Translations under genes and position numbers: made by a program | Shown here: piece by piece, positions 1 through 64,000 of the stretch | Layout of the letters: each line of letters opens with the position of its first letter | Numbering within the stretch: the stretch's first letter is position 1 | The notes under the pieces: generated by a model | What the model saw: the letters and a program-made list of their open reading frames with translations, nothing else | What the model was told of the DNA's origin: nothing | Database searches by the model: none | Source: a phage | DNA: 64,000 nucleotides | Assembly (NCBI GenBank): GCA_012646185.1 | Contig: GCA_012646185.1_4706.1 | Reading direction: 5' to 3' (one strand)

Positions 1-333
1 CAAATCGTACGATATACCTTTCTCTGTGACAATCCCACCAATCTGGAGATCGACACGTTCCGTCGTCGGATCGATATACTTGACACGGACTTTCAATTCC
101 ACGCGATCGTAATAACGCATTAAATAATCATACAACATCCGGTATGTCGCATCTTCCAATTTGGGTGCGCTATACTGCGACGTTGCAATGAGGTACGGTA
201 GTGAAACGATGGAACCTTGATAGCAATACGACTGGGAATAATTCGATATTGCGAAATTGGTCATTAACCCATCCAGCTTTTTACCCGACGCGGTTAAAAA
301 GCTCGACAGTCCCGGTAACGGATTCGATGCCAT
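1..333 (-). CDS. hypothetical protein, partial (C-terminus lies beyond window start)
   Basis: Minus-strand open frame running off coordinate 1; ATG at 333-331 preceded by AGAGGAG Shine-Dalgarno 7 nt upstream; absent from ORF track because no stop lies inside the window. Confidence 0.5.
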   Translation of the reverse strand, partial: MASNPLPGLSSFLTASGKKLDGLMTNFAISNYSQSYCYQGSIVSLPYLIATSQYSAPKLEDATYRMLYDYLMRYYDRVELKVRVKYIDPTTERVDLQIGGIVTEKGISYDL

Positions 334-346
334 GAGGAACTCCTCT

Positions 347-796
347 TTAAGCGTAATTCATTCCAACCAATCTATCGTAGTTAGGCATATGTCCTAACTC
401 CAGTTCGACGGGCATGGATACATTGGTGCGCGGTGCGTAAAATGTTCGCGTATGCATATCGATATACCCACAGTCCAAATAAACAATATCGGACAACTCC
501 GCTGGATGTTTAGGTGCGGGAATCTTTAAGCGATTGTAACACTCAAGCTGCCACCAGGCATGAAAAAAGTTATTGTAGGCGTACGATTTACTGTTGGCAA
601 CTTTAAGTCCGTAGATCACCCATAACGCCGCCATGAAGTTGGTTGCGTTAATTCGCATCGGTTGTTCATTATTGAGCATGTACGTGTAGGTAAACAACGG
701 TGTGTTACCATCACCGAAACGTCCGACTAAGGTATTGTTCGTGTGTTCGACCTCAAAGGAAAAATGCTGGCTGCTATTGCCATCAAAATGGATCAT
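347..796 (-). CDS. hypothetical protein
   Basis: 149-aa ORF in co-oriented minus-strand array; stop abuts the SD of the next gene; no recognisable motif. Confidence 0.6.
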   Translation of the reverse strand: MIHFDGNSSQHFSFEVEHTNNTLVGRFGDGNTPLFTYTYMLNNEQPMRINATNFMAALWVIYGLKVANSKSYAYNNFFHAWWQLECYNRLKIPAPKHPAELSDIVYLDCGYIDMHTRTFYAPRTNVSMPVELELGHMPNYDRLVGMNYA

Positions 797-850
797 CCCG
801 TTCTCCTCAAGCTTTTCATTTCATAGAGTGGTGGAAATTCGTAGAAAGTT

Positions 851-899
851 ACAAAAATAAAAAAGAATGGGCAGCCCCTCCCCACCCGAAGGTAGGGAG
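851..899 (-). terminator. intrinsic terminator (9-bp stem, UUCG loop, U-tract) on minus strand
   Basis: Plus strand ctccccacc-cgaa-ggtagggag at 878-899 preceded by an A-run at 851-870; on the minus strand this is a hairpin followed by a U-tract, downstream of the CDS ending at 915. Confidence 0.55.
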
Positions 900-914
900 A
901 GACCGCAAATATAC

Positions 915-1379
915 TTAAACCAAAGCTGCGATAACGTCGTTAACATTACGGCCTCGCAACTCTGCCGCTAAACGAATAACTTCATCCAGGGAACGGTTTG
1001 TACGAATCTTGGCCACTTTCCAATTTTCAGGATACTGTTCGAAGTTAAGCAACCAAGTCATTACCTTTGCTTGTTCCATACCGTTGAGTTTGATTGTCGT
1101 GCGCGGATTGGCTTTGAACCACTTCTTGCTCAGCTGCGCCATACGGCGAACAGGGTAAGCGTAAGCGCGAGTCCAGTCTTTGGACAGATTGTCGAGTAAT
1201 TCACAGTAGCTGTTGTCGTAGTCTTTGTTGATACGACGTAATAACCAGTTGGCGGTCATCTGATAAAGTTTATCATCTTCACGTAACCGCATACCTGCTA
1301 CTGCTAAATAAATGATAAGACCTGCGCCCAGGATGAGAGACAGGATAAACAGAATTTGGGTTTCTTGTGCTAAAGTCAT
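915..1379 (-). CDS. hypothetical membrane-anchored protein
   Basis: 154-aa ORF with a hydrophobic N-terminal segment (ILFILSLILGAGLIIYLAVAG); early-promoter motif ~95 nt upstream. Confidence 0.6.
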   Translation of the reverse strand: MTLAQETQILFILSLILGAGLIIYLAVAGMRLREDDKLYQMTANWLLRRINKDYDNSYCELLDNLSKDWTRAYAYPVRRMAQLSKKWFKANPRTTIKLNGMEQAKVMTWLLNFEQYPENWKVAKIRTNRSLDEVIRLAAELRGRNVNDVIAALV

Positions 1380-1464
1380 TTTACTATCCTCGGATTTCGT
1401 TAGGATTTAATTTCCAATATAAGGACAATGTGATATGCCTTATACAGTCGATTGATGTTGTACA

Positions 1465-1495
1465 TCACTTAAGTAATATAGCCGTGAAAAATGTT
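1465..1495 (-). promoter_or_regulatory. phiKZ-type early promoter motif (TATATTAC on minus strand)
   Basis: Plus strand aagtaatatagccgtgaaaaatg; minus strand reads ...CGGCTATATTACTT; oriented toward the CDS starting at 1379; same core as sites at 7294, 36265, 60955. Confidence 0.5.
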
Positions 1496-1498
1496 GGA

Positions 1499-2296
1499 TT
1501 AACGTGTTCTCCTATCACGATGCGTATACGACTGAAGACCGATGTCCATATGCGGTAACGTCAGCGTCTGCCAGATCTGTCGTGCGTAGCGATCGAGCGT
1601 ATGATCGTCAGTAACACAATCGACGGGTTCGATGAGGTGGGTCGTATACTGGCTTTTCTCGGAGAAAGGTTCGAGGTTAGCTGTATCGCCTAATCCGCTT
1701 TTCACTGTGAAGACAAGACGTGTGACTATCATCGCTTTATGTTGCTGTTCATTATAACGAAGGCTGCGGTATACGGCATAGCTCCCTCCTTTTAGGCTTC
1801 GGGTATAACGAAGGTCGGAGGTCGTCTCGGAAATCTGATACAGCATCCAGTCCAACGTATCACGCCAGTACGCATCATCCACATCAGGAACCGTGATACC
1901 GTATCGCGTAGGCAGCAATTCTAAAAGCAATTTATAAAGTCCGCGACGCAGACCATGCTCTTCTGTTTCCGATAAACCGTTTCCAACGTAACGTGAAATA
2001 CGTGTACGTAAATACGTACGGATGAACATATTCGCCATCAAGGTCTTCACTCTGCTACTGGTATCCTCAAAGCGATCAACGCTGAAACTCGTTTCAATCA
2101 GTCGTCCATTAAAATACAATGCGGCAACATACATCGCGTTATTACTATCACGTTCAATGTTTAAACGTCCGCAGATATTGGCTGCGTCGTTCATGGTGAA
2201 TTCTAATTTATCGTGTTCGATACGATAGATAATATCCTCTTGGGTTGCCAGGCTCGCAATGCGACGGTAGCCCGGAGAAGTACGTTTTACACTCAT
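1499..2296 (-). CDS. hypothetical protein
   Basis: ORF track gives 1499..2335; start trimmed to the ATG at 2296 (residue M14), which has a GAGGA SD 5 nt upstream; the track start codon lies inside the TTTATGCCG motif directly after a terminator hairpin. Confidence 0.55.
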   Translation of the reverse strand: MSVKRTSPGYRRIASLATQEDIIYRIEHDKLEFTMNDAANICGRLNIERDSNNAMYVAALYFNGRLIETSFSVDRFEDTSSRVKTLMANMFIRTYLRTRISRYVGNGLSETEEHGLRRGLYKLLLELLPTRYGITVPDVDDAYWRDTLDWMLYQISETTSDLRYTRSLKGGSYAVYRSLRYNEQQHKAMIVTRLVFTVKSGLGDTANLEPFSEKSQYTTHLIEPVDCVTDDHTLDRYARQIWQTLTLPHMDIGLQSYTHRDRRTR

Positions 2297-2328
2297 GATT
2301 GTCCTCGTTTTCAATTTTAAGATTGCAT

Positions 2329-2338
2329 GCGGCATAAA
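2329..2338 (-). promoter_or_regulatory. late-promoter-like motif TTTATGCCG (minus strand) directly after a hairpin
   Basis: Plus strand gcggcataaa adjacent to hairpin 2339-2363; one of five copies of this arrangement (also 10852, 14900, 37167, 59785). Confidence 0.45.
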
Positions 2339-2363
2339 CCCTCCCCGCCTTATGCAGGGAGGG
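2339..2363 (-). terminator. GC-rich hairpin between co-oriented genes
   Basis: ccctccc - 11-nt loop - gggaggg, between the CDS ending at 2379 and the CDS starting at 2296. Confidence 0.45.
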
Positions 2364-2378
2364 CAGCCATTAAATGGA

Positions 2379-3017
2379 TTAACCTAATTTACCACCGGCA
2401 ATGTTGGTGAAATCTTCGCCATCAGGAACTTGCAGTAGGATACGTGCCATGTCCCAGTTGGTTAATGTAATTGCTTTATCATCGATACTCAGTTCTGGTA
2501 GGTCGAGTTCATGATCATCAAACTCGTAGGAAATACTCCACGTTTCATCTGTTTTAGGATCGGTTATCAACACACCGTCTGTTACACGCATGTAGTCCGG
2601 ATGCAATTCATTACTGAATGTGCTGAACGGATCGGTGTAACATTCAGCATACCCCTCGATCTGCTGACGTTGCGCCTTCGTACGTAATTCAGGGCACGCC
2701 ATAATCAGTTGTCGAGATATGCCGTTTGCAGCACGGAAGTCTTCCACGGTGTTGCATGGCATAACCACATCGTCATGGAAGATGTTCTCCGATTGTCTCA
2801 ACAGCGTCTTACGGAGTTCAGCATAGTTTATCTGATTGAATGCGTCGAACGTTGCTAACGATTCAGCGTAAAAATGCTTTACGTGTTCGCTTGCACTGCC
2901 GAGGCTATTCATCAGCTTGTGGCCGTACTCCATAAAGCTTTTATCGAGACCGGAGGACATTTCTCCGAACCTCAGTGCACGATAACTGTCTCGTCCACCT
3001 GTAAATATTTGCGCCAT
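2379..3017 (-). CDS. hypothetical protein
   Basis: 212-aa ORF; ATG preceded by AGGAGG SD immediately after the stop of the upstream exon. Confidence 0.65.
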   Translation of the reverse strand: MAQIFTGGRDSYRALRFGEMSSGLDKSFMEYGHKLMNSLGSASEHVKHFYAESLATFDAFNQINYAELRKTLLRQSENIFHDDVVMPCNTVEDFRAANGISRQLIMACPELRTKAQRQQIEGYAECYTDPFSTFSNELHPDYMRVTDGVLITDPKTDETWSISYEFDDHELDLPELSIDDKAITLTNWDMARILLQVPDGEDFTNIAGGKLG

Positions 3018-3032
3018 TACAGGCGTCCTCCT

Positions 3033-3254
3033 TTAGCAATGGTTGTTAGTTGCTTCTATTTCATCAAGATACGGTTCTACGTCATCGCCCTCCACGAATT
3101 CGTTGAACCAACAGTCAATGGTAGAAATAACCGGTGACTGGTGTTCACATTTCTTAGATACCTTAAAAGGCACGTTATTATCCATCATACCGAGTTCGGG
3201 TCGAAAACGCCCGAAATGTTTCGCAGTCCAAATGTCTGGGACGATATGGTTGTT
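3033..3254 (-). CDS. exon 3 of beta-prime-like gene (73 codons + stop)
   Basis: Begins AAC AAC CAT ATC GTC CCA (NNHIVP, cf. E. coli QMAVHVP after DFDGD) immediately after an intron-terminal G at 3255; in frame with the micro-exon. Confidence 0.7.
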   Translation of the reverse strand, partial: NNHIVPDIWTAKHFGRFRPELGMMDNNVPFKVSKKCEHQSPVISTIDCWFNEFVEGDDVEPYLDEIEATNNHC

Positions 3255-5233
3255 CATCAAAATCTTCAGTATGAATCGCTACTTCATACCCGCAGCATTA
3301 CCTGCAGCTCCTGGTGTTACCAGGATGTTGAGAGTATATCATGCCCATATTCCAAATGGAACGTAGGACTTCCGCGCTGGATCTCGCTTGAGACCACTTA
3401 CTCGTTGAACGTTCTCCTAAACGGAGCTTCGCTGCTGATTGGACATTGTTACGTACGGTAGGCGTCCCATTAAAGGGATTTTCATTGAAGCCGCGTACAT
3501 CCGTTACCTTGTTTCTACCTTATCGGTTCCTCTTACGAGGCGTAACGGCTTTAGCCTATTCCAGCAATTCACGGAATGCATATTCTCCTTTTCAGGAGAT
3601 AAGGCCATGGCTCTGGCATCACCGTCAAAGTCCACATATCTTCAGTATGAATCGCTACTTCATACCCGCAGCATTACCTGCAGCTCCTGGTGTTACCAGG
3701 ACGGAGAGATCATCTCATCACCCACGAAGGGTGTTCCGCGCTACCCTCAGCGAATTCGAGGGACATGATCGTTGAACCTTCCACCGATAATCGGTGGCTA
3801 GGCTGCTGATTAAACATTGTACGTTGGGGTGGCATCCTGGTTCAGGACTGTCGTTGAAGCCTCCCAACATCCACTCACTTATTTCCGCCTTATCGGCTCC
3901 CATAAGGGCAGAGTGGCTTTAGCCCGTCTCAGCAATTCACGGAATTCAAGCTCTTCCTTTCAGAAGGCAGGGCCTCATCTGAAGCATTGTATCCCTTAAG
4001 GATCATCACGCTTAACCCGATGGTGTTATCCTGCGGATCGCGTTTAACCTTGGTGATTTCAAGACATTGGTTACTGCTTCGGTCAAGTGATGGGTTTCGA
4101 ACAAAGCCGCACACAATCCCATCGAACGGCGTATCAGCAATAAGCTCATCGTGCAGCTCGCTCATCATCGGATGATAATTACGGACATGTTCCGCAACGA
4201 ACGCACGCGCTGCTCTCGGTGAGTAACCACGATGGAATAACTTGGATTGGATATGTTCTTTATTGGTTAAAGTAAATGGTGCGTATGGGAAATGCAGATG
4301 ATAATAACGATGGTTCGCTGTTATCGAACTGATTACGGTACGCGTGGTGAATGGATGTAATGTACCTAATATGTTTTTACGTGTAATACCTTTCTTCTTA
4401 CCGATGAACTCATCGAAAATCGCTGCGTGGTATTGCAGTAGCTTCAATTGCACTTTCGCCATCCAGTTTTCTTTCTTTCTGGCGCTCAAAGGTGTTGTTG
4501 GATGATAGATACTGTTCAACGTACCAATAGCATCGATCGCACCTTCCATTTTGCTATCCGCATAACGACCGGTCGGCGTATTTTCGATAACGAACATCAT
4601 GGCTGCAGGAAAGCTGATATACTGACTGAAGAACTTATCACGATGGATACGGATGAATTCTCGTAGCGTGTCAACTTTCTCCATGTTCTTCGGTCCACGT
4701 AACGTCGGTCCTTTATACAAGATCTCCATGATGCGATCGAAGTTCTGTATAAAGCTATTTACGCCACGCCGTATCCCGAATACATCGAATTGCTGCTCCA
4801 GATAGTTCTTGAGTTCGATGGGTCGTTTTACATTTGGACGGTAACTGGCATCAATGAGCCACGTCATCGTTTCAAAGCTTTTGATATTCAACTCGCTTGC
4901 CAGCACGAGATGGACCAACGGGTTAATGAACGCATCGATTCCTTCAGGAACGCGCGCCCAAACCGTCGAACGAATCTCTTGTTCTGCTGGGTAGGTTACA
5001 ACCGTTTTACAGTTTGGACACACCGTGCCGAGTAGCTCACCACGATTGTAGAAACCACAACCACATTGTGGTGTGATATCCAACGTATCGCTGGAGTAAA
5101 CACGGGTGATAAAACTGTTTAATTTCTTCTTCTCTTCGACGACTTTTGTATCGTAATCATTCAACAAAATCGGCGTGAAAGGAAGTTCTGCGAGCTGTCT
5201 ATCGAAACTCACGATATCGAGCATGATGGCCAT
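3033..5233 (-). CDS. RNA polymerase beta-prime-like subunit, N-terminal fragment type (non-virion RNAP by synteny); gene interrupted by two group I introns
   Basis: Exon 1 carries a Cys4 zinc-ribbon (CGCG...CPNC), a match to the beta-prime GKRVDYSGRSVI region (RKNILGTLHPFTTRTVIS) and an NRAPTLH-like RNPSLD; the spliced product of exons 3983..5233 + 3618..3632 + 3033..3254 (495 aa) reads ...KGYNA-DFDGD-NNHIVPD..., restoring the universal NADFDGD Mg-binding motif; AGGAG SD before the ATG at 5233. Confidence 0.75.
3255..3617 (-). ncRNA. group I intron (no ORF), 3'-proximal member of a tandem pair
   Basis: On the minus strand, in canonical order: P-like GAAUUGCUGGAAU (plus 3561-3573), Q-like AAUCAGCAGC (plus 3431-3440), R-like GUUCAACGAGUAAG (plus 3397-3410), S-like GAUAUACUCU (plus 3331-3340) with P7 pairing GAGUA/UACUC; ends in G; preceding exon ends in U. 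Confidence 0.75.
3618..3632 (-). CDS. 15-nt micro-exon encoding D-F-D-G-D (catalytic aspartate triad)
   Basis: Minus strand GAC TTT GAC GGT GAT lies exactly between the two introns, in frame with exon 1 (ends ...TAC AAT GCT = YNA) and exon 3. Confidence 0.7.
3633..3982 (-). ncRNA. group I intron (no ORF), 5'-proximal member of a tandem pair
   Basis: P-like GAAUUGCUGAGA (plus 3928-3940), Q-like AAUCAGCAGCC (plus 3801-3811), R-like GGUUCAACGAUCAUG (plus 3764-3778), S-like GAUGAUCUCUC (plus 3704-3714) with P7 GAUCAU/AUGAUC; ends in G at 3633; exon 1 ends in U at 3983. Confidence 0.8.
3983..5233 (-). CDS. exon 1 of beta-prime-like gene (417 codons)
   Basis: ORF-track ORF 3929..5233 truncated at the 5' splice site; the 18 track codons after ...GYNA (SDEALPSERKSLNSVNC) are intron-encoded and overlap the intron P element. 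Confidence 0.7.
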
Positions 5234-5275
5234 GGGGTATCTCCTACAAATGAAAAAGAACGTTAGGACGTATAA

Positions 5276-5299
5276 GGGAGGGAGGTTGCCCTCCCTCCC
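5276..5299 (-). terminator. GC-rich hairpin after the shell-protein gene
   Basis: gggagggagg-ttg-cctccctccc, with a U-rich stretch ~15 nt downstream on the minus strand. Confidence 0.5.
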
Positions 5300-5325
5300 G
5301 TCAGATTACATCGAACGTTCTTCCA

Positions 5326-7221
5326 TTAGAACAGGTTGAATGCCCCACCCATGTTGTTAACGCCAACATTCGGACGATCGCTACGTGCGTAGATGTTACC
5401 GGAGATGTTACCCAGACCACGAGCACGTGCTGCCATGTTACCACGAACAGCGGTACCTGCCAGATGCTGGATGTTCTCAGGACGGATGGTGAAGCCAGCA
5501 TCAGCCGCAGCTTCGATCAGCGCCTGCAGTGCTAACGGATCGAAGTCGTAACGCATTGCCCAGCCGGTTTGTTCCCAGCTACCAGACAGAACACGATCGA
5601 TGATTTCGTGACGAGCGACAACACGCTGAGACATCGTCATATCGGTACGGTCGAAGCTGTCTTCCCAAGCTTCTACGGTATCCGGGTTAGTGATGTTCAT
5701 CATGTACAGATCGTCCATATCACGAATATCGTGACGGTGACCATCCTGGTGGTTGTAGTAACCCAGCGGGATACGGTTACCGGTAGCGTAGACCAGCGGT
5801 TGGCCGTATTGATATTTCTTGCTGAAGCAACCCAGGGTAGTATCATCGAAGGCACGGTAAAGTGCTTTGTAGCCTTCAGAGACTTCCTGAACTTTACCTT
5901 CAACATTACCCGTATAGATCTTCTCAGCCGCCGGGATCATACGCAGCAGCCAGCTGTATTCGCCTTCTTCCGGTACGTCGATAGAAATCAGCAGAGACGG
6001 ATACAGAACCTGTTGCAGGAACTTGTAAATCTGCTCGTTGGTTTGCGTAGACAGATCCAGCGGTGCAGTCACTTCAGGATCCAGCACCATCGCCAGAGCA
6101 CCTGGGTTATGCGGACCAATACCACGAGCCGCGTTGCTGATTAAAGACTGTGCCCATGCCATGCCGCTGTTCAGCGTAGCGATGGTACCAATCAGACCCA
6201 GCACGAAGCTGTTCGGTGTGAACGCATCCAGCTCCAGCGGGTAAGCGCTGGTCATCACGTAACGCGGCTGGTATTGTACAGTCGGCGGTACCGGATAGCC
6301 GTTAACCAGAACAGGGCCTTGGTTGAAGGTCGGGTTCTGCGGGCTGTAGGTCAGGTCGATGTAACCGGTGGTGGCGACCAGACGCTGTTGACTATCGTAA
6401 TCGCTCATCGCTTGACGGATGCGGTTAGAGATAGTTACAGTGATGTCAGAACGCACAGGGTTACCAACAATATCACTGTCCTGCATACCGCTGGTGTTGT
6501 ACTGAACGCTGCTGATTGGCTGATCGCTTGCCATCATGCCCAGGTTGAACTGCGGCAGACCCAGTTTATCACCGAGACGGATTTCGATTGCGGTCTGGAT
6601 TGCGTTATCTGCAGCAGACAGCAGGGTGGTTGCCAGATGCGCAGATTCAGCGGTGATTTCATTGGTCACCACAGCCAGACCAGCGATACGAACAGTACCG
6701 TTAGACTTACCGCCAATAGCTGAATACATTGCCGCCATGACTTCGTTGATGAACGTACCGTTCAGGTTATCAACCCAGGTACGCGGTACCAGAATGTTAC
6801 CATGCGGACCTTGTTCTTCACGACGCGGCAGCGGAGCCAGACCAGCAACCAGCGGCAGGACGTAACCGAAGAAGTGGTTATGATCACCAACTTTTGCACC
6901 GCTCATAACAACCAGGGTCGGATACGGTACGCTGTACTGGTTCGGGTCAACCGCAACAAAGATGAAGTCGTCTTTGAACTGGGTATCTTCCAGATATTTC
7001 TCCATCAGACGACGGAGATTCAGTACCTGCTCGGAGCCGGTATTACGGCTGATACGACGGCTCAGTGTACGGTTGATCGTACGCATCGTATGAGTTACTT
7101 TAGGACGGTCGGCAAAATCTGCAGCGGTTTCCAGCGCCTCATCAGCACGTTGTGCGGTGCGGGTTTCAGCTGCACGAATTTCTACATTATCGTTACCGTT
7201 ATTACGTACGTCTAAGCCCAT
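5326..7221 (-). CDS. chmA: chimallin-like phage nucleus shell protein (putative)
   Basis: 631-aa ORF, strong AAGAGGAA SD, codon usage typical of an abundant protein, early-promoter motif ~70 nt upstream, immediately upstream of a beta-prime-like RNAP gene as in phiKZ (gp54-gp55); identification rests on size and synteny, not on a catalytic motif. Confidence 0.55.
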   Translation of the reverse strand: MGLDVRNNGNDNVEIRAAETRTAQRADEALETAADFADRPKVTHTMRTINRTLSRRISRNTGSEQVLNLRRLMEKYLEDTQFKDDFIFVAVDPNQYSVPYPTLVVMSGAKVGDHNHFFGYVLPLVAGLAPLPRREEQGPHGNILVPRTWVDNLNGTFINEVMAAMYSAIGGKSNGTVRIAGLAVVTNEITAESAHLATTLLSAADNAIQTAIEIRLGDKLGLPQFNLGMMASDQPISSVQYNTSGMQDSDIVGNPVRSDITVTISNRIRQAMSDYDSQQRLVATTGYIDLTYSPQNPTFNQGPVLVNGYPVPPTVQYQPRYVMTSAYPLELDAFTPNSFVLGLIGTIATLNSGMAWAQSLISNAARGIGPHNPGALAMVLDPEVTAPLDLSTQTNEQIYKFLQQVLYPSLLISIDVPEEGEYSWLLRMIPAAEKIYTGNVEGKVQEVSEGYKALYRAFDDTTLGCFSKKYQYGQPLVYATGNRIPLGYYNHQDGHRHDIRDMDDLYMMNITNPDTVEAWEDSFDRTDMTMSQRVVARHEIIDRVLSGSWEQTGWAMRYDFDPLALQALIEAAADAGFTIRPENIQHLAGTAVRGNMAARARGLGNISGNIYARSDRPNVGVNNMGGAFNLF

Positions 7222-7285
7222 TTGGGATTCCTCTTTTCTTAAACTTTATTAAATGACGTCATTGAATCAGCTTCTACTCGCTCAT

Positions 7286-7320
7286 TCACCTAGGTAATAT
7301 AACCCTGAAATTTTTTTCAA
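7286..7320 (-). promoter_or_regulatory. phiKZ-type early promoter motif (GAAAAAAA...TATATTAC on minus strand)
   Basis: Plus strand ctaggtaatataaccctgaaatttttttc; ~70 nt upstream of the chimallin-like start codon. Confidence 0.6.
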
Positions 7321-7475
7321 TATTGGTGTAACCACATTGAACGATATAAACCCCCAGGCGAACGCTGCCGAGAAGCAACATTCTTTCTACATATAATCAG
7401 GATATGTCTGTAAACTTTTACTTCTCTTATTGAGAGTAATGTCATATCCGTTTACTACCTTCTTACGGAGTTCGT

Positions 7476-8570
7476 ATGTTTCGTGTTTTAAATAACCTCC
7501 CGCGAACATCATCGGGTGTGCAACCCGTCCCTCAGAAAGACTATCTAATACGCGAAGTTCAAAGAAACCTACAGACAATCCAGAACCACTATCAAGGTTT
7601 TACCTTCGCGGTTCAGAGCGATCACATCCTTGCGTTGCTGCTCGCACAGCTCCCTATGAGATACGACATCTCAGTACAAACTTACTACGACATGATTCTC
7701 GATCTTACCCCAGAATTGGGTAATCGTGTCAAGTTGACAACATCAAGATACGCGGGTAAGTTATTCGACGGTGCTTTCTATCCGGGATTGCACGAAGCTA
7801 TTATCGCAACCGGTGAAAGTCGTCTTATTTCACGTGACGTTCTTGACAACTGGCGTAATTGGTCACCAGTTAGAATCGTGACGCACCCATACGCAAATCT
7901 TCGTTACATTCCTCTTCACCGAAAGCAGGTTGAAGATGGGCGAGGTTTTGCAGTCATTATGGTTGACGTACCTTTATTAGCGCTACAGTATCGAATGTGG
8001 TCTTTGATCATGGGTCATAACGTCGACGGTAAATGGGTGGTTAAAGAACCGGTTACAAGCTTCCTTGCGAGTTTTCCGTTGGTTAACGCATTATACTCAC
8101 ACAACGATGTTGTTATACGTAATCGTTGTTTGTGGGTATCTCCGGCTAAGAATCCACTCAAATCACCCATTTACGTTAACGACCTTGATAACGTATTCAG
8201 CCAAGTCGTTCTGTCCGTACAGCATCATTTATTACGAAGAAGACGAAGCTACACCGATATGCTTAAACAGATACCGAGTTTATACGGAGATCAGTACCAA
8301 GCAACCCGAATGGGTTACACCGTCGATCTTCGACAAACACGATGGGCAAGGGATCTGGGTTGTCTGTCATTATGGCAACAACTCGTCACATTGCAAAACG
8401 TATCTGAAAGCGTCGGGTTCAGCAGTCAAATCGATAACGACCTGTACCGTGCTGCCGACCGGAGTCTAAAAGAAGGTAACTGGGAATCCTCTCCGTTACC
8501 TGGCGATTTAAGACGTGAAGTTATCGCACAGGTTGCCGACCTCTTAAAAATTCTTCCCGCTGGTGCATAA
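7476..8570 (+). CDS. hypothetical protein
   Basis: 364-aa ORF with ACGGAG SD; the only plus-strand gene in this neighbourhood; ends at a bidirectional terminator. Confidence 0.65.
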   Translation: MFRVLNNLPRTSSGVQPVPQKDYLIREVQRNLQTIQNHYQGFTFAVQSDHILALLLAQLPMRYDISVQTYYDMILDLTPELGNRVKLTTSRYAGKLFDGAFYPGLHEAIIATGESRLISRDVLDNWRNWSPVRIVTHPYANLRYIPLHRKQVEDGRGFAVIMVDVPLLALQYRMWSLIMGHNVDGKWVVKEPVTSFLASFPLVNALYSHNDVVIRNRCLWVSPAKNPLKSPIYVNDLDNVFSQVVLSVQHHLLRRRRSYTDMLKQIPSLYGDQYQATRMGYTVDLRQTRWARDLGCLSLWQQLVTLQNVSESVGFSSQIDNDLYRAADRSLKEGNWESSPLPGDLRREVIAQVADLLKILPAGA

Positions 8571-8590
8571 TCACCTCCCTCTTCCCTTGC

Positions 8591-8620
8591 ATCCTCCCAA
8601 CCCGTAAGGGAAGGGAGGAT
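8591..8620. terminator. bidirectional terminator hairpin with GNRA (GUAA) tetraloop, contains conserved 24-mer
   Basis: atcctccc-aa-ccc-gtaa-ggg-aa-gggaggat between convergent CDSs; the 24-mer ctcccaacccgtaagggaagggag (8594-8617) recurs in reverse orientation at 58655-58678. Confidence 0.6.
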
Positions 8621-8636
8621 GGGGTGGTGGATTATG

Positions 8637-10790
8637 TTACTCTGCGGTTTCTTGCTTCGGTAAATAACTTGCTGCAATGTCTTGGGCTAACAATGTATTG
8701 TTTTTATTCGAGATGAAAATACCGTAACTTTCCATTAACGCGTAATACGAACGCACGAGCGTAGAGATCAATCGACGAATATCCATACCTTGAATAAAGA
8801 TATCGGGAAGCCCGGAGGCTTCGATCACCGGTAATGGTATCGTTAAGTTGCTTATCGTTTTCTTATCGTTACGTACAATCCAATCACGGAAACGTTGTTG
8901 TAACCCTTTATCCTCCCAGGAATCAATCCAATCGTTAAGAAGCGTTTTGTTCTTCGTCGCCAACGGCACACGAACCCCAACATAGGGTGGTTCCTGGCAA
9001 TGGCCGTACGATTGAGCAAACACCTCTTCCCACATATCGTAAGACTGTTTCGTTACTGCAACATGCGGTTTCACTTTAACACGTGTTAAGAAATCGGGAT
9101 CACCTCGTTTCATGGACTCAACGATTTCGTTTTCTAACGAGATAATATCATCAAGAACCAATCGAATGCTGATCTTCTCATTACGTAACAGCTTATCCAT
9201 GATACCACACATCATGCGTTCAACACGTTTGACGATCATTTTTGGTGCTGACGCATCACGCATAACAGGACCTTTCAATTCCAGCTTCGGTGGATTGATA
9301 GGAACCCCTTCACGCATGGTCATGTAACCGTAATAGTTTTTACCCATCGAGGTTAACGACAGAATCAAGAACATATATTCGTTCTTCATTTCCATTACGT
9401 ACATATGCTCTTTCGCTACACCGATATTACCAGAACACATCGCCATCAGATGAACCGTAATCTGCGTAACCAGATAGATAAGCGTATTTGCTAAGCGCGT
9501 CGAAACTGGATTGATCTCCATATTTCCAAATCGCCACTGAACCCACTCCTGGCAGGTAAACACCGTCGAGTCGGTATCAGACAACACACCCACTTCACGG
9601 ATTGCTGATGGGAAAGCATAAACGCCAGCCGGTTGGTTCTCGGTACGCCAGAACGCCATAATCAAATCAGCATAGCTTTGAATACGCTGTAGCATTAATT
9701 TTGTCGTTGCTGCAGTAAGACGATAACCAAGCTCATTTCCTTTTTCTAGCGCTACGTAAATCGCTTCCCCGTTCAAGAACTCCGTGCATTGTGCTGTAAT
9801 CCAAGCGACCGTGTTGTTATCCATGGAAGCAATAATGGCTTTAGCCTCTTCCATCGTTTCAACCGGTTCGGATGCCAGTTCACATAACGAGTCAAGAAAA
9901 TCTCGAACAAATTCAGGATTAAGCTCACGTAACGAGTACAGGTTATTGCTGTACATGTAGCAGGCACGTTCCAGTGGGGTTAAACCAGTAATTAACTCCC
10001 GGATAATCAGTTCTTTCTCTGGGTCGAAAGTATATCGATGCAAGCATTTCGATACGTTAGCCCAAACCTCTTCCGGTGTAGGGTAATGTAATTTGTATTT
10101 TACCATTACCTGTTCAATGGCTTTACGATCGCTGTTACGGACAATACTTACGATGTTTTCGATTGCGATATCACAATCGTAATAATGGAAATTGCCCGCA
10201 AGGAAGCGTTCGTTGTTCGCATTGGCTGAACCTGAAGCACAGCGACATGTTGTCGTTAAACTTGGATGCGCGATCGGATTATAAAAAGGGTTAAACTTGG
10301 ACGCCTGGGTTCCTGACAAACTGTTGTTATCTAACTTGGTGTTGGTTTGTCGTTTATCGTGTAACTCAGCTTCATCTTTACGTCCGTGTGCTTGTGCTAT
10401 CGACATTTGTTTCTTTTGTTTCTTACGCAACTTACCGTTTTCAACCGCGAAGTCGCTTAGCACACTGGAGCGTGTCTCACGTGGGTAACAGTTAGCCCAC
10501 ACCGGCGTGATAATTAAATTATTTTCTTTAATATCGTTGAAGTATTGGCTGAACTTGATGACTTCTTTTTCTCGATTTCCTTCGGTACGCTGTGTTAATA
10601 CAAGACAGTCGGGATCAACCATCCCGTATTTTCCACCAGGACGAACCGTTTCAAGAACAAACTGCAACGCTTCCTGCTGTGATATCCCACGCATGCGCAT
10701 TAAGAACAGGGTATAATCCTGTACCGCTTCTTTGGTCATATCCAACGTACGACCATATCCGTTTTCATCGTAAAAGAACGGATTTTCCAT
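8637..10790 (-). CDS. hypothetical protein (717 aa)
   Basis: Long ORF with TGGAGGA SD; contains an SDTDS peptide but no other polymerase or P-loop motif, so no function is called. Confidence 0.7.
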   Translation of the reverse strand: MENPFFYDENGYGRTLDMTKEAVQDYTLFLMRMRGISQQEALQFVLETVRPGGKYGMVDPDCLVLTQRTEGNREKEVIKFSQYFNDIKENNLIITPVWANCYPRETRSSVLSDFAVENGKLRKKQKKQMSIAQAHGRKDEAELHDKRQTNTKLDNNSLSGTQASKFNPFYNPIAHPSLTTTCRCASGSANANNERFLAGNFHYYDCDIAIENIVSIVRNSDRKAIEQVMVKYKLHYPTPEEVWANVSKCLHRYTFDPEKELIIRELITGLTPLERACYMYSNNLYSLRELNPEFVRDFLDSLCELASEPVETMEEAKAIIASMDNNTVAWITAQCTEFLNGEAIYVALEKGNELGYRLTAATTKLMLQRIQSYADLIMAFWRTENQPAGVYAFPSAIREVGVLSDTDSTVFTCQEWVQWRFGNMEINPVSTRLANTLIYLVTQITVHLMAMCSGNIGVAKEHMYVMEMKNEYMFLILSLTSMGKNYYGYMTMREGVPINPPKLELKGPVMRDASAPKMIVKRVERMMCGIMDKLLRNEKISIRLVLDDIISLENEIVESMKRGDPDFLTRVKVKPHVAVTKQSYDMWEEVFAQSYGHCQEPPYVGVRVPLATKNKTLLNDWIDSWEDKGLQQRFRDWIVRNDKKTISNLTIPLPVIEASGLPDIFIQGMDIRRLISTLVRSYYALMESYGIFISNKNNTLLAQDIAASYLPKQETAE

Positions 10791-10851
10791 AAATCCTCCA
10801 AAAGTTATTTAGTCTGTCTACATCATCTCGTATATCTGTTAAAAAAGAAGG

Positions 10852-10864
10852 ACGGCATAAAAAA
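10852..10864 (-). promoter_or_regulatory. late-promoter-like motif TTTTTTATGCCGT after hairpin
   Basis: Plus strand acggcataaaaaa adjacent to hairpin 10866-10893; ~65 nt upstream of the ATG at 10790. Confidence 0.5.
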
Positions 10865-10865
10865 G

Positions 10866-10893
10866 AACCGATCCAGCCGAAGCCAGATCGGTT
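10866..10893 (-). terminator. intrinsic terminator hairpin
   Basis: aaccgatc...gatcggtt inverted repeat followed on the minus strand by a U-tract. Confidence 0.5.
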
Positions 10894-11088
10894 AAAAAGG
10901 ATAATAACTGACAGAAAGATATCGATGATGTTCGTGAAACAAGATCTTCTCTCGTGTACAATGATGCTAGATCAGAGGGAGGTTGTAACACGAGAGGTGG
11001 TCCGCCAAAGAAGGAATAAAAACACGAACCTATCTTATTTCACTGATGGCACTAACCACTCAAAATATATAGTACTGTATGTAAAAGT

Positions 11089-11502
11089 TTACTGATTAAT
11101 CAAGTCGTTAGCAACAATCTTGGTGTAACCCGCCTGATTAAGAATTTGATTAATTTTCGTCACGTCGGTCGCATCCTCAATAACGATGCTGGGTTTATAG
11201 ATCAGCGTCTTGGTAACGACGATTGTACTCTCCTTAATCCAAGGAATCCCTAGAATCACATACTCGCCGTCGGCTGTAATGACCTCGACGTAATTGTATT
11301 TCGTCGGATCGTTCGGTACACTAGACGGGAGCCGGGAATAAATCTGTTGGTGAATGGCATCTACATCACGACCGTTACGTACAGCTGTGCGATAATTGTA
11401 CACAGCGCTAATTTCTACTCCGTTGAAGTTAACCCCAAGTTCTGGGGCGTACACATCAAAACTCACAACAGAGCCAATCTTTTCTAAATCAGAAGCTGGC
11501 AT
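11089..11502 (-). CDS. hypothetical protein
   Basis: 137-aa ORF; AAGGAT SD 8 nt before the ATG. Confidence 0.65.
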   Translation of the reverse strand: MPASDLEKIGSVVSFDVYAPELGVNFNGVEISAVYNYRTAVRNGRDVDAIHQQIYSRLPSSVPNDPTKYNYVEVITADGEYVILGIPWIKESTIVVTKTLIYKPSIVIEDATDVTKINQILNQAGYTKIVANDLINQ

Positions 11503-11513
11503 AATAGCATCCT

Positions 11514-12035
11514 TTATTTAAAAATGTATTCATATCCGAAAGTCGTCGCTGACCAGACCCGGATAGATGATAGTGTTCCGCCACGATAAAACGTTTTTGT
11601 GAATTCCATATCCTGGACAACACGATAATAAACACGTCCGATAATACGCACGATAAGGTTTCGTGATAACGATCTCTCCTCGCAGTATTCATCGATAAAG
11701 TCATCGTCGATATCCGATAAGACAACATCCGCAATTTCTTGCAGTAGATTCCTCATCAGCATCTGCCTTCCTTCGGTACCCCACCCAGACAAACAGTAAT
11801 CGTCTTCTGCCTGACTATAGATGTCGTTAACCGCCTGTTCGAGCAGTTGCTCAAGATAGTAGTCATCGCGTTTTATAACGTGGCGACGGCGCTCAGTGGC
11901 GTATTTTTCCATCCTGTGTTTCTCTTGTTCGGCGTATGTATTAACGACGCCACAGTCTTTTCTGGATCGTCCCACAATGCACGACGAAAACTGGATACTA
12001 CCATAACGGTAGGATAGATTTGTACAACCTCCCAT
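11514..12035 (-). CDS. hypothetical protein (start uncertain)
   Basis: ORF-track coordinates; N-terminal part overlaps ORF 11873..12361 in another frame; an internal Met (MEKYATERRR, near 11912) is a possible true start. Confidence 0.45.
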   Translation of the reverse strand: MGGCTNLSYRYGSIQFSSCIVGRSRKDCGVVNTYAEQEKHRMEKYATERRRHVIKRDDYYLEQLLEQAVNDIYSQAEDDYCLSGWGTEGRQMLMRNLLQEIADVVLSDIDDDFIDEYCEERSLSRNLIVRIIGRVYYRVVQDMEFTKTFYRGGTLSSIRVWSATTFGYEYIFK

Positions 12036-12361
12036 CCGTAACGATGTGCGTTAGTCGTACGTCCGACATTGAACAGACATAGCTGATTTAAGAAACAGAG
12101 CTGCATCTTCGTAAACAACACCATGTCTTCACGTTTAACGTATCCGAGGATATACGCATTCTCGAACGCCTCGCGTGACAAGACGGGACGATTAAGATAC
12201 CGTAACGCTAATACCAACAACGTTGTTATGCGCAACGGATCTTCTGGGTCATTCATGGTACTCAGCTCTGCTTGTAACCAGTCAGGGATAGTAACCGTCA
12301 GACGATAGGTATCTGTTCCACGATCAACCACATTCAATGTTGAAAAAGGCAACATATCCAT
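11873..12361 (-). CDS. hypothetical protein (start/end uncertain)
   Basis: ORF-track coordinates; part of a chain of mutually overlapping minus-strand ORFs in alternating frames. Confidence 0.4.
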   Translation of the reverse strand: MDMLPFSTLNVVDRGTDTYRLTVTIPDWLQAELSTMNDPEDPLRITTLLVLALRYLNRPVLSREAFENAYILGYVKREDMVLFTKMQLCFLNQLCLFNVGRTTNAHRYGWEVVQIYPTVMVVSSFRRALWDDPEKTVASLIHTPNKRNTGWKNTPLSAVATL

Positions 12362-12899
12362 GAATTCCTTCTAGCTCGAGGTTGTTCTCGCCGGTCTTCG
12401 GTAATAACCCACTGGCCGTTAACATCTGTGTCATCGAGTAGTCAAAGCACGGGAATATCAGGTTAACGGTTTCCTGGATCGCGTCAACATAACTATAAAT
12501 GGCTTCATAATACTCACCGTCATGATCTACGCTAACCAGTTCCTGACACAGTTCTTCGCTTATCATTTCATATACCGGTGGATACCACGATTGAAATGGT
12601 CGCTGCATACGTAACGACCAGTACTCGTACGTTGTATACTGAAGCACGTCATAAGCCGATACGTTAATGCGGTCGAAGAAAGCATACTTGTCCATATGCT
12701 GGTACAACATCGCCAACACGGTTTCCAAGCACACCGATATCCGCACGCCGTCATCTTTCCCGTTAAGAAAATTAGGTTTCTGCCGATAACGCACAAATGC
12801 CGACGGCCTTGATTGCATTATTCCACCACCAACCATAACGTCATACTCGTATCTAACGTAAAATTGAAATGCCACCAATCTTCTACACGTGGAATCCAC
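12324..12899 (-). CDS. hypothetical protein (start uncertain)
   Basis: ORF-track coordinates; ATG at 12818 (MQSRPS...) overlaps the upstream stop (taATG) and is a plausible true start. Confidence 0.45.
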   Translation of the reverse strand: MDSTCRRLVAFQFYVRYEYDVMVGGGIMQSRPSAFVRYRQKPNFLNGKDDGVRISVCLETVLAMLYQHMDKYAFFDRINVSAYDVLQYTTYEYWSLRMQRPFQSWYPPVYEMISEELCQELVSVDHDGEYYEAIYSYVDAIQETVNLIFPCFDYSMTQMLTASGLLPKTGENNLELEGIHGYVAFFNIECG

Positions 12900-13501
12900 G
12901 TACGAAGGATTTGGTTAACTTCGCTTCGCATCACCGATAAACGACAACGAAAATCGAACTTCTCATCGTGGCCGTAGTCTTCATGCATGAAAACTTCATC
13001 CAAAACGAACTCAAGTTGCATGTCGACATCGCGGCCAGAGATATTCCGTTTGTACAAATACAGTTCAATCGTGTCGTAAAGCAACGTATGAATATCATAA
13101 TTTCCGTTCGGTGAGAAATAAGGTAATCGCTCATCGAGCATCGAAAACAGATATTCACTGTAGTTTAATAACGGGATGATGTATCGACGCCCTGTCTGTG
13201 GTGTGCGAATATGTATCGAAACCTGACTTGGGCGCGGAATAACCGACGGCTTAGAATCGTCTCTCTGAAATTGCTCTAAAGATCGCAACAAAGGTGGCCG
13301 CATTGTAACTCTCCAACGCCCAATTGTAAGGCCCTTCCAACATGTGTTCCCATACGTGAATAAACTCACTACCGAAGACAGGCTCCAGCGCCATGGTGAG
13401 ATTCGTAAGTTCTGACGCAGCCGCATGGTAAGCATCAACATGTCTTTCCATTGACGGATCGTCTTCATTGAAAATACGTTCTGTGTCGCCAGCCCGCTCA
13501 A
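12818..13501 (-). CDS. hypothetical protein (start uncertain)
   Basis: ORF-track coordinates; protein-like sequence begins only in the C-terminal half; first ATG after the upstream stop is at 13141. Confidence 0.4.
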   Translation of the reverse strand: MSGLATQNVFSMKTIRQWKDMLMLTMRLRQNLRISPWRWSLSSVVSLFTYGNTCWKGLTIGRWRVTMRPPLLRSLEQFQRDDSKPSVIPRPSQVSIHIRTPQTGRRYIIPLLNYSEYLFSMLDERLPYFSPNGNYDIHTLLYDTIELYLYKRNISGRDVDMQLEFVLDEVFMHEDYGHDEKFDFRCRLSVMRSEVNQILRTWIPRVEDWWHFNFTLDTSMTLWLVVE

Positions 13502-13880
13502 TAAGTTCGGTAATGAGATCTGTCCATGTCTCGTGACACGTCATCATTTCCTGTTCTCGACTTAGTATGCCGATGTCTGCGTGGACGCTGGACTCGAACC
13601 GGTCTAAAAGGACCCGAAGAACGTGCACCTTGTCGATGTATTTCACCGTTATCCAGGAAAGCGGTTGCCACCGACTCAGCATCCATCCGGTACTCGGGAA
13701 CCCCAAACTCATATAGTACGGGTTGCACCGGACCGAAGACGGAGCGACGTTGTTTAAATCGTTCCTTAAGGGCAAGGCCTTGTTTAATATAAACGGGTTC
13801 ATTGGCGAGCTGTTCCGCTTTTCGTTTTGCGTGAGCCAATCGAAGTTCTTCCAATTGCCCAAGCCATTCAAATTGTTCAT
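13251..13880 (-). CDS. hypothetical protein (start uncertain)
   Basis: ORF-track coordinates; first ~110 codons are W/R-rich and overlap the 13498..14475 frame. Confidence 0.4.
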   Translation of the reverse strand: MNNLNGLGNWKNFDWLTQNEKRNSSPMNPFILNKALPLRNDLNNVAPSSVRCNPYYMSLGFPSTGWMLSRWQPLSWITVKYIDKVHVLRVLLDRFESSVHADIGILSREQEMMTCHETWTDLITELIERAGDTERIFNEDDPSMERHVDAYHAAASELTNLTMALEPVFGSEFIHVWEHMLEGPYNWALESYNAATFVAIFRAISERRF

Positions 13881-14475
13881 CTGTTAGCTCCTGGGGACGT
13901 TCAACAATCGCGCCAGACGGGCAGATATTGATCGTAATGTTAATTGACGGCATCGCCATCACTCGAGGATTACTATTACGTACGCGGACAACATGTTCGG
14001 TTGCTGATTTACGATCGACGCAATACTCTGTTTCTTGGAACTCAAATGCTTTTAACGGCGTTGGTTTTGTTTGATGTTTAGGAACGCGGCCAAGATCAAC
14101 AATATAGGCATAATCGCACACACGTTCTATTCCGTAAATACGGTTATCCGACCAGTTCTTACCAAACAGCTTGTTGTGATGATAAGACAGATATTCGGTT
14201 ACCATACCCTGGACAACATCGAAGTCTTCTCGAAATTCAGGTTGGTACCAAATCGGACCGAGAATATCTGCGAACGATTCATGACGATATCGAGGATCAT
14301 GTCGAGTCCAGGTCATTCTCTGATTAAGATCGAAATCCACCAACAACTCGGTTAATTGCAATTTTTCCTTCGGAGAAAGCTGGCGTTGATGATGCAAACT
14401 CAGACAATCGATAAGCGGTAATGAAACCCACGATGCTAATGTGTACAAATCGATCCTGGCTAATCTCTTGGTCAT
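13498..14475 (-). CDS. hypothetical protein
   Basis: 325-aa ORF; Arg-rich C-terminal tail overlaps the next frame, so a frameshift or overlap is possible. Confidence 0.5.
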   Translation of the reverse strand: MTKRLARIDLYTLASWVSLPLIDCLSLHHQRQLSPKEKLQLTELLVDFDLNQRMTWTRHDPRYRHESFADILGPIWYQPEFREDFDVVQGMVTEYLSYHHNKLFGKNWSDNRIYGIERVCDYAYIVDLGRVPKHQTKPTPLKAFEFQETEYCVDRKSATEHVVRVRNSNPRVMAMPSINITINICPSGAIVERPQELTDEQFEWLGQLEELRLAHAKRKAEQLANEPVYIKQGLALKERFKQRRSVFGPVQPVLYEFGVPEYRMDAESVATAFLDNGEIHRQGARSSGPFRPVRVQRPRRHRHTKSRTGNDDVSRDMDRSHYRTY

Positions 14476-14566
14476 ACTCTTTTCCTAAGTCCCCATTGTT
14501 TATACACACGATATCTGGGAATAGTTAAAATATACGGCGTAAAACGAAGCAGGAGAGTTTCTGACG

Positions 14567-14887
14567 TCATTTTCTCCCTCTTCGAATACTACCGATACCT
14601 CTTTCGTCTAAGACGTCCCAGGCACGCTTTATTTCATCCTCCGTTGCTCTGGTATCTGGAGGGACAACCATAACACAGTCATGGAATGGCCAATGTGTAG
14701 GTCTGGGGTTAGCGAACAAATCATCCCATTCAAATGTCCATTCTTTCTTTGAGCGATTGTAGTAGAGCGTAAGGTACGTGTTGGTATACGCTGGATAACC
14801 ATGCATCACTTCAATATCCTTACGATCTTGCCGTTCCTGATTCCAATCGTTAAACCGCTTTCTTATTTTCTCCCACCACTTTCCCAT
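14567..14887 (-). CDS. hypothetical protein
   Basis: 106-aa ORF; TAGGAGAAAG SD; TTTTATGCCGT motif ~17 nt upstream. Confidence 0.6.
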   Translation of the reverse strand: MGKWWEKIRKRFNDWNQERQDRKDIEVMHGYPAYTNTYLTLYYNRSKKEWTFEWDDLFANPRPTHWPFHDCVMVVPPDTRATEDEIKRAWDVLDERGIGSIRRGRK

Positions 14888-14899
14888 GCTTTCTCCTAC

Positions 14900-14910
14900 A
14901 CGGCATAAAA
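14900..14910 (-). promoter_or_regulatory. late-promoter-like motif TTTTATGCCGT after hairpin
   Basis: Plus strand acggcataaaa adjacent to hairpin 14910-14931. Confidence 0.45.
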
Positions 14911-14931
14911 GCCTGCCCCGAAGGACAGGCT
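14910..14931 (-). terminator. hairpin (agcctg-10 nt-caggct)
   Basis: Inverted repeat between CDSs 14941..15141 and 14567..14887; no strong U-tract. Confidence 0.35.
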
Positions 14932-14940
14932 CGATAGAAC

Positions 14941-15141
14941 TTAACGACCATCCAATTTCAATGAAGGATGGTTGACGATATGTGCGTGTTTTGCTGGGTC
15001 ATATAGCTGATATGGAAAATAGCCATGCCATTGACGGCCTTGGCATTTCGTACACAGGAACTGACCAACACCTTGTCGATTCTCGTAAGCGAGTTCGGTA
15101 CTATCAACATGACCGCAACGTTCGCAGATAAACAGCGACAT
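14941..15141 (-). CDS. small zinc-ribbon protein (CxxC...CxxC)
   Basis: 66-aa ORF MSLFICERCGHV...CTKCQG with two CxxC pairs; the overlapping ORF 14958..15179 is rejected. Confidence 0.5.
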   Translation of the reverse strand: MSLFICERCGHVDSTELAYENRQGVGQFLCTKCQGRQWHGYFPYQLYDPAKHAHIVNHPSLKLDGR

Positions 15142-15178
15142 AGCGCATCCCCATTCACTTGAACCTTTTGGTTCGGCA

Positions 15179-16159
15179 TTAGAAAAGCAAGAAACCGCTA
15201 TTCTTCGCTTCCGCTACAGTTTCGTCACCAACTTTCGGTGCCTGTTGACGTGCGTTACGATGTTCGATGTAACGTTTCGCTTCGTCAGCGATTTGTTTGA
15301 TAATACCCCCTAAACGATCGGTACTTAAAACAAACGACGTCGCTTCACGAATCGGGCTGCTTTCAGGCACAAAACCATCACAGCTGTAAATAGCGCTAAC
15401 ACCCATGACTTTTGTCGCGTCTTTCGGATAAAGCGTACAGAAAGCAATCGGGCTATCGTTCTCTTTCGTCCAATCGTATCCCATGAACGTATTCAGTTCG
15501 GTGATCGTTGGTTCCAAACCGGTAACACGTGGATGGTTTAAGAAGTTTTCCAGGTCGGCGCTGTCAAGACGACGGTTCTCGCCAGAAAACAGAACACAAA
15601 GCTGGCTAATAACAACCTGCACGTCCAGGTTGACATCCTGCTCCGATTTCCCATTTTCGCCATTCATGTGATAGCTAACAATCACTGGACGTTTCAACCC
15701 TTCTGCAGCCGCCATCAGTCCCTTGAAGGTGCGATCGGCGTTGATCGTCTGGCGCTCATCATCGAACGAGGCAACGATACAACACACCACACGTTCACCG
15801 CGTTCCAGCAGGTTAGCAACCAACGCAGGACCGGCAACAGAACCTGAACCACCGCTCAAACTAAAGACCACGATATTAAATTTACCGGGCGTACGCTTAT
15901 TCAGAATACCCGGGATTTGTGAACAGATCAGTTCAGCGTTCTCATCACGCTTCTTACCAGAACCGTCTAACTCACGACCGGCTGCATCTTTAAAGATGTA
16001 AATATGATCGTCACCCAGTGTGCTATCGCGTAGGTTAGCGCGGCTGGTATCGACATACGTCATGCTGTGTAATCCTTTCGCGACTTCGCCTTCAAATGCT
16101 GAGCCGATTTCGCCACCACAACCACCGACAGCCCAAATATGTACTTGGTTCTCTTGCAT
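15179..16159 (-). CDS. phuZ: PhuZ-like phage tubulin/FtsZ-family GTPase
   Basis: 326 aa; N-terminal VGGCGGEIG (tubulin T1-loop-like) and SLSGGSGS (T4-loop GGGTGSG-like signature); TAGGAG SD. Confidence 0.75.
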   Translation of the reverse strand: MQENQVHIWAVGGCGGEIGSAFEGEVAKGLHSMTYVDTSRANLRDSTLGDDHIYIFKDAAGRELDGSGKKRDENAELICSQIPGILNKRTPGKFNIVVFSLSGGSGSVAGPALVANLLERGERVVCCIVASFDDERQTINADRTFKGLMAAAEGLKRPVIVSYHMNGENGKSEQDVNLDVQVVISQLCVLFSGENRRLDSADLENFLNHPRVTGLEPTITELNTFMGYDWTKENDSPIAFCTLYPKDATKVMGVSAIYSCDGFVPESSPIREATSFVLSTDRLGGIIKQIADEAKRYIEHRNARQQAPKVGDETVAEAKNSGFLLF

Positions 16160-16223
16160 GTGAACTCCTAATTTAATATGTATTTAACGCACAATGAATC
16201 TTTCTTTGCTAAAGGGGTGACCC

Positions 16224-17066
16224 ATGGGTGCTATTGACTACAGTGTAGATCGTATCTGTCGTACAATACCGGCAGATATCCTACAGTATTGCTATATCGA
16301 TCGTTACGACTGGCGTAATCGCTATCCTCGTTCCGTAGAAGACATCATTACCGATTGGGTAATCCGTAAACGGGTTATCGGCGACATCGATATCTACGGG
16401 GGGCTACAAACCGTTATCCCCCTTGATGATGCCGGTGTCACTATCGAAGAAGTCACCATTAACTGTTATGTTTTCCACATTCCGTTGGAAGCCACACAGG
16501 GACGTTATATCACGTCCGCATTATCCATTATTTCAGGGAGCGTGAACAACTACGGAATAAACTATAACGGGCAATGGGGTGCTTTCAACCAAACCCAGTT
16601 TCAACGTCAGCTTTGTGGGTGGAACCCCGCAAGCAACACGTTACAGCAAGGGATGAACGCGTTCGGTCCCATGAACGTTCTTAGTACAGCCAACGTTGAT
16701 ATCATCGCCCCTAACACCATCATGGTGAACAACGTCACGCCTGTACAATTTCCCCTGAGCCTACGCTGTTTCCTTGCCCACGATCCGGAACTTACCAACC
16801 TCAGCATGGAGGTTTGGAACGACTTCTACAAACTCTGTTTATACGCCACGCAAAGTGACATCTACAACAGAACCGTTATCCGTCTCGATAGAGGTGTTAC
16901 AGCACAAGGACAAGAAGTCGGTGCATTCAAGGAATACATCGATCGCTTTGCCGATGCTGAAAACACATATCAGGAATTCCTGAACGAAACGTGGGCTGGC
17001 GTTGCCGCCTGGAACGATCCGCAAACTAAACGTCGCGCCATTCGACTACAAACCGGTTACTTCTGA
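16224..17066 (+). CDS. hypothetical protein
   Basis: 280-aa plus-strand ORF divergent from phuZ; AAAGGGGTGA SD. Confidence 0.65.
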   Translation: MGAIDYSVDRICRTIPADILQYCYIDRYDWRNRYPRSVEDIITDWVIRKRVIGDIDIYGGLQTVIPLDDAGVTIEEVTINCYVFHIPLEATQGRYITSALSIISGSVNNYGINYNGQWGAFNQTQFQRQLCGWNPASNTLQQGMNAFGPMNVLSTANVDIIAPNTIMVNNVTPVQFPLSLRCFLAHDPELTNLSMEVWNDFYKLCLYATQSDIYNRTVIRLDRGVTAQGQEVGAFKEYIDRFADAENTYQEFLNETWAGVAAWNDPQTKRRAIRLQTGYF

Positions 17067-17593
17067 TTAACGACAGCTTCCTCCCTCGGAGTTTTCGAGG
17101 GAGGTATTTGCCGTTTGAACACTTTCAGCATGTTCGCAAAATCAGCAGCAATAATACAGGCCGAGGTTGATAGCTTATTACTGAAAATGAGATCGTCCGG
17201 TAAACAATCGAACTGAATACCGTATTGCGTCTTTGTCTCATCAACGATCAATGACGGTGTCGATCTTGTCTTCGCGATGTCGGTGATATACAAACGTAGA
17301 AATAATTCACCGTCTTCGCTATCCATAAAACGATAAGCGTTACCAGAAAACGCAACATGCGGCGTAACGATAAATTGAACACGATCGTCGGTCGGATGGA
17401 TATTTAACCAACGTTCGATATCATTACTACTCACATTTCGCATATTTACTACGGTAAAAGCAAATAGCGTATCGTGATGTTTGGAATAATGCAGCACGTA
17501 CGCCGCACCTTTCTTTTTGTGAATCCCTTCAATGTATTCTATTGTCGTATAGCCAGATTTATATAGCTTTACTTGCGGTTTATCACTCATCAT
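17057..17593 (-). CDS. hypothetical protein
   Basis: ORF track 17057..17674 trimmed to the ATG at 17593, which overlaps the upstream TGA stop (ATGA arrangement). Confidence 0.55.
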   Translation of the reverse strand: MMSDKPQVKLYKSGYTTIEYIEGIHKKKGAAYVLHYSKHHDTLFAFTVVNMRNVSSNDIERWLNIHPTDDRVQFIVTPHVAFSGNAYRFMDSEDGELFLRLYITDIAKTRSTPSLIVDETKTQYGIQFDCLPDDLIFSNKLSTSACIIAADFANMLKVFKRQIPPSKTPREEAVVNQK

Positions 17594-17889
17594 AACAACC
17601 CTTCCCGTTTCATCGCAGCACGCATACTTGCGTAAAGCGCATTCTTCATCGCACCTGGACGCAACGGATAACAAATCTCATATCGACGTCCTTGTTTTAC
17701 AGCAATTTTCCTTCCGTTCAGAAACAACGCACCATTATCCAGCAACAACTCACCTTGTAGTATCATGAGTCCTGCTTTAACATGACGTCCTTCTTCTTTC
17801 GTTAAGACCTTATAGCCGTGTTTATCCAATAACCACAATTCGTAGATACCATGCGCAGCCTTCGGCATTACTTTCTTCTTCGTCGTCAT
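17590..17889 (-). CDS. hypothetical protein
   Basis: 99-aa basic ORF in co-oriented array. Confidence 0.55.
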   Translation of the reverse strand: MTTKKKVMPKAAHGIYELWLLDKHGYKVLTKEEGRHVKAGLMILQGELLLDNGALFLNGRKIAVKQGRRYEICYPLRPGAMKNALYASMRAAMKREGLL

Positions 17890-17901
17890 GGAAGATCCTC
17901 C

Positions 17902-18276
17902 TTAAACTCCTTGTCGGATCATCACCAACCGGAGCATGTTGTATTCCAATGTAGCGCTTTCTAATTCGAATTCATATCGATACCAGAAATTCGGCTCTAA
18001 TTGACCTACAACACATTTACGAACATCTGTCTGCACCTTCCTCGACAACACCTGTAACAGTTGTGTTATCTCCGGCTTGAAGTAATGCGCCAAACCTAAC
18101 TGATCAGAATAAAACAGGCCACAATCAAAGATGGCCTGTAAAATAACATATTCAACCATCAGGTGACGCGCATCGGGGTCAGGGAATGGCGAACGTAAAG
18201 CGAGATCTAACACATCGACGATTGGGCCGACATAAATGGCGGCACGGTACTCACGAATAACACTGATGTTATCCAT
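17902..18276 (-). CDS. hypothetical protein
   Basis: 124-aa ORF in co-oriented array. Confidence 0.55.
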   Translation of the reverse strand: MDNISVIREYRAAIYVGPIVDVLDLALRSPFPDPDARHLMVEYVILQAIFDCGLFYSDQLGLAHYFKPEITQLLQVLSRKVQTDVRKCVVGQLEPNFWYRYEFELESATLEYNMLRLVMIRQGV

Positions 18277-18289
18277 GATAACCTATTCG

Positions 18290-19114
18290 TTAACTATCGC
18301 TTTCTGACGTATCGACGTAGTTGAAAATACGATCCCGTAAACACTCGTAACGAGGCAACGCGCTAAGAATGATCATCTTCAACTGCATCGCGATCGATAC
18401 ACGTTCTTCATCCGACGCATCGTCTCCCCATTTACCCGGCTTAACCTGAATGGGTTCATGCGGATCCTGCGGGAATATAAAACTTAACAACAGATAATCC
18501 GTACGGAACTCCCACACTTCTCGACCGTCGTTATCGGTTTCCTTACGCAACGTGAAGAGTTGGCGTTCGGTGGTTGGATCCAGCATCAGCGGTCGGCCAC
18601 GAACAATCTCCAGTTTACGTGGGCTGACGAACGTCGTACGTTCAGGAAGGTATTTTTCAACATCATCCGTATCCAACAAGAACAAAATGATGTCGTCAAA
18701 ATACTTCGGTGCGTACGTGTGTATCGGTTCACCGTCGCTATACGAAGAGATCTCCTGGAGTATTGGCGTCTTAGACGAAAAGTTCTGGCACGAACCACGG
18801 GTGATCGGTAAGGTGGTCCATTGATGTTCTGTAGACAATTCGACAGGCACCAACGGATAATCATCGATGAAGACCACGCACGTTGTACTAATGGGTATTC
18901 TTCCATCATTACCCGGTTCAAAAACCAAACGTATCTTACCTGTAATCAACGCCATCTCATCTGGCATTAAATGGCTTGCTGAACGGGCAAGCCTGAAACC
19001 GCTCGCCTGTTTATAAGGTTCGGGTTTATAGCCACGGACAATAAGAGACACATCCGCAAGTTCAACGCTCACAAATGCATCTTTGGTGTCTTCATTGTTC
19101 GTCGTTAACGTCAT
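18290..19114 (-). CDS. hypothetical protein
   Basis: 274-aa ORF in co-oriented array. Confidence 0.6.
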   Translation of the reverse strand: MTLTTNNEDTKDAFVSVELADVSLIVRGYKPEPYKQASGFRLARSASHLMPDEMALITGKIRLVFEPGNDGRIPISTTCVVFIDDYPLVPVELSTEHQWTTLPITRGSCQNFSSKTPILQEISSYSDGEPIHTYAPKYFDDIILFLLDTDDVEKYLPERTTFVSPRKLEIVRGRPLMLDPTTERQLFTLRKETDNDGREVWEFRTDYLLLSFIFPQDPHEPIQVKPGKWGDDASDEERVSIAMQLKMIILSALPRYECLRDRIFNYVDTSESDS

Positions 19115-20129
19115 TGTTCATTTTCTCCATTGCAACAAATCGTTCAAGCTCGCGTAATAAACGCTCTTTTAACGCAGTATCAACTTCCGGAGCATGTTTA
19201 TCACGATACCATTCTGTCCCGTTGTATTGCAGGCTAACATGCCATGTTCCTAACGGGCTTTCCTCTGCAGCGGCGATGAAATTCTTAACGCCGGTTTTGG
19301 TAGGATACTCCATGATAGGAACAGCCTGCTTCAGATCCATCACGGTAAGATCCTGGAAGTTATAATCCAGAAGCGTTAATGCACGTTTGTCGCGTAGCAG
19401 TAACCCGCAATCCAAGATGGTGAAATCAATACCCCAGAAACGTAACTTACCTCCAACCCCAACAGGAGTATGGCCACGATAAACTGCAAGATAAATCTCA
19501 CCTTTATCGGTTTCTTTGTTGTATCCAGCAATAAAAGCGGCTGTGATTAATGGTTGGTGTCCTTTCGCTAAGAAGACAGGGTGGTTATGATACAACCAGT
19601 CACTACGAATCAGATCGGTAACCTGACCTAAACGTGCGGTTGGTACCATCACCGATCCCAGAGTTTCATCAACAGGAACCTGGTAATATTCAAACAGAAC
19701 ACCATCGATTTCTTCGGTAGCGTAAGGTGTACGTGTGGGATCGTTAAGGAGTTTACGGAGTTTTGTGTTGATTTCATTAACACGACTATCCTGTTCTTTC
19801 TCACGGCTACCGATAACAAAAGCAACAAGATTGCGTACGCTAACAAAAACATCATCTTTCTCGGTGTCGCTGAGATCAGCTTCATCCGGCATTGTTGTCC
19901 AATGTAACGGACCTTCAACGACCTTAAGCCATTTATCTTCGCGTTCAGGATAAACAAAAGGCTTATGCACAGGAACACTGGTATGCTGAACACGTAATAA
20001 CAGATTGCATAACGACGGTAATGTTTTCTCTAGAGGAGGGACAATACCTGAGGTAACGGAAATAACATAGCGGTTAAGAACAAGAGAAGCTGAATAAGTA
20101 ATGTTATCTAATCCTGGTAATTGATCCAT
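19092..20129 (-). CDS. hypothetical protein
   Basis: 345-aa ORF; TAAGGAT SD before the ATG at 20129. Confidence 0.6.
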   Translation of the reverse strand: MDQLPGLDNITYSASLVLNRYVISVTSGIVPPLEKTLPSLCNLLLRVQHTSVPVHKPFVYPEREDKWLKVVEGPLHWTTMPDEADLSDTEKDDVFVSVRNLVAFVIGSREKEQDSRVNEINTKLRKLLNDPTRTPYATEEIDGVLFEYYQVPVDETLGSVMVPTARLGQVTDLIRSDWLYHNHPVFLAKGHQPLITAAFIAGYNKETDKGEIYLAVYRGHTPVGVGGKLRFWGIDFTILDCGLLLRDKRALTLLDYNFQDLTVMDLKQAVPIMEYPTKTGVKNFIAAAEESPLGTWHVSLQYNGTEWYRDKHAPEVDTALKERLLRELERFVAMEKMNNDVNDEQ

Positions 20130-20437
20130 GATAGGAATCCTTAGTATGTTTGATATGTTGTTTAATTGACATATTAAGTTTAAAAGAGGTTATGTTTTAC
20201 GTATTGTTAATAACGTATTCTTATCTCTATTAAGTTATGTTCTATCTAAAGATAGTAAACAGATATAATGCTCCCCACCTCCCCATTCTCCCAAGTAATA
20301 CTGGCCTACCGGCCCTCTCCTTTTTAAGGGAGAGAGTAAGCATTCAGTATTGCTCAAATGAATAAGCAAAACAGTATAAACTTACCGTCTCGAGTTATCT
20401 CGAGACGGCGTAGTAGTATCTGTTTATCTCTTTTATG

Positions 20438-20791
20438 CTAACAGCCTATTTCTGCATGAACCTTTAACGATTCGAATACATCTTGCTTCTTTGTCATCGT
20501 CTTGTATAAACGTGATTGAGCAATGATCTTTATCCATTGTTGTGGATCGCGTAAATTCACATTTTCAAAACGGGGTGGGGTATTAGCTCCGTCGAGTCGG
20601 ATATACCCTAAGAGCAATCCTTCATGGTCTCCTCGACGGATTTCGATATGCGGTTTGAGGAAGACACGATTGTCTGGTGGATACCAGCTTACGGTGTAGT
20701 AATGGTTTCCTGAAACAACGAATTCGTGAACGGTTTTTGTCTCATCGTCAATGACCGCATTTACGTTGGGAATCATTAATTTTTGAAGCAT
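20438..20791 (-). CDS. hypothetical protein
   Basis: 117-aa ORF. Confidence 0.55.
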   Translation of the reverse strand: MLQKLMIPNVNAVIDDETKTVHEFVVSGNHYYTVSWYPPDNRVFLKPHIEIRRGDHEGLLLGYIRLDGANTPPRFENVNLRDPQQWIKIIAQSRLYKTMTKKQDVFESLKVHAEIGC

Positions 20792-21375
20792 GGGACATAA
20801 ACCTCCATCAACATCGCATAAAGCGCACCAAGCCCGTGTAGGACTTGGTTAGGTGCAAAGGTTGGTGTGTAACATACTTGTTCGGTTGGTGTTTGTTGAC
20901 GTAAGTCTAACGGATCCCCGTTGATAAGCATCTGCAGGAGATCAGCATCATCTTGCAATGTGTCTTCATCGATATACGCATCAACACAAAGCAGTCGGTG
21001 TAACTGTTCGGGTTTAATTGAAATACCTACAACCATGCAGTTGTTGTAGGTGGCGTTGTCCAGAAAGAAGTGGATGACGCCCGCTTGAGGATCGCCACCG
21101 TAGTGAAGCCAGCGCGTAAAACCAGCCGACATCATCCATAGCGGGTTGTGTTGTAACGCACTGACGACGCGGGTCTCGAAATCCAAACCAAACTTCTGGA
21201 AGATCGCACCCATCTGGAAACGATCTTCATCGAGACGGTAGCGGAATATACAAGCATCCGATCCCGATGAGTTATCATACACCGAAAGATACCCACGATG
21301 GATTTCCACGGTAACATTGTTGTCGTCAAGCGTGGCGCTCGCAACGCCGTTAGAAAAGGTTGGAACAAAGCTCAT
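20776..21375 (-). CDS. hypothetical protein
   Basis: 199-aa ORF. Confidence 0.6.
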   Translation of the reverse strand: MSFVPTFSNGVASATLDDNNVTVEIHRGYLSVYDNSSGSDACIFRYRLDEDRFQMGAIFQKFGLDFETRVVSALQHNPLWMMSAGFTRWLHYGGDPQAGVIHFFLDNATYNNCMVVGISIKPEQLHRLLCVDAYIDEDTLQDDADLLQMLINGDPLDLRQQTPTEQVCYTPTFAPNQVLHGLGALYAMLMEVYVPCFKN

Positions 21376-21923
21376 CTTGTAATCCTTAATTTACCTGAAT
21401 GAATTATCGTTGATGGGTCCACGACGCGACCGTATTTCGCGTTACGTAATACACGATGCCCAAAGAAGTCAGCGGTTTCCAAAACAACCGTGTAACAACC
21501 CAGCTGATGTTGGTGTCCCCAAAACCGTTCAATGGGAATCCAGCAGGGCGACATGCCTTTGTGTCGCCAATCCGTAACACAACCGAATTCAGCAAACTGT
21601 TCAGTAAACCACTCGTCAATGTCGGTATCCGTAAAGAGAAATACGTGGTTTTTAACCAGATAAGCGAACCCAGGATAAAAAAGCTGAGGGTCATCCGGGT
21701 CACGGAGATAAACACGAAGTTTGTCTAGCGTACCCTCGATAACGATCGTATCGGGTAATCCTGGCGGCGTGAACCGAAGTTGGAAGTTATCCTCGTTTGC
21801 CGAGGCGTTAACCAAATACCCCAATTGAAGGGGCCGATGCAATTCGAAAAGGTTGAACGTTAATGCATATTCGATATACTCTAATCCTATATTCATGTCT
21901 GACCTATGTGGTATGGACGGCAT
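21372..21923 (-). CDS. hypothetical protein
   Basis: 183-aa ORF; degenerate early-promoter-like motif (GAAGGTAATGTAGG) ~30 nt upstream. Confidence 0.6.
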   Translation of the reverse strand: MPSIPHRSDMNIGLEYIEYALTFNLFELHRPLQLGYLVNASANEDNFQLRFTPPGLPDTIVIEGTLDKLRVYLRDPDDPQLFYPGFAYLVKNHVFLFTDTDIDEWFTEQFAEFGCVTDWRHKGMSPCWIPIERFWGHQHQLGCYTVVLETADFFGHRVLRNAKYGRVVDPSTIIHSGKLRITR

Positions 21924-21951
21924 TGCATTGCCTTCCGCGAGTGTAATCAGG

Positions 21952-21975
21952 AAGGTAATGTAGGTTTATTTTAAT
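21952..21975 (-). promoter_or_regulatory. degenerate early-promoter-like motif (TACATTAC on minus strand)
   Basis: Plus strand gaaggtaatgtaggtttattttaatc resembles the site at 60951 (gaaggtaatatagtcctgttattttttt). Confidence 0.3.
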
Positions 21976-22034
21976 CTCCATTTCGCGATGATATGACAGT
22001 CTTTATTACGTTTACCATCTGAGGGAGCATGCTC

Positions 22035-23273
22035 ATGTCTTCTATTTTACAGGTGTTTAATGCGCATGCGGAAGGCATTGACATCGACGAGTATTTTGTT
22101 AATCAGGTTATCCGTTACGCGACACGCTTCCGTACGCAAGACCAAGAACACATGCGTTTTTTCGGTGGGGTTCTGTTAGGTGTACAGAAAATCCGATTCA
22201 CAACAAGACATAACGATACATGGTTTTCCGACGTCTTGATGATGGATGAAGAAAGCTTACGGCGCGATTTGAGTAAACTGCCCTTCTACAATACGCAGAC
22301 CAACCGTGTTGCCTCAAACGCCTTTAACCTAAGTTGCTGTTGGTTGCTTTATGCGATCTTCCACAGCAAACAAATCAAAAAAGAAAAGGTTCGTGAAGCC
22401 GGGATGCTTGCAGCAATGCAAGTCCTCCATTATAAATTCATTTGCGGTCTGGTAGCACGACGTTATCCTTATAACGCCGATCCGGCTATCGCCATTAAAG
22501 CGTACGATGAGTTAACACTCAAATCAGGCATCAAGCGCATGAATAGCTGGAATGAGTACATCGACGAACGCTGTAATGCCATCATTGCGCGTAATAGTAC
22601 ACATTTCAGTCGTTGGTCAACCCTGGAACCTGATAGCGTCGCCGAACGTTTTGTGCGTGATGTGAATACCGGAATCCGTAAGGTTATCAACCGTATCACC
22701 GATACGTACTACGCGATGTACGAAGAAGGTAAGAAGATAGGCACGTCTTCTCAAACTGTAGAGTTAGACGATGGTCTCGCTGTTCGCGATATTAAACGCA
22801 ACGAAACCACTTATCGTCAATATCTGTTCGAAATCGCTTATGACCGAACAAGTTTCGTTAAACGTGAACTCATGGTCGTCATCCTCGACGTGCATCATAC
22901 TACCAATCTTTTATCCCTTGAGCGAGCGTTAAGCTATATCAGCGCTAACGTAGAACGACCGACAAGAGACGGAAAACAGGTCTCTCAGATGTTGCGGCTT
23001 GTAATGGAGCATGCTATCGAGTATATCATCTTGAATAAGGTCGATATGCGCGATCTTACGTTCTTATTCTACATGCGTAACGTGTACACGTCCAACCGTA
23101 CCAGCAACCCGAAACTGTTAGAACTGCGTAAAATTGGCTCTGAAGTCATTAAGAAAGCAACCAATGCGAGAAACGACGCTGAAGCTGCGGCGACACGCAC
23201 CGGTGTCTTTCTGTATATCCTGCTTCGTGTGTTTAGCCGTAACTATTACGTTCGACGTGCGATGTCACGTTAA
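22035..23273 (+). CDS. hypothetical protein
   Basis: ORF track 22029..23273; the second ATG at 22035 has better spacing from the GAGGGAG SD. Confidence 0.65.
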   Translation: MSSILQVFNAHAEGIDIDEYFVNQVIRYATRFRTQDQEHMRFFGGVLLGVQKIRFTTRHNDTWFSDVLMMDEESLRRDLSKLPFYNTQTNRVASNAFNLSCCWLLYAIFHSKQIKKEKVREAGMLAAMQVLHYKFICGLVARRYPYNADPAIAIKAYDELTLKSGIKRMNSWNEYIDERCNAIIARNSTHFSRWSTLEPDSVAERFVRDVNTGIRKVINRITDTYYAMYEEGKKIGTSSQTVELDDGLAVRDIKRNETTYRQYLFEIAYDRTSFVKRELMVVILDVHHTTNLLSLERALSYISANVERPTRDGKQVSQMLRLVMEHAIEYIILNKVDMRDLTFLFYMRNVYTSNRTSNPKLLELRKIGSEVIKKATNARNDAEAAATRTGVFLYILLRVFSRNYYVRRAMSR

Positions 23274-23427
23274 CAATGTAACGGTAAAACTTTACTGACG
23301 TTGGTTATTATTTGAAGCATAGGGCTTCACCCAGGAGTACCATCCCTTTAAGTCGTTTGTCCTCTCCTGGTTAACTGTCGTTCTCTCACAGTGCTCGACA
23401 GACCAAAAATGCTCAGGCCTCATAGCC

Positions 23428-23456
23428 TCCTCTGGGAATGGAACCCAGAGGAGGAC
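23428..23456. terminator. bidirectional terminator hairpin (11-bp stem)
   Basis: cctcctctggg-aatggaa-cccagaggagg between convergent CDSs. Confidence 0.55.
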
Positions 23457-23466
23457 TATGTTTGCC

Positions 23467-23775
23467 TTAAAATTCAATGCGACCTTTTGTCGTAAACAAT
23501 ACACCTCTTTGCCAACAGAAAAGATCCTCCGATTGAGCGCAAACACGAATACCCGCATCGAATAGATGTTTTGTTCTGGCGCTTAAACAATCAGGATCTT
23601 CTACATACAACAGAAGACGTTGGCATTTATTTTGAATGCGTTCGACAAGGATGTTCTTATCGCTTAAAATAAAATGCGCGTTATCTGTTAAGTTATCGTC
23701 GGTTTCCAGCTGCCCGACAAGTTTGATTAAAATACGCAATTGCTCAAGTGTGTCATGATCAAGTGAATCACCCAT
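23467..23775 (-). CDS. hypothetical protein
   Basis: ORF track 23467..23787 starts at a TTG; the ATG at 23775 has a GAGGT SD 5 nt upstream. Confidence 0.5.
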   Translation of the reverse strand: MGDSLDHDTLEQLRILIKLVGQLETDDNLTDNAHFILSDKNILVERIQNKCQRLLLYVEDPDCLSARTKHLFDAGIRVCAQSEDLFCWQRGVLFTTKGRIEF

Positions 23776-23822
23776 GGCGTACCTCAACGTTATACGTCGT
23801 TTGTATTATAATACGCTATCGT

Positions 23823-23846
23823 CTCCCCGCCTGTATTAACGGGGAG
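23823..23846 (-). terminator. hairpin downstream of terminase gene
   Basis: ctccccg-cctgtattaa-cggggag. Confidence 0.4.
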
Positions 23847-23860
23847 TCTGCAAACTACTC

Positions 23861-26092
23861 TTAGAAAAAACCGCCCGGACGGTATTGACCCATCGTCATC
23901 CACGCATTACGAGAAATATTCCGTTCATTCGAAGAGCGGCTTATTTGACGATAAGTATTCGCTCGTTCCTCCCTTGCTTTCGTGATCATCGCATCAATAG
24001 AAACAGCCGCTGAATCCTCCCCACGTATTTTTCCTTTATACGTAAGAAGCTCTGCCTCCAATCGATCCAAGATAAGGCCGTTGGTTTCGGTCTTAAGCAA
24101 CTCATAGATTTCAGCAACGCGTTGACGTAGCTTCGCCTGCTGTTGGTTAAGATACGCTTCATACGGATCGATTTCACCCGTTACAGATGCTGGTAAACGA
24201 CTCATGACTTTAAGTGGATCGATACCGTAATGGATCTGTTTCTTAGCACGCTTGATGAACCACATCGCTAACATCCATGCGAACGTCATGTCATCGTGCA
24301 TTCCATCCTGGTGATCAACACGCCCATCTTTGATAACCAATCCAAGGATCTCGGAACACAACATCTTATCACGTAATTGCCCGCGGGTTTCTACAATACC
24401 TTCCATCAAGATGTCGGAATACAACTCCATACGTTTGCGTGCATCCGTTGTGAAGCCTAAATGCCGTTTACGTTGAGCATACCAACTTTCATCACGCATA
24501 CTCAATGGTAATTTCAGGTCTTCGAACATCGCTGGGTTATCAGCATGTCTGTCCACAATCGTGTTGTATACGCGTTTGAACACGTCGATGCCCGCTTGCC
24601 GCAAGAACTCTTCAATCGCATCTAACAACATGATTGCGCTGCTTTTACGTTCAGGAATCAACGTAACGTTCTTAAAACGCATCATGAAGTTGGCCATCCA
24701 ACGAGCAAAAGAAAGCAGGCTCAGTTTATTAAAACGTCCCGTCGCGACAACTTCTGCTGTTTCCACATCCACCATCACCAAACCGATAGCGTCACGACCG
24801 ATCGCGTCACTGGTGTCTAAACCAGCAACCACCTTATTGTTCTGCATGTATGTCTCGATTTGACCTCGAGGTATATACCAGTTGATGCAGTAGCCTTCAG
24901 GTGAGATCTCGATATGGTCGATTTCACGTTGTCCTGCCATGATCATCTCAACCATCTCAGCGGTTAACGGGCTTTCTGCTGAACCGTTGGTCCAGATGTT
25001 CATGTAGTCGCGGTCTTTCTGAAGTTTATCACCTTCCGTTTCGTTCATGGTTTTTGCTAACCATTCATCACTGAATCCCAATTGGGCATGGTTCCATTGT
25101 GCCCCGATCCTGACGGTCGCTTTGCTGAGCTCGCACGGTACGTTGTTCAATACCGTCTGATGCAGATGCTTTTCGTTACGGCAGTCAAAGAAACTTTCAG
25201 AGAACGGCGCTGAACGCATGAAAACTTCATAAGCCCATTTGCCTTCGCGTTTATCCAATTCACCTGCTGTTGTCGTATAGATGATACTTGTCAGGTCGCC
25301 GTTGCTTAATGCTTCATCGCGTGCCGCACCCATCGCACCGATACCAGCAGGAACAATAATTTCGATGTATTTCGTAAACGCGGTTTCGTCGCTATGGAAT
25401 AGCGGGGTTGTTAGACCACGACCGATGTTTGTTGCTTGTTTCTTATCCGAACGTGGAATCTTTACCGATAACTTGTTCTTAAACCGCGTGTAGGTCACGT
25501 TCTCTTTGTTCGATGAATCGCGACTATCCAGCGTCCAGAGATATGCAGGCAACAGATCGCGTATACTACGCACGTCTTCTACCGTTTTCGTACGGGCATC
25601 ACCGTCTTTTGTTAACTGAATAACCTCGGTGTTTCGACTACGAACATAGGTTAGATAACAGAACAACCCTAACATGGTCATGGATTTACCCGTCTGACGT
25701 ATCTGTATCTGATACCAGTTCGTTCGGGTAAATATCCCCCAGAGCATCGGAATGTTACCACGGTTAGCACGGAATGAAATTTTGTTATCACCCGCTTTAG
25801 CCGGAACGCGCATCACTTCACGGAAGAAGTACCATGGATTAAGATAGCATTCCGCACTGATCATCTGAATCTGTTCTGACGTCAAATTCGGTGCGTGGGG
25901 ATCAACACCAATCAATCTTGGGTTTAATAACGCCATGAAAAACGCAGAGTTCCGGACACCGAATTCACGACGATACAAGATCGCTAAATCACGCCAACTT
26001 GTGTTTGTTGTTTCCCAGTGTGGAACAGCCTGAGGAAAATAATCCCAATCTTCCTCAAACAGGATGATTTTCTTCGGATCGACAATCGACAT
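23861..26092 (-). CDS. terL: terminase large subunit
   Basis: 743 aa; P-loop-like IQIRQTGKS, acidic Walker-B-like GLVMVDVE and C-terminal nuclease-like GLDTSDAIGRD / HDDMTFAWMLAMW segments; GGAGGAG SD. Confidence 0.75.
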   Translation of the reverse strand: MSIVDPKKIILFEEDWDYFPQAVPHWETTNTSWRDLAILYRREFGVRNSAFFMALLNPRLIGVDPHAPNLTSEQIQMISAECYLNPWYFFREVMRVPAKAGDNKISFRANRGNIPMLWGIFTRTNWYQIQIRQTGKSMTMLGLFCYLTYVRSRNTEVIQLTKDGDARTKTVEDVRSIRDLLPAYLWTLDSRDSSNKENVTYTRFKNKLSVKIPRSDKKQATNIGRGLTTPLFHSDETAFTKYIEIIVPAGIGAMGAARDEALSNGDLTSIIYTTTAGELDKREGKWAYEVFMRSAPFSESFFDCRNEKHLHQTVLNNVPCELSKATVRIGAQWNHAQLGFSDEWLAKTMNETEGDKLQKDRDYMNIWTNGSAESPLTAEMVEMIMAGQREIDHIEISPEGYCINWYIPRGQIETYMQNNKVVAGLDTSDAIGRDAIGLVMVDVETAEVVATGRFNKLSLLSFARWMANFMMRFKNVTLIPERKSSAIMLLDAIEEFLRQAGIDVFKRVYNTIVDRHADNPAMFEDLKLPLSMRDESWYAQRKRHLGFTTDARKRMELYSDILMEGIVETRGQLRDKMLCSEILGLVIKDGRVDHQDGMHDDMTFAWMLAMWFIKRAKKQIHYGIDPLKVMSRLPASVTGEIDPYEAYLNQQQAKLRQRVAEIYELLKTETNGLILDRLEAELLTYKGKIRGEDSAAVSIDAMITKAREERANTYRQISRSSNERNISRNAWMTMGQYRPGGFF

Positions 26093-26104
26093 ATAAACTC
26101 CTCC

Positions 26105-26131
26105 GATGGAGGGTGCCGGGCACCCTCCATC
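26105..26131 (-). terminator. perfect 13-bp palindrome hairpin immediately upstream of terL SD
   Basis: gatggagggtgcc-g-ggcaccctccatc. Confidence 0.45.
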
Positions 26132-26142
26132 GTTGTATTACC

Positions 26143-27882
26143 TTATGCGACTTTACTAATAACGACTGCTGTGATACCGAGATGTAGGTCGACGCCATTC
26201 TGTACTTTAATCCAGCGGATATACAGGTTAGCGTTATCCTGTCCCGTACCACCTGGGACGTTATTGTTCCTATTCCATTGCGAGATTTCGAAACGTTTCT
26301 GCACGTTAGGACCAACCATGATTTCAAAGTGGGTCGGTTCTGGTGCTTTCGATTCCGTTTTCTCAAGATAGAGCGGATGTGTCGTGTAGTAAAGCTGCTT
26401 CAACCATTCACCCAGATCTGAGTGTTTGTTCGTCAAGTCAACATACGCGTTACCAGCAACATCGTAAGTAAACAACGCTTTCGTGTTACGACCGTACACA
26501 TCCGTTGTCGTCGGCGTTGTTTGCGAGCTGAACGTTACTGTCCAGTAATCACCGGATGTTGCCGAACCTGCTTGCAGTAACGTCATTCGAATAGTCTGCG
26601 TATGACGTACGCGTTTGTAAACGGTAGGATCGACTTCATCTAACCAGATGTTGTACGCAAATTCCTGAGGTTGTCCGTATTTCTTCGGATTAAACTCAGG
26701 GCTGTTCAGCGCCAATTGTACTTTATCGGTTACGTTGTAGTATCGCTCACGGTCAACGTTGTACAACCAGAACACCAGCTCATATCCCACTGCATCAGAT
26801 ACCCATTGTGGATAGCAGAACAGTTTAACACTGTATGCCCCTTTCGCTTCTTTAGAAACGACGGTATAAGGTACGCTGATGTGTTTCACTGCGCCAGGTA
26901 ACGCGTAGGATGTGTCCTCATCATCGTCCAGGTAGTAGTGTAACGCCAGCGGGTGTTTGCTGTTGATAACCTGGGACGTGAAGACGTTAAGGCCGTCCAA
27001 CACAACCTTGTTACCAGTAACCGGCCAATGTTTAATGGAACCATCACTGTAGGTGACTTCAGCCTGAAGGTCGACGGAATCCAGGTTGACGTTAATCGGC
27101 AACTCGAGTAGTTTGGTATCGCTGCTGCTCAGCCACGTTGACTTCAGTCGTACCCCGTCTTCCAGAATATATTTAATACCCCGGTCTGGTGTGCGTACAT
27201 AGTCGGTGATACGAACAATCATACGTTTCATGGATAGTGGCTGTGGACCGTCACCATAACCTACTACCATCACCTGCTCAAAATCTTCGACAGGCTTAAT
27301 GCAGTAACCTTCACGAGGTGCCCAGATAGCTTTATTCGTTCCGTCTTTGTAAGCGATAAGCTGACACGGAATGAAATCACTGATCTTATTCCCGCTGTTG
27401 TCATACATCGCACTGATGATTTCGCCTTTGGCGCTGATATCAGAACCGCGGAACACTGCGATACGTCGAATATCCGAGCCATGCAGATGGAAACGACGAT
27501 CGATGTTCATTGTAGCAGGGATCGTGTTCGTATTAATCAATACACGCCATGTATCGTACGACCACGTCGGGTCAATACCTTCAAAGGTTGTCGTCTCATC
27601 ACCCTGGCCGTCGAATGGAGCAGACAGCTGACCGATAAGTTTAAGGGTACTTAGTTTTGTGCGATCGTCTACGGCGATAACACGGTACACCGCATTCGTA
27701 TCCCAGTCTTCAACTTTATCGTCCACGTTGGGGACGTAAAGTTTCCAGTCTTCTTCAACGCCATTATAGATCTCTTTATACGCATAGGTGGTATAGCGTC
27801 TGTCGAGATCCTGAATAGCGAGTTTATCCGGATGCTGTTGTGCATAAAGCACCGGATTGGTAATCTCTCTTCCCATTATCAC
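26143..27882 (-). CDS. hypothetical protein (likely virion/morphogenesis module)
   Basis: 579-aa ORF; its ATG overlaps the stop of the upstream gene. Confidence 0.65.
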   Translation of the reverse strand: MIMGREITNPVLYAQQHPDKLAIQDLDRRYTTYAYKEIYNGVEEDWKLYVPNVDDKVEDWDTNAVYRVIAVDDRTKLSTLKLIGQLSAPFDGQGDETTTFEGIDPTWSYDTWRVLINTNTIPATMNIDRRFHLHGSDIRRIAVFRGSDISAKGEIISAMYDNSGNKISDFIPCQLIAYKDGTNKAIWAPREGYCIKPVEDFEQVMVVGYGDGPQPLSMKRMIVRITDYVRTPDRGIKYILEDGVRLKSTWLSSSDTKLLELPINVNLDSVDLQAEVTYSDGSIKHWPVTGNKVVLDGLNVFTSQVINSKHPLALHYYLDDDEDTSYALPGAVKHISVPYTVVSKEAKGAYSVKLFCYPQWVSDAVGYELVFWLYNVDRERYYNVTDKVQLALNSPEFNPKKYGQPQEFAYNIWLDEVDPTVYKRVRHTQTIRMTLLQAGSATSGDYWTVTFSSQTTPTTTDVYGRNTKALFTYDVAGNAYVDLTNKHSDLGEWLKQLYYTTHPLYLEKTESKAPEPTHFEIMVGPNVQKRFEISQWNRNNNVPGGTGQDNANLYIRWIKVQNGVDLHLGITAVVISKVA

Positions 27883-30473
27883 TCACCTTTGATTGTGTAA
27901 AACTTCGTGAAGTCCACGCGATCTTTCAAGAACTCACGACTGACGCGTTCTAAGAACCGCAGTTGTTTAACCGTAACTTCAAGCGGCGTCCAACTGTCGT
28001 GTGGATGAATAGAGACCATCCGCCAATCGTAATTACGTAACGCAGGATCGTAGTCATAGAACCATTTATACGGCTCCATGAAATCCATCAGTTTAACGTC
28101 CTGCATATCAGGATCGGGATCGATAACACCATTGATAAGATCGTACGTTACCGCCATCAACGTTGGGCTGATAAGCTGGTATTTGTTTTCAATCGTTACC
28201 GGCGTATCGTACTTCACACGAGGGAAATACAAGGACATATAGTCTTCAACGCGTTTATCGGTTTCAAGACTTTTGTCGCGTAGATAATACGTGTCTGTGT
28301 TCACGAGACCACGGATAGGGGCAATAACGTGGTAAATCGCATAAGGCACCCCATCGTTGACTTTGATGTCAGCAGGGTATTGTGTGTCCTCAGCTGTAAC
28401 CACTTCGCTACGATCGTAAATACGTCCACCAACCACAATACGAACAACATGGTCGTCACGAACATTAAACACGTCGTCGTAAGAAAGCTGATTATGCATC
28501 GTCCAACCGGTATCGTAAACGGTTTCACTGGTTAAGTCCGTACGTGGAAAACCGGTGCATCTCACGGTAACCGTGTGTGTGTTCCCCTCACTGAAATACC
28601 GTTTCGCGTTGATCATGATCGTTGGCCATTTTACGATATAATCGATATCGCGTACCAAGCTGTAGCTTTTGGTTGCTCGCTCGTCACCTAACCATACTTC
28701 GATTTGACCAGGTTCGAAAGGCAGCGGGTATTCAACATCAATACCCGTCGTAACATCCAACCATACGGTGTGATTACGATGTTGTATCGTGGTCTTATAC
28801 GCTAAGAAGTAGGTGTCGAACAATACTAAACCGGTTTGCTTTCTTCCGTCCAACGACCATTTTATTACCCCGTTCTCTTCCGTTACCACAGAAGCATCAT
28901 CGGTAACATCCTTCCATGTGTTCGCAACAGGTTGTCCGTTACGAAGGTTTACGCTGTAGCAGCGGTAACTTGCCCACTCACGGATTGGGACGTCGGCAAC
29001 ACCCATCACGTAATCAAGCGTTCTCCCACCAACACCCGATCGGCCCTCAACATAGGACGTGGTTTCATATTGCGGATAAAAATGTCGGCCTGCCGGATGT
29101 TGCGTGATACCCAATAATAGACCGTCACTGTCGTACTCGAAGAACGTCGCATTTGCACGCAAACCCCACGGTACTTCAGCGGTAGGGGTACCCATATCGT
29201 CAGTAACGCGTTGTGGACTATCTGCAACCAGTTTTGCCATCGCGTTATACCCGTAAGCGGAGGTCACCATGTCGATCGTGATATTGCTTTCCTTATTACG
29301 CATGATGCGTGTATAATCACTGGCTTCAAGCGTACGTGCAAAGAACTCGGGTATATTAGCGTTCTGTTCTAACATCGCACCGACGATGACGTCGTCTGGA
29401 AGTTTATACAATTCGTGGATGCGGTTATGTTCGAAGGTTAACTGCGTTTTCAAACCGCTATCACGGACAACCACTTCCAGGGTTAAATCACGAAGCGATT
29501 CTGCTCCATCAACCCGTTCAACGAAGTAACTGACATAATCAACAGGAATCCCGTAATCACGATGCGTGAGCATGCGGATACTATTTTCCTGGTTGGTATG
29601 GTAATAACGTCCTTTTCCGTTAGGTCCTTTCACGTAGATATCAACGTCATCACGATACCGGATTTTAGTATCCGCTTCATCTTTCGGCGGATGAATAAGA
29701 TACTTCACTTTTTTGTCCAGATCGCTGTTGTACGTTCTAAGATCTTCTACACGGAAGCTGTACCGATGAACAACTGTGCCATCATAGATGACCTGAATGC
29801 TATCGCCGATCTTAAAACTTGACGGTGGGATGTCTTCAACCGCTTCACCATTGATACTACAGTGCGTCCAACCGATTCCGGTTTCCTGGATCTTTTTACG
29901 CCAGGCGTATAGCTGACGCTGCCACTGTAGAACCTGTGTCGAGCTGGTTACAATCCCCCCAAGGACATGCACTTCACGCCCCGCCGGTTTCGTGTATGAT
30001 GGATAGCCTTCCGCGAAGTCAGCGTTGAGATAGGTGCGCCAGTAATAATCACCAACGCCAAGGTCAGCGATATTCGGTTGGTCGAGCACACAGACCAGCA
30101 TCGTTTCGTTTTCCAGATTACCCGTCCACGTTAATGTCAACGGGAATTCTTTACCGTCCTCGGTATAGATATTGTAATACGATCCCTTCACCTCACAGAA
30201 CTTGCTGAGTTCTCGCCACCACAACCGACCCGCCCCGACATTAAAATCCTCTCCCATGTGTCGTCCAATAACAAACACATGGAACGTATTGGTATCATCA
30301 GGAAGATTGAATGTACGATGCCAAGCCGTAAAGTTTTTTACTGCGCCGGTCTTTCCGGTAATACGACGCATCTTGATACGATGCTGGTTGTCCATTAATG
30401 GACGGCAGTTCACGTTCAGCGCAGCATGATTTATCAAGTATTGCGCTGTAGGATTAGAAGCGTTCAACACCAC
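27879..30473 (-). CDS. hypothetical large structural protein (864 aa)
   Basis: Long ORF with GTG start after a GGAGG SD; sits between terminase and the sheath/tube genes; no motif-level identification (a portal role is possible but unsupported). Confidence 0.65.
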   Translation of the reverse strand: MVLNASNPTAQYLINHAALNVNCRPLMDNQHRIKMRRITGKTGAVKNFTAWHRTFNLPDDTNTFHVFVIGRHMGEDFNVGAGRLWWRELSKFCEVKGSYYNIYTEDGKEFPLTLTWTGNLENETMLVCVLDQPNIADLGVGDYYWRTYLNADFAEGYPSYTKPAGREVHVLGGIVTSSTQVLQWQRQLYAWRKKIQETGIGWTHCSINGEAVEDIPPSSFKIGDSIQVIYDGTVVHRYSFRVEDLRTYNSDLDKKVKYLIHPPKDEADTKIRYRDDVDIYVKGPNGKGRYYHTNQENSIRMLTHRDYGIPVDYVSYFVERVDGAESLRDLTLEVVVRDSGLKTQLTFEHNRIHELYKLPDDVIVGAMLEQNANIPEFFARTLEASDYTRIMRNKESNITIDMVTSAYGYNAMAKLVADSPQRVTDDMGTPTAEVPWGLRANATFFEYDSDGLLLGITQHPAGRHFYPQYETTSYVEGRSGVGGRTLDYVMGVADVPIREWASYRCYSVNLRNGQPVANTWKDVTDDASVVTEENGVIKWSLDGRKQTGLVLFDTYFLAYKTTIQHRNHTVWLDVTTGIDVEYPLPFEPGQIEVWLGDERATKSYSLVRDIDYIVKWPTIMINAKRYFSEGNTHTVTVRCTGFPRTDLTSETVYDTGWTMHNQLSYDDVFNVRDDHVVRIVVGGRIYDRSEVVTAEDTQYPADIKVNDGVPYAIYHVIAPIRGLVNTDTYYLRDKSLETDKRVEDYMSLYFPRVKYDTPVTIENKYQLISPTLMAVTYDLINGVIDPDPDMQDVKLMDFMEPYKWFYDYDPALRNYDWRMVSIHPHDSWTPLEVTVKQLRFLERVSREFLKDRVDFTKFYTIKGE

Positions 30474-31401
30474 GGCATGCCTCCAGGAGGTATTTCATGT
30501 TGGCTTGGAAATCATTGACGTCACGCGCCATACGACGCTGATCCGCCATGAGACGAGCCAACACGGTATCACGGTAACCACGATCGTGGTCGGCAGCAGA
30601 GCATAAAAGAATAAATGTTGGTGGATGCTCTAAAGCAATCCCAGCAACTTCTTTGCTATAACCCCCAACCCAGCTGTAAGCGGTGATTTCAAACAACAAC
30701 GCTTGGGTTAACGTGTTCAAACGGGGACTAATATTACTTTCTTTTAGTGCGGTTACAAAAGCTGCCATGTTAGGGATATAACCCAGGTTTTCGGTTACGA
30801 TACCGATGCTCGCAAAATCGTAACGAAGCGTTGTCTGGATGGTGCGCACCATAGTTAGTCTTTCATTATTTGTAAGGCTATCTTTAAATAAGCAAAGATA
30901 GTACCACGCTGTTATGATGGCAACGTCACGACGTTGTTGGAGATCCAGACCTAAACGTTGAGTAATTTGTCCACTGATCCAATCGCAGAAGACACGCATC
31001 GGGATAGGGCCAAGACGTTCAAAAGGACGTGTGCCCAAGGATTCCCATCCTACCTGAAGATACGCACGTGATTGAAGAAAGTTATATTCACGTTCGTTAA
31101 CGACGGTAGTACGCGATCCTGGGCGTGAAGTGTCGGTTGGTGTGCGAGCATAGGCACGCTGGTCGATGACGACGCGTTGTCCATCCATCACCGTTTTAAT
31201 CACCAGCGGATGACCGAAGGAAGGAATATCGTCTAACGTGTTTTTGTTACCGATAACTTCTAAGACGGGGGTGTTTACACCATTTTCTTCTCCTGGTGCG
31301 CTTAACAACCCACCGACATAAGCAACCTCGATTGCGGTGCGAATACGGTCAATCCCTTTGAGTTTTGTTCCAACAGTTGTGTCGTAAGGAGAGATGAACA
31401 T
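30454..31401 (-). CDS. hypothetical protein
   Basis: ORF track 30454..31446 starts at a GTG; the ATG at 31401 has an AAGGAA SD. Confidence 0.55.
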   Translation of the reverse strand: MFISPYDTTVGTKLKGIDRIRTAIEVAYVGGLLSAPGEENGVNTPVLEVIGNKNTLDDIPSFGHPLVIKTVMDGQRVVIDQRAYARTPTDTSRPGSRTTVVNEREYNFLQSRAYLQVGWESLGTRPFERLGPIPMRVFCDWISGQITQRLGLDLQQRRDVAIITAWYYLCLFKDSLTNNERLTMVRTIQTTLRYDFASIGIVTENLGYIPNMAAFVTALKESNISPRLNTLTQALLFEITAYSWVGGYSKEVAGIALEHPPTFILLCSAADHDRGYRDTVLARLMADQRRMARDVNDFQANMKYLLEACRGVERF

Positions 31402-31461
31402 AGATAATTCCTTTATTACGGCATAGTAAGAAAACGGGTTACGCACACAGATTTAAGCATA

Positions 31462-31480
31462 ATGGTAATATTTTACGTAA
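31462..31480 (-). promoter_or_regulatory. degenerate early-promoter-like motif (AATATTAC on minus strand)
   Basis: Plus strand atggtaatattttacg in the divergent region between 31401 and 31547. Confidence 0.25.
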
Positions 31481-31546
31481 TGCCTATGACATTGTGTCAC
31501 GTGTGCAATTATGTCATACAATTTCCTTAATTTAAGGAGAGTTATA

Positions 31547-33625
31547 ATGAGGCTCAAAAACAGTACGCCTCGCGCGATTTTCACGGGCTTTAAAGAGGGT
31601 CTCACTACGGATCCGGTAACCGCCCCTGAGATCACGCCCATTCACCTCCCGTATGTCTACATTCAGGGTGGTCGTGGTAAAGAGGATACCTTGCTTTTAA
31701 CAGGGGACGCCCTGTCCACCGTTTACGGTGACGAAATGTTGAATTACCGTAGTAAGTATGCTTCTCCTGCAACACTGATTGCACGTCAAGCGGCTTCAAC
31801 CGGTAGCGCAATTTTCACCAAACGTTTGGTGTCACCCGATGCAAAATACGCCCGTATTCGTATCGGTGTAGAAGTGGTTGACGATGTTCTTCCGGTTTGG
31901 CAGCGTAACCCTGACGGTTCCTATAAAAAGGATCAGGACGGCAACCGTATTCAGGACGGCGACAAAGTCACCAATAAAATCAAAATGCGTTGGGTCGTTA
32001 ACCACGACAAAGACGCTGACTCGCCGCATGAATTCGGTAAAGATGAAGTCACTATCGGATCGATGACCGCAACCGCGGACGACGCTCAGAGTAACTACTA
32101 TCCGATTCTGGATGGTCTGGTAAGCTGGCGCGGTGAGGAAGGTAACAATATCGGTCTGCGTTTAGAAGCGCCGACCGCATTGAGCAGCAATCCGACCCGT
32201 ACCGACATCATCGAACGCATCGGTGCATTCCTGTATCGCATTCAGTTCGTTGAACGTAAATCGGCACGTACCGCACCGACGGTCATCCGTACCATCAGCG
32301 GTATGGAACAAGAAACGTTCGCGTTGCAGACAGGTGTTATCCATCCGGACGACGAGACTGATCTGTCCTTTGATAAAGTCGTTGTTGACGCCTACGAGTA
32401 CAATGAAACGGGGAATACTCCGATCTTTGCACCGATGGATCAACTTCACATCTATCAGAAGAATATCGACGAACTGACCAAGCGTCTGTATGATGCTGAG
32501 AAAGCGGAAGCAGGAAACCACCTGTTGACCGACGTGGAATTCGTTGAAGGTCAGATGAACATCCTTACCGGTGTTGACTACAACGGTATTCCGTATTACT
32601 CGGTGGAAGTCCTGGATGCAGACGAAGGCGGCGTTATCTTTGATGGCGGCAGCACCTTCTACGCGATCGACGGTAGCGATGGCACCGTTGACTGGGATAC
32701 CTTCGATGCGTTAGCGCAACAGCAGTTCGAATCGTTCGGCAACATGGGCGAAGATCTGGAAGACATGGCTTTCTATCCGTTCTCCATCGTGTATGACATT
32801 GGTTACAAAGTCGACACGAAGAAAGCGATGGCAAACGTCTTGTCTCTGCGTCCGGATGTCATGATCATTGCGTCAACCCATACCTGGAAGGGTGTGGAAC
32901 TGAATGTTGATGAAGAAAGCTCCATGGGTGCAATGCTGCGTAACTATTACCGCCTGCATCCAGAAAGCGTGCTTTACAATACCCCAGCTTGCCGTGCTGC
33001 GGTATTCATGCAATACGGTGAAAGCATCGAAGCGCCAAGCCTGGGTAAAGTTCCGTTGACGCTGGAAGTTGCGAATAAACTTGCAACTTACATGGGTGCT
33101 TCGGATGGTGTTATCCGTGGTACCCGCATCGATAACAACCCTGGTAACGTTGTCACAACGATGCGTAAAATCAACAAGACGTATCGTAACGCAACGGTCC
33201 GCGATCGTGATTGGGAAAACGGCTTGAACTATGTTCAGACCTACAACCGTAATTCCAACTTCTTCCCGGCTTGGGGCACGATCTACAATAACGACCGTTC
33301 GGTATGGCGTTCGTTGATCAACGTGATCATCGGTTGCGATCTAACTCGTGTCTGCTATCGTCTCTGGGCAGAAACCACCGGTACAACAGGAATGGATGAA
33401 ACCCTGTTCCTGAAACTGATGGGCGAACGCTTCCTGGAATACACCACGGGCCGTTACAACGACCACGTGACTGTTAAGGGACGTTTCTACCTGGATAAAG
33501 AAGACGGTTACAACGGCTTCAGCTATCACGGCGATATCAGCCTGATCGGCGATCCAGGCATGACCGTGGGTACGTTTACCATCACCGGGCTGCGTCGTAA
33601 CACCGAAGCAGCAGAAGCGGCGTAA
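31547..33625 (+). CDS. tail sheath protein (putative)
   Basis: ORF track 31511..33625 trimmed to the ATG at 31547 (AAGGAGA SD); ~690 aa, followed 15 nt later by a ~296-aa ORF as in phiKZ gp29/gp30; codon usage typical of an abundant protein; call rests on size and synteny. Confidence 0.6.
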   Translation: MRLKNSTPRAIFTGFKEGLTTDPVTAPEITPIHLPYVYIQGGRGKEDTLLLTGDALSTVYGDEMLNYRSKYASPATLIARQAASTGSAIFTKRLVSPDAKYARIRIGVEVVDDVLPVWQRNPDGSYKKDQDGNRIQDGDKVTNKIKMRWVVNHDKDADSPHEFGKDEVTIGSMTATADDAQSNYYPILDGLVSWRGEEGNNIGLRLEAPTALSSNPTRTDIIERIGAFLYRIQFVERKSARTAPTVIRTISGMEQETFALQTGVIHPDDETDLSFDKVVVDAYEYNETGNTPIFAPMDQLHIYQKNIDELTKRLYDAEKAEAGNHLLTDVEFVEGQMNILTGVDYNGIPYYSVEVLDADEGGVIFDGGSTFYAIDGSDGTVDWDTFDALAQQQFESFGNMGEDLEDMAFYPFSIVYDIGYKVDTKKAMANVLSLRPDVMIIASTHTWKGVELNVDEESSMGAMLRNYYRLHPESVLYNTPACRAAVFMQYGESIEAPSLGKVPLTLEVANKLATYMGASDGVIRGTRIDNNPGNVVTTMRKINKTYRNATVRDRDWENGLNYVQTYNRNSNFFPAWGTIYNNDRSVWRSLINVIIGCDLTRVCYRLWAETTGTTGMDETLFLKLMGERFLEYTTGRYNDHVTVKGRFYLDKEDGYNGFSYHGDISLIGDPGMTVGTFTITGLRRNTEAAEAA

Positions 33626-33640
33626 TGAGAGGAGTCCATA

Positions 33641-34531
33641 ATGCGTCCTGATAATACCCTACTCGGTGAACAGGGTGTTGGTGCTCTTAGCAACGCGGCT
33701 ATGGTCGATATTCGTGCAGGTGCCCAAAACGGGTACATCAGCAATATCGGTACGTACGTTGCTAACGCCAACTACATTCCTAACCAAATGTTCTGTCTCC
33801 TGCTGGAGGCACCACGTGGTTTCAACTATCTACCTAACCCGGATGTACAGATTGGTTATCTGAAGGCGTTGGTAGAAGAGGTTGCGCATTCGATTACCGG
33901 TCTGCAACGCGGATTGGAAGTTGAATTCGTTAGCGTCCCGGTTTCTGGTTCCGGTGAAATCCAGGAAGAAGTTTCTGACGTTAAACGTCCTCGCTCTAAC
34001 CCGACTTTCGGGATCTATGAGAAAGAAGGTCGTTCCGTTAGTTACTTCCTGGAACAATGGATCACGTATCTGTTGATGGATCCGGATGCCAAATATCCGA
34101 TGTTGTCGTCTATCGTATCCACCGGTGGTCCAACCGACCTGCTGGCGGATTATCGTAGCGCAACAATGCTGTTCGTTGAGCCAGACCGTCAACACAAGAA
34201 AGTGGTTAACGCCTGGCTGTGCACGAACATGATGCCTCATGGTACCGGCGACTGGACATCACGTCGTAACAAGAACGATGCGCCAAACGTGGTAGAATTG
34301 AGCATTCAGTTCACCGCGTTAACACAGACCAACTACGGCGTGCGTGCTTTTGCACAACGTCTGCTGGATAAGATGAACCTGCTTAAAGTGAACCCGGATT
34401 TCCGTCCGGCTTATCTGAGCGACATCGATCCGGCTGTGGCAGCGCAGAAGGTTGGCTATACCTTCGACTTTGATAACAACGATACCTTTGAGGTACCGAA
34501 TACTTATCAAAACGTAACACCTCGCGTGTAA
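33641..34531 (+). CDS. tail tube protein (putative)
   Basis: 296-aa ORF with GAGAGGAG SD directly after the sheath candidate. Confidence 0.5.
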   Translation: MRPDNTLLGEQGVGALSNAAMVDIRAGAQNGYISNIGTYVANANYIPNQMFCLLLEAPRGFNYLPNPDVQIGYLKALVEEVAHSITGLQRGLEVEFVSVPVSGSGEIQEEVSDVKRPRSNPTFGIYEKEGRSVSYFLEQWITYLLMDPDAKYPMLSSIVSTGGPTDLLADYRSATMLFVEPDRQHKKVVNAWLCTNMMPHGTGDWTSRRNKNDAPNVVELSIQFTALTQTNYGVRAFAQRLLDKMNLLKVNPDFRPAYLSDIDPAVAAQKVGYTFDFDNNDTFEVPNTYQNVTPRV

Positions 34532-34557
34532 CGTAAAAAAAAAAGCATATTAACCTC

Positions 34558-34594
34558 CCTTCCTTCCCCGGCCTTGACGGCTAGGGAAGGAAGG
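34558..34594. terminator. bidirectional terminator hairpin (11-bp stem)
   Basis: ccttccttccc - loop - gggaaggaagg between convergent CDSs; A10 run upstream on the plus strand. Confidence 0.55.
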
Positions 34595-34606
34595 TTTATG
34601 GTTTAT

Positions 34607-35146
34607 TTACTGTTTGTTCGTGGCTTCACGAATGAAAATAACATCAGGATATTCTTGGGATTCAATGAATTCAGGATTACGATAACGACGAATGTGACGC
34701 ATTGTCGTACAAGCAAGTTTGTAAAGATGTTCCTCCTCACGTTGTGTTAATAACATCAGTTGCGCGTCTGGAATCACGAATGGGAGTCTTTCATTCACGT
34801 ATTCCCGAAGGTCATCGAGATCATCGTGATGAATGCCCTCTGAGAGCTTATATAACGCTTCCAGCAATTCTAATCCACCGAACTGGTAACTTCCTATTGT
34901 CGTCTTAAACAATGCGCCAGAACGCGTGGTGGATGCTCTATCGGCGACATCGTATTGTTCTAACATATATCCGTAGACCATGCTACGTCGATCCAGTGTA
35001 TCCGTAACGAGATTACGCCACCGTTCTAGTCTTTTGAGCGCTTTGTCGATAGAGTAAACGATCATGCCATGTTCATCCAACTCTTCCGCAATACCCAATA
35101 GTTCATTGTTGTTAGGTTTTGCTGCACCGATAAGAAAAACACTCAT
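34607..35146 (-). CDS. hypothetical protein
   Basis: 179-aa ORF. Confidence 0.6.
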   Translation of the reverse strand: MSVFLIGAAKPNNNELLGIAEELDEHGMIVYSIDKALKRLERWRNLVTDTLDRRSMVYGYMLEQYDVADRASTTRSGALFKTTIGSYQFGGLELLEALYKLSEGIHHDDLDDLREYVNERLPFVIPDAQLMLLTQREEEHLYKLACTTMRHIRRYRNPEFIESQEYPDVIFIREATNKQ

Positions 35147-35559
35147 TACTCAAACTCCTTATTCCAAAACTCGATTAATGAATCGAGCTGTTCCTTACTG
35201 GTTATCTCACCTCCCCTAACAAAATGAAATCGTTCTTGAATGGCGATCTTTTCAAGGATATCGGTAAGCGAATGACGGTGACAGAAATTTCCTGCAGGAC
35301 AATAACACCCTAACACCACAACCGGATGGGAGAATAAAGCCAGCCACTCCGATGTATGATCAACAAAGCTTTTACGCATAAGCGTGTAGTAGCCTGCGGT
35401 ATATTCATCCTCGGTTAACGTTTTTGATTTGATTCCTGTAACAAGTTCCCATGAAGGTGCGAAGAGCGGGTTACCTGTTTTCACCGTCGTGTCCAGTAGG
35501 AACGCTCGTGTGTCTGAAAGCCAACGATATTTGGCTAATTGAAGGGTGTATAAAAACAC
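35146..35559 (-). CDS. DUF488-like protein (conserved LGCYC...FCHRH motif)
   Basis: 137 aa; C-terminal VVVLGCYCPAGNFCHRH recalls the CHR signature of the DUF488 family; recalled from memory, not searched. Confidence 0.45.
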   Translation of the reverse strand: MFLYTLQLAKYRWLSDTRAFLLDTTVKTGNPLFAPSWELVTGIKSKTLTEDEYTAGYYTLMRKSFVDHTSEWLALFSHPVVVLGCYCPAGNFCHRHSLTDILEKIAIQERFHFVRGGEITSKEQLDSLIEFWNKEFE

Positions 35560-35602
35560 AGCGCTAACCCCAAAGGATAAAAATAAAACCTTGACATAAC
35601 CA

Positions 35603-35632
35603 CCACCGTAGCCCCATACAGGGCTACGGTGG
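35603..35632 (-). terminator. hairpin (12-bp stem)
   Basis: ccaccgtagccc - atacag - gggctacggtgg. Confidence 0.45.
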
Positions 35633-35662
35633 GGTCATACAGAGAGACGTGTTAAGTTACAA

Positions 35663-36142
35663 TCAGTCTTTCAGCAGCTCAGCTGCATACGCACTGATGT
35701 TGTCGCGAATATGCTTAACCTGAGTTGTCGGGAAAGATTTCTTATACGCGGTAGTCAGGCGTCCGTAAACCTGTTTCTTCTCGTTAGAGCCGAAACCAAC
35801 TTCAGCGCTACGTTGAACCGTTGCAGACACAACGTCTTTGCCCAGCGGCAGGGTTACAGAAACAACGTCAACCTGTTTGTTATCCGCCATGAACTGCGCG
35901 CCAACGCGGCCAACCGCCAGACCGTGAGCCAGACCGATATCGGTGGTCAGTTTCTGTGCTTTTTCCAGGATTTCTTTTTCTTCCGGCGTTACCAGAGTAC
36001 CCAGGAAATCACTGCCTAACTTCTGGCTACCAGATTCGTCCAGTTTAATACCAGCGGCGATTTTATCAGAAAGAGCCTGAACTTCCGGACGTACGTTAGA
36101 AGTGGTTTCAGTCGCTACGGTGGTTTCTACAGCTTCAGACAT
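35663..36142 (-). CDS. hypothetical abundant protein
   Basis: 159-aa ORF with strongly biased codon usage; early-promoter motif ~120 nt upstream. Confidence 0.65.
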   Translation of the reverse strand: MSEAVETTVATETTSNVRPEVQALSDKIAAGIKLDESGSQKLGSDFLGTLVTPEEKEILEKAQKLTTDIGLAHGLAVGRVGAQFMADNKQVDVVSVTLPLGKDVVSATVQRSAEVGFGSNEKKQVYGRLTTAYKKSFPTTQVKHIRDNISAYAAELLKD

Positions 36143-36257
36143 GTTAATACTCCAATTAGTTTTTTCGATCGATCAAAAGGATAAAATCAGAAGATTCTTT
36201 CTTCATAGGGAAAACACAAGTCGGTTAAGGTTTACTTCTTAAACTCCTTGCGTTCTA

Positions 36258-36290
36258 TCAGTTAGGTAATATAGACCTCAACTTTTTTCC
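36258..36290 (-). promoter_or_regulatory. phiKZ-type early promoter motif (GAAAAAAG...TATATTAC on minus strand)
   Basis: Plus strand cagttaggtaatatagacctcaacttttttcc. Confidence 0.55.
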
Positions 36291-37078
36291 AATAATGCTG
36301 CAACGTTCCGCGCGAAACGAATTACCTTGTAATTGCGGGTCTGTTTGATATCTTCTTCCCCATCACTGTCACCTTCAGACGGATCTTCCCACATGAAGTC
36401 TTGTTCGTCCGCTTTCTGTAAGTAGCGGTATAACTGCACCATGCTGCGTGCGGTCGGAGAGATAGCGCGAAGCTCATCCAATTCTTCATCCGTGAGCAGA
36501 ACATGCGGTGAACGCAGTGGTTCCATTGTCGTATTACACAACAGACGAATCAGCAGATCGACGCACGGAATAACCGAACCTGGTGAGGCGATTTCTGGGT
36601 GTAATGTATAACCCCAATATACAGTGTTAAAATACGTCAAAACAGCAGGTAGTGACGGATGTTCCATCGCACGGCCAATTTGTTGTCTTACGATAGATGC
36701 ACGATCGTTCAATACATCGAAAGTAATCTGCTGCGGTTCCATAACCGCAAGTGAAATACCGTATGCGTCAGCCACACCCAGGATTTCATGAAGGGCCGAA
36801 CGTTCTTCTTCGGTGGATATTGTCCCGATTGCCTTACGCCCTGCAAGGTCAATCAGCATCGGTGAAACAGCTTCTTTAACCGCATTAAAAGAAGCCTGGT
36901 AAGCGTGTTTGTGAATATACAGCGTCCACGCTAATGCGCGCTCAGCCGCATGAAGCAGATCGACATAAGACAGTTCTTGATGGCATGGGCCATACACACT
37001 CACAGCAAGCTTGGTGGCTTTCTCAGAGGCTTGCATAATAACATCCGGTGATTTAGGCATATCGCGTTCTTCTTGCAT
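36278..37078 (-). CDS. hypothetical protein
   Basis: 266-aa ORF; TTTTTATGCCGT motif ~87 nt upstream. Confidence 0.6.
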   Translation of the reverse strand: MQEERDMPKSPDVIMQASEKATKLAVSVYGPCHQELSYVDLLHAAERALAWTLYIHKHAYQASFNAVKEAVSPMLIDLAGRKAIGTISTEEERSALHEILGVADAYGISLAVMEPQQITFDVLNDRASIVRQQIGRAMEHPSLPAVLTYFNTVYWGYTLHPEIASPGSVIPCVDLLIRLLCNTTMEPLRSPHVLLTDEELDELRAISPTARSMVQLYRYLQKADEQDFMWEDPSEGDSDGEEDIKQTRNYKVIRFARNVAALLEKS

Positions 37079-37166
37079 CTTTTAAATTCCTACTTAACAA
37101 TAAAGTTCATATACGGCGTATGTATCCGTAGAATAATGAGTTCCGGTAAGATCTTACATCAAAATG

Positions 37167-37178
37167 ACGGCATAAAAA
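37167..37178 (-). promoter_or_regulatory. late-promoter-like motif TTTTTATGCCGT after hairpin
   Basis: Plus strand acggcataaaaa adjacent to hairpin 37181-37208. Confidence 0.5.
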
Positions 37179-37180
37179 GT

Positions 37181-37208
37181 ACCTCCTTACCCACATGGGT
37201 AAGGAGGT
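37181..37208 (-). terminator. intrinsic terminator (12-bp perfect stem, 4-nt loop)
   Basis: acctccttaccc-acat-gggtaaggaggt followed on the minus strand by a U-rich stretch. Confidence 0.6.
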
Positions 37209-37359
37209 TCGTCCATCACGACGAAAGGACGTTATGTGACGCGGTGTCCATAACGGCCCTGGTAGCAGGCATCAAAGATAACAAAAAGGATGTAAGTTGA
37301 GCTAAACCACCTAAATACGGTAACGATTACTTCCGTACACAATATAACGCAACATCTTT

Positions 37360-38169
37360 TTACCAATGATTAAAGCTGCCCGCTTTAACGACGTCACAGC
37401 GCAGATGGTTACGTAACTGATCCAGGAAGACAACCGGACTGTCGCCAGACAACATGGCCAGCGCGTGTTGGCCACCGGAACGAACAACAAGCTCATCAAC
37501 CATTGGTGCTGTAATCGGAAGATCATACGCATCCATGATTGCTTTGGCTTCCTGTTCTACGTCTTTCTGGAACCCTTCCATCGTCGGAGAGTCATATTTG
37601 GTTGCAAACTCGATCCCAGGCAAGTTAACGTAATCGTAAGTCATGACACGGGTCATAACACGACGGCGCTCACGTTGCCAGATCTGAGGATCGGTTAACG
37701 CGCGAACCGAAAAACACACGTTCACCAACGGCGTTTCAAAATCTTTACGTAATGGATCACCGTACGGCCCGCAAGGAATAACATCCCCCATCACCATCAC
37801 GACAGGACGACCACGACGATCACGTCCAGCTTCCTCTAGCCAAATCTTAGAAAAACAATGGCTTACCTTCGTTTCTTCGATTCGTAATGCTCGCTGCAAA
37901 AAGCTGGTTGCATCCTGACCGATCTCTGGTTTAGGGTGACCGTATTCACCTTTCAACGAACGATTGCGTGCGTTTGTTTGCAATAAGCTGTTTTCCAGGA
38001 ACAGCGGTTTCGAACGCTCAAGTTCGTAATATTCTTCGGTATTGTTAAAACAGTTAAATCCGCCTATAACACAGGTGTAGGCACCGTCAGCATTAGGACG
38101 GATAATACCTTTCTTATTCACACCAAGATAACTGGTGCAAACAAGATTACTAATTGGTGGTTGCATCAT
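37360..38169 (-). CDS. hypothetical protein
   Basis: 269-aa ORF; conserved ACGTCAAGAAGGT motif ~50 nt upstream. Confidence 0.6.
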   Translation of the reverse strand: MMQPPISNLVCTSYLGVNKKGIIRPNADGAYTCVIGGFNCFNNTEEYYELERSKPLFLENSLLQTNARNRSLKGEYGHPKPEIGQDATSFLQRALRIEETKVSHCFSKIWLEEAGRDRRGRPVVMVMGDVIPCGPYGDPLRKDFETPLVNVCFSVRALTDPQIWQRERRRVMTRVMTYDYVNLPGIEFATKYDSPTMEGFQKDVEQEAKAIMDAYDLPITAPMVDELVVRSGGQHALAMLSGDSPVVFLDQLRNHLRCDVVKAGSFNHW

Positions 38170-38213
38170 AACCCCTTTATAAGCAACTGAATGAAAAAAG
38201 CGTTACATTCCCG

Positions 38214-38242
38214 CTTTTACGTCAAGAAGGTGACGCGTAAGC
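38214..38242 (-). promoter_or_regulatory. candidate regulatory motif (ACCTTCTTGACGT on minus strand)
   Basis: Plus strand tacgtcaagaaggtgac; same 13-mer at 41493-41505; function unknown. Confidence 0.3.
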
Positions 38243-38248
38243 GTTATA

Positions 38249-38980
38249 TCACCATTCATACGATCCGGCGCACTGATGCCCCAATAGTACCAACGCGTCG
38301 TCTTTGGCAGCCAGGTATTTTTCTAACGTTATCCGTGAAACAGACACATTAGAGAAATCCATCACACCTAAGCGATGATCGTAATGGTTAATTTGCATCC
38401 GGTAATAACCTTTCTTTACCACCAGAAACTCACCTTGACGCAACCATAGCGGAACGTTATCAACCTCCGCATGGATATAAAACACCGGACATTCTGTCGT
38501 AACGGAGTTTTCCTTCCCATCGCTATCTGTAATCTTCCCTTTGGGGACAGCCGCGATAAAACATTCTCCGATACGCTCGGTTTGGTACCCGTTGGGGTAA
38601 CGCGGATCGTGAAACAACCAATGTTCATCGCTAATATCCACATCGGATAATAACGTACGATGTGGACGTAAGGCGATATCAAACGGAACACGATAGATAA
38701 CGTACCCGCCTAACCAATGGGCTAAGTGACCGCCAGAAAAATACTGCTTGATTGCGGTACTGTAGCCGTATATACAACCCATCAAACTGCTGGACACACA
38801 GATCCTTGGAAACGACCCGTCTTCCATACGCAAGGTACGTTGAGGGATACGCGGCATCATCGTTTTCAGTTCGGTATCGGTGCTAATATGCAATAAACCG
38901 AAAGGAAGCGTTTTGCTCGGCACCCACGCACAACGTTCCATAATCGCTCTTGGGACAATAGTCTCGATAGACGATAACAT
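38249..38980 (-). CDS. hypothetical protein
   Basis: 243-aa ORF. Confidence 0.6.
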   Translation of the reverse strand: MLSSIETIVPRAIMERCAWVPSKTLPFGLLHISTDTELKTMMPRIPQRTLRMEDGSFPRICVSSSLMGCIYGYSTAIKQYFSGGHLAHWLGGYVIYRVPFDIALRPHRTLLSDVDISDEHWLFHDPRYPNGYQTERIGECFIAAVPKGKITDSDGKENSVTTECPVFYIHAEVDNVPLWLRQGEFLVVKKGYYRMQINHYDHRLGVMDFSNVSVSRITLEKYLAAKDDALVLLGHQCAGSYEW

Positions 38981-38981
38981 A

Positions 38982-39692
38982 TCACCCCCTCAGAATCGCT
39001 TCTGTTTCGCTGATCGTATCCGCAGGATAAACCAAACTACTATCGATTGCGTTATTCACGTAACCACCCATTAAGTTGGTGATGGTGTTTGTACCGCTAT
39101 CGATAATGTTTCGTAATCCGATGTCGATGGCTTTTAAGGTGCTGCGTTCCTCATCCGAAAGCAAACGCCATGCTCGACGACGATCGTTGGGGTCACGTGT
39201 GGTGATAGACGCCAGAACAGAATAGATGCTGCTATCCGCATTCAATTTAACACCAGCCAATTTCGCTGACGTGTAGAGCAGCTGATATTTTTCTTTTTCG
39301 GTGTACCACCACGGCACTTTACCGAGCGTATAGATCTCGTTATACATCAGCCATGGGAAAGAGTTTCGCATCACGACATCGGTTGACACCAACACCGTGT
39401 CGCCGGGAAGAAACACAAATTCATAAAACGGCTGACCATCCATGGTAATCTCACGGATGTCAGATGGGTCGATATGGAGCTGGGTCAATGCGTGGCTGAC
39501 ACCATACTGACCATCAGGAAGAATAATCGGGCAGCACGCACAAACCCGGTTCTCACTCCCGATGATAGATAAACCCAATCCCTCGTAACGGACGGGTGTC
39601 AGAATCGAACACCCGCCACGAGTAACAACAGATTTATCTTCTTGTATGTCCCAGTCCGCAAGCACCGCAGCACCGTTGCGGACAAGCGCCAT
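38982..39692 (-). CDS. hypothetical protein
   Basis: 236-aa ORF. Confidence 0.6.
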   Translation of the reverse strand: MALVRNGAAVLADWDIQEDKSVVTRGGCSILTPVRYEGLGLSIIGSENRVCACCPIILPDGQYGVSHALTQLHIDPSDIREITMDGQPFYEFVFLPGDTVLVSTDVVMRNSFPWLMYNEIYTLGKVPWWYTEKEKYQLLYTSAKLAGVKLNADSSIYSVLASITTRDPNDRRRAWRLLSDEERSTLKAIDIGLRNIIDSGTNTITNLMGGYVNNAIDSSLVYPADTISETEAILRG

Positions 39693-41216
39693 TTACACCT
39701 CGCTAATCTGGATAACGTAAAGCTGCTGGGCCACGTAATCGGTGGTCAGATGCATCGTTGCGATGGTTGCTGCTTCGAATACCGTGAGTTCAGGACGTTC
39801 ACGCATAATCAAATCGATCTCATCGATGAGACGGTTAACGCCTTGAGCGTCTTCGTGATGCATGGTTTTCACGTACAGCGTACGGAAATACTGCTGGAAG
39901 TTAGCTACGTCGGTATCGGTAAGGGTAGCAACTTCACCACGCACAATTTCCATGACCTTCTTACGGGCATCTTCATCGAGGTCCACCGTAATCAGGTCAG
40001 CAAATACACCCTGCAACGCCAACGCGTATGCACGTAAGCGGTTTGCGGCTTGCTGGCTGGCTTTCATGTTAATGTAGTTACGGTAATGCTGCATGAAGCC
40101 CGCACCGTTAGCCAACAGTTCATCTTTACTGATGAGTTCACGTTCTAACAGGACAGCTGCGGTCAGTGCTTCCGGCGAACCACCTTCTTGCAGATAACCC
40201 ATGTAGACGTCTGCGTTAACGAAAATCGTCATCGTTGACGCGTCTTCAGCACGTTGAATCTGAGAAGCCGACGGTGCAGAAAGAATCAGCTCACCACGCT
40301 CCATACGCAGGATACGATCACGACCGACGCGGGCCATCCCGTTGATCGCCGCAGCACGAGCTTGTTGCATTTTAGCGCGGTAGTTTTCAAGCATCATGTC
40401 GTTGCCGTCCTGGATATCTTCCAGCAGGTTAACGGCCCACATATAGCAGAGGAATGCAGGAGTTGCCGCCGCGCGGGAACCGTGGAATGCAACGTTATCG
40501 CTATCCGGATATGTAATCAGATAAGCGGTGTTGTTCGAAGAAGGAGCGGAACCACGGAAGAAATAGTTGTAGATGTCTTCCAGTGCCTGATCGCTCATCC
40601 CTTCCGTTGCTTGCTGTACAAAACGATCCAGGTTTTCATTACCGGTATACAGCAACGTACGCAGCTTATCACCGGTGATAAACGCAAGCTTTCCGGTTGG
40701 AGTGAAATCGTTATTAATCGAAATCAAGCCATTGAGGTCATAATCGCTAACTAAGGCCTGGTACTCTTCGGAGTTATAAAACTCAGGATAGTAACTCAGA
40801 CTTACTGTCGGGATCAGTTTCGGTGCCAGGATGATCGAATCGATACGTTTTTCCAGTTCCGGGTACAGCGCACGGCATTTCGGCAGGATGGTATTACGCG
40901 CCAACTCTTTGGCATACACCACTTTTTCCACCACGTCTTGAACTGCGGTCTGTAAAACTTCATCGTGGATATAAACCTCGCGTTCGCTGGCAGGTGCTAC
41001 AGCGCCATCTTCGGTTTCATCAAGTGTTTCAGCAACAACCACACGTTCAGCACTAAGCTGTACCAACGCATCCGCGTCTTCCGGTGGCTGGTTCCAGTGC
41101 ATGGTTTCACAAACCGCGGCTAACGGAGTACCTGGAATCGCAGCGACGATTTGGTTACGTTTGATAAACCCTTCGACAATAGGCTCAACAGCATAAACGG
41201 TTTTATTGGTGATCAT
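39693..41216 (-). CDS. hypothetical protein (507 aa)
   Basis: Long ORF with codon usage typical of an abundant protein. Confidence 0.65.
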   Translation of the reverse strand: MITNKTVYAVEPIVEGFIKRNQIVAAIPGTPLAAVCETMHWNQPPEDADALVQLSAERVVVAETLDETEDGAVAPASEREVYIHDEVLQTAVQDVVEKVVYAKELARNTILPKCRALYPELEKRIDSIILAPKLIPTVSLSYYPEFYNSEEYQALVSDYDLNGLISINNDFTPTGKLAFITGDKLRTLLYTGNENLDRFVQQATEGMSDQALEDIYNYFFRGSAPSSNNTAYLITYPDSDNVAFHGSRAAATPAFLCYMWAVNLLEDIQDGNDMMLENYRAKMQQARAAAINGMARVGRDRILRMERGELILSAPSASQIQRAEDASTMTIFVNADVYMGYLQEGGSPEALTAAVLLERELISKDELLANGAGFMQHYRNYINMKASQQAANRLRAYALALQGVFADLITVDLDEDARKKVMEIVRGEVATLTDTDVANFQQYFRTLYVKTMHHEDAQGVNRLIDEIDLIMRERPELTVFEAATIATMHLTTDYVAQQLYVIQISEV

Positions 41217-41449
41217 TACTGCGCTCCCTCCAACGCATTACTACCTACGGGTTCTTTGGTTTCCAGACGGCTGTTTAAGCGCGCAGCAACCGCATCTTCC
41301 AATCCCAACGGCATAACCTTTTTGTTCACGTCAGGATCGGCGGCATCATTACCAACGGTTTGACGTACGACCTCAGCAACCAACGTTACCGCGTTCGTCA
41401 GCGCAACAAAGCTCGCTGCCCGAGCCGTGTTAAGTTGTTCTTGGTTCAT
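41216..41449 (-). CDS. hypothetical small protein
   Basis: 77-aa ORF; its stop overlaps the next start. Confidence 0.5.
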   Translation of the reverse strand: MNQEQLNTARAASFVALTNAVTLVAEVVRQTVGNDAADPDVNKKVMPLGLEDAVAARLNSRLETKEPVGSNALEGAQ

Positions 41450-41480
41450 TCACTTTTCCTTTTAATGTCAGAGCATCGCA

Positions 41481-41500
41481 TTCTTGACGTACGTCAAGAA
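41481..41500. promoter_or_regulatory. perfect 20-nt palindrome TTCTTGACGTACGTCAAGAA
   Basis: Between the RNAP beta-like gene terminator and the CDS starting at 41449; shares ACGTCAAGAAGGT with 38214-38242. Confidence 0.35.
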
Positions 41501-41523
41501 GGTACTGCGTTCAGCGAAATAAA

Positions 41524-41549
41524 CGAGCAGGGGCATGAAGCCCCCTGCT
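41524..41549 (-). terminator. intrinsic terminator after RNAP beta-like gene
   Basis: gagcagggg - loop - cccctgctc, followed on the minus strand by UUUAUUUCG. Confidence 0.55.
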
Positions 41550-41550
41550 C

Positions 41551-44500
41551 TTATTTGGCGTCGTTAAAATAAATATCAACAGCTCGTTCCGTTGCGTAGA
41601 GGAGACCAAGATTCACAGTCCCAACCACTTCCGGTGAACCGATGATACGGTTAGCGATACTGGTGCCACTGAAGATAGCATCAAGGGTGTGCCCGTCTTC
41701 GGTTTTGTTCACACCATGACCCACGGAAGAGACAACGGATTTCGCTTGAGCTGCGAAGGTACCTTTATCACCCATCCCCGCACCAAGGTCGTAACGCATG
41801 AAAATACGGATAGCGATCTGGTTCTCGCCTAACGGATTACCGTCTATTCTCACGTTACTGTTATTGATACGCCCCGTAGTTGCTTCGTTGAGTTTCAGTT
41901 CCTTAACGCGTTTAGCTCGTGCTTTATCTGCCTCACCGACGAGCGCTGCCATGGTTTCACTCATATCCTCAATCTGAGCGCGGTACAGTACATCGATCTG
42001 TACAACTTCACCATGAACGTCAGCACGTGGGTTATACTGACTCATACGACGTAATGCTTCAACGGCTTCCTGACTCTCATCACTCAGATCGGTCGCAATC
42101 GGTTCTTCCAGTGTTGCAAGGATCGTTCGTGGTTCAACATGATCGCCGATTTTCACGAGACCACGAATGTTGAGATGGGCGTCAACGATGAGCGTACGGC
42201 TCTTAATCGATGGTGTTACGAGACGATCAGCAAGATTGTCGAAGATATACGAACTGTCCTCGTGAGTCTCTGGAATATCCAGAATACCGACAAGAGACAG
42301 AACACCTGCGCGCCAAACAACCTGACCTGGGTTCCACCAATCGCGTTTAAAATAAAGACGATGGAAAACCACCACATCCTGATCCTTAACGCGATCCCCG
42401 ACTTTATAATCGGTAATGAGATCGTGAGGATAATACTTACCTGGTCCTTTCCCGATTATCGTACCGAGCTGGAAAACCTCTTCCCCTAACTCTGGATCGT
42501 CGTATTGTATCGTAAGCGCAGTTTTGGTGACCTTCTTAACAACACCATCGCCTTGGGCAGCTGCTGCAAAGAGCTTACCAACACGATGCGCGATGACAGT
42601 CTCACCGCCTGTGCGCCATGGTTGTACATCGTAACCTTCAGCAGCAATCATGCGGTTGTGTTGGATCCCGACGAAGACCAGACGTTTTCCATCATCACGG
42701 TCTACAGCCGGAACAGCTAACGCTGACGTACTCATTACCGATGAGATGCCGTCTGTCTTTTCATCGAATGGTCGTGTTTCACCATACACCGACACGATAT
42801 TAGCATTAGGTGCAAGGTAAGCAGAGATACCCACATCCCCACTATCTTTCGTACCCTCTGACACAATACCAACATCGGACTTGTCGTATTCACGATCGCG
42901 TGCGCGTCGAAGCGATGTCTTTGAACGACCCCCGATACCGGTCATCGTTGCTTCTTCACCCTGCTTGATATCCAGCATCGGGTTGGTTTCATCGATCACG
43001 ATGGACGCGCTGTCGTCGAGAATTTGGTTCCAGACGCTTACCGGACTGATTGAGATTTTCTGACGATTTCCTTGACTGCTGTTCTCATTCTGACGAATAG
43101 CGCCAACCAGATCCTTATACACCAATTCAGCGAACTTATCGTACGTTTTAAAACGTTGATAGTTCACATCGTTGGTGTTAGGTGCCCAGTCATCCAGAAG
43201 CAGTTCAACAGCACGCAGTAACAACATGGCGAAATCGGTAGGTTCTCCCATGTTCTGTAGCAACGTACGGCTTACCGGATCAACGAAAAGACGCTCCATG
43301 AGTTCAAGTTCGCGTAAATGACGAACCTTAAGTCCGGCACCATCGACAACGTTAAAATAGATATCTCGATTGTCGAAAGCACCGCGAGCGTAACCGATGT
43401 AGTTACGGTACTCGTTAAATCCGCCCAGCAACAACGTCGTCATGCGATCGTCTTTACTGAAGATCAAACTTTCGTCATCAAAGCTCACCGCGAATTCATC
43501 GGGCGCTAGACCCATACGAGAACCGCGAGGTACCGTACGATAGTTCGCTTTAAGATGTTCTAATAACGGGGTAAGTCCACCCAGATAACTTAGAACAACA
43601 CCAACCGGAATACGTACACCCATGAATTCAAGATCGGCGGCTTCGATCGGCATCTTAGCCGCATTGATACCGAAGAAATCGGGGAACGTCCCTACAGGTG
43701 TTGGTGTTTGTCCTGACTGACAGATATAGAGCTGATTGCGTTTATCGATTGCTAAGAATTCACCCAGCGTGTTACGCGCAAACGTCAGGAGCCCTTCGGC
43801 TAACTGTTCGTTGAACCGATCTTCCCCGATGAACTCCGGCAATGTCTTTGTATCAAGACGTATATCCCAATCAGCAAATTGGATTTGGGTATAGTTGCGT
43901 GCAAGCACAGCGAAGTAATACGGGACTTTGACGGCCGGATCAAAGACGTTACCACGTTTTAACGTGGTTAAGGGCGAAGACTTATCGTAATACATCGCTG
44001 TAAGTTGGCGTGTTAGCCAACGACCGGCGTTATTAACGACACGCTCTGAACGTTTAACAAACACCTTACCGTAGGCGGTACTCAACGCAACTTCGGATGA
44101 TGATACCTTTCTAATAGGTTTATCAACACGTTGTTTACGCATCCGGTATTTGATGCCGTTAACAACATAAATGCCGTCCTTACGAACCTTCGGCAACATC
44201 ACCGGGAACGTGGTTGGGACACCGCCTACAGGAGCCAGTTTAATCGTGATGACTTGATAATCCCCCATCACGTCAACAACATCTTCAACTTTATATCCCG
44301 TGACAGGGTAACCTGCCTGTTGTACGGCAACAACAGCGGCTGCGATGTCCTTTTGCATCACGTGTTCAACGTAATGTTTATCCCACACCGCAAGCGTCGA
44401 TTTACATAGGCTCTTATCGACGATAACATCCGCTTCCGGCATAACCTTTGCTGGCGCTAATTTCGCGGCTTTTGGTTTAACTTCAACATACTCAGCAAGT

Positions 44501-45897
44501 GTTAATCCAGAACCGTCGGGTGCTTCGATTTCGTGAATGGCGTCAGCATTACGCATCGCTGCTTTATATTGGACGCCGCTTAACTGACCCGCATCAGCCA
44601 GATCGCTCGCGCGTACCAACACCGCATCCGATAACGACTGAATATATTCACCGTGTGTTTTCGGTAGCGTTGCTGCGTCAAAGACATCAACCTTTTCTTC
44701 TTCGGTATCGTCGGTAACGACTTCGAAGAGATCGTCGGTAATGTCCTGATCTTCATCGGGTTGGAAATCTGGTTGTACTTCTACCCCGGGTACTTCACGG
44801 ACATCTTCGAACGAGCGTTCTACAATGGCGTTCCACGCATCAGCGTCATCGTCTTCATCCGACCCGCCGACCAACTCCGCTTCTAACTCATCGGGATCAA
44901 GAACGGTAGCCAGATCCTCACCGTTAGGAAGCACGACGTCGCGATCATCATACTCCGCATCCGGGCTGTCTGCAAGAATATCTCGCTCTTGACGAAGAAC
45001 CTGTTCCTCTTCTTGTTTCTGTTCTTCTTCATTCGCACTCTGCGACCACAAACGTGTTACCGCCATCATCCAACGACGCTGGAAGGTTTCAAGTGTCGTT
45101 TTATCGAGTTCTTCCCCTTCCTTAACAAGCCCGGTACGCCATTCCTCCAGCAGGCCCAGATTCAGCGTAAAGAAGTACACACCGTCCGTAAATACAACGT
45201 TAAGCTTATCCAGCGTGGCTCTGTCTAACGAAGCCATCGTACTGTTCTCACGATCGGTTCCCAACCAGCGGAAGAAGTCAAAGAACGACAGCTCCTCCGG
45301 CGTAGCGAAATTCATGAGGTTGTTACGGGTCGGTGCCTGTTGCGTGGTACGCATCAACGAAATCTTCGGCAATGTTGACGGTATACGGAACAACAGAAAG
45401 TGTTGACGATCGCTTTGCTGTGCGATTTCGTTGGCTTTCGACCAAATTGTTTTACGTACGTTGAACCATTCATCATACCAACGGGTGAGCGTTGGACGAT
45501 AAATGTACATGTGGTTAAGATGCGCGTAGTTAGCCACGATCTGAGCGTTGATGTTTTTCTCCACCGTACTTAGATCAGTGACCAAACGAAAACGACGATG
45601 CGATGCACGGTAATCCAGTTTCGCACGCGGTAGCTGGAATCGCTGATCCCGTCGAGGTGCGCCTTGCTTGGTTGCAAGGTCATCCGCGAACGATATCCAA
45701 AGCTGGGCACTTTCTTTGCTCAGCATGTATTCGTTTTCTGGAGGACCTATCAATGATGGATCCGTTGCGGTGTAATGATAGACAGCATAACGCGGCAGCT
45801 GCAATAGCTGCACTAAACGTAATCTCGGTGACAATAGCTCTTGGTAGCGTCTGACACCGAACTGTCGGTAGTAATCAAGGTATTTAAGTTTTGCCAT
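41551..45897 (-). CDS. RNA polymerase beta-like subunit, large N-terminal fragment type (virion RNAP by synteny), putative
   Basis: 1448-aa ORF directly downstream of the beta-prime-like gene and next to the giant tail-protein gene, as in phiKZ gp178-gp181; C-terminal DLGAGMGDKG...RIIGSP resembles the beta GDKxAGRHGNKG / NPLGVPSRMNIGQ region; assignment is tentative. Confidence 0.5.
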   Translation of the reverse strand: MAKLKYLDYYRQFGVRRYQELLSPRLRLVQLLQLPRYAVYHYTATDPSLIGPPENEYMLSKESAQLWISFADDLATKQGAPRRDQRFQLPRAKLDYRASHRRFRLVTDLSTVEKNINAQIVANYAHLNHMYIYRPTLTRWYDEWFNVRKTIWSKANEIAQQSDRQHFLLFRIPSTLPKISLMRTTQQAPTRNNLMNFATPEELSFFDFFRWLGTDRENSTMASLDRATLDKLNVVFTDGVYFFTLNLGLLEEWRTGLVKEGEELDKTTLETFQRRWMMAVTRLWSQSANEEEQKQEEEQVLRQERDILADSPDAEYDDRDVVLPNGEDLATVLDPDELEAELVGGSDEDDDADAWNAIVERSFEDVREVPGVEVQPDFQPDEDQDITDDLFEVVTDDTEEEKVDVFDAATLPKTHGEYIQSLSDAVLVRASDLADAGQLSGVQYKAAMRNADAIHEIEAPDGSGLTLAEYVEVKPKAAKLAPAKVMPEADVIVDKSLCKSTLAVWDKHYVEHVMQKDIAAAVVAVQQAGYPVTGYKVEDVVDVMGDYQVITIKLAPVGGVPTTFPVMLPKVRKDGIYVVNGIKYRMRKQRVDKPIRKVSSSEVALSTAYGKVFVKRSERVVNNAGRWLTRQLTAMYYDKSSPLTTLKRGNVFDPAVKVPYYFAVLARNYTQIQFADWDIRLDTKTLPEFIGEDRFNEQLAEGLLTFARNTLGEFLAIDKRNQLYICQSGQTPTPVGTFPDFFGINAAKMPIEAADLEFMGVRIPVGVVLSYLGGLTPLLEHLKANYRTVPRGSRMGLAPDEFAVSFDDESLIFSKDDRMTTLLLGGFNEYRNYIGYARGAFDNRDIYFNVVDGAGLKVRHLRELELMERLFVDPVSRTLLQNMGEPTDFAMLLLRAVELLLDDWAPNTNDVNYQRFKTYDKFAELVYKDLVGAIRQNENSSQGNRQKISISPVSVWNQILDDSASIVIDETNPMLDIKQGEEATMTGIGGRSKTSLRRARDREYDKSDVGIVSEGTKDSGDVGISAYLAPNANIVSVYGETRPFDEKTDGISSVMSTSALAVPAVDRDDGKRLVFVGIQHNRMIAAEGYDVQPWRTGGETVIAHRVGKLFAAAAQGDGVVKKVTKTALTIQYDDPELGEEVFQLGTIIGKGPGKYYPHDLITDYKVGDRVKDQDVVVFHRLYFKRDWWNPGQVVWRAGVLSLVGILDIPETHEDSSYIFDNLADRLVTPSIKSRTLIVDAHLNIRGLVKIGDHVEPRTILATLEEPIATDLSDESQEAVEALRRMSQYNPRADVHGEVVQIDVLYRAQIEDMSETMAALVGEADKARAKRVKELKLNEATTGRINNSNVRIDGNPLGENQIAIRIFMRYDLGAGMGDKGTFAAQAKSVVSSVGHGVNKTEDGHTLDAIFSGTSIANRIIGSPEVVGTVNLGLLYATERAVDIYFNDAK

Positions 45898-45900
45898 GGG

Positions 45901-46080
45901 TTAGGCTCCACGAGGTCCCGTTAAGTTGCGTAACAGGAACGCAACTGTATCGTAACCAATATCAATGTTGAATTTATTTTTACCGCTTACCCAGAAAGCA
46001 CGCTTCTTGTGTGAGTTGGTAATTTCGTCAATAGCTTCCATGGAATAAAGAACGTTAACCGAGACCGTATCACCGTCGAA
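45901..46080 (-). CDS. exon 2 of virion-type beta-prime-like gene (59 codons + stop)
   Basis: Begins TTC GAC GGT GAT ACG GTC (FDGDTVSVNVLYSMEAIDE, cf. E. coli FDGDQMAVHVPLTLEAQLE) right after an intron-terminal G at 46081; stop TAA lies 3 nt before the ATG of the beta-like gene. Confidence 0.7.
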   Translation of the reverse strand, partial: FDGDTVSVNVLYSMEAIDEITNSHKKRAFWVSGKNKFNIDIGYDTVAFLLRNLTGPRGA

Positions 46081-49000
46081 CCTTGTCTTCGCCTCAGGTC
46101 GCTACGCTGAGACCGCCTGCATGGATACGTACATCACAGGCTGCTTGCACTTTCATGCAAGAGGAGACTATATCAAACCGGCAGCGCAACCTGCTACGGT
46201 AACCTACACTTCGAAGACGCTCGTCCTCTACAGGGTGGTAAATCCCTTAGTCGTTGAACCTGCGTTGTTTCACATTCTTGTTTGTAAGAATGTCGTATTA
46301 CTACGCAACAACCAGGCTGCTGATTGCCCATTGTTTCGCACCTTAGCACCGCTTACGCGGCTTTTCTTTCAGCCTAAGCCTCTTACGGAGGTAGTGCATC
46401 TCAACTGTTGTTTCTGCCTTTCGGCACCTCATGGGTCGTTGAGCTTTAGGGGTTCCCAGCATTTCGTAGGTTTTTCAAGCACTCCCTTTCGGGAATACCG
46501 GACTCATTATTAGCTTATTTATTCAAGTATCTGAAATCCCACTTATCTTTACGTCGTTTATCGCACTTGATGTCAGGATGATTAACACGATGCCTAATAG
46601 TTGTTGCCGATAGCTGGCTGAGATTCTCAGCAGATCGTGCGCCAAGAACAACGAGTTTTGTGTCGTCTGGACGCGTAACTTCTACTGCCCGATAATGCTT
46701 ACGTAACACATCACGCCAATATTCACGACGTTCTGGTTCAGCATACTCAAGCATGTAACCGTTAACATCTACTAAACCGTAGCTTTCGTTTAATCGAGAG
46801 GTAGCGGCTGGTTTACTAATACCGATTGCTTTAGCCGCATCGACCACGGTTTTATACGGGGTCTCATTACCGTCTCTATCTACAACCACAATGAAATCTG
46901 GACGTGAATCGAGTAGCTGCTGTCTGCGTTCGACGGCTTGTTGATGAAGCACCATGTTAACGTGTTCGAACCCGTAACCTTCTGGACCGTGCCACCCTGG
47001 ATTGTTATTCGCTCGATAAAGTACCGTCGCAGATTTCACTCCAGTCTGACGTGACGCCTCGTTTGCACTATGAACAACCGTGGTAGAGCCGTCAGGGTGA
47101 TATATCCGTATCTGGTTCATTATACCGGAACCAATGAAGTTACCATCAGCTGATTTAATATCCGGCCATGGTTGAGGATCATCTTTGAATTTAACCACCC
47201 AGCGGTTATTAAACAGTTTGACTTTTCGAACATGTTTGCCCATTGTCGTATCCGTAACACCTGCGACTACTGATGCCTGTGTGATACTCAGGTACTCAGT
47301 AACGGTATCGTTCCATGTATCCCAAAGCAGAACCGGTTTATTGTCGTCGCGTAAACCGTATTCGATGGCGTGTAGAACGTTACGACTTCTGGTCGCCCAT
47401 TCAAGATTATCGAGAGAGTAATTCCATTTGTCGGCATCGAGATGATTAACGTCCAACTTATCGACATTAGCCGGATATTCCCGCCACGCCAACATCAAGC
47501 AGCGATGCAGAACCTTAGTTCTCGTTACATCCCGACAATCATGACGTAGACTAATGAATACGTAATTATCCTTTTTCGGATACGATCTACATTCCTGACC
47601 GTCTTTGCGGCGAATAACTCGTCCTTTCTCATTTATCAGATAACGGGTGTGTCCAGGAATGACACGATAACCAGGGTACTTAGCGATTTCGTAAGCAGGC
47701 TCGAACCGATAGGATAAATTATCAACATCCCAGTTAGATTCGTCACCATCAACAAACATCGCTTTGACGTACTTCTGTGTTTCAATATCAACCAGGATGT
47801 TTTTGTGTGCGATACAAATCAATGCTGGGATATTGAATTCACGACCGGCTAAGATAACCATGTCGCCATTTCTCGGTATCACGACGTGGGTATCACGATA
47901 CCGTAAATTTCCATAGCCGTCTATTTCAATCCAGCTTAGAAACGGAATGGATATAAACTCTTTTTCAGATACTCGCCATTTAAACATCTTAATACCTATT
48001 TAATACTAAACATCATATTAATAGGTTTAAAAGTTAAAAATGACAGAAAATGGCTAAATTGAATCACCGCCTAAACCGGCGAGGTACGGGGCAGGAACAA
48101 TAGTAGTTTCTACGAATGATGCATTAGGTAACCAGTCGGGGTATTCCCATGCGATAAATCGTTCATCCGTTATTGGTTCCCAGTTACTATCCAGTTCGGT
48201 TTTCGGTTTTGCCGCAACGGTTGTACGTGCGTAACAGGTTAACGGGATAACGGATTGCATACCGGATACCGGATAACGTGTTACCATCGCAGCCAGGTTA
48301 TTCCAGTACTTATAACCAGCGATATAAATAAGCTCGGTGTAAGTAATGGGGTGAACATCCGCACCAGGCTTATTCAACATCTCCGGAGGTAATTCACTCA
48401 TACCACGGAATAACCGAAACGAATCATTGTTCACATAGACGAGGCAAAGATATCGTCCATTGACCATGATAGGCTCGTTACGCACGCCAGGATCGCTTAA
48501 GGTGTTCAGTAAACGTTCTATTCCGTCCCAGGTTGTAAAGTCATCGATGGTGTCTGGATCAAGCGTGACACGTTCACGTTCCATCGTTTCGGTATCAATA
48601 AGTTCAACTTCTGTAACGTCACGAACAAATATTTCCTGCAAAATACCGGTACGTAACGCATGTTGCGTTACTGGGAGAGCAGCTTTACTCATCTGGTATA
48701 ACCCTAACTGAACTGCGGTACAGGAAGGCTGGTTAGGCGACCCTAATACCTCCGTTGTGGGGTTAATTGCCGAAATAACGTTACGGGTTGAGTTCCAAAC
48801 GCGACGTGAACCAAACTTCCCTTGGAAGATCCCTTTCTTACCTTGGAACATATCCAACAACAAAGCGTAGATATCGTTAAACGTTCTCTGTAAGCTCCAG
48901 CGTTGGCCGTCGTAAACGGGATCGGAATAATCTTTTAATCCATCAGGGACGGTGTTAGAAATTGCAAGGAAACGACGATACAACTCCGTGATTTCTTGCT

Positions 49001-49529
49001 CGCTTTCATACCCACCTTCTTTTACTTCTATTTCACGTAAACCCGCAGGTAAAACCAGTAGATGACGAGTCATCGCTTTGAACATGTTCTCTTCGACGAC
49101 TTTAATTCGTAGCTCTCGTTGAGCTGAACCCGTTGAAACGAACTTAATATCAGCGACGTGTTGTGCAAAGAACCCGTACCCTGTCTGTCCTGTTAACGCA
49201 TCAGACGCAACGAAGTCGCGTTGTTCAGGATCCCAACGCGCGTACGCCTTCCCCGACATGATATCGCCATAGAGGTGTTTTAGTCGAATGAGACGATCGT
49301 AGATGACAGGATGTAGGATTTCAACCTTGCATTCAATCACCGCAAATCGACGGTCTCGATCTTCACTACCCGCACTACCAAAGATGGTGTATGAATAGAA
49401 ACCGTCATCGTGGAAATTACCGGTGCTTGGATCACGAATGCTCATGCTCGTGATCTTGGGGAGAAAACGTAACTGCTGTTTATCGAGGTGTAAAATACTA
49501 ATATTAAACGGCTCTCTGACTTTAGCCAT
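45901..49529 (-). CDS. RNA polymerase beta-prime-like subunit, N-terminal fragment type (virion RNAP by synteny); gene interrupted by a group I intron
   Basis: Exon 1 shows GLFxxxIFGP-like (DGFYSYTIFGS), QGKFGSRRVWNSTRNVISAINP (cf. [26 protein letters not shown]) and TRYPVSG (cf. NRAPTLH); splicing 48063..49529 to 45901..46080 gives ...YLAGLGGD-FDGD-TVSVNV... (548 aa); AAGAGGAG SD before the ATG at 49529. Confidence 0.75.
46081..48062 (-). ncRNA. group I intron carrying an HNH homing-endonuclease ORF (mobile intron)
   Basis: Minus strand: 5' exon ends GGT GAT (U); ORF 46515..47987 lies in the 5' part; core follows with P-like GAAAUGCUGGGAAC (plus 46451-46465), Q-like AAUCAGCAGCC (46314-46324), R GUUCAACGACUAAG (46246-46260), S GAUAUAGUCUC (46164-46174), P7 GACUA/UAGUC; ends in G. 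Confidence 0.8.
46515..47987 (-). CDS. HNH homing endonuclease (intron-encoded)
   Basis: 490 aa; HNH_3-type motif VNHLDADKWNYSLDNLEWATRSRNVLH; C-terminal helix-turn-helix-like AKAIGISKPAATSRL; lies entirely within the intron. Confidence 0.8.
   Translation of the reverse strand: MFKWRVSEKEFISIPFLSWIEIDGYGNLRYRDTHVVIPRNGDMVILAGREFNIPALICIAHKNILVDIETQKYVKAMFVDGDESNWDVDNLSYRFEPAYEIAKYPGYRVIPGHTRYLINEKGRVIRRKDGQECRSYPKKDNYVFISLRHDCRDVTRTKVLHRCLMLAWREYPANVDKLDVNHLDADKWNYSLDNLEWATRSRNVLHAIEYGLRDDNKPVLLWDTWNDTVTEYLSITQASVVAGVTDTTMGKHVRKVKLFNNRWVVKFKDDPQPWPDIKSADGNFIGSGIMNQIRIYHPDGSTTVVHSANEASRQTGVKSATVLYRANNNPGWHGPEGYGFEHVNMVLHQQAVERRQQLLDSRPDFIVVVDRDGNETPYKTVVDAAKAIGISKPAATSRLNESYGLVDVNGYMLEYAEPERREYWRDVLRKHYRAVEVTRPDDTKLVVLGARSAENLSQLSATTIRHRVNHPDIKCDKRRKDKWDFRYLNK
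48063..49529 (-). CDS. exon 1 of virion-type beta-prime-like gene (489 codons)
   Basis: ORF-track ORF 48054..49571 trimmed at both ends: start at the SD-supported ATG 49529; the last two track codons (S, I) and the stop are intron sequence. Confidence 0.65.
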
Positions 49530-49591
49530 GGAGACACTCCTCTTTACCACCACCGGCTGCGGCGGTATCATCTGAACACACGAGAGACGTA

Positions 49592-49637
49592 ATGGGTGAT
49601 GGCGTCACCCATCGCTTCCTTGCTTGAGGCGAGGAAG
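49592..49637. promoter_or_regulatory. two adjacent hairpins in divergent intergenic region
   Basis: atgggtga-tggcg-tcacccat (49592-49612) and cttcct..aggaag (49615-49637) between the divergently transcribed RNAP and giant tail-protein genes. Confidence 0.3.
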
Positions 49638-49774
49638 TTACTAGGTTACGTACCTGCCTGATTTTATCAGGTGGGCGATGTGTGAAGTTATGCTTCAACA
49701 TTATCAATGCCGAAGGTAAACTTCGTGCATCACGTTCCAACGTAACATGGGAACGTATCGAACTGGAGGTATAC

Positions 49775-52700
49775 ATGGTAGATAAAACCCGTGTTGAGGG
49801 TGATGATAATTGGGACAACTGGGATGAAGACTTCTCCCTGGATCTCGATTTTAACGAACCCAAAGACGATCGTAAACCGATAACACGCTTTGCGATAGGA
49901 GCGGTTAAAGGTGCTGCTGAAGATCTTACTTCCTACGAAAGAATGAGGGAGATCGCCAGAAACGCATTGCCTAAGGGCTACAGCGACGGTATGGATCTTA
50001 TCGATTCCGCCGTCGGATCCACGAAGGAACTATACAATGAAGCCGTTCGTGACGTTCTTCCTAAGGTCCAAAGCTCAAAACGGTTAGCCGCACAACTGAC
50101 CAAGAAATACCGTGCGAGCATGCCCGATTTCTCGAAGAAAATTCTTGAGCAATGGGAGCAAGAAGCCAAGGAAGAAGACGAACGTAAAAAAGCTGAAGAA
50201 ACCCTTCGTCAACGCATGGCGAGCGCAGGGGACGATGAGATCGCCCGCAAGGTTGCCGAGGCATTAGGCGAATCAGCAAACCAAAGCGCGGATCAGTTCG
50301 CTGAACAGCAAGCGAAAGAGAGTATCCGTGACGATATCGCTGACAAACGGTACGCTGTAACCAACAAACAAATGAGTGCGATGCAAGAAGGCGTCGCCAA
50401 GATGGTTGGTTTCAACAATGAATTCGCTGCGCGCTACATGCGTAAAAGCCTGGAACTGAAATATCGTTCCTTAGCGATTCAGCGTGCAAGTTTCGACCAG
50501 CATAAAAAGTTAGCCGAAGTCTATATCGGTTTATTACAAAACATCCAGAAGAATACGGCTTTACCTGATGCGGCTAAAGCGAAGATGTCGGAAGAATTCC
50601 GTCGTAGTGCATACCAACGTTTCTTTGGTAATGCGTTAGATGCGATGGGTTCTTTCGAGAACCGTTTCTTTGCCGATGTTAAGAAGAACCTCGCCACCAA
50701 CGCATTAGGTGCTTTAAAAGGCGTCGTGTCTGGCGCAAACGATGCGTTATACGGTTTAAACGAAGCACGTGACTCGATGTCCATGATGGACGGGATGGGG
50801 TCAGAAGGCGATATTAAGGAAATGCAAGGAAAGATGTTGGGTCAACTTATCGGCTCAACTGTCGTACCATGGATGGCTGATAAAGGCAGGATGGCGTTAC
50901 GCGATTTAGCAAAACGTCACCCCAATGCTAAATTCGCTAGCGCGTTAAAAGCCGTGGATCAAGGTGGTGAGGCTGCCGCTTACACGACGCGTAATCTCGG
51001 TAAACTGCTCCAGGAAGATATTCGTAAAAACGAATTCAATCTTAGCGATCCGTTTTACAAGCAATTGTTACGCGGTGCAGGGCGTTGGGCTTTCAACATG
51101 GATAGCGGACGTAACTTCCGCGTGATGAACGACACCGCTGAAACACTGGCGGAGCAAACGTCTTTCGACGGTTTAACCTACCGCAGCATCAACGAAGTTA
51201 TTCCAGGCTTTCTTGCACGCATTCTGAAAAGCAGTGAAGGTATCCGCACCGGAAACAGCGATCCTGATTACGAGGTCTATGACGGCATCAGCGGGCAATT
51301 CGTGTCTCAGCGCACGCGTGAACAAAGCGTCAATGACACGCTGTTTAACAAACGTACATTTGGTTATTACGCCAGCCGTTTCAACGAGGTTATCTCGGTC
51401 ATCGATCCCGATAAACAATTATCGGAAAAAGCCAGGAAGGCACTGGCTAAACAGTTGGCACGAGATAGCGACGCGAACATCGCATTCGACCCGGCTCGTT
51501 TTACGGATGAAAGCAACTTCGATCGTAGCATTGACCGTGACGCTATTAAGGAACTTTCCACGTACTTTCGTGACCGTTACGGTATTCGTGATGATGTCAA
51601 CGATAAGGGCGAACGTCATCAGGTCATTGGAAACCGCGGGCAATATTACACGGAACGTAACCGAGCCGACCTTCGCTACGGTAATTTGAAATCGTTACAA
51701 CCGGATATCCAGCGTAACCTTAACCTACTGAAACGTACTGGTGACGTCCAATATCTGGAACGTATTGGTATTGTAACGAGAAATAGCGACGGAAGTTACT
51801 CGGTTAATCACGATAGGTATTTCTCTGAAATCGATCGGTACATCGACCGACCGGAGTACGCTGAACGTAGTGATGTTAATACGCGATTAACCGCTCAGGA
51901 AACAAGAGCGCTGGCGTTGGGTTATCGTGACGCAAAACCATCAGTTGATGACGTCCAAAATGCGGGTCTGCCGAACATCGATCGTAAGGCTGTTGGAACA
52001 GTAACCGTTGATGAAAACATCGGCTACGATAAATGGTGGAACGACACAGGTGTTATCACCACATCGCTTGAAGAACAGAATCGAGCATGGCAAGAGCTTT
52101 ATCTCGAAGCGTTATCTGAAGCATCCGAACAACGTGTTGAGATGCTTGCGTTGCTGAAAGCCATTTCTGAGAAAGACTGGTCTAATAACGTTTCGCTGGA
52201 TGGTGAAGACGTGCCTGAAGGCGCAGCACCTATTTCATTTATTGATCGTGCCAAACAAAAACTTGGCGGACGCAACCTCTTTAAAGGTGGCCGTAATCTC
52301 CTCTGGAAAGGAATTAAAAATACCGCACGTTTAGGTGTTAAAGGCGCGCGCTGGGGTGCAGAACGCACGTTGGGTAGTTTGGTAAATTCCGGCCGACGCA
52401 TTATCAACTTCAACCGCTTCGTGTTCGGTGCGTTATCCAAGGTCGATCAGGTTCCGTTTGACATTTACGTTAAAGGGGAATCCCAACCACGCATACTGGC
52501 TGCCAAACTTCGTCAGGGGTTATACTTCGACGAGGCGACAGGAAAAGCCGTCAAACGGATGAAGGATATCAAAGGCCCACTCGTTGATGCAGATGGAAAC
52601 ATCGTAATCAGCAACGAGGATATCGAGAAAGGGTTGGTCACTCGCGCCGGTCGTGCCTTTGAGAATTCAGGACTTAAAGCATGGGCGCGTGAAGGTCTTA

Positions 52701-55700
52701 ATGGAATCACGACGGTATTAAGTCTCCCACGGATGTTAAAACGCGGTGCGGTCGAGATCTACAAGCAGCTTGACAAAACACCCGACGTTTACGTCAAGGG
52801 AGAATCAACGCCTCGTCTGTTGTCCATGGTGTTAGCAGCGGGTGGGTATTTCCGTCGCTCGGATGGACAAGTCATCAAAAATCTTGAAGACATCGATGGT
52901 GATGTTGTTGATGCACAAGGTAACGTCGTACTTACGCTTGCCGACATGCAGAAAGGACTTGTCGATAAATACGGTAAAGCGATTCGTCGCTTAAAAGAAA
53001 AGCTCATCAACTTCGGTGTGAAAGCTTTCACGTTACCGTTAACGCTGCTACGTAAGACAAAGGACATCCTTAAAGCCCTTCCAGGTAAAACCGTTAACGG
53101 TCTACGACGGATGGGATTAAATGTCCAATCACCCGACGCATTACTGGTGGGAACAACGTCGAGCATGGTAGATCGGCTCGATGCGATTTACCAGCTTCTT
53201 GACCAGCGTATGCCGGGTGGTGATAAGGATTATCGCGATTGGAATGGGGATGGCGTTCGAGAAGGATCGTTGGAAGACCTGAAACGTAAGCGTGAAGCCA
53301 AGGAAAACGGTAAGGATGACACCGGCAAAGATTCCAATAAAGGAGAAGAAAAGGAGAAGAAACGAGGATTACTCGGAAGCCTTTTCGATATGCTTGGCGA
53401 TACCGCATTAGGTAAACGACTCATGGCGAGTCCGCTTGGAAAAATTCTAGGCGGTCTTGGGGCGGTGTTAAGCGGCGGAGCATCGTTAACCGGATTGTTG
53501 GGCAAGGGTCTCATTAGTGGAACCGGCGCGCTAGTCAAGGGAGGACTAAGTGCGGCAGGATGGTTAGGACGTGGTGCGTTAATGGCGGGTGGGGCTGCAT
53601 TGAACGCCGTTGGTGGGTTATCGGGATTAGGTGCATTCCTCATCTCACCTGTTGGGCTTGCTATCGCTGGCGGTGCATTGGCTGCTTATGCTGGATGGAA
53701 GATCTATCAGCATTTCGCCGAGAAGCCTGACCCGATGCAGAAGCTCCGTCTTATTGCATACGGTGCAAAAGGGGACGATAAAGACTTCAATAAGAAGCTG
53801 CTTGCGACAGAAACATACCTCACCGACCATGTGGTTATGACCGGGGATACCATCGGATTCGATCCGAAAGCCGACTCGGAAAAGATTCTCGAAATCTGGG
53901 AATTGTCCCTGGAAGATTCCGACCGAATGAACGAATGGAAACGCTGGTATCTGCATCGTTTTATTCCTGTTTTCGCTCGTGCGTACAAACTCTGGAAAGA
54001 GCATATGCCGGACGAGAAGAAATACATGGAAATGGATAAATATCCGAACGGTGAGAACAAAGTGAAATGGTCGGAAGCGTTTATCTGGCCTTCCGATAGT
54101 CCTGACGGTCCGTATTACGTCGAAGCTAACCCGTTGGGTTCTTCTGGTGCGACGCGTTATATTGCTGGTCAAGACGTCAAAACCTTGATGCTGAAACAAC
54201 TCGAAGCCATCAAGAAAGAGTACCAGAATCAGATCAAACAATACTCTCATGATGAGGCTATTGCTGATTGGTCACGGATGTCTGACACACAGCGTAAATC
54301 CGTTGCGCCTAACGCATTACGTGGTCAGAAAGCGTCGTTACGTTTTAACGATAAACGTTACAACAGCGCTGGTGCTAAAGGACGACAGAAACTGGATGCA
54401 ACCGCGGTTATTGAAAGCGTAGACCGCCGTGGTAGAAAATGGGTTGCCGGTGGATACATCGATGAACTCACCAGTCTCCGTGTTCGCGCGTACGGTATCA
54501 AGGTTCCGTTGTTAAGCCAGATAAAAGTGCTGATGGAACTTGAAGACGCTGTAGAACCTGGCGTTGTCGCTGAAGGTAAAGGTGTTAAATACGGTGGCGA
54601 TCTTGTCGCGCTCTACAAGAAATTCGCGACGAAGTTCGGAAGAGACGTTAACAGCAAGCATGATCAGGATATCTGGTTTGCTTGGATGAACAACCGTTTC
54701 CTGCCCGTCTTTTTAACCTATTACCAACAAGTTAGCGAAATGGGCGGTCAAGGACTTCTGTCCGACGTGGTACAGAACCTGAAAGACAGCCAACGCTGGG
54801 AAATCGGTGAAGCACTTGTCGCAACACAATACCGTGATGAGAAAGGTACACTGCAGCCTGTATGGTCCTGGAATAGTTGTGGTTTCTCCGGTACTGAAGC
54901 TAACACCACCAGCAGTTCAACAAAGAGCCAACTCGATCTGTTAAAAGAATATGCGGATAAAGAGAAGGTTCGTGAGAAGAACGCGGAAGCATCGCAAGAG
55001 GATACCGATAAATTATCGAAGATCCAAGAGCTGATGATGAAGCAGGCTGGGTACGAGAAGAAGGACGGTGTCTGGCAGAAGAAATCTCGCATTACCGGCG
55101 GGATGAGTAACTCCGAAGCGAATTACAACCCCAATAGGAATAAGGTCGGTGAAAGCAGCTTTACGGCTTCGGCTACTTCCAATGCGGGATTGGGATCAAC
55201 CGGCGATCTTACTGGATTGCCTAACATGGGCTTACAGAAACCGGCAATGGGACCAGGTCCTGAAGCTGGACGTCGTGCGCTTGTTAAATCCGCTGTAAAA
55301 CGCGGCATTACCGATCCAATGGAAATGGCGATGTTCCTTGCGAACATCGAACATGAATCGGGGAACTACACTCACGTACGTGAGGGGAACTACAAGACGC
55401 CAGAGCGTCTTAAACAGGTCTTCCCTTACAAATTCCGTGATGTGCAGGATGCCGCACAGACGATCAGCATGGGGCCGGAAGCGGTATTCGAACGTGTGTA
55501 TGGTAATCGTAAAGATCTCGGAAACACACAGAAAGGAGACGGGGCGAAGTATTTAGGACGCGGCTTCATTCAGGTTACCGGTAAAGCTAACTACGCTCGT
55601 CTGTCTAAGACCTTGAATAAGGATCTTGTCAGCGATCCGACCTACCTGGAAACGCCGGAAGGTGCGGCGGAAGGTAGTGTTGCATGGTGGCTCAACCGAG

Positions 55701-56440
55701 GTAACGTATTACGCGATCCCGCAAAACGGGGTGACGTACGCCAAGTTCGTTATCTGGTTAACGGTGGGTTTAACGGATTACGTGATGTTGAACAACGTTC
55801 AGCTTATTGGATTCAGGCGGCTAAGAATGGCACCCTGAAGAAAATGATGGACGAGTTATCAGGGTCAACATCAGACGATCAAGCTGAAGGACCAACCACT
55901 GCCGAACAGGTGAAGAACGAAGCAGCACAAGAGGCAAACGGAACACCTGCTGTAAGCAACGATCCGCAAGCCCCAGCATCTTCTACTACCCCTGAAGCTA
56001 AACCGTCTGCGGCTGCCGGGACGGCCCCAGCACCTGGAGAAGCATCACCAACGCCCGGAAGTTTCGAAACAGCAAAAGCCGCGGCAGGACAACCGACATC
56101 AACTCCAGCACCTAGCGATTTGCCGTCAAACCCGGGTGCAAATCGAGGGATATCGGTTCCGAATACACCTGCACAGGTTGCGCAGTCTGCGACACAAACG
56201 TCGGCTGCAAGTGAGAACTTCTACGGTAGCGCAGGTGAAATTCTCCGACAGCAGCTGACCACGCAGCAGAACATCGAGAAGAACACCGGTAGAACGAATG
56301 AACTTATTTCGGAATTAATCCAAGCCGTTAAGGGTTCTTCTATCGGTAAGGGTTCTGCAAGTCCTTCTCAACAACAGGCGATGTCGCTACCTAATCGTCC
56401 GCAAGGAATCTCTCCAACACGGACAAGGTACGCACAGTAG
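49775..56440 (+). CDS. giant tail-associated protein with C-terminal GH19 (chitinase-like) peptidoglycan hydrolase domain
   Basis: ORF track 49682..56440 trimmed to the ATG at 49775 (GGAGGT SD); ~2,220 aa; Gly/Ala/Leu-rich hydrophobic segment (approx. 53400-53700); GH19 signatures AMFLANIEHESGNY, YLGRGFIQVTGKANY and SVAWWLNRG at approx. 55270-55830; positional analogue of phiKZ gp181. Confidence 0.8.
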   Translation: MVDKTRVEGDDNWDNWDEDFSLDLDFNEPKDDRKPITRFAIGAVKGAAEDLTSYERMREIARNALPKGYSDGMDLIDSAVGSTKELYNEAVRDVLPKVQSSKRLAAQLTKKYRASMPDFSKKILEQWEQEAKEEDERKKAEETLRQRMASAGDDEIARKVAEALGESANQSADQFAEQQAKESIRDDIADKRYAVTNKQMSAMQEGVAKMVGFNNEFAARYMRKSLELKYRSLAIQRASFDQHKKLAEVYIGLLQNIQKNTALPDAAKAKMSEEFRRSAYQRFFGNALDAMGSFENRFFADVKKNLATNALGALKGVVSGANDALYGLNEARDSMSMMDGMGSEGDIKEMQGKMLGQLIGSTVVPWMADKGRMALRDLAKRHPNAKFASALKAVDQGGEAAAYTTRNLGKLLQEDIRKNEFNLSDPFYKQLLRGAGRWAFNMDSGRNFRVMNDTAETLAEQTSFDGLTYRSINEVIPGFLARILKSSEGIRTGNSDPDYEVYDGISGQFVSQRTREQSVNDTLFNKRTFGYYASRFNEVISVIDPDKQLSEKARKALAKQLARDSDANIAFDPARFTDESNFDRSIDRDAIKELSTYFRDRYGIRDDVNDKGERHQVIGNRGQYYTERNRADLRYGNLKSLQPDIQRNLNLLKRTGDVQYLERIGIVTRNSDGSYSVNHDRYFSEIDRYIDRPEYAERSDVNTRLTAQETRALALGYRDAKPSVDDVQNAGLPNIDRKAVGTVTVDENIGYDKWWNDTGVITTSLEEQNRAWQELYLEALSEASEQRVEMLALLKAISEKDWSNNVSLDGEDVPEGAAPISFIDRAKQKLGGRNLFKGGRNLLWKGIKNTARLGVKGARWGAERTLGSLVNSGRRIINFNRFVFGALSKVDQVPFDIYVKGESQPRILAAKLRQGLYFDEATGKAVKRMKDIKGPLVDADGNIVISNEDIEKGLVTRAGRAFENSGLKAWAREGLNGITTVLSLPRMLKRGAVEIYKQLDKTPDVYVKGESTPRLLSMVLAAGGYFRRSDGQVIKNLEDIDGDVVDAQGNVVLTLADMQKGLVDKYGKAIRRLKEKLINFGVKAFTLPLTLLRKTKDILKALPGKTVNGLRRMGLNVQSPDALLVGTTSSMVDRLDAIYQLLDQRMPGGDKDYRDWNGDGVREGSLEDLKRKREAKENGKDDTGKDSNKGEEKEKKRGLLGSLFDMLGDTALGKRLMASPLGKILGGLGAVLSGGASLTGLLGKGLISGTGALVKGGLSAAGWLGRGALMAGGAALNAVGGLSGLGAFLISPVGLAIAGGALAAYAGWKIYQHFAEKPDPMQKLRLIAYGAKGDDKDFNKKLLATETYLTDHVVMTGDTIGFDPKADSEKILEIWELSLEDSDRMNEWKRWYLHRFIPVFARAYKLWKEHMPDEKKYMEMDKYPNGENKVKWSEAFIWPSDSPDGPYYVEANPLGSSGATRYIAGQDVKTLMLKQLEAIKKEYQNQIKQYSHDEAIADWSRMSDTQRKSVAPNALRGQKASLRFNDKRYNSAGAKGRQKLDATAVIESVDRRGRKWVAGGYIDELTSLRVRAYGIKVPLLSQIKVLMELEDAVEPGVVAEGKGVKYGGDLVALYKKFATKFGRDVNSKHDQDIWFAWMNNRFLPVFLTYYQQVSEMGGQGLLSDVVQNLKDSQRWEIGEALVATQYRDEKGTLQPVWSWNSCGFSGTEANTTSSSTKSQLDLLKEYADKEKVREKNAEASQEDTDKLSKIQELMMKQAGYEKKDGVWQKKSRITGGMSNSEANYNPNRNKVGESSFTASATSNAGLGSTGDLTGLPNMGLQKPAMGPGPEAGRRALVKSAVKRGITDPMEMAMFLANIEHESGNYTHVREGNYKTPERLKQVFPYKFRDVQDAAQTISMGPEAVFERVYGNRKDLGNTQKGDGAKYLGRGFIQVTGKANYARLSKTLNKDLVSDPTYLETPEGAAEGSVAWWLNRGNVLRDPAKRGDVRQVRYLVNGGFNGLRDVEQRSAYWIQAAKNGTLKKMMDELSGSTSDDQAEGPTTAEQVKNEAAQEANGTPAVSNDPQAPASSTTPEAKPSAAAGTAPAPGEASPTPGSFETAKAAAGQPTSTPAPSDLPSNPGANRGISVPNTPAQVAQSATQTSAASENFYGSAGEILRQQLTTQQNIEKNTGRTNELISELIQAVKGSSIGKGSASPSQQQAMSLPNRPQGISPTRTRYAQ

Positions 56441-56452
56441 TCATTAGTTAAG

Positions 56453-56471
56453 GGCGGGAGATTCCCGCCCT
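56453..56471 (+). terminator. GC-rich hairpin (8-bp stem) after giant gene
   Basis: gggcggga-gat-tcccgccc followed by tcttctt; may act as an attenuator since the next gene is co-oriented. Confidence 0.45.
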
Positions 56472-56489
56472 CTTCTTGAGGAATGTTAC

Positions 56490-58634
56490 ATGGGTATTCT
56501 TGTTCAAAACGCCCTAATCACCAAACAGGCATTTTTATTACCGGGCGATAGCAGCACGCTGAGTGCCGACATGATTAAAGCGAGACATACACCGTATTCC
56601 TACGATAACGTCGATGATACCACCTTAGGTGGGAACTGGGTGCTTAACCCGCCGCCGCAATATACAAAATTTGCCGACATCAAAGAACGCCGACGTGCGG
56701 TTATGCCGGGATCAACGGGTATGGGTCGAGGCTATAGTGAAAGCATTAACAGCTTTAAAGAAGTCGTTACGTTACGATTCGGTAAACCTCGCTTTACAGG
56801 CGCAAGTATCTTCTTTACTGATTTCTACGATGCGGATGTTGCCGTAACGGTTAAAACCGGTCGCGATCCCGGTATTCTTTATTACGCGGCCAAAGCGTAT
56901 ACCACCGTTCTTTCTTACCTCACACCGCTACCTTACTTGTATATGGTTGGACGTATCGGTCGATATTTCCTGGGTAAGCCAACCAGTCAATATTACTATC
57001 AAGTACCAACCATGCATGTGTATTGGGCGTCTTTCCAGACGTTGGTAAACCAAACAGCGATAAACATGGGTCTTATCGCCGGTGCCGGTAAAGATAAAGG
57101 CTACGTGGAAGAAGGAGGTACCGTACTCCACCAATATTCAATCGGTGGTCAGAACGTTGAAGAATTCATCAACTACGCCTCTAAGACGCTACCGGGGATT
57201 TATAAGAAAGGTGGTGGGATCGATATCTACCAGATTGCAACACGTCGTCAGCGCATACAGAACGCATGGGTACGTCGTATTCAATCCATGATGGAAAACG
57301 ATTACTCGTCTTACGAGGAGTTCTGGAACGATCTTGATAAACGACTTGATAGTGGAGCATTTCCATCGGATGTAACCGGTCGTACGTTAACGCAGTATCT
57401 CGCCGATGTGCAGAAATCTAAAGTTTATAGCGTCGAAAACAAAGGCGATAATAAACAAACAATGGACGACCTTTTATTCGGAAGGGCCACATACACCAAC
57501 AAGGATGCTGATGCCAACTTCAATGTCTCAGCGGCTACCTCCGACGGTGGTACGTCAACACAGAGTCAGGGCACAACAGCCAATGTCGGTAATTCGACGT
57601 CAGGGACAACGCAGGCTTCAACAGCAGCATCGACGGCTGGAGGAGCGAACGTACAGAGCAAAGGAATCGGTCAAACAAATGCGGCCGAGGAAGCTAAGTT
57701 TCTTGATCTGATGGATGCTGAACTGGCCGATGGCGCTCAGTTTATCAGTTTTCGAGTCGACTCTGTCACCAGTGTAACCGAAACGTTTTCAAACAGTGCT
57801 TCAGAAAGTTCAATCGCGCAGACGATGAACAGTCGTGCGCAAGCGAACATCGAACGTCGTTTCACCCTTTCCGGTGGTAATACAGGTTGGGCTATATTGG
57901 ACGAAGCCATCAAAGCCGGTTCCGATCTCGTTAATGGTGCTATTTCCGGGATGGGCCTGGATGGTATTTTTGGTGCCTTCATGGGTTCCGGCTTCGCTGA
58001 CATTCCGAAATTCTATTCCGGATCATCGGTAAGTCTTCCACGCGCAGATCTAACGATGGAATTGCGTTCTTGGAGTGGGGACCGCTGGTCGATCTTTACG
58101 AACCTCATGGTACCTCTTTTAGCGATCCTTGCAGGTGGTTTACCTCAGGCTACCGGTAAATCGTCCTACGGGATGCCATTCATGTGTGAGTGTTATATTC
58201 CCGGTAAAGTTCAGATTAAAATGGGCCTTATCGACAACATCACTGTGACGCGTCATGTTGGAAACGTACCATCGACACGCGAGCGATTACCGTTGGGTAT
58301 CGACGTCAGCTTCAGCGTTTATGACCTGTCGTCCATCGTCGCCATGCCGATCACAACGACGGCCGCATCGATCGCAAAACTGGATCCTCGCGGCTTCTTA
58401 AGTGATCTTCTTGCTGACGATACGCCGCTCAACAACTATCTTGCTGTATTATCGGCATTGACACTTACGGAACAAGTTTACATGATTCCGGATTTAAGTC
58501 GTCGCATGCATAAAACCATGGCTGATATCGATAGTTTCTGGAGCAAAGGTAATTTTGCTAGCTGGTTGTCTGACACCATGCCTGGCAGGATAGCATCAGG
58601 GCTGTTATGGAAACGTACAGAACGACCGTTCTGA
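56490..58634 (+). CDS. hypothetical virion protein (714 aa)
   Basis: Long ORF with GAGGAA SD, co-oriented with the giant tail-protein gene. Confidence 0.7.
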   Translation: MGILVQNALITKQAFLLPGDSSTLSADMIKARHTPYSYDNVDDTTLGGNWVLNPPPQYTKFADIKERRRAVMPGSTGMGRGYSESINSFKEVVTLRFGKPRFTGASIFFTDFYDADVAVTVKTGRDPGILYYAAKAYTTVLSYLTPLPYLYMVGRIGRYFLGKPTSQYYYQVPTMHVYWASFQTLVNQTAINMGLIAGAGKDKGYVEEGGTVLHQYSIGGQNVEEFINYASKTLPGIYKKGGGIDIYQIATRRQRIQNAWVRRIQSMMENDYSSYEEFWNDLDKRLDSGAFPSDVTGRTLTQYLADVQKSKVYSVENKGDNKQTMDDLLFGRATYTNKDADANFNVSAATSDGGTSTQSQGTTANVGNSTSGTTQASTAASTAGGANVQSKGIGQTNAAEEAKFLDLMDAELADGAQFISFRVDSVTSVTETFSNSASESSIAQTMNSRAQANIERRFTLSGGNTGWAILDEAIKAGSDLVNGAISGMGLDGIFGAFMGSGFADIPKFYSGSSVSLPRADLTMELRSWSGDRWSIFTNLMVPLLAILAGGLPQATGKSSYGMPFMCECYIPGKVQIKMGLIDNITVTRHVGNVPSTRERLPLGIDVSFSVYDLSSIVAMPITTTAASIAKLDPRGFLSDLLADDTPLNNYLAVLSALTLTEQVYMIPDLSRRMHKTMADIDSFWSKGNFASWLSDTMPGRIASGLLWKRTERPF

Positions 58635-58650
58635 TATTCACTGCATAAAC

Positions 58651-58682
58651 CCCTCTCCCTTCCCTTACGGGTTGGGAGAGGG
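58651..58682. terminator. bidirectional terminator hairpin containing the conserved 24-mer in reverse orientation
   Basis: ccctctccc-ttcccttacgggtt-gggagaggg; 58655-58678 is the reverse complement of 8594-8617. Confidence 0.6.
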
Positions 58683-58688
58683 ATTATG

Positions 58689-59756
58689 TTAACCTAATGA
58701 CACCGTCGGTAAATCAGGATAAAGTTTCTTCAAACCCGCCATCGTGGTGGTAGTTGTATAATTCTTACCCATCGCAGCAAGAGATGCGTATTTCCTACTG
58801 CGGGAGAAAAGAGAATAGAACCCACTGGATGTTTCCATCCACATCGTGAGGAGTTCCGCATCATTACCGTGGTAGTTCGTTTTACCCCATCCAGGTTTAA
58901 ACGCATCGGCAAAATCAATTAAACGCGAGGCTTCAGCGTCGTATTCTTTAAGGGTAATGTACGATGGAATGCGGTAGTTACGAAACAGTAACGTAATGAG
59001 TTCAGGGACAACGCTACGGGCACGTTCGGCAGTAATGAGTTCGGTGATCACAGCAGCCGTACGGAAATCGCCGTTGAGGCCAACGCTGCTTAACGATTCC
59101 GCTAAAGTGGTCGCCATCGCCACTTTATCCTCCGCTGACCCAGAGTCATACAGACTACGCACATCGATGTAGTTGCCTGCTAATGCAGCTTGACGAATCA
59201 ACGACGTGACAACCGTCCGGTTCGTCTTATAGTCGTTGTAACTGAATTCGGTTCGCGTTTTCCCTTGATCGTCGAGATACCGATCGACAATCGTTGAAAG
59301 TTTATAATACTCATCGCCCGACATCAGACTATCGAGAAGCTTAACGTTTCCATCTTTATCAATAAGCTTCCCTAACGCGCCATTGGATTGCTGGTTAATG
59401 GTACTGTAAATCTGGTCTTTTACTTGCGATAGGATGTTATCGGTTGACGATATATTCAGGCCAGTAACATCTTTGATCTTATTCATCAACGCGTTTTCAT
59501 TCAGGGAGATTTTGCCTCCGCTGATATCGATGAAAGAATTAAGATCGCTTATGGAAATCAGGTTTCCTGTTAACGCCGATAATGTACTATTGATACTGTT
59601 CGTAATACTGCTACGAAAACTGGTTAACGCATCAGCCGCTGAAACAGCGGTACCGCTAACCGCTTTAAGGAGCGTATCACGCCCTGTCGAAAAATCGCTG
59701 GTAATGGTTTTGATCTTGGACGTATCTATACTCGGCAGTTTGTCGTAAAGACTCAT
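58689..59756 (-). CDS. hypothetical protein
   Basis: ORF track 58689..59807 trimmed to the ATG at 59756 (AGGAGG SD); the track's N-terminal extension is encoded by the terminator hairpin and TTTATGCCGT motif. Confidence 0.6.
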   Translation of the reverse strand: MSLYDKLPSIDTSKIKTITSDFSTGRDTLLKAVSGTAVSAADALTSFRSSITNSINSTLSALTGNLISISDLNSFIDISGGKISLNENALMNKIKDVTGLNISSTDNILSQVKDQIYSTINQQSNGALGKLIDKDGNVKLLDSLMSGDEYYKLSTIVDRYLDDQGKTRTEFSYNDYKTNRTVVTSLIRQAALAGNYIDVRSLYDSGSAEDKVAMATTLAESLSSVGLNGDFRTAAVITELITAERARSVVPELITLLFRNYRIPSYITLKEYDAEASRLIDFADAFKPGWGKTNYHGNDAELLTMWMETSSGFYSLFSRSRKYASLAAMGKNYTTTTTMAGLKKLYPDLPTVSLG

Positions 59757-59784
59757 CACGTCCTCCTGAAAAAGAAAAAAGAAA

Positions 59785-59794
59785 TACGGCATAA
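59785..59794 (-). promoter_or_regulatory. late-promoter-like motif TTTATGCCGT after hairpin
   Basis: Plus strand acggcataaa adjacent to hairpin 59795-59820; ~30 nt upstream of the ATG at 59756. Confidence 0.5.
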
Positions 59795-59820
59795 AGCCTA
59801 CCCACACAATGGTGGGTAGG
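59795..59820 (-). terminator. intrinsic terminator (10-bp stem) with U-tract
   Basis: gcctacccac-acaatg-gtgggtaggc followed on the minus strand by UUUCUUUUUUCUUUUU. Confidence 0.6.
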
Positions 59821-59838
59821 CTAAGATCAACATCGATG

Positions 59839-60351
59839 TTAAACTTCTTCGTTTTCCGAACCTAACGATTCAGCATCTGGATCATCAACGGGAATGGTTG
59901 CGTCAAAATACCGCTTCGTATGCGTGGTTGTATAACCTACGCTATCTGTGATGGAAATCGTAAACGTGACTTCCCTTGCACGGATTAAGCGTAGTTTATT
60001 CATGAAGTTACGGAACGGCATCGATCCCCGATTCAACTCCTTAATGACGTTTCCTCGAATACTGGAAATGTCTTTATTCGTTTTATCAGGGTGTCGTTTC
60101 TTCACATCACGCATATGTCGGGTAATATACGAATTGAGCTGATTTGCGCCGATCCCTCTCTCCGTATAAATCTGCAACAGGAACTCCGTAAGGAAATCCT
60201 GTCTACCCGTAGGCGTCCAGAAATTGTTACCGTGATGGTAGTTAGTCGCTCGTCCTCGATTGCTTTGAGGATTTTCATCATCGCTCTCATCACGACGCTT
60301 AAGCGGATTAATGCGTGCGCGGAAAGAGACTTCATTATATTTATTTGTCAT
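59839..60351 (-). CDS. hypothetical protein
   Basis: ORF track 59839..60396 trimmed to the ATG at 60351, which overlaps the upstream TGA (ATGA). Confidence 0.5.
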   Translation of the reverse strand: MTNKYNEVSFRARINPLKRRDESDDENPQSNRGRATNYHHGNNFWTPTGRQDFLTEFLLQIYTERGIGANQLNSYITRHMRDVKKRHPDKTNKDISSIRGNVIKELNRGSMPFRNFMNKLRLIRAREVTFTISITDSVGYTTTHTKRYFDATIPVDDPDAESLGSENEEV

Positions 60352-60863
60352 AATACACCAGTGTACTGACTGAGTGCGAAGGTTAGGAGTTCGCAACAGT
60401 CTCTCGCTAGTTTCCTTGTTTTGCGTAATCCATAAGCCGCATCCAAATCGTCACGTTCCGCCAGCGCGTCTAACCACGTCGCAAGTATGCGTCCATACTC
60501 GATAACGTCACGCATGAGAACGTCGAACTGGATAACACGACCATCGGCATCAGCAAGCCAACGATTGAATGTGATTTGTGGTGCTAGTATTGCATATGTT
60601 CTCTCCTCTAATGCGATTATGTTTATGTTGCCTTCGTTATCGAACGCTTGATGCCAACGGCGAAGGTCAAGCATCAACGACTCAGCGTCCATATACCACA
60701 ACGGTAAATACGTTTTACGTGCAACGCGTATATCGTAGATGTTGTGAACCCAGGACGTTGTTTTGTAAAGCAACAAGAGTTCGTTTAACCGTTGCCTATC
60801 ATCTTGAAACGTCTTCCTTTTATAACGTTGGAACGCACGCCTCAAGAAAAAGCGATGTAACAT
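60348..60863 (-). CDS. hypothetical protein
   Basis: 171-aa ORF; early-promoter motif ~90 nt upstream. Confidence 0.55.
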   Translation of the reverse strand: MLHRFFLRRAFQRYKRKTFQDDRQRLNELLLLYKTTSWVHNIYDIRVARKTYLPLWYMDAESLMLDLRRWHQAFDNEGNINIIALEERTYAILAPQITFNRWLADADGRVIQFDVLMRDVIEYGRILATWLDALAERDDLDAAYGLRKTRKLARDCCELLTFALSQYTGVL

Positions 60864-60947
60864 GGCATCACCTATGTATCATTCTTGCAGGCATCAATGA
60901 AGCCATCACAAGAAGGTAACGTTATACGTCGCCTTCATGACAGTCAT

Positions 60948-60980
60948 CATGAAGGTAATATAGTCCTGTTATTTTTTTCA
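60948..60980 (-). promoter_or_regulatory. phiKZ-type early promoter motif (GAAAAAAA...TATATTAC on minus strand)
   Basis: Plus strand gaaggtaatatagtcctgttatttttttc. Confidence 0.55.
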
Positions 60981-60996
60981 ATACGGAGAATGTAAA

Positions 60997-61626
60997 ATGA
61001 GCGAATATGGTGTTGCCCCCGTAGATGATGAACCGCAAGAAGCACCTGATAAATTCGAGGTCCGTCTTGACGAAACCCGTAATATCCGCCAACGATTTAT
61101 TCAACGTCTTGAAATGCTGTTAGATAGCGAATTCAAGGAATTTGAGCATAATCCTGGCGCTGATAACAAAGCCATCGTCGACGTCGAAAACGTCGACCGA
61201 ATAGGTAAGCTGTTGTTGAAATCGTTGGGCGATAACGACAAAGTCGACTTAACATTGAAACGTATCAGTGCCGACCAGGCCATGAACGACAGCGCACTGA
61301 AAACAGCACAAGCCCTAACCGAAACCATGCTGCGCCGCTTAGGTCAGATGGATCAACATCCTCTCGCAGCAGGGGCTGTTTATGAAGGCGAAGTCGTGAA
61401 ACCCGTCACACCTGAAGAACGTGATCGTCGACTTGGTTTTGCGTCATTGGAAGAGTTCGATAGCAAGGAGTTTTCACCAGGCGTTCTCATCCAGGGACGT
61501 GTCGAAGAAACCAGCGATGCTTTCTACGCTAGAATGGCTCAACTGACGGCGTCGGTTCGTGAGGAGGTATCTCAGAAGATGGCTGCAGATCATCAGTCTT
61601 CGGAGGCGTCACACGAGGAGGAATAA
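60997..61626 (+). CDS. hypothetical acidic protein
   Basis: 209-aa ORF with GGAGAA SD; 3' end overlaps the convergent ORF 61529..62317 by ~100 nt. Confidence 0.5.
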   Translation: MSEYGVAPVDDEPQEAPDKFEVRLDETRNIRQRFIQRLEMLLDSEFKEFEHNPGADNKAIVDVENVDRIGKLLLKSLGDNDKVDLTLKRISADQAMNDSALKTAQALTETMLRRLGQMDQHPLAAGAVYEGEVVKPVTPEERDRRLGFASLEEFDSKEFSPGVLIQGRVEETSDAFYARMAQLTASVREEVSQKMAADHQSSEASHEEE

Positions 61627-62317
61627 AATAACTGAACCATTTTATTCCAAAGAACCGCATGAACATCACAGGTGCGTTAGAAAGTTCGATTGCTTCGTAA
61701 AGTTTGTCATAAGCCAGATCGGAATCAGGGATGGTTTCACTGATTCGTCTGGCTACAACCAATACGTTACAAATCGGATTGTCTTCTAACAGCATCTGAT
61801 TGGGGAGGTGCCAGCGTTTGAAATCGTAAAAGAACATCGCATTATACGTCTTACGGATTTCTGACGGATGCAGTGTGGCCGGATGACGGTAAATAACCTC
61901 AACGCTATCTTGCGCGCCGAGGTATTGCTGGATGCCTTCTTTTAACGCAATTGCAGCATCTCCCACAAATTCAAACGGGTACGTATTCACATGAACCGAA
62001 AAATCCGGTGCAGCAATCCCTGTCAAGCGGTCTTTCATGTAGTCCGCTACCACGTAACATAATCGCCACATCAACTCCGTCGGAATGCATTTATCGAGAA
62101 TGGTTTCATCGATATTTGCCAACGCACCCTTAAACTCTTCGTAAGTGTAAGTAACACCCGCCTGCTTCTCCGGCTCCAGGTTATAGGGTCGGTAATGCCA
62201 TTTCTTCCCCCACTTTCTGATAGCCTCCGGATCCAACGTTGTTGCTACCGCCATTTCGATATCAAGCAGCGCCTCGAGTTCTACGTACACCGTCACTAAC
62301 GCCGCATTTCCAGTCAT
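61529..62317 (-). CDS. hypothetical protein
   Basis: 262-aa ORF; convergent overlap with 60997..61626, so the true C-terminus of one of the two is uncertain. Confidence 0.5.
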   Translation of the reverse strand: MTGNAALVTVYVELEALLDIEMAVATTLDPEAIRKWGKKWHYRPYNLEPEKQAGVTYTYEEFKGALANIDETILDKCIPTELMWRLCYVVADYMKDRLTGIAAPDFSVHVNTYPFEFVGDAAIALKEGIQQYLGAQDSVEVIYRHPATLHPSEIRKTYNAMFFYDFKRWHLPNQMLLEDNPICNVLVVARRISETIPDSDLAYDKLYEAIELSNAPVMFMRFFGIKWFSYFIPPRVTPPKTDDLQPSSEIPPHEPTPSVEPF

Positions 62318-63021
62318 CGTTGCTCTCCAGCTTCACCGGTTAACATCTGCATATCGGGAGACGTTTTAATTTTCTTCTCGTACTCTTTTGTTTGTTTGAA
62401 TACCAACTCACCGATTTCTTCCAATTCTTCAACGGTGACGGTATGCAAATAGAGCAACGGAATAATCCAGGTATTCGCACGAAGCATATCCCGAATATCA
62501 TCAACGGTGGGTAACTCCGTAAAGAACTGTTCGTCTACCGCAAATAAATCCCGTGCGATACCATCCACCAGTTTATGATCGCTTTCATGGATCCATGCAA
62601 AACTTCCAGCAAGATGATCGATAAGCATATCGATGTCATCGACCGTTGAGAACACTGTACGCCGAACGTGCGTTGTGAGGTCCATCGTAAAACCCATTAA
62701 CGAAGGGGTTTCCTCAGAACGGAGTTCACGCCAAAGACGGATCATGTTTTCAGGGATAAACAAATCATGGATGAACGTCACACTGAATTTCGTAACCCAA
62801 TCACGAATTGTTGCCCCTTTGGAATATTGTTGCGGTGGGGAATACAAATACACCCAGCGTTTCGTGTACGCGATAACTTCCTTTCGCATCGCCGCATCTA
62901 AAACAAGCACGTAACGATCGGAAGCAAGCTCTTCTAATAAAAGCTCGAACGCAGTATCACTCTCTGGGGAGAACGATCGTTTTATTTCTGCGATACGTCG
63001 TGATAACCGACCACGTAACAT
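62314..63021 (-). CDS. hypothetical protein
   Basis: 235-aa ORF; its stop overlaps the next start. Confidence 0.6.
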   Translation of the reverse strand: MLRGRLSRRIAEIKRSFSPESDTAFELLLEELASDRYVLVLDAAMRKEVIAYTKRWVYLYSPPQQYSKGATIRDWVTKFSVTFIHDLFIPENMIRLWRELRSEETPSLMGFTMDLTTHVRRTVFSTVDDIDMLIDHLAGSFAWIHESDHKLVDGIARDLFAVDEQFFTELPTVDDIRDMLRANTWIIPLLYLHTVTVEELEEIGELVFKQTKEYEKKIKTSPDMQMLTGEAGEQR

Positions 63022-63023
63022 AA

Positions 63024-63698
63024 TTAGCCCTCATCAAGGTTATTCTGGAGATGCATTGCGGTGAGGATAACGCCAACCGCCGAAACCGATTTTGCCTTGC
63101 TGTCTTCAGGGAGCTGCTCCAAGCTTACGGTACCTGTTTCTAACAGCATGCGGTTCATCGCGTTGAACTTCTTATCATCACCACCACGAGCCTGCATCAG
63201 CTCTCGGTTCACGTTCGGCATCGACCGTCCTAACGTCGCTTGCATTTCCGGCTGGCTCCAAGTGGAACCTTTACTATCACCCGTCGGCTGATTGGTGAGC
63301 TGGTCCTTGGTGTTGTTGTTTTTCGGAATCGATATTTTAGCACTCAACGTTTCGGCTTGTCGGCGGTTTGGAATCAGGTACAATCTGGTTGGGCGGTCAC
63401 GAAGCACCAATTGCCCTGTTTTCTGGTCGGTGAGATAAATGCGCTGGAAGAAGGGGAAACCGTATTTCTTACCAACTTCCAACGCACGTTTTATCGTCAC
63501 CTCGTTTTTGTTCATGTTGGGTACCCAGATGGGTAGAATCTCTTTCTTATCCCGACATAAACGCATATAGGCATCAAACGTCTCATCATCGATTTCAGCA
63601 AAACGTTTTTTGTAAATAGCGTAAGTCGGGCTCGATTCACCCACCAGGTCTTTGATATACCCAAGAATGAATTTTTCTGCTGCAGCGCGGTTGGACAT
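63024..63698 (-). CDS. hypothetical protein
   Basis: 224-aa ORF. Confidence 0.6.
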   Translation of the reverse strand: MSNRAAAEKFILGYIKDLVGESSPTYAIYKKRFAEIDDETFDAYMRLCRDKKEILPIWVPNMNKNEVTIKRALEVGKKYGFPFFQRIYLTDQKTGQLVLRDRPTRLYLIPNRRQAETLSAKISIPKNNNTKDQLTNQPTGDSKGSTWSQPEMQATLGRSMPNVNRELMQARGGDDKKFNAMNRMLLETGTVSLEQLPEDSKAKSVSAVGVILTAMHLQNNLDEG

Positions 63699-63707
63699 AA
63701 ACGTCTC

Positions 63708-64000
63708 CTATTGTCGTGTCTGTTGCGGAAATACCCGAAACACCTGGACAATGATGTTCTTGTCCTCGCGGTTGGCGATGTCGATCATGTGTTTTGTTCC
63801 AGGACTTTTGAAATCCCAGAACGCAATTAAATGCGTAATGACATCGCCCATCCACTCATTGCGTCTGAATCCAGCACCTTTACGATAAGGGCCATCCCAA
63901 TCGGCAGGAAACGTGGTGTATTTGAACCCGTAATCCTTCGCATAGCGGCGCACATGCAAATCAGCACCTGAATGCGCACCGCCAGCAATGAGATGAACTT
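63708..64000 (-). CDS. hypothetical protein, partial (N-terminus lies beyond window end)
   Basis: ORF track 63708..63959 starts at a TTG; the same frame stays open to the window edge (...LIAGGAHSGADLHVRRYAKDYG...). Confidence 0.45.
   Translation of the reverse strand, partial: VHLIAGGAHSGADLHVRRYAKDYGFKYTTFPADWDGPYRKGAGFRRNEWMGDVITHLIAFWDFKSPGTKHMIDIANREDKNIIVQVFRVFPQQTRQ

What the first reader, a model, noticed from the sequence alone, without database searches (positions are those of the whole stretch)
1465..60980. Recurrent early-promoter motif (A-tract followed by TATATTAC) at four or more sites, all oriented toward minus-strand genes including the shell-protein gene
Plus-strand GTAATATA followed 6 nt later by a T-run occurs at 7294, 36265 and 60955, with a variant at 1473 that has an A-run in place of the T-run. 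On the minus strand these read GAAAAAAA-N8-TATATTAC. Each lies 70-125 nt upstream of a minus-strand start codon (chimallin-like gene, the abundant 159-aa protein, and two others). TATATTAC is the core reported for phiKZ early promoters used by the virion RNAP. Degenerate copies occur at 21955 and 31465.
Basis: partly seen in the sequence, partly recalled or inferred. Interest (0 to 1): 0.55.

Follow-up and report, generated by a model that had tools for sequence, protein, structure and literature searches.

The report
Early promoters of a Goslar-like jumbo phage
The repeated TATATTAC motif is real and is almost certainly the set of start signals that this E. coli jumbo phage's own injected RNA polymerase uses to switch on its first genes, the same signal already known from Pseudomonas phage phiKZ, so it is a sound but expected finding.

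Summary
The window is a 96-98% identical relative of the nucleus-forming coliphage Goslar. The motif is real. Five sites, with cores at 1473, 7294, 21955, 36266 and 60955, all read on the minus strand. They share about 40 nt: an A-rich -30 element, a -20 element TTTCAsGG, the core TAYATTAC, then YT-N3-TGA. Each lies 32-124 nt upstream of a minus-strand start codon.

In the whole Goslar genome the motif occurs 13 times. All 13 are in gene orientation, and 12 fall in the 7% that is non-coding.

A matrix built only from phiKZ sites picks the four exact-core window sites as its top four hits, and no shuffle reaches them. The site upstream of chimallin matches a published phiKZ consensus early promoter at 29 of 38 positions. 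An equivalent motif sits upstream of chimallin in eight other genera. Three promoter positions are orthologous between phiKZ and Goslar: chimallin and two non-virion polymerase gene clusters.

None of the five sites fits a sigma-70 promoter.

Minor corrections: the spacer is N9, the core is at 36266, 31465 is not a member, and 60122 is a chance hit. No 5'-end data exist for this phage.

This is a new member of a known kind, of modest interest.

The parts
7286..7324 (-). Predicted early promoter upstream of the chimallin gene, A-tract type. Sequence: AATATTGAAAAAAATTTCAGGGT-TATATTAC-CTAGGTG. Core at 7294-7301; predicted start G at 7287.
   Evidence: It matches the published phiKZ consensus at 29 of 38 positions, above the best of 200 shuffles, 26. 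It is the top hit of the phiKZ-only matrix at 27.1 bits. It is identical in Goslar and in two Goslar-like IMG/VR contigs. An equivalent motif lies upstream of chimallin in eight other genera.
5326..7221 (-). Chimallin (nuclear shell protein) gene, 631 aa. First gene of the unit driven by the 7294 promoter.
   Evidence: 97.9% identical to Goslar chimallin. ATG is 73 nt downstream of the core.
3929..5233 (-). Non-virion RNA polymerase beta' subunit gene (phiKZ gp55 homologue). Second gene of the chimallin unit.
   Evidence: tblastn to phiKZ 47923-49170, E = 8e-61. Same gene order as phiKZ gp54-gp55.
36258..36296 (-). Predicted early promoter, A-tract type. Sequence: ATTATTGGAAAAAAGTTGAGGTC-TATATTAC-CTAACTG. 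Core at 36266-36273; predicted start at 36259. Its upstream half overlaps the 3' end of ORF 36278..37078.
   Evidence: 43.5 bits with the Goslar matrix, 15.7 bits with the phiKZ matrix, and 26 of 38 to the phiKZ consensus.
35663..36142 (-). 159-aa protein gene of unknown function. First gene downstream of the 36266 promoter, followed by 35146..35559 and 34607..35146.
   Evidence: ATG is 124 nt from the core. Only a PHROG of unknown function matches. The second gene is homologous to phiKZ gp151.
60947..60985 (-). Predicted early promoter, A-tract type. Sequence: CGTATTGAAAAAAATAACAGGAC-TATATTAC-CTTCATG. Core at 60955-60962; predicted start at 60948.
   Evidence: 46.3 bits, 18.2 bits with the phiKZ matrix. 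Conserved in Goslar and in both IMG/VR relatives.
60348..60863 (-). 171-aa protein gene of unknown function. First gene downstream of the 60955 promoter, followed by 59839..60396 and 58689..59807.
   Evidence: ATG is 92 nt from the core. No family match.
1465..1503 (-). Predicted early promoter, 'TCCAAC/T-run' type. Sequence: GTTAATCCAACATTTTTCACGGC-TATATTAC-TTAAGTG. Core at 1473-1480; predicted start at 1466.
   Evidence: 53.4 bits, 12.3 bits with the phiKZ matrix. The same 38-nt block recurs at five Goslar sites. Its one difference from Goslar is at a non-conserved position.
871..1379 (-). Single-gene unit driven by the 1473 promoter: a 154-aa gene (915..1379) followed by a strong terminator hairpin (906..871).
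   Evidence: ORF list. Hairpin of 16 pairs, 10 of them G-C, followed by a T-run.
21947..21985 (-). Predicted weaker early promoter with variant core. Sequence: GGAGATTAAAATAAACC-TACATTAC-CTTCCTG. Core at 21955-21962; predicted start at 21948. It lies upstream of ORF 21372..21923.
   Evidence: 30.1 bits against the next best of 4.5. The TACATTAC core is shared by four other Goslar sites and toggles with TATATTAC at orthologous sites in relatives. The phiKZ matrix does not recover it, so it is the least certain member.
41551..49571 (-). Genes for the enzyme inferred to read these promoters: virion RNA polymerase subunits homologous to phiKZ gp178 (41551..45897) and gp180 (48054..49571), separated by a group I intron and an endonuclease-like ORF.
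   Evidence: tblastn E = 1e-180 and 4e-90. Intron RF00028 at 46144-46530.
63024..63698 (-). Virion RNA polymerase subunit homologous to phiKZ gp149.
   Evidence: tblastn E = 2e-41. annotates the homologous Goslar CDS, 228757-229431, as an RNA polymerase beta subunit with locus tag gp196. A subunit called gp196 was GFP-tagged as vRNAP in bioRxiv 10.1101/2023.09.20.558163. I did not confirm that the paper's gene numbering is the RefSeq numbering.

Best explanation
These are phiKZ-type early promoters of a Goslar-like chimallivirus.

Each is a roughly 40-bp three-part element. It has an A-rich -30 region: either a run of 6-7 A, or AATCCAAC followed by a T-run. It has a -20 element TTTCAsGG. It has an AT-rich -10-like core TAYATTAC at about -14 to -7. 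The core is followed by YT-N3-T and a conserved G, which is the inferred start point 7 nt after the core.

The multisubunit RNA polymerase packaged in the virion is injected with the DNA. It recognises these sites without host sigma factor and, inside the early infection vesicle, transcribes the downstream minus-strand units. In the window those units are: chimallin plus the first non-virion polymerase subunit; three small-gene clusters of unknown function; and one single-gene unit ending at a strong terminator.

Shown here: the motif, its statistics, its placement, its conservation, and its identity with the phiKZ early-promoter consensus. Inferred: the start point, the early timing at each site, and which polymerase reads them.
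For: - Identity of the phage: the window is 97.7% identical to Goslar over 4 kb.
- Window sites: five sites at 30-53 bits, next best 4.5.
- Goslar genome-wide: 13 sites score 31-55 bits, one weak candidate at 151627-151634 scores 17.0, and the rest score 8.3 or less. All 13 are in gene orientation. Twelve are in the 7.06% of the genome that is non-coding, binomial P = 1.9e-13.
- Independent model: a matrix built from phiKZ alone ranks the four exact-core window sites first, and 0 of 200 shuffles reach 12 bits.
- Published consensus: the 38-nt phiKZ consensus early promoter contains TATATTAC plus an A-tract and ends 6N-G (PMC12676376 supplement). The window chimallin site matches 29 of 38 positions.
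- Orthologous positions: promoters sit before chimallin, before the gp68-70 cluster, and before the gp121-123 cluster following the capsid gene, in both phiKZ and Goslar.
- Footprint across genera: upstream of chimallin there is exact TATATTAC in Eowyn, RAY and SA002, TATATCAC in PhiPA3 and Noxifer, and CATATTAC in RP12, although the proteins are only about 24% identical.
- Footprint among close relatives: the block from -26 to +3 is kept while the flanks diverge. Motif spans differ from Goslar at 2 of 215 positions, against 97.35% identity for intergenic DNA generally.
- Literature: early motifs are about 10 nt, AT-rich and centred near -10 (PMC7598289). They are conserved at -10, -20 and -30 (PMC11512511). 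AR9 early promoters read AAATATATATTAT-(6N)-G(+1) (PMC5312081). Goslar chmA is transcribed at 5 min and from the vesicle stage.
- Enzyme: virion polymerase genes are present in the window.
Against: - No transcript 5' ends are available for this phage or for Goslar. The Goslar RNA-seq paper does not mention promoters, and its per-gene tables are not held.
- Thirteen sites seem few for the 175 of 249 Goslar genes reported as on at 5 min. PhuZ (15179..16159) is reported as early, yet the nearest upstream site is about 6 kb away at 21955. So either transcripts are long or other early signals exist.
- Site 21955 is not recovered by the phiKZ matrix.
- The extra conservation relative to Goslar (2 differences observed, about 5.7 expected) is not significant on its own.
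Confidence: 0.85

Rival explanations
1. The sites are host sigma-70 promoters: TATATT acts as the -10 hexamer and an upstream TTGAAA or TTAATC as the -35, read by E. coli RNA polymerase before phage takeover.
For: TATATT matches TATAAT at 5 of 6 positions, and TTGAAA matches TTGACA at 5 of 6, in the A-tract sites.
Against: The spacer between TTGAAA and TATATT is 13 nt, not 16-18. None of the five sites is reported on the minus strand by the sigma-70 scan, and sigma-70-like sites are not enriched: 25 against 34, 17 against 33, and 30 against 27 expected. Conservation extends to positions irrelevant to sigma-70: the AC after TATATT, YT-N3-TGA, and TTTCAsGG. The same motif marks phiKZ early promoters, and phiKZ transcription is independent of host polymerase (PMC7598289, PMC10914365).
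Confidence: 0.03
2. The motif, or its A-tract subset, is read by the non-virion polymerase as a middle-class promoter rather than by the virion enzyme.
For: phiKZ gp54 carries both an early and a middle motif. The middle motif is described as TACT preceded by an A-rich repeat (PMC8244752). The A-tract sites do contain an A-run upstream of ...TTAC.
Against: The described middle motif is centred about 22 nt upstream of its start, not about 10 nt. The published consensus that is labelled early itself contains the A-tract plus TATATTAC. The known non-virion polymerase signal is TATG at the start point (PMC7598289). Goslar chmA is still transcribed at near-normal levels when infection is stalled before the nucleus forms.
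Confidence: 0.07
3. The motif is a conserved intergenic repeat with some other role, such as a binding site for a phage regulator, a recombination or mobile-module boundary, or a chance repeat.
For: The TCCAAC-type copies are nearly identical over 38 nt, as duplicated module boundaries would be. One site drives a single gene followed by a terminator, which resembles a moron.
Against: Strict gene-sense orientation at 13 of 13 sites. A fixed position 32-212 nt before a start codon. Conservation across genera at orthologous genes while the flanks diverge. Identity with a motif tied to mapped early starts in phiKZ and 201phi2-1.
Confidence: 0.03

Closest known systems
phiKZ early promoters read by the virion multisubunit RNA polymerase (Ceyssens 2014, known here only as cited in other papers, since it is not held; PMC8244752; PMC10914365; consensus sequence in the PMC12676376 supplement)
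   Same: Identical core TATATTAC. The same three-part layout at -10, -20 and -30. The same T-G at 6-7 nt after the core. Both -30 variants (A-run, and TTCAAAC plus T-run) occur in both phages. The placement is the same before chimallin and before two non-virion polymerase clusters.
   Different: The -20 element is richer in G+C: TTTCACGGC or TTTCAGGGT here, against TTTAAACAG or TTTAAGATC. C/T-T directly after the core is conserved here but not in phiKZ. A TACATTAC core variant is used in 5 of 13 Goslar sites. There are only 13 copies per genome, against about 25-32. The host is E. coli, and the genome is 46% G+C against 37%. No experimental mapping exists here.
201phi2-1 early promoters (PMC11512511)
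   Same: An AT-rich motif about 10 bp upstream of the start, conserved at -10, -20 and -30. The promoters lie upstream of hypothetical genes. Not every non-virion polymerase gene has its own early promoter.
   Different: The sequence logo is not available in text form, so only the architecture could be compared.
Bacillus phage AR9 early promoters, AAATATATATTAT-(6N)-G(+1) (PMC5312081)
   Same: Near-identical -10 block (TATATTAT against TATATTAC), and the same 6-nt gap to an initiating G.
   Different: AR9 has uracil DNA and is not a chimallivirus. It has no equivalent of the -20 and -30 elements seen here.
Bacterial sigma-70 promoters
   Same: An AT-rich hexamer resembling TATAAT, located near -10.
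   Different: No -35 at a workable spacing. Extra conserved positions. The sigma-70 scan does not flag the sites.

Membership tests
phiKZ-type (chimallivirus) vRNAP early promoter | Conserved AT-rich core TATATTAC | tested here: met
   Four window sites have the exact core and one has TACATTAC. The core is identical to that of the published phiKZ consensus and of about 25 phiKZ sites.
phiKZ-type (chimallivirus) vRNAP early promoter | Additional conservation at the -20 and -30 regions (three-part element) | tested here: met
   Information content is concentrated at -35 to -15, as well as in the core, in the 12-site Goslar alignment. The phiKZ-only matrix over -40 to +3 recovers the four exact-core sites. 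The chimallin site matches the consensus at 29 of 38.
phiKZ-type (chimallivirus) vRNAP early promoter | Intergenic, in the sense orientation, directly upstream of gene clusters that include host-takeover, nucleus and non-virion polymerase genes | tested here: met
   12 of 13 Goslar sites are non-coding (P = 1.9e-13) and all are in the sense orientation. Sites lie before chimallin plus the gp55 homologue, the gp68-70 homologues and the gp123 homologue. The other downstream genes are small and of unknown function.
phiKZ-type (chimallivirus) vRNAP early promoter | The phage encodes a virion-packaged multisubunit RNA polymerase | tested here: met
   Homologues of phiKZ gp178, gp180 and gp149 are in the window. 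In Goslar a vRNAP subunit called gp196 was GFP-tagged and tracked with the injected DNA. One search gives locus tag gp196 to the Goslar homologue of 63024..63698; that the paper uses the same numbering is not confirmed.
phiKZ-type (chimallivirus) vRNAP early promoter | Transcript 5' ends about 7-10 nt downstream of the core, present within minutes of infection | not testable with these tools
   No 5'-end data are held for this phage. Only gene-level statements are available: chmA and 175 of 249 genes are on at 5 min.
phiKZ-type (chimallivirus) vRNAP early promoter | Transcription insensitive to rifampicin and independent of new protein synthesis | not testable with these tools
   Established for phiKZ and AR9 in the literature. 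Not reported for Goslar in the papers read.
Sigma-70 promoter | -35 and -10 hexamers separated by 16-18 nt | tested here: not met
   The spacer in the A-tract sites is 13 nt. No minus-strand sigma-70-like hit falls at any of the five sites.

The most novel reading that the evidence does not exclude
The two -30 variants may be functionally distinct promoter subclasses that predate the split between phiKZ and Goslar. One is a rigid A6-7 tract ending exactly 9 nt before the core. The other is (A/T)TCCAAC followed by a T-run.

On this reading the A-tract form marks the conserved genes that build the next stage: chimallin with the first non-virion polymerase subunit, and the polymerase cluster behind the capsid gene. 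The other form drives fast-evolving accessory genes. The A-tract could alter strength or timing, for example through DNA bending or an extra contact with a virion polymerase subunit or a co-injected factor.

Evidence so far:
- Both variants exist in both phages.
- Two of three orthologous promoters keep the A-tract form.
- By my reading of the sequences printed, six of nine genera have an A-run at the same spacing before chimallin.

This is not significant once shared ancestry is allowed for. phiKZ also has intermediate forms, so the classes may be a continuum.
Probability: 0.2. Interest if true: 0.5.

Novelty: new member of a known kind. Interest (0 to 1): 0.3.

Why it matters
Goslar is the E. 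coli model for nucleus-forming phages. I found no paper in the library that defines its promoters, and the Goslar RNA-seq study does not mention them.

A compact, sequence-defined early promoter set has several uses:
- It gives exact coordinates for testing which genes the injected polymerase reads inside the early infection vesicle.
- It gives a ready promoter cassette for engineering Goslar-type phages, as has been done with the phiKZ consensus.
- It shows that the virion polymerase's recognition sequence has stayed almost unchanged between Pseudomonas and enterobacterial chimalliviruses, although the neighbouring proteins are only about 24% identical. That constrains models of how this sigma-less enzyme finds promoters.

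None of this overturns current understanding.

Tried and rejected
- Bare 8-mer enrichment: not significant on its own. The extended motif is needed.
- Site 31465 (AATATTAC): rejected. It has no flanking elements, it lies between late structural genes, and neither matrix recovers it.
- Site 60122: an exact core inside a coding sequence with no context, so chance.
- Goslar 151627 (17 bits, upstream of a polymerase gene): lacks the -20 and -30 elements and is left as doubtful.
- Folding of the predicted 5' UTRs: z-scores from -1.0 to -2.2, nothing distinctive.
- Downstream gene function: PHROGs gave only families of unknown function. Few phiKZ homologues were found.
- IMG/VR scan with the A-tract pattern: mostly chance hits in unrelated contigs and uninformative, apart from revealing Goslar-like contigs.
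- Supplementary tables with mapped phiKZ starts and Goslar per-gene expression are not held. Ceyssens 2014 is not held.
- Extra conservation of the motif relative to Goslar: in the right direction but underpowered.
Full report
**What the window is.** A 4-kb probe is 97.7% identical to Escherichia phage vB_EcoM_Goslar, a nucleus-forming chimallivirus of 237,307 bp. Over the whole window, identity is 96.3% in coding DNA and 97.35% in intergenic DNA. I fetched the full annotated Goslar genome and the full phiKZ genome for comparison.

**Checking the observation.** Plus-strand GTAATATA occurs at 1473, 7294, 36266, 60122 and 60955.
- The bare 8-mer count is not significant: 5 hits against 2.3 expected.
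- Read on the minus strand, three sites are G(G/A)AAAAAA-N9-TATATTACCT-N3-TGA, and 1473 is AATCCAACATTTTTCACGGC-TATATTAC-TTAAGTGA.
- The extended A-tract pattern is far above chance, with 0 of 100 shuffles reaching it.
- Site 21955 (TACATTAC-CTTCCTGA) is a member.

**Genome-wide picture.** In Goslar, exact TATATTAC occurs 10 times, all on the gene-rich strand, and 8 of the 10 are intergenic.
- Allowing one mismatch adds TACATTAC sites with the same flanks.
- A matrix from 12 sites separates 13 sites (31-55 bits) from the rest of the genome. One weak candidate, at 151627-151634, scores 17.0, and everything below it scores 8.3 or less.
- All 13 sites point into the next gene. Twelve lie in the 7.06% of the genome that is non-coding (P = 1.9e-13). 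The core sits 32-212 nt before a start codon.
- In the window the same matrix gives five sites at 30-53 bits. The next best is 4.5, and the shuffle maximum is 13.
- The shared consensus has an A-rich -30 region, TTTCAsGG at about -23 to -15, TAYATTAC, and then YT-N3-TGA.

**Independent test against phiKZ.**
- phiKZ has about 25 TATATTAC sites with a common 35-nt context, all in gene direction. This fits the 28-32 early promoters reported (PMC8244752, PMC10914365).
- A matrix built only from those phiKZ sites ranks window sites 7294, 60955, 36266 and 1473 first, at 27.1, 18.2, 15.7 and 12.3 bits. The next best is -2.6, and no shuffle among 200 exceeds 10.0.
- A published 'PhiKZ consensus early promoter' reads tatattaaaaaaaatttaagatgTATATTACaaatgtg (PMC12676376 supplement).
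- The window chimallin site matches that consensus at 29 of 38 positions, above every shuffle.

**Comparative evidence for function.**
- Promoter positions are orthologous between phiKZ and Goslar at three places: before chimallin (followed by the gp55-type non-virion polymerase subunit); before the gp68-gp70 cluster; and between the major capsid gene and the gp121-123 cluster.
- Upstream of chimallin in seven further genera, the motif persists although the proteins are only about 24% identical. The core is exact TATATTAC in Klebsiella phage Eowyn, Erwinia phage RAY and Salmonella phage SA002. It is TATATCAC in PhiPA3 and Noxifer, and CATATTAC in Ralstonia phage RP12. It is diverged in the 58% G+C Xanthomonas phage LucasX.
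- An IMG/VR scan with the 18-nt TCCAAC-type pattern returned 19 stretches. Sixteen of them lie in Goslar and two Goslar-like contigs.
- At orthologous sites in those relatives, the block from about -26 to +3 is kept while the flanks diverge. TACATTAC and TATATTAC interchange there.

**Mechanism.**
- The literature places these motifs near -10 of early starts (PMC7598289; PMC11512511).
- AR9 early promoters read TATATTAT-(6N)-G(+1) (PMC5312081). The phiKZ consensus ends 6N-G.
- By analogy, the conserved G of TGA, 7 nt after the core, is the start. That gives window positions 1466, 7287, 21948, 36259 and 60948.
- The window encodes homologues of the phiKZ virion polymerase subunits gp178, gp180 and gp149, and of the non-virion subunit gp55.
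- In Goslar, a GFP-tagged virion polymerase subunit stays with the injected DNA in the early vesicle. In addition, 175 of 249 genes are on at 5 min, and chmA is transcribed at near-normal levels when infection is arrested before the nucleus forms (bioRxiv 10.1101/2023.09.20.558163).
- The most likely reading is that the injected polymerase initiates at these sites.
- The unit at 1473 is a single 154-aa gene that ends at a strong hairpin terminator at 906-871.

**Rivals.**
- A sigma-70 reading fails. The TTGAAA-to-TATATT spacer is 13 nt. No site is flagged on the correct strand. Sigma-70-like matches are at or below expectation.
- A middle-promoter reading is unlikely. The consensus labelled early already contains the A-tract, and the known non-virion signal is TATG.
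- A non-promoter repeat is hard to reconcile with the orientation, the placement and the cross-genus conservation.

**Open points.**
- No 5'-end data exist for this phage.
- Thirteen promoters are few for the number of genes on at 5 min. Genes such as PhuZ lie kilobases from the nearest site. So long transcripts or other early signals must exist.
- The two -30 variants occur in both phiKZ and Goslar. The A-tract form is kept before chimallin in most genera and at two of three orthologous positions. This is suggestive only.

**Verdict.** It is a new member of a known kind (phiKZ-type virion-polymerase early promoters), apparently not yet described for Goslar-type coliphages. It is useful but unsurprising.

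Noticed in passing
window 3578-3983 (Goslar 168165-169660): The window lacks the roughly 1.5-kb insertion that Goslar carries next to the non-virion polymerase beta' gene: an HNH endonuclease plus an annotated group I intron. In its place is a 406-nt stretch. Part of that stretch (3641-3975) is 72% identical to Goslar sequence just outside the insertion. The polymerase ORF is uninterrupted here, at 434 aa. No intron model matches this region.
   Followed up: partly
window 46144-46530 (-): A group I intron (RF00028, 56 bits) lies between the two large virion polymerase genes, next to a 490-aa ORF (46515..47987) homologous to phiKZ gp179.
   Followed up: partly
window 20001-40000: Sigma-70-like promoter matches are depleted: 17 found against 32.9 +/- 5.6 in shuffles. 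This fits a phage that does not rely on host polymerase.
   Followed up: no
window 60932-60955 (-): A perfect 9-bp inverted repeat (CCTTCATGA / TCATGAAGG, 6-nt loop) overlaps the end of the core and the predicted start of the 60955 promoter. Site 21955 has a similar CCTTCC...GGAAGG repeat. This could be an operator or could be chance; roughly one such repeat is expected per window.
   Followed up: no
window 60937-60964 (+): A 10-of-12 sigma-70-like match (ATGACA-16-TATAGT) lies on the opposite strand across the 60955 core, pointing at the plus-strand gene 60997..61626. It is probably a by-product of the AT-rich core.
   Followed up: no
Goslar NC_048170.1 49584-49772 (outside the window): The annotated 62-aa ORF gp047 contains a full-scoring promoter copy (core at 49725-49732), and its start codon lies upstream of the predicted transcript start. 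The ORF is probably spurious or mis-started.
   Followed up: no
loci L056, L127, L142-L154 (IMGVR_UViG_3300011560_000001) and L091, L094, L140, L141, L151 (IMGVR_UViG_3300045988_173921): Two further Goslar-like genomes exist in IMG/VR, of 237,533 and 182,865 bp; the first is about 95.7% identical to the window where compared. They carry the same promoter set.
   Followed up: partly
window 7476-8570 (+) and 22029-23273 (+): The plus-strand genes that diverge from two of the promoters are homologues of the phiKZ virion head proteins gp52 and gp32. They have no early motif, so these intergenic regions probably also hold an oppositely directed late promoter.
   Followed up: no

What the first reader, a model, noticed from the sequence alone, without database searches (positions are those of the whole stretch)
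2329..59820. Five minus-strand terminator hairpins are each followed immediately by the 10-mer TTTATGCCGT, a candidate late-promoter/TSS motif
Plus strand ACGGCATAAA sits directly 5' of GC-rich hairpins at 2329-2363, 10852-10893, 14900-14931, 37167-37208 and 59785-59820. On the minus strand each reads hairpin, then 0-2 nt, then TTT(T)ATGCCG(T/C), and lies about 17-90 nt upstream of a start codon. Conservation of CCGT beyond the U-tract is more than a terminator needs, and the motif contains TATG, the short consensus reported for phiKZ late promoters. These look like compact terminator-promoter cassettes. They also explain why several ORF-track proteins begin with junk N-termini (MPHAILK..., MWVGFMPYFFF...), since the ATG inside the motif opens the frame.
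Basis: partly seen in the sequence, partly recalled or inferred. Interest (0 to 1): 0.7.

Follow-up and report, generated by a model that had tools for sequence, protein, structure and literature searches.

The report
Jumbo-phage terminators with TATGCCGT tail
The five hairpins followed by TTTATGCCGT in this Goslar-like jumbo phage are local copies of a transcription-stop signal already mapped in phiKZ-type phages, not a new promoter class, although the tail does contain the four bases at which the phage's own RNA polymerase normally starts.

Summary
Four exact ACGGCATAAA and one GCGGCATAAA lie on the + strand (0.17 expected by chance), and on the minus strand each directly follows a stable GC hairpin. 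The window is about 96% identical to E. coli phage Goslar, a nucleus-forming jumbo phage. Hairpin + TTAT-G-YY-GT is the conserved terminator motif published for phiKZ (61 mapped 3' ends) and 201phi2-1. I also find it in Goslar genome-wide and in Klebsiella, Erwinia and Xanthomonas relatives. In Goslar, TATG follows sense-strand hairpins even between convergent genes, where no promoter is needed (15/21). None of the 149 mapped phiKZ start sites lies at a hairpin-abutting TATG; starts lie 5-45 nt further on, at separate promoters. Published Goslar RNA-seq shows a gain of late expression downstream at only 2 of 10 early-context TATGC[C/T]G junctions. The "late promoter" reading is therefore not supported as a rule. 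It remains open at site 59786 (early gp201 to late gp202, where the tail's TATG is the only one in the gap) and possibly at 10852. The link between tail and promoter is still worth noting: phiKZ RNA 3' ends fall at the G of TATG plus or minus a few nt, the register in which late transcripts start, and TATG is strongly avoided inside Goslar genes. This is a new member of a known kind.

The parts
2329..2364 (-). Terminator between gp184-like and gp183-like genes: hairpin 2364-2338 plus tail TTTATGCCGC (2338-2329)
   Evidence: (-26.5 kcal/mol). Both flanking genes are early. Read density across the site: control (NT) ratio 0.65, ChmA-knockdown (KD) ratio 1.01.
10852..10893 (-). Terminator upstream of the DNA polymerase gene: hairpin 10893-10866, CTTT, then TTTATGCCGT (10861-10852)
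   Evidence: Annotated as a terminator in Goslar. KD read density falls to 0.34 across the site, NT stays at 0.92. Relative L012 carries TATGCTGT here. RTH11 has a hairpin + TTATGCCGT at the homologous junction.
14900..14932 (-). Terminator between gp235-like and gp236-like genes: hairpin 14932-14909 plus TTTATGCCGT (14909-14900), 12 nt before the start codon
   Evidence: Annotated as a terminator in Goslar. Both flanking genes are early, with no drop in knockdown reads.
37167..37208 (-). Terminator between the head protease (gp212-like) and gp213-like genes: hairpin 37208-37181, ACTT, then TTTATGCCGT (37176-37167)
   Evidence: Both flanking genes are late, and NT read density rises 1.5-fold across the site. 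A second TATG lies 35 nt before the start codon.
59786..59822 (-). Terminator separating the early gp200-201 unit from late gp202: hairpin 59822-59795 plus TTTATGCCGT (59795-59786), 29 nt before the start codon
   Evidence: Knockdown read density drops to 0.03 of the upstream level, and gp202 is expressed only at the nucleus stage. The tail's TATG is the only TATG in the 83-nt gap.
58640..58692 (.). Bidirectional terminator between convergent gp203 and gp202: one hairpin with a TATG tail on both strands (minus TTTATGCAGT, plus ATTATGTTAACC)
   Evidence: It shows a TATG tail where no co-oriented gene follows.
17080..17114 (+). Plus-strand terminator after the gp233-like gene: hairpin plus degenerate tail TATTTGCCGT
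5266..5299 (-). Terminator between the nuclear shell gene and the nvRNAP beta gene: hairpin plus tail TTATACGTCC (degenerate version)
41525..41550 (.). Hairpin after the vRNAP beta gene with T-rich TTTAT tails on both strands (minus GTTTATTTCGC, plus TTATTTGGCGTC); annotated as a terminator in Goslar
31418..31425 (-). TATGCCGT without a hairpin, in a divergent gap 17 nt before the first gene of the strictly late gp219-223 operon; the best candidate for a true late promoter carrying the same 8-mer
   Evidence: expression class
60955..60962 (-). Core (TATATTAC) of the early vRNAP-type promoter driving gp200-201. Other copies have cores at 36266-36273, 7294-7301 and 1473-1480, with a variant at 21955-21962. 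This motif is distinct from the terminator tail.
   Evidence: PWM hits coincide with late-to-early switches in the RNA-seq.

Best explanation
The five elements are factor-independent transcription terminators of the type conserved in nucleus-forming jumbo phages (Chimalliviridae). Each is a GC-rich RNA hairpin followed by a short interrupted U-tract (UUUAU) and then G-Y-Y-G-U. They partition the minus-strand gene arrays into transcription units. The conserved bases after the U-tract belong to the stop signal: they lie 5-9 nt past the stem, which is where the RNA 3' end forms. Shown: the motif identity with mapped phiKZ and 201phi2-1 terminators, the link to hairpins rather than to gene starts, and the family-wide conservation. 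Inferred: that the TATG (and YYGT) works by pausing the phage polymerase. In phiKZ the beta-like subunit GP123 holds non-template T-3 A-2 T-1 G+1 in a pocket at promoters. The same contact, made when an elongating enzyme reaches TATG just after the hairpin emerges, would hold it long enough for the hairpin to release the transcript despite the weak U-tract.
For: (1) Putzeys et al. report that 61 phiKZ terminators mapped by ONT-cappable-seq share BCCYCCCCHWWDGGGRRGGBYTTATKYYGT. 201phi2-1 has the same motif (n = 59), and eight of its terminators were validated in vivo. The window elements match this motif base for base. (2) In 14 phiKZ terminators the nominal 3' end lies -4 to +3 nt (median +1) from the G of TATG. 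(3) In Goslar, TATG lies within -4..+10 nt of strong sense-strand hairpins at 27/55 tandem and 15/21 convergent junctions, against 4/36 on the antisense strand and a 5-8% background. 79 of 169 intergenic TATGs are hairpin-associated, and TATGC[CT]G tails also occur at convergent ends (6/26 vs 15/38, p = 0.19). (4) Bidirectional terminators carry the tail on both strands in phiKZ (T051/52, T059/60, T070/71) and in the window (58640-58692). (5) The same tails occur in Klebsiella phage Eowyn, Erwinia phage Ea35-70 and Xanthomonas phage RTH11, whose shell proteins are only 24-30% identical to Goslar's. (6) Published Goslar RNA-seq shows early transcription falling to 3% across site 59786 and to 34% across site 10852. 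(7) The only motif substitution among close relatives is C to T within YY. (8) Precedent for the inferred mechanism: the E. coli beta CRE pocket reads non-template bases at the start site and also stimulates hairpin-dependent pausing and intrinsic termination. (9) TATG is the second most depleted tetramer inside Goslar genes (O/E 0.69), as expected for a polymerase signal.
Against: No RNA 3'-end map exists for Goslar or for this phage. Per-gene read densities do not fall across sites 2329 and 14900 in the knockdown (ratios 1.0-1.2), so those two hairpins may be leaky, or compensated by unknown initiation. Density rises 1.5-fold across site 37167. The pause mechanism is pure inference, and none of the papers I read tests or mentions it. 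A hairpin-less TATGCCGT precedes a strictly late operon, so the 8-mer is not exclusive to terminators.
Confidence: 0.75

Rival explanations
1. Terminator-promoter cassette. The G of the tail's TATG is a start site for the non-virion RNA polymerase, so transcription stops at the hairpin and restarts in the same place, giving the downstream gene its own late or middle transcript.
For: TATG with the start at G is the phiKZ late-promoter core, and all four bases are required in vitro. At site 59786 the upstream genes are early (log2FC +0.6) and gp202 is late (-3.5), and the tail holds the only TATG in the 83-nt gap. At site 10852 the nucleus-dependent share rises (NT/KD 2.1 to 5.6) with no other TATG between hairpin and gene. 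At site 37167 read density rises 1.5-fold. Three sites leave only 12-33 nt to the start codon, too little for a separate upstream-element promoter. TATGCCGT without a hairpin sits 17 nt before the late gp219 operon. phiKZ 3' ends and late 5' ends share the same register on TATG.
Against: By my reading, 0 of 149 mapped phiKZ TSSs lie at a hairpin-abutting TATG, although at least 61 such motifs exist and the method recovered about half of the known early promoters. TSSs lie 5-45 nt downstream at separate promoters, for example P001, P017, P023, P049, P054 and P075. TATG tails are at least as frequent where no co-oriented gene follows. In Goslar, 8 of 10 early-context TATGC[CT]G junctions show no gain of late expression, including exact TTTATGCCGT at gp143->gp142 and gp235->gp236. 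TATG alone is not sufficient for phiKZ nvRNAP. The late level of gp202 (about 1.5 reads/nt) is similar to the nucleus-stage excess on gp200-201, so read-through of late transcripts is an alternative. Several late units have no TATG upstream, so other late promoter types exist. At the homologous phiKZ polymerase junction the validated TSS is about 30 nt past the tail.
Confidence: 0.2
2. The tail acts at the RNA level in read-through transcripts, for example as a processing site, a stability element or a 5'-UTR element for the downstream gene, rather than on the polymerase.
For: [quoted passage not shown] In two sites the tail can extend the hairpin by pairing with upstream bases. The tails are somewhat more CYG-rich in tandem than in convergent contexts (about 60% vs 29% for strong hairpins).
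Against: In phiKZ the RNA 3' ends fall at or just after the G, so YYGT is mostly absent from terminated RNA. The context bias is weak (p = 0.19 overall). The spacing to start codons is highly variable, from 12 to more than 200 nt. No Rfam family matches.
Confidence: 0.04
3. The elements are copies of a small repeated or mobile DNA element (REP/MITE-like), and the 10-mer is conserved by common descent rather than by function.
For: Some hairpins recur nearly identically: GAGCCTGTCCTTCGGGGCAGGCTT at two Goslar loci, and the CCTCCTTCCCTTACGGGTTGGAGGAGG family at eight or more loci.
Against: The five window hairpins have unrelated stem sequences but the same tail. The tail is conserved in phages whose proteins are only about 24% identical. 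Strand and position always follow gene ends.
Confidence: 0.01

Closest known systems
Conserved intrinsic terminator motif of phiKZ (Putzeys et al. 2024, microLife; PMC10914365) and motif A of 201phi2-1 (PMC11512511)
   Same: A GC-rich stem-loop (often CCCTCCC/GGGAGGG) followed by TTAT, then G/T, two pyrimidines, then GT. It lies downstream of gene ends on the sense strand, is bidirectional at convergent genes, and occurs in a phage with two multisubunit RNAPs.
   Different: The host and lineage differ (an E. coli phage whose shell protein is about 24% identical). YY is mostly CC or CT here, against T-rich in phiKZ. Several window stems are not of the CCCTCCC type. No 3'-end mapping exists for this phage.
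phiKZ nvRNAP late promoter, T-3 A-2 T-1 G+1 (Ceyssens 2014; Yakunina 2015, PMC4666361; GP123 pocket structure, PMC12809450)
   Same: The tail contains the exact tetranucleotide. TATG is avoided inside genes. TATG or TATGCCGT precedes several late units in Goslar.
   Different: Characterised late promoters such as p119L have no upstream hairpin and no YYGT at +2..+5. Mapped phiKZ TSSs do not coincide with terminator tails. Two of the five window sites precede early genes.
Canonical bacterial intrinsic terminator (hairpin plus a 7-9 nt U-tract)
   Same: A stable GC hairpin, a T-rich 3' flank, and RNA release 7-9 nt past the stem. 201phi2-1 versions also terminate host RNAP in vivo.
   Different: The U-tract is short and interrupted (UUUAU). 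It is followed by conserved non-U bases (G-YY-GU), which canonical terminators do not require.
E. coli core recognition element (CRE) pocket and hairpin-dependent or consensus pausing (PMC4499132)
   Same: A beta-subunit pocket reads non-template bases at the start site, and the same contacts modulate hairpin-dependent pausing and intrinsic termination. The pause consensus has a pyrimidine at the RNA 3' end and G as the next base.
   Different: This is an analogy only. The phage pocket (GP123 beta-lobe) is structurally distinct, and its role in elongation has not been tested.

Membership tests
Chimallivirus conserved intrinsic terminator (phiKZ / 201phi2-1 motif) | GC-rich stem-loop predicted to fold stably in the transcript | tested here: met
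   Energies of -18 to -26.5 kcal/mol, and 0 of 200 shuffles fold as well
Chimallivirus conserved intrinsic terminator (phiKZ / 201phi2-1 motif) | TTAT within 0-4 nt of the stem, followed by K-Y-Y-G-T | tested here: met
   TTTATGCCGT four times and TTTATGCCGC once, compared with BYTTATKYYGT
Chimallivirus conserved intrinsic terminator (phiKZ / 201phi2-1 motif) | Located after gene 3' ends on the sense strand, including at convergent gene pairs | tested here: met
   All five sites are intergenic and sense. Genome-wide: 42/76 sense hairpins vs 4/36 antisense. Bidirectional example at 58640-58692.
Chimallivirus conserved intrinsic terminator (phiKZ / 201phi2-1 motif) | RNA 3' ends accumulate at the motif | tested here: inconclusive
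   No 3'-end data exist for Goslar. Per-gene RNA-seq shows drops at 59786 (to 3%) and 10852 (to 34%) but none at 2329 or 14900.
Chimallivirus conserved intrinsic terminator (phiKZ / 201phi2-1 motif) | The genome encodes phiKZ-type virion and non-virion multisubunit RNAPs | tested here: met
   RNAP beta-like genes, nuclear shell and PhuZ are annotated in the matching Goslar region
phiKZ-type nvRNAP late promoter | TATG tetranucleotide | tested here: met
   Present in all five tails
phiKZ-type nvRNAP late promoter | Transcription starts at the G of TATG | not testable with these tools
   No TSS map exists for Goslar. In phiKZ, 0 of 149 TSSs fall at hairpin-abutting TATGs (my reading).
phiKZ-type nvRNAP late promoter | Precedes late (nucleus-stage) genes | tested here: not met
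   Downstream genes: gp183 and gp236 early, gp244 intermediate, gp213 and gp202 late. Only 2 of 10 early-context junctions gain late expression.
phiKZ-type nvRNAP late promoter | Tied to a downstream co-oriented gene | tested here: not met
   TATG tails occur at 15/21 convergent junctions. Full TATGCCGT tails with no downstream co-oriented gene occur at Goslar +4184, +156189 and +237279.
Chimallivirus early (vRNAP) promoter | AT-rich conserved block of about 30 nt with core TATATTAC centred near -10 | tested here: not met
   The PWM finds 4 sites plus 1 variant in the window, none at or next to the five tails
Canonical bacterial intrinsic terminator | An uninterrupted U-tract of about 7-9 nt after the hairpin | tested here: not met
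   The tails read TTTAT-G (3-6 T's, then A, T, G, C); only site 10852 has a longer T run

The most novel reading that the evidence does not exclude
The tail is a polymerase-recognition element shared by starts and stops. The phage RNAP pocket that reads non-template TATG to choose a late start site would also read TATG(CYGT) during elongation, 5-7 nt after a hairpin, and so pause and terminate. At some junctions (gp201/gp202, perhaps the DNA polymerase gene) the enzyme, or a new one, would restart at the same G. That would give a true stop-and-restart cassette that switches a gene from early to late control within about 40 nt.
Probability: 0.2. Interest if true: 0.7.

Novelty: new member of a known kind. 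Interest (0 to 1): 0.3.

Why it matters
For annotation, these sites should be labelled as terminators of the conserved chimallivirus type, and start codons placed inside them (for example Goslar gp183) should be corrected. For biology, the result extends a terminator motif known from two Pseudomonas phages to E. coli, Klebsiella, Erwinia and Xanthomonas phages whose proteins are only about 24-30% identical. This implies recognition by the conserved phage polymerases rather than by host factors. It also raises a point that none of the papers I read addresses. The stop signal embeds the 4-base late start signal in the same register, and how phiKZ-type polymerases gain specificity from only four bases remains an open problem. 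Testing whether TATG-YYGT pauses or restarts the enzyme would bear directly on that problem.

Tried and rejected
(1) I first concluded that the C[CT]G extension was restricted to sites with a co-oriented downstream gene (18/27 vs about 0/15). Folding-based hairpin calls then recovered convergent examples, and the bias became weak (15/38 vs 6/26, p = 0.19), so I withdrew this as evidence for a promoter. (2) I tested the early-promoter hypothesis for the tail. Goslar's early promoter is a distinct motif with core TATATTAC, and none lies near the five sites even at a relaxed PWM threshold. (3) I tested whether hairpin-less TATGs are enriched upstream of late versus early genes. They are not significantly enriched (17/65 vs 19/96, p = 0.34), but the test is weak because most genes are internal to operons. 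(4) I searched for relatives at intermediate divergence to test covariation. Viral contigs yielded only 98-100% identical relatives, and their alignment showed a single C-to-T change in the motif. (5) Rfam finds no family at the sites. (6) Per-gene RNA-seq could not resolve termination versus re-initiation at single sites, and the five junctions behave differently from one another. (7) The supplement of the published Putzeys paper is not held, so I used the preprint supplement instead. (8) A crude regex count of tails in relatives under-counts, because my hairpin finder extends stems into the TTAT. I therefore rely on the listed examples, not on those counts.
Full report
OBSERVATION. The plus-strand 10-mer ACGGCATAAA occurs exactly at 10852, 14900, 37167 and 59786, and with one mismatch (GCGGCATAAA) at 2329. 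Four exact matches compare with 0.17 expected, and none of 100 dinucleotide-preserving shuffles reaches four. Read on the minus strand, each copy is TTTATGCCG(T/C) and lies 0-4 nt after a GC-rich hairpin. The hairpins fold at -18 to -26.5 kcal/mol, and no shuffle out of 200 folds as well. ORF 1499-2335 opens at the ATG inside the motif, ORF 58689-59807 opens inside the hairpin, and Goslar's RefSeq gp183 is annotated from that same ATG.

SOURCE AND CONTEXT. The window matches Escherichia phage vB_EcoM_Goslar, a nucleus-forming jumbo phage, at about 96-98% identity over Goslar coordinates about 164.6-229.7 kb. It encodes the nuclear shell protein, PhuZ, DNA polymerase, terminase, structural proteins and subunits of both phage RNA polymerases. 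Two of the five hairpins are already annotated as putative terminators in Goslar. I assembled the full Goslar genome and its 247 CDS for genome-wide tests.

WHAT THE MOTIF IS. Putzeys et al. (2024) mapped phiKZ RNA ends by ONT-cappable-seq. They report that 61 intrinsic terminators share 5'-BCCYCCCCHWWDGGGRRGGBYTTATKYYGT-3', a stem-loop followed by TTAT and then K-YY-GT. The 201phi2-1 study found the same motif (n = 59) and validated eight terminators in vivo. In the preprint's Table S4, 14 motif terminators have their nominal 3' end -4 to +3 nt (median +1) from the G of TATG. The conserved bases therefore lie in the termination zone, not beyond it. Bidirectional phiKZ terminators between convergent genes carry TTATGYYGT on both strands.

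GENOME-WIDE BEHAVIOUR IN GOSLAR. The exact 10-mer occurs eight times. Seven copies are intergenic and directly after hairpins, and one is antisense inside a gene. TATG lies within -4..+10 nt of strong sense-strand intergenic hairpins at 27/55 tandem junctions and 15/21 convergent junctions. The figures for controls are 4/36 for antisense hairpins, 0/11 in divergent gaps and a 5-8% background. With folding-based calls, 79 of 169 intergenic TATGs are hairpin-associated. The TATGC[CT]G form also occurs where no co-oriented gene follows, at +4184, +27780, +72024, +93479, +156189 and +237279. The counts are 15/38 tandem against 6/26 convergent (p = 0.19). The tail is therefore tied to the hairpin, not to a downstream gene. 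The window has its own bidirectional example at 58640-58692.

CONSERVATION. Goslar's shell protein is only 24-30% identical to that of any other chimallivirus. Even so, Klebsiella phage Eowyn, Erwinia phage Ea35-70 and Xanthomonas phage RTH11 show hairpins followed by (T)TATGCCG(T/C/G). RTH11 has hairpin + TTATGCCGT about 60 nt upstream of its DNA polymerase gene, which mirrors window site 10852. Among near-identical Goslar relatives, the only change in the motif is TATGCCGT to TATGCTGT, a pyrimidine swap within the YY positions.

IS THE TAIL A PROMOTER? Several points favour it. TATG with the start at G is the phiKZ nvRNAP late-promoter core, and it is necessary but not sufficient in vitro. 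TATG is the second most depleted tetramer in Goslar genes (O/E 0.69, z about -17), whereas TATC, TATT and TTAT are not depleted. A hairpin-less TATGCCGT sits 17 nt before the strictly late gp219-223 operon. Published Goslar RNA-seq compares a ChmA knockdown, which leaves only early transcription, with a control. It places an early-to-late switch exactly across site 59786: gp201 is at +0.6 and gp202 at -3.5, and knockdown read density falls to 3%. The tail's TATG is the only one in that 83-nt gap. Site 10852 shows a partial gain of nucleus-stage expression, and site 37167 a 1.5-fold rise.

Other points count against it. By my reading of all 149 phiKZ TSS entries, none lies at a hairpin-abutting TATG. 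Terminator tails appear 5-45 nt upstream of TSSs that belong to separate early, middle or late promoters (P001, P006, P016, P017, P023, P041, P049, P054, P075, P099, P139, P143). The method recovered about half of the known early promoters, so about 30 hits would be expected if the tails were ordinary late promoters. The model promoter p119L has no hairpin and no YYGT. In Goslar, 14 early-context hairpin + TATG junctions have a median log2FC shift of +0.07. Of the 10 with TATGC[CT]G, only gp244 and gp202 gain late expression, and exact TTTATGCCGT at gp143->gp142 and gp235->gp236 does not. Two of the five window sites precede early genes. The late level of gp202 is similar to the nucleus-stage excess on gp200-201, so read-through of late transcripts is an alternative. 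Several late units have no TATG upstream at all. At the phiKZ junction homologous to site 10852, the primer-extension-validated middle-promoter TSS (P023) lies about 30 nt past the tail.

OTHER PROMOTERS. The top 8-mer enriched upstream of Goslar genes is TATATTAC, the core of a block of about 30 nt (GAAAAAAATTTCAGGGT-TATATTAC-CTAGGTGA) that closely resembles the phiKZ early promoter. A PWM finds 12-13 sites in Goslar. Every variant hit coincides with a late-to-early switch in the RNA-seq, which validates the expression classes. The window has four of these sites plus one variant, and none is at the five tails. As in phiKZ, terminator tails are often followed by such promoters. One example is the site after the major capsid gene. 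The layout 'terminator, then promoter' is therefore real, but the promoter is a separate element.

MECHANISM. Shown: these are hairpin + TTATG-YYGT elements of the mapped terminator family. They are located and oriented as terminators, and two of them coincide with strong drops in early transcription. Inferred: the conserved G-YY-G acts on the polymerase. [quoted passage not shown] An elongating enzyme that meets TATG 5-7 nt after a hairpin could therefore be held by the same contact and terminate despite a weak U-tract. E. coli offers a precedent: the beta CRE pocket reads start-site non-template bases and also stimulates hairpin-dependent pausing and intrinsic termination. This is a hypothesis, and none of the papers I read links the terminator tail to the late-promoter core.

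VERDICT. The elements are a new member (a Goslar-lineage E. coli phage) of a known kind, the conserved chimallivirus terminator motif. The promoter interpretation is not supported as a general property. It remains possible at site 59786 and perhaps at 10852. Two behaviours stay unexplained: the absence of any read drop at sites 2329 and 14900, and the 'promoter-proximal early' signature of gp183 and gp236.

Noticed in passing
window minus strand, cores at 1473-1480, 7294-7301, 36266-36273, 60955-60962; variant at 21955-21962: A conserved early (vRNAP-type) promoter block of about 30 nt with core TATATTAC, nearly the same as the phiKZ early promoter. One copy precedes the nuclear-shell gene. 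Across Goslar, the PWM hits coincide with late-to-early switches in published RNA-seq.
   Followed up: yes
window 3262-3983: The window replaces Goslar's 1.5 kb HNH-endonuclease plus group I intron segment (Goslar 168165-169660) with 406 nt. It also carries a tandem duplication of about 370 nt (3262-3606 and 3638-3974, 76-93% identical) that overlaps the 3' end of the nvRNAP beta ORF. This may be a footprint of intron or homing-endonuclease gain or loss.
   Followed up: partly
window 46144-46530 (-): A group I intron (Rfam RF00028, 56 bits) lies between the gp206-like gene and the vRNAP beta gene, as annotated in Goslar (gs002).
   Followed up: no
window 2293-2335; Goslar NC_048170 gp183 (166088-166924): The RefSeq start codon of Goslar gp183 is the ATG inside the terminator tail. 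The likely true start is the ATG at window 2295-2293, preceded by GAGGA.
   Followed up: partly
Goslar genome-wide (loci L001-L007): TATG is the second most depleted of all 256 tetramers on the sense strand of genes relative to synonymous-codon shuffles (O/E 0.69). Its antisense form CATA is also depleted (O/E 0.74). TATC, TATT and TTAT are not depleted.
   Followed up: yes
window 37181-37208 vs Goslar 202851-202882: The hairpin loop is inverted between the two phages (CCCATGTGGG vs CCCACATGGG) while the stem is unchanged.
   Followed up: no
window 8585-8627 and 58651-58682; Goslar 27744, 48141, 61005, 71988, 93443, 224379, 237243 and others: A near-identical hairpin family (CCTCCTTCCCTTACGGGTTGGAGGAGG) recurs at eight or more loci, mostly as bidirectional terminators. 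The hairpin at window 14909-14932 is identical to one at Goslar 3506-3529 on the other strand.
   Followed up: partly
Goslar record ends (L003 1-60; L007 7240-7307): The Goslar record begins and ends with the same sequence, GTTATGCCGTCAAGC followed by a poly-A run, and at the right end this follows a terminator hairpin. It looks like a short terminal repeat built on a terminator.
   Followed up: no
window 49572-49681 (divergent gap between gp205-like and gp204-like late genes): Neither strand has a TATG within 130 nt upstream of these strictly late genes. The same holds for gp189, gp192 and gp199 in Goslar. A second late or middle promoter type must therefore exist.
   Followed up: no
window 1499-2295 (gp183-like) and 14567-14887 (gp236-like): Both genes show the RNA-seq signature of promoter-proximal early genes (log2FC about +1, NT/KD 1.3). 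Yet each sits 12-33 nt behind a strong hairpin, has no recognisable early promoter, and shows no read drop across the hairpin.
   Followed up: partly

What the first reader, a model, noticed from the sequence alone, without database searches (positions are those of the whole stretch)
3255..3982. Two tandem group I introns bracket a 15-nt micro-exon that encodes exactly the catalytic DFDGD motif of an RNAP beta-prime-like subunit
Read on the minus strand, exon 1 ends ...GGA TAC AAT GCT (KGYNA). Two paralogous elements follow, each with P, Q, R and S-like core sequences in canonical order, each ending in G and each preceded by an exon U. Between them sit exactly 15 nt, GAC TTT GAC GGT GAT (DFDGD), and the downstream exon starts NNHIVPD. 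Splicing both introns restores ...YNADFDGDNNHIVP..., matching the universal NADFDGDQMAVHVP region, whereas the unspliced frame lacks the Mg-binding aspartates. The P7 helices of the two introns differ by compensatory changes (GAGUA/UACUC versus GAUCAU/AUGAUC), which argues for conserved RNA structure rather than chance. A micro-exon consisting only of the active-site pentapeptide, and requiring two splicing events for an active polymerase, is unusual.
Basis: partly seen in the sequence, partly recalled or inferred. Interest (0 to 1): 0.95.

Follow-up and report, generated by a model that had tools for sequence, protein, structure and literature searches.

The report
Two introns split polymerase active site

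Summary
The observation largely holds. The window comes from a close relative of Escherichia phage Goslar. [quoted passage not shown] Two paralogous elements interrupt it. Both show the group I layout P1-P9.2, including the P7 pseudoknot, with strong covariation: 98% of cells paired, and 33 of 100 pairs compensatory against 1-3 in slid controls. Rfam scores are sub-threshold (27 and 23 bits, cut-off 50).

Intron-less homologs read NADFDGDAMNHH and NADFDGDEMNNH. The orthologous introns in Goslar and in a third variant have a canonical U.G pair three bases further downstream. The micro-exon is therefore 18 nt (3632..3615, DFDGDA), intron B is 3614..3258, and the mature protein reads YNADFDGDAMNNHIVPD (497 aa).

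The arrangement is not unique. Goslar has a 13-nt micro-exon, one variant has three introns within 27 coding nt, and two distant phage contigs have 12-nt DFDG micro-exons. I found at least seven insertion sites around this motif. The window's second beta'-like gene is also split inside its DFDGD.

One anomaly remains: intron B has C-G instead of U.G at its 5' splice site.

Verdict: new member of a known kind, moderate interest.

The parts
3983..5233 (-). Exon 1 (417 codons) of the nvRNAP beta' N-terminal subunit gene, the PhiKZ gp055 homolog. It ends ...GGA TAC AAT GCT (G Y N A).
   Evidence: ORF and coordinates. PDB 7OGP_A (PHIKZ055) matches at E 1.3e-72, aligned across the junction. Pfam RNA_pol_Rpb1_2 scores 28.5 bits against a cut-off of 25.3.
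3633..3982 (-). Intron A, 350 nt, group I, with no ORF of note. The 5' splice site follows GCU (U.G pair with IGS GAGGC); the last base is G.
   Evidence: Rfam Intron_gpI 23.1 bits, full-length alignment. Covariation. MFE z-score -3.1. The 97%-identical copy in L077 carries compensatory changes in P9.2.
3615..3632 (-). Micro-exon, 18 nt, GAC TTT GAC GGT GAT GCC = D F D G D A. This is the Mg-binding loop of beta' plus one Ala.
   Evidence: Intron-less homolog DNA reads GAC TTT GAT GGT GAT GCC ATG AAC (L124). Homolog motif survey. Across four Goslar-like genomes all six variable sites in these 18 nt are synonymous.
3258..3614 (-). Intron B, 357 nt, group I, ortholog of the second Goslar intron. 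The 5' splice site follows GCC (C-G pair, not U.G); the last base is G, before ATG AAC.
   Evidence: Rfam 27.4 bits. It is 86-87% identical to Goslar L001:4277-4631 at the same site. Covariation. MFE z-score -2.7.
3033..3257 (-). Exon 3 (74 codons plus stop), ATG AAC AAC CAT ATC GTC CCA GAC... = MNNHIVPD...
   Evidence: Goslar annotates the equivalent as a separate 'hypothetical protein', gp185.
3972..3985 (-). P1 of intron A: exon/intron GCU|UC (3985..3981) pairs with internal guide GAGGC (3976..3972).
3604..3617 (-). P1 and P10 of intron B. GCC|A (3617..3614) pairs with UGGC (3607..3604). The adjacent CAU (3609..3607) is complementary to the first exon-3 bases AUG (P10), so guide CAUGGC matches the ligated junction GCC-AUG.
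   Evidence: Goslar and L123 have GCU|U with AGGC, and also carry CAU.
3708..3770 (-). P7 pseudoknot of intron A: GAUCAU (3770..3765) with AUGAUC (3713..3708).
3332..3403 (-). P7 pseudoknot of intron B: GAGUA(A) (3403..3398) with (A)UACUC (3337..3332).
3638..3701 (-). A 64-nt 3' domain (P9, P9.1, P9.2, GAAGAU tail) of intron A, identical to 3262..3325 of intron B.
   Evidence: The same segments are only 89% identical between the two introns of L077.
3262..3325 (-). A 64-nt 3' domain of intron B, identical to 3638..3701.

Best explanation
The minus-strand gene 5233..3033 encodes the beta' N-terminal subunit of the phage's non-virion RNA polymerase. It is interrupted by two HEG-less, paralogous, IA-like group I introns: A at 3982..3633 and B at 3614..3258. 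The pre-mRNA must lose both introns by the usual two-step, guanosine-initiated transesterification. This joins exon 1 (...AAU GCU), an 18-nt micro-exon (GAC UUU GAC GGU GAU GCC) and exon 3 (AUG AAC AAC...). The product is a 497-aa protein reading ...GYNADFDGDAMNNHIVPD.... Translation of unspliced RNA stops 17 codons into intron A and gives a subunit without the Mg-binding aspartates.

The introns are selfish elements that have piled up on the most conserved codons of the gene. Intron B is the resident intron shared with Goslar. Intron A is a diverged copy of the same lineage at a look-alike site 18 nt upstream (AAUGCU| versus GAUGC[U/C]|). Its 3' domain was recently homogenised with B by gene conversion.

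Shown here: gene identity, RNA architecture with covariation, corrected junctions by comparison, and recurrence in other phages. Inferred: actual self-splicing, the order of events, the origin of A, and any benefit to the phage.
For: Gene identity: PDB 7OGP_A, PhiKZ gp055, E 1.3e-72, aligned through the junction. Pfam RNA_pol_Rpb1_2 above its cut-off. Chimallin and the divergent family B DNA polymerase lie next door. The exons are 97.9% identical to Goslar.

RNA: full-length Rfam Intron_gpI alignments for both elements. RNAalifold recovers P1-P9.2. On six homologous introns, 98% of cells pair against about 40% when partners are slid. 33 of 100 pairs have compensatory changes against 1-3 in slid controls, and 0 of 500 shuffles reach the observed values. 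The P7 pseudoknot has three pairs changed on both sides. MFE z-scores are -3.1 and -2.7.

Junctions: intron-less homologs read DFDGDAMNHH and DFDGDEMNNH, and all 55+ homologs have DFDGD-x-[M/L/I/C]. L124 DNA reads GAT GCC ATG AAC. Goslar and L123 orthologs have a canonical U.G at the homologous column. A P10 pairing CAU/AUG is available. Four genomes with three intron configurations give co-linear 1494-nt CDSs and identical protein around the motif. Micro-exon differences are all synonymous.

Selfish-element context: Goslar has an HNH-endonuclease-bearing group I intron 5 nt downstream of site A. Silent substitutions cluster at the insertion sites: 8 of 32 within 34 nt, p about 5e-7. 17 of 77 related loci are interrupted in or next to the motif, mostly with Rfam hits above the gathering score at the break.
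Against: Neither intron reaches Rfam's gathering score (27.4 and 23.1 bits against 50).

Intron B in the window and in L077 has a C-G pair where group I introns almost always have U.G. In Tetrahymena that change weakens P1 docking about 80-fold (PMC1891724).

No clear P10 was found for intron A.

No transcript, proteomic or in vitro splicing data are available. Six related introns from four closely related phages are few independent lineages, so the covariation counts are inflated by shared ancestry.
Confidence: 0.82

Rival explanations
1. One reading: the same two group I introns, but intron B runs 3617..3255. The micro-exon is then exactly 15 nt (DFDGD) and the product reads ...YNADFDGDNNHIVP... 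(495 aa).
For: These junctions obey the textbook rule literally: exon U before the intron (GAU|) and G as the last intron base (GAUG|). AR9 beta' aligns to DGDNNHIVP without a gap. It avoids the C-G anomaly at the 5' splice site.
Against: The U of GAU has no G partner in any P1 register; column 24 is C. In Goslar the same position is GAC|, so the rule would fail there, whereas GCU| pairs canonically. The product lacks the conserved x-M after DFDGD found in the closest intact homologs and in PhiKZ gp55, and needs a 2-residue gap. It would make the window protein 2 aa shorter than those of Goslar, L077 and L123, which are otherwise about 99.6% identical.
Confidence: 0.08
2. The two modules splice as one composite unit, or the micro-exon is often skipped (5' splice site of A joined to 3' splice site of B). 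The in-frame product ...YNA|MNNH... lacks the catalytic loop. This could be the main outcome (a decaying gene) or a regulated, catalytically dead isoform.
For: The micro-exon is a multiple of 3, so skipping stays in frame. The two introns share an identical 64-nt 3' domain. Exon skipping by tandem group I introns is reported for phage Twort (Landthaler & Shub 1999, cited as reference 45 in PMC11620839; paper not held). Tandem group I modules that splice as one unit are described in Ophiostoma cox3 (PMC12308204).
Against: The micro-exon is under purifying selection as coding sequence: six variable sites in four genomes, all synonymous. The gene is a core, essential RNAP subunit with 2 or fewer amino-acid differences among these phages. 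Each intron has its own P1 guide matching its own 5' exon. As the main outcome this is very unlikely. As a minor by-product it is untested.
Confidence: 0.06
3. There is no splicing. The gene is naturally split or is a pseudogene, with exon 1 and exon 3 made as separate polypeptides (as annotated in Goslar), and the intron-like sequences are intergenic.
For: Jumbo-phage beta and beta' are already split into several genes (PMC7598289). The Goslar record annotates the pieces as separate CDSs. Rfam scores are below threshold.
Against: The DFDGD codons would then sit on an 18-nt island with no start codon, leaving the polymerase without its catalytic aspartates. Exon 3 has no ATG-initiated ORF of its own other than the junction ATG, and no evident ribosome-binding site was sought or found. 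The structured, covarying RNA is unexplained by this model. Intact homologs are single ORFs co-linear with exon 1 + micro-exon + exon 3.
Confidence: 0.03

Closest known systems
Group I introns of Escherichia phage Goslar in the same gene (NC_048170, ncRNA 'Intron_gpI' HOV27_gs001 plus HNH endonuclease gp186)
   Same: Same gene and same motif. Goslar's second, unannotated intron (L001:4277-4631) is the ortholog of window intron B, 86-87% identical and at the same site. Goslar also has a micro-exon, of 13 nt.
   Different: Goslar's first intron belongs to a different lineage. It carries an HNH_3/NUMOD1 endonuclease gene and sits after GAC UU, 5 nt downstream of the window's site A. The window instead has a HEG-less paralog of intron B. 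Goslar's B-type intron has the canonical U.G pair; the window has C-G.
PhiPA3 gp210 intron in the virion RNAP beta-subunit gene (Birkholz et al. 2024, PMC11620839)
   Same: A group I intron in a chimallivirus multisubunit RNAP gene, inserted at highly conserved catalytic-region aspartate codons. It is associated with an HNH nicking homing endonuclease used in phage-phage competition.
   Different: It is a single intron, in a different subunit (beta of vRNAP), and HEG-bearing. There is no micro-exon. Splicing and endonuclease activity were shown experimentally there, not here.
Intron-disrupted RNAP genes of Bacillus phage AR9 and Staphylococcus jumbo phages (Lavysh et al. 2016, as summarised in bioRxiv 10.1101/2020.12.14.422802)
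   Same: The AR9 nvRNAP beta' N-terminal subunit gene, the homolog of this gene, is reported as intron-disrupted. [quoted passage not shown]
   Different: The phage lineage is distant (E 1.5e-13 to AR9 beta'). I could not read the positions of the AR9 introns, and no micro-exon is described in the text I could access.
Multi-intron phage genes: Twort orf142 (three group I introns, exon skipping) and Twort nrdE (two introns); Landthaler & Shub 1999 and 2002, cited in PMC11620839 and PMC12908238
   Same: [quoted passage not shown]
   Different: Different genes. From my own knowledge, exon sizes there are larger than 18 nt. I could not check this because the paper is not held.
Micro-exons flanked by two group I introns in organelles: placozoan cox1 1-nt exon between two group IB introns (PMC5436844); Ophiostoma cob-201/219 with an 18-nt spacer (PMC12308204)
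   Same: Two independent group I introns inserted at neighbouring sites isolate a tiny exon that supplies an indispensable catalytic or ligand residue.
   Different: These are mitochondrial genes of eukaryotes with IB introns, not a phage or an RNA polymerase.

Membership tests
Group I catalytic intron (Rfam RF00028) | Score at or above Rfam's gathering threshold (50 bits) | tested here: not met
   27.4 bits (B) and 23.1 bits (A), as full-length alignments to model positions 1-253. L077 copies score 28.0 and 26.4. A roughly 100-nt P5 extension, a hairpin between P7 and P3' and non-consensus P7 sequences plausibly depress the score. Goslar's own annotated intron scores 46.9.
Group I catalytic intron | Core helices P3-P8 in canonical order with conserved P, Q, R, S elements, supported by covariation | tested here: met
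   RNAalifold and a hand-checked structure give 100 pairs in 19 helices. 98% of cells pair against 38-42% in slid controls. 33 pairs have changes on both sides against 1-3. 0 of 500 shuffles reach the observed values. P3 and P4 are invariant, so they are uninformative.
Group I catalytic intron | P3/P7 pseudoknot (P7 pairs across P3' and P8) | tested here: met
   Columns 229-234 pair with 298-303. Three of six pairs change on both sides, giving three distinct P7 versions. The closing G-C is invariant.
Group I catalytic intron | 5' splice site after a U that forms a U.G wobble with the internal guide in P1 | tested here: inconclusive
   Met for intron A (GCU|UC with GAGGC) and for the Goslar and L123 orthologs of B. 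Not met for window and L077 intron B, where C-G occupies the homologous column (UG:4, CG:2).
Group I catalytic intron | Terminal G (omega-G) at the 3' splice site | tested here: met
   A ends ...AUAUGUG|GAC and B ends ...AUUUUG|AUG. G is conserved in all six homologs.
Group I catalytic intron | Removal restores an uninterrupted, conserved ORF | tested here: met
   The spliced 497-aa product is co-linear with intact homologs P0002 and P0003 and with PhiKZ gp55. Four genomes give identical-length CDSs.
Group I catalytic intron | Self-splicing with exogenous guanosine | not testable with these tools
   Needs in vitro transcription and splicing, or RT-PCR.
Mobile group I intron with homing endonuclease | Intron-encoded or adjacent homing endonuclease gene | tested here: not met
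   All three frames of both introns are full of stop codons. The only ORF of 60 aa or more inside (3718..3903, 61 aa) has no Pfam match. The flanking ORFs that were scanned have no HNH, GIY-YIG or LAGLIDADG hit. Goslar's neighbouring intron does carry HNH_3 + NUMOD1.
Jumbo-phage nvRNAP beta' N-terminal subunit (PhiKZ gp055 family) | Sequence homology over the full length, including the NADFDGD Mg-binding loop | tested here: met
   7OGP_A matches at E 1.3e-72 over residues 21-474. N416, A417, D418, D420, G421 and D422 are invariant in a 32-sequence alignment. Pfam PF00623 scores above its cut-off.

The most novel reading that the evidence does not exclude
The pile-up of introns on the DFDGD codons may not be mere parasitism. 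It could be the footprint of an endonuclease arms race among co-infecting nucleus-forming phages. HEG-less introns at adjacent sites (as in this window) would chop the conserved target into an 18-bp island. That would make the essential polymerase gene immune to the nicking HNH endonucleases carried by rival introns, such as Goslar's at a site 5 nt away. This extends the PhiPA3 gp210 versus PhiKZ mechanism. A corollary is that splicing of two or three ribozymes in series, possibly with exon-skipped dead isoforms, gates the onset of middle and late transcription.
Probability: 0.2. Interest if true: 0.7.

Novelty: new member of a known kind. Interest (0 to 1): 0.42.

Why it matters
Practical consequences come first. 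The Goslar-family beta' gene is mis-annotated as separate hypothetical proteins. The correct mature protein is 497 aa with an intact NADFDGDAM loop. Gene callers and Rfam's threshold both miss these introns, so similar active-site micro-exons are probably overlooked in many phage genomes.

Biologically, this locus and its relatives offer a compact natural series: seven or more insertion sites within about 30 nt, one to four introns per gene, with and without endonuclease genes. The series suits the study of how group I introns compete for, share and protect a single conserved target. It also bears on how tandem ribozymes with near-identical domains avoid exon skipping, and on how splicing works in phages that separate transcription from translation.

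The C-G 5' splice site of intron B is a natural test of the U.G rule.

Tried and rejected
(1) Rfam at gathering threshold over the whole window found only the unrelated intron at 46144-46530. The permissive scan was needed to see A and B.

A 10-bp extended helix has a U-C mismatch at that U and competes with P2.

(3) I checked whether sliding the B junction could give the same mRNA with canonical U and G. It cannot.

(4) I looked for a P10 for intron A and found no convincing pairing.

(5) Full-length covariance-model building was not attempted, because a 350-390-column model exceeds the calibration limit. blastn of all intron variants against the window found no further copies.

(6) Searches for a homing endonuclease in or near A and B were negative.

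(7) Literature searches for Goslar, Chimalliviridae, DFDGD or micro-exon together with group I intron found no description of this arrangement. The Goslar genome paper does not mention introns. The Twort paper could not be read.

(8) The 16-mer scan of viral contigs mostly returned unrelated IA-type phage introns sharing the P3-P4 sequence. Only L035 (Goslar) and L077 were informative.

(9) The L169 second-intron junction could not be made canonical at both ends.
Full report
**What the window is.** Megablast of 3000-5300 finds only Escherichia phage vB_EcoM_Goslar, at 96.5% identity over 82% of the query, in two pieces that span 3.4 kb in Goslar. Neighbouring ORFs are a PhiKZ-type chimallin (7221..5326) and a divergent family B DNA polymerase (10790..8637). 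The window therefore comes from a Goslar-like, nucleus-forming jumbo phage.

**Checking the observation.** On the minus strand an ORF starts at 5233 and reads ...GGA TAC AAT GCT up to 3983. It then runs into SDEALPSERKSLNSVNC* (434 aa).
- The two intervening elements align with each other. They are 64% identical over the first 273 aligned positions and 100% over the last 64 nt.
- Rfam's group I model aligns end to end to both. P (AAUUGCUG), Q (AAUCAGCAGC), R (GUUCAACGA..) and S (GAUAUACUCU / GAGAUGAUCUC) occur in order.
- Scores are only 27.4 and 23.1 bits against a gathering score of 50. In a whole-window search only B survives, at E 0.006.
- MFE z-scores are -3.1 and -2.7.

**The gene.** Joining the exons gives a protein that matches PDB 7OGP chain A (PhiKZ gp055, the beta' N-terminal subunit of the non-virion RNAP) at E 1.3e-72 over residues 21-474, straight across the junction. 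It also matches AR9 beta' at E 1.5e-13. Pfam RNA_pol_Rpb1_2 is above its cut-off.

**RNA structure.** I collected six homologous introns:
- window A and B;
- their counterparts in L077, a 237.5-kb IMG/VR contig with the same tandem layout;
- the second Goslar intron (L001:4277-4631);
- its copy in L123, a Logan contig.

RNAalifold recovers P1, P2, P3, P4, P5 with a roughly 100-nt extension, P6/6a, a hairpin between P7 and P3' (IA-like P7.1), P8, P9, P9.1 and P9.2. I added the P7 pseudoknot by hand and counted pairs.
- 98.0% of cells pair, against 38-42% when partners are slid by 1-3 columns.
- 33 of 100 pairs show changes on both sides, against 1-3 in slid controls.
- The covariation score is 0.365 against 0.035-0.069, and 0 of 500 shuffles reach the observed values.
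- P7 exists in three compensating versions: GAUCAU/AUGAUC, GAGUA/UACUC and GAAUAC/GUAUUC.

The sequences come from few lineages, so the counts overstate independent events. Even so, the signal is far beyond the controls. I conclude that these are bona fide group I introns that Rfam's threshold misses.

A protein search returned intact homologs. The closest read GYNADFDGDAMNHHSAPD (P0002, 65% identity) and AYNADFDGDEMNNHIPPD (P0003, 62%). All of the roughly 55 others have DFDGD-x-[M/L/I/C]. The DNA of the intron-less P0002 gene reads GAT GGT GAT GCC ATG AAC (L124).

In the RNA alignment, P1 of the Goslar and L123 orthologs is GCU|U paired with AGGC. In all six sequences CAU lies just 5' of the guide and is complementary to AUG, the first bases of exon 3 under the corrected junction (P10).

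The corrected parts are:
- intron A: 3982..3633 (350 nt);
- micro-exon: 3632..3615 (18 nt, DFDGDA);
- intron B: 3614..3258 (357 nt);
- exon 3: 3257..3033.

With these rules the window, L077, Goslar and L123 have three different intron configurations, yet all give a 1494-nt CDS. The CDSs are 97.5-98% identical, with 2 or fewer amino-acid differences and an identical ...VMILKGYNADFDGDAMNNHIVPD.... The micro-exon differs among them at six sites, all synonymous. It is therefore translated in this frame.

**An anomaly.** In the window and in L077, the last base of the micro-exon is C, paired with G (GCC|A with UGGC). This replaces the near-universal U.G wobble. In the Tetrahymena ribozyme C-1.G raises the P1 undocking rate about 80-fold (PMC1891724). 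No alternative register gives the required mRNA with a U. I leave this unexplained. It may mean slow splicing, help from a cofactor, or tolerance in this intron lineage.

**Context: a hot spot, not a one-off.**
- Goslar has a different group I intron after GAC UU, with its guide GGAGUC pairing GACUUC. Its Rfam score is 46.9 bits and GenBank annotates it as Intron_gpI. It contains an HNH_3/NUMOD1 endonuclease gene. A 13-nt micro-exon CGACGGTGACGCT follows, then the B-type intron.
- L123 has three introns: one in the Tyr codon (GGG U|AU), a HEG-less copy of the Goslar intron, and the B type. Its micro-exons are 13 and 13 nt, so three ribozymes sit within 27 coding nucleotides.
- A profile-guided scan of viral contigs returned 78 loci of this gene. 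The scan was biased towards intact motifs.
  - 60 are intact through the motif. One ends at a contig edge. 17 are interrupted in or beside it.
  - Of the 14 interrupted loci scanned with Rfam (L174, L179 and L180 were not scanned), 11 have Intron_gpI hits above the gathering score at or soon after the break. L140, L148 and L157 have none.
- Seven insertion sites were seen: G-Y(U|AU), NA|D, NAD|F, DF(UU|C), DFDG|D, DFDGD| and DFDGDA|M.
- L152 and L169, which are about 30% identical in protein to the window, each have a 12-nt DFDG micro-exon between two introns. L167 has four tandem introns above the gathering score, and L152 has three.
- Many database proteins of this family are truncated inside NADFDGD for the same reason.

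**Mechanism and history (inferred).** Both introns lack endonuclease genes. They must splice for the phage to make an active non-virion polymerase. The unspliced message yields a truncated protein without the aspartates.

Intron B is the resident intron, shared at one site by all four Goslar-like genomes. Intron A belongs to the same lineage: it shares the P5 extension and the 3' domain, and it occupies a site with nearly the same 5' exon hexamer (AAUGCU against GAUGC[U/C]). That similarity fits transposition by reverse splicing, or homing from a relative. I could not determine the direction.

The 64-nt identical 3' domain in the window, only 89% identical in L077, indicates recent gene conversion between the tandem copies.

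Silent substitutions between the window and Goslar cluster at the insertion sites: 8 of 32 lie within 34 nt, binomial p about 5e-7. This is as expected from co-conversion during homing, or from selection on P1 pairing and endonuclease target sequences.

**Comparison with what is known.**
- Group I introns at conserved active-site codons of essential phage genes are textbook material (review PMC12908238).
- In chimalliviruses, the PhiPA3 vRNAP beta gene carries an intron with the nicking HNH endonuclease gp210, inserted right after two conserved aspartates. It acts in competition with PhiKZ (PMC11620839).
- Micro-exons isolated by two group I introns are documented in mitochondria: the placozoan cox1 1-nt exon (PMC5436844) and an 18-nt case in Ophiostoma cob (PMC12308204).
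- I found no paper describing the Goslar-family arrangement, the motif-wide hot spot, or a phage micro-exon of this kind.

**Verdict.** The finding is real, but one of its headline details needs correcting: 18 nt and DFDGDA, not 15 nt and DFDGD. The second intron is not preceded by U. It is a new member of a known kind. The hot-spot pattern, the multi-intron stacking and the non-canonical 5' splice site give it moderate rather than exceptional interest.

Noticed in passing
window 45900-49571 (minus strand); intron 46081-48062: A second beta'-like RNAP gene has weak PDB hits to AR9 beta', and its ...YLAGLGGDFDGDTVSV aligns to AR9 LLSALSGDYDGDVLNI. It is also split inside its DFDGD. Exon 1 ends ...GGC GGT GAT at 48063. 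A 1982-nt intron holds an HNH_3 endonuclease ORF (47987..46515) and the only Rfam Intron_gpI hit in the window above the gathering score (46530..46144, 56.3 bits). Exon 2 starts TTC GAC GGT GAT at 46080. The spliced product is 562 aa. The intron's 3' tail has the same GUAGCGA-loop hairpin and GAAGA tail as introns A and B.
   Followed up: partly
window 3638-3701 and 3262-3325: The 64-nt 3' domains (P9 to P9.2) of introns A and B are identical, while the rest of the two introns is 64% identical. In the related contig L077 the same domains are 89% identical. This points to recent gene conversion between the tandem copies.
   Followed up: yes
window 3615 (last base of the micro-exon): Intron B has C-G instead of the near-universal U.G wobble at the 5' splice site. 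L077 has the same, while the Goslar and L123 orthologs have U.G. The neighbouring pair changed compensatorily (U-A to A-U).
   Followed up: partly
spliced CDS nt 1236-1269 (window about 3998-3983, 3632-3615): Silent differences between the window and Goslar cluster at the intron insertion sites. 8 of 32 mismatches fall within 34 nt, all synonymous. This looks like co-conversion tracts or selection on guide pairing and endonuclease targets.
   Followed up: yes
L123 (Logan SRR5130533 contig) 1468-2590: A variant whose exon-1 protein is 100% identical to the window has three group I introns within 27 coding nucleotides, with two 13-nt micro-exons. Its read-through protein P0001 represents 159 database sequences. 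Exon base and guide base co-vary (GAC/GUC in Goslar against GAU/AUC here).
   Followed up: yes
L152 6470-7161; L169 4746-5486; L167 4643-6099: Distant homologs of the gene (about 30% protein identity) have 12-nt DFDG micro-exons between two group I introns (L152, L169), or four tandem Rfam-threshold introns (L167). In L169 the second intron cannot have both a U before it and a G at its end.
   Followed up: partly
L001 (Goslar NC_048170) 1568-4856: The public Goslar annotation lists exon 1 (gp247, 'RNA polymerase beta subunit'), one Intron_gpI, the HNH gene and exon 3 (gp185, 'hypothetical protein') as separate features. The second intron, the 13-nt micro-exon and the joined 497-aa CDS are not annotated.
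   Followed up: yes
window 3718-3903 (minus strand): A 61-aa ATG ORF lies inside intron A. It has no Pfam match and is probably fortuitous.
   Followed up: yes
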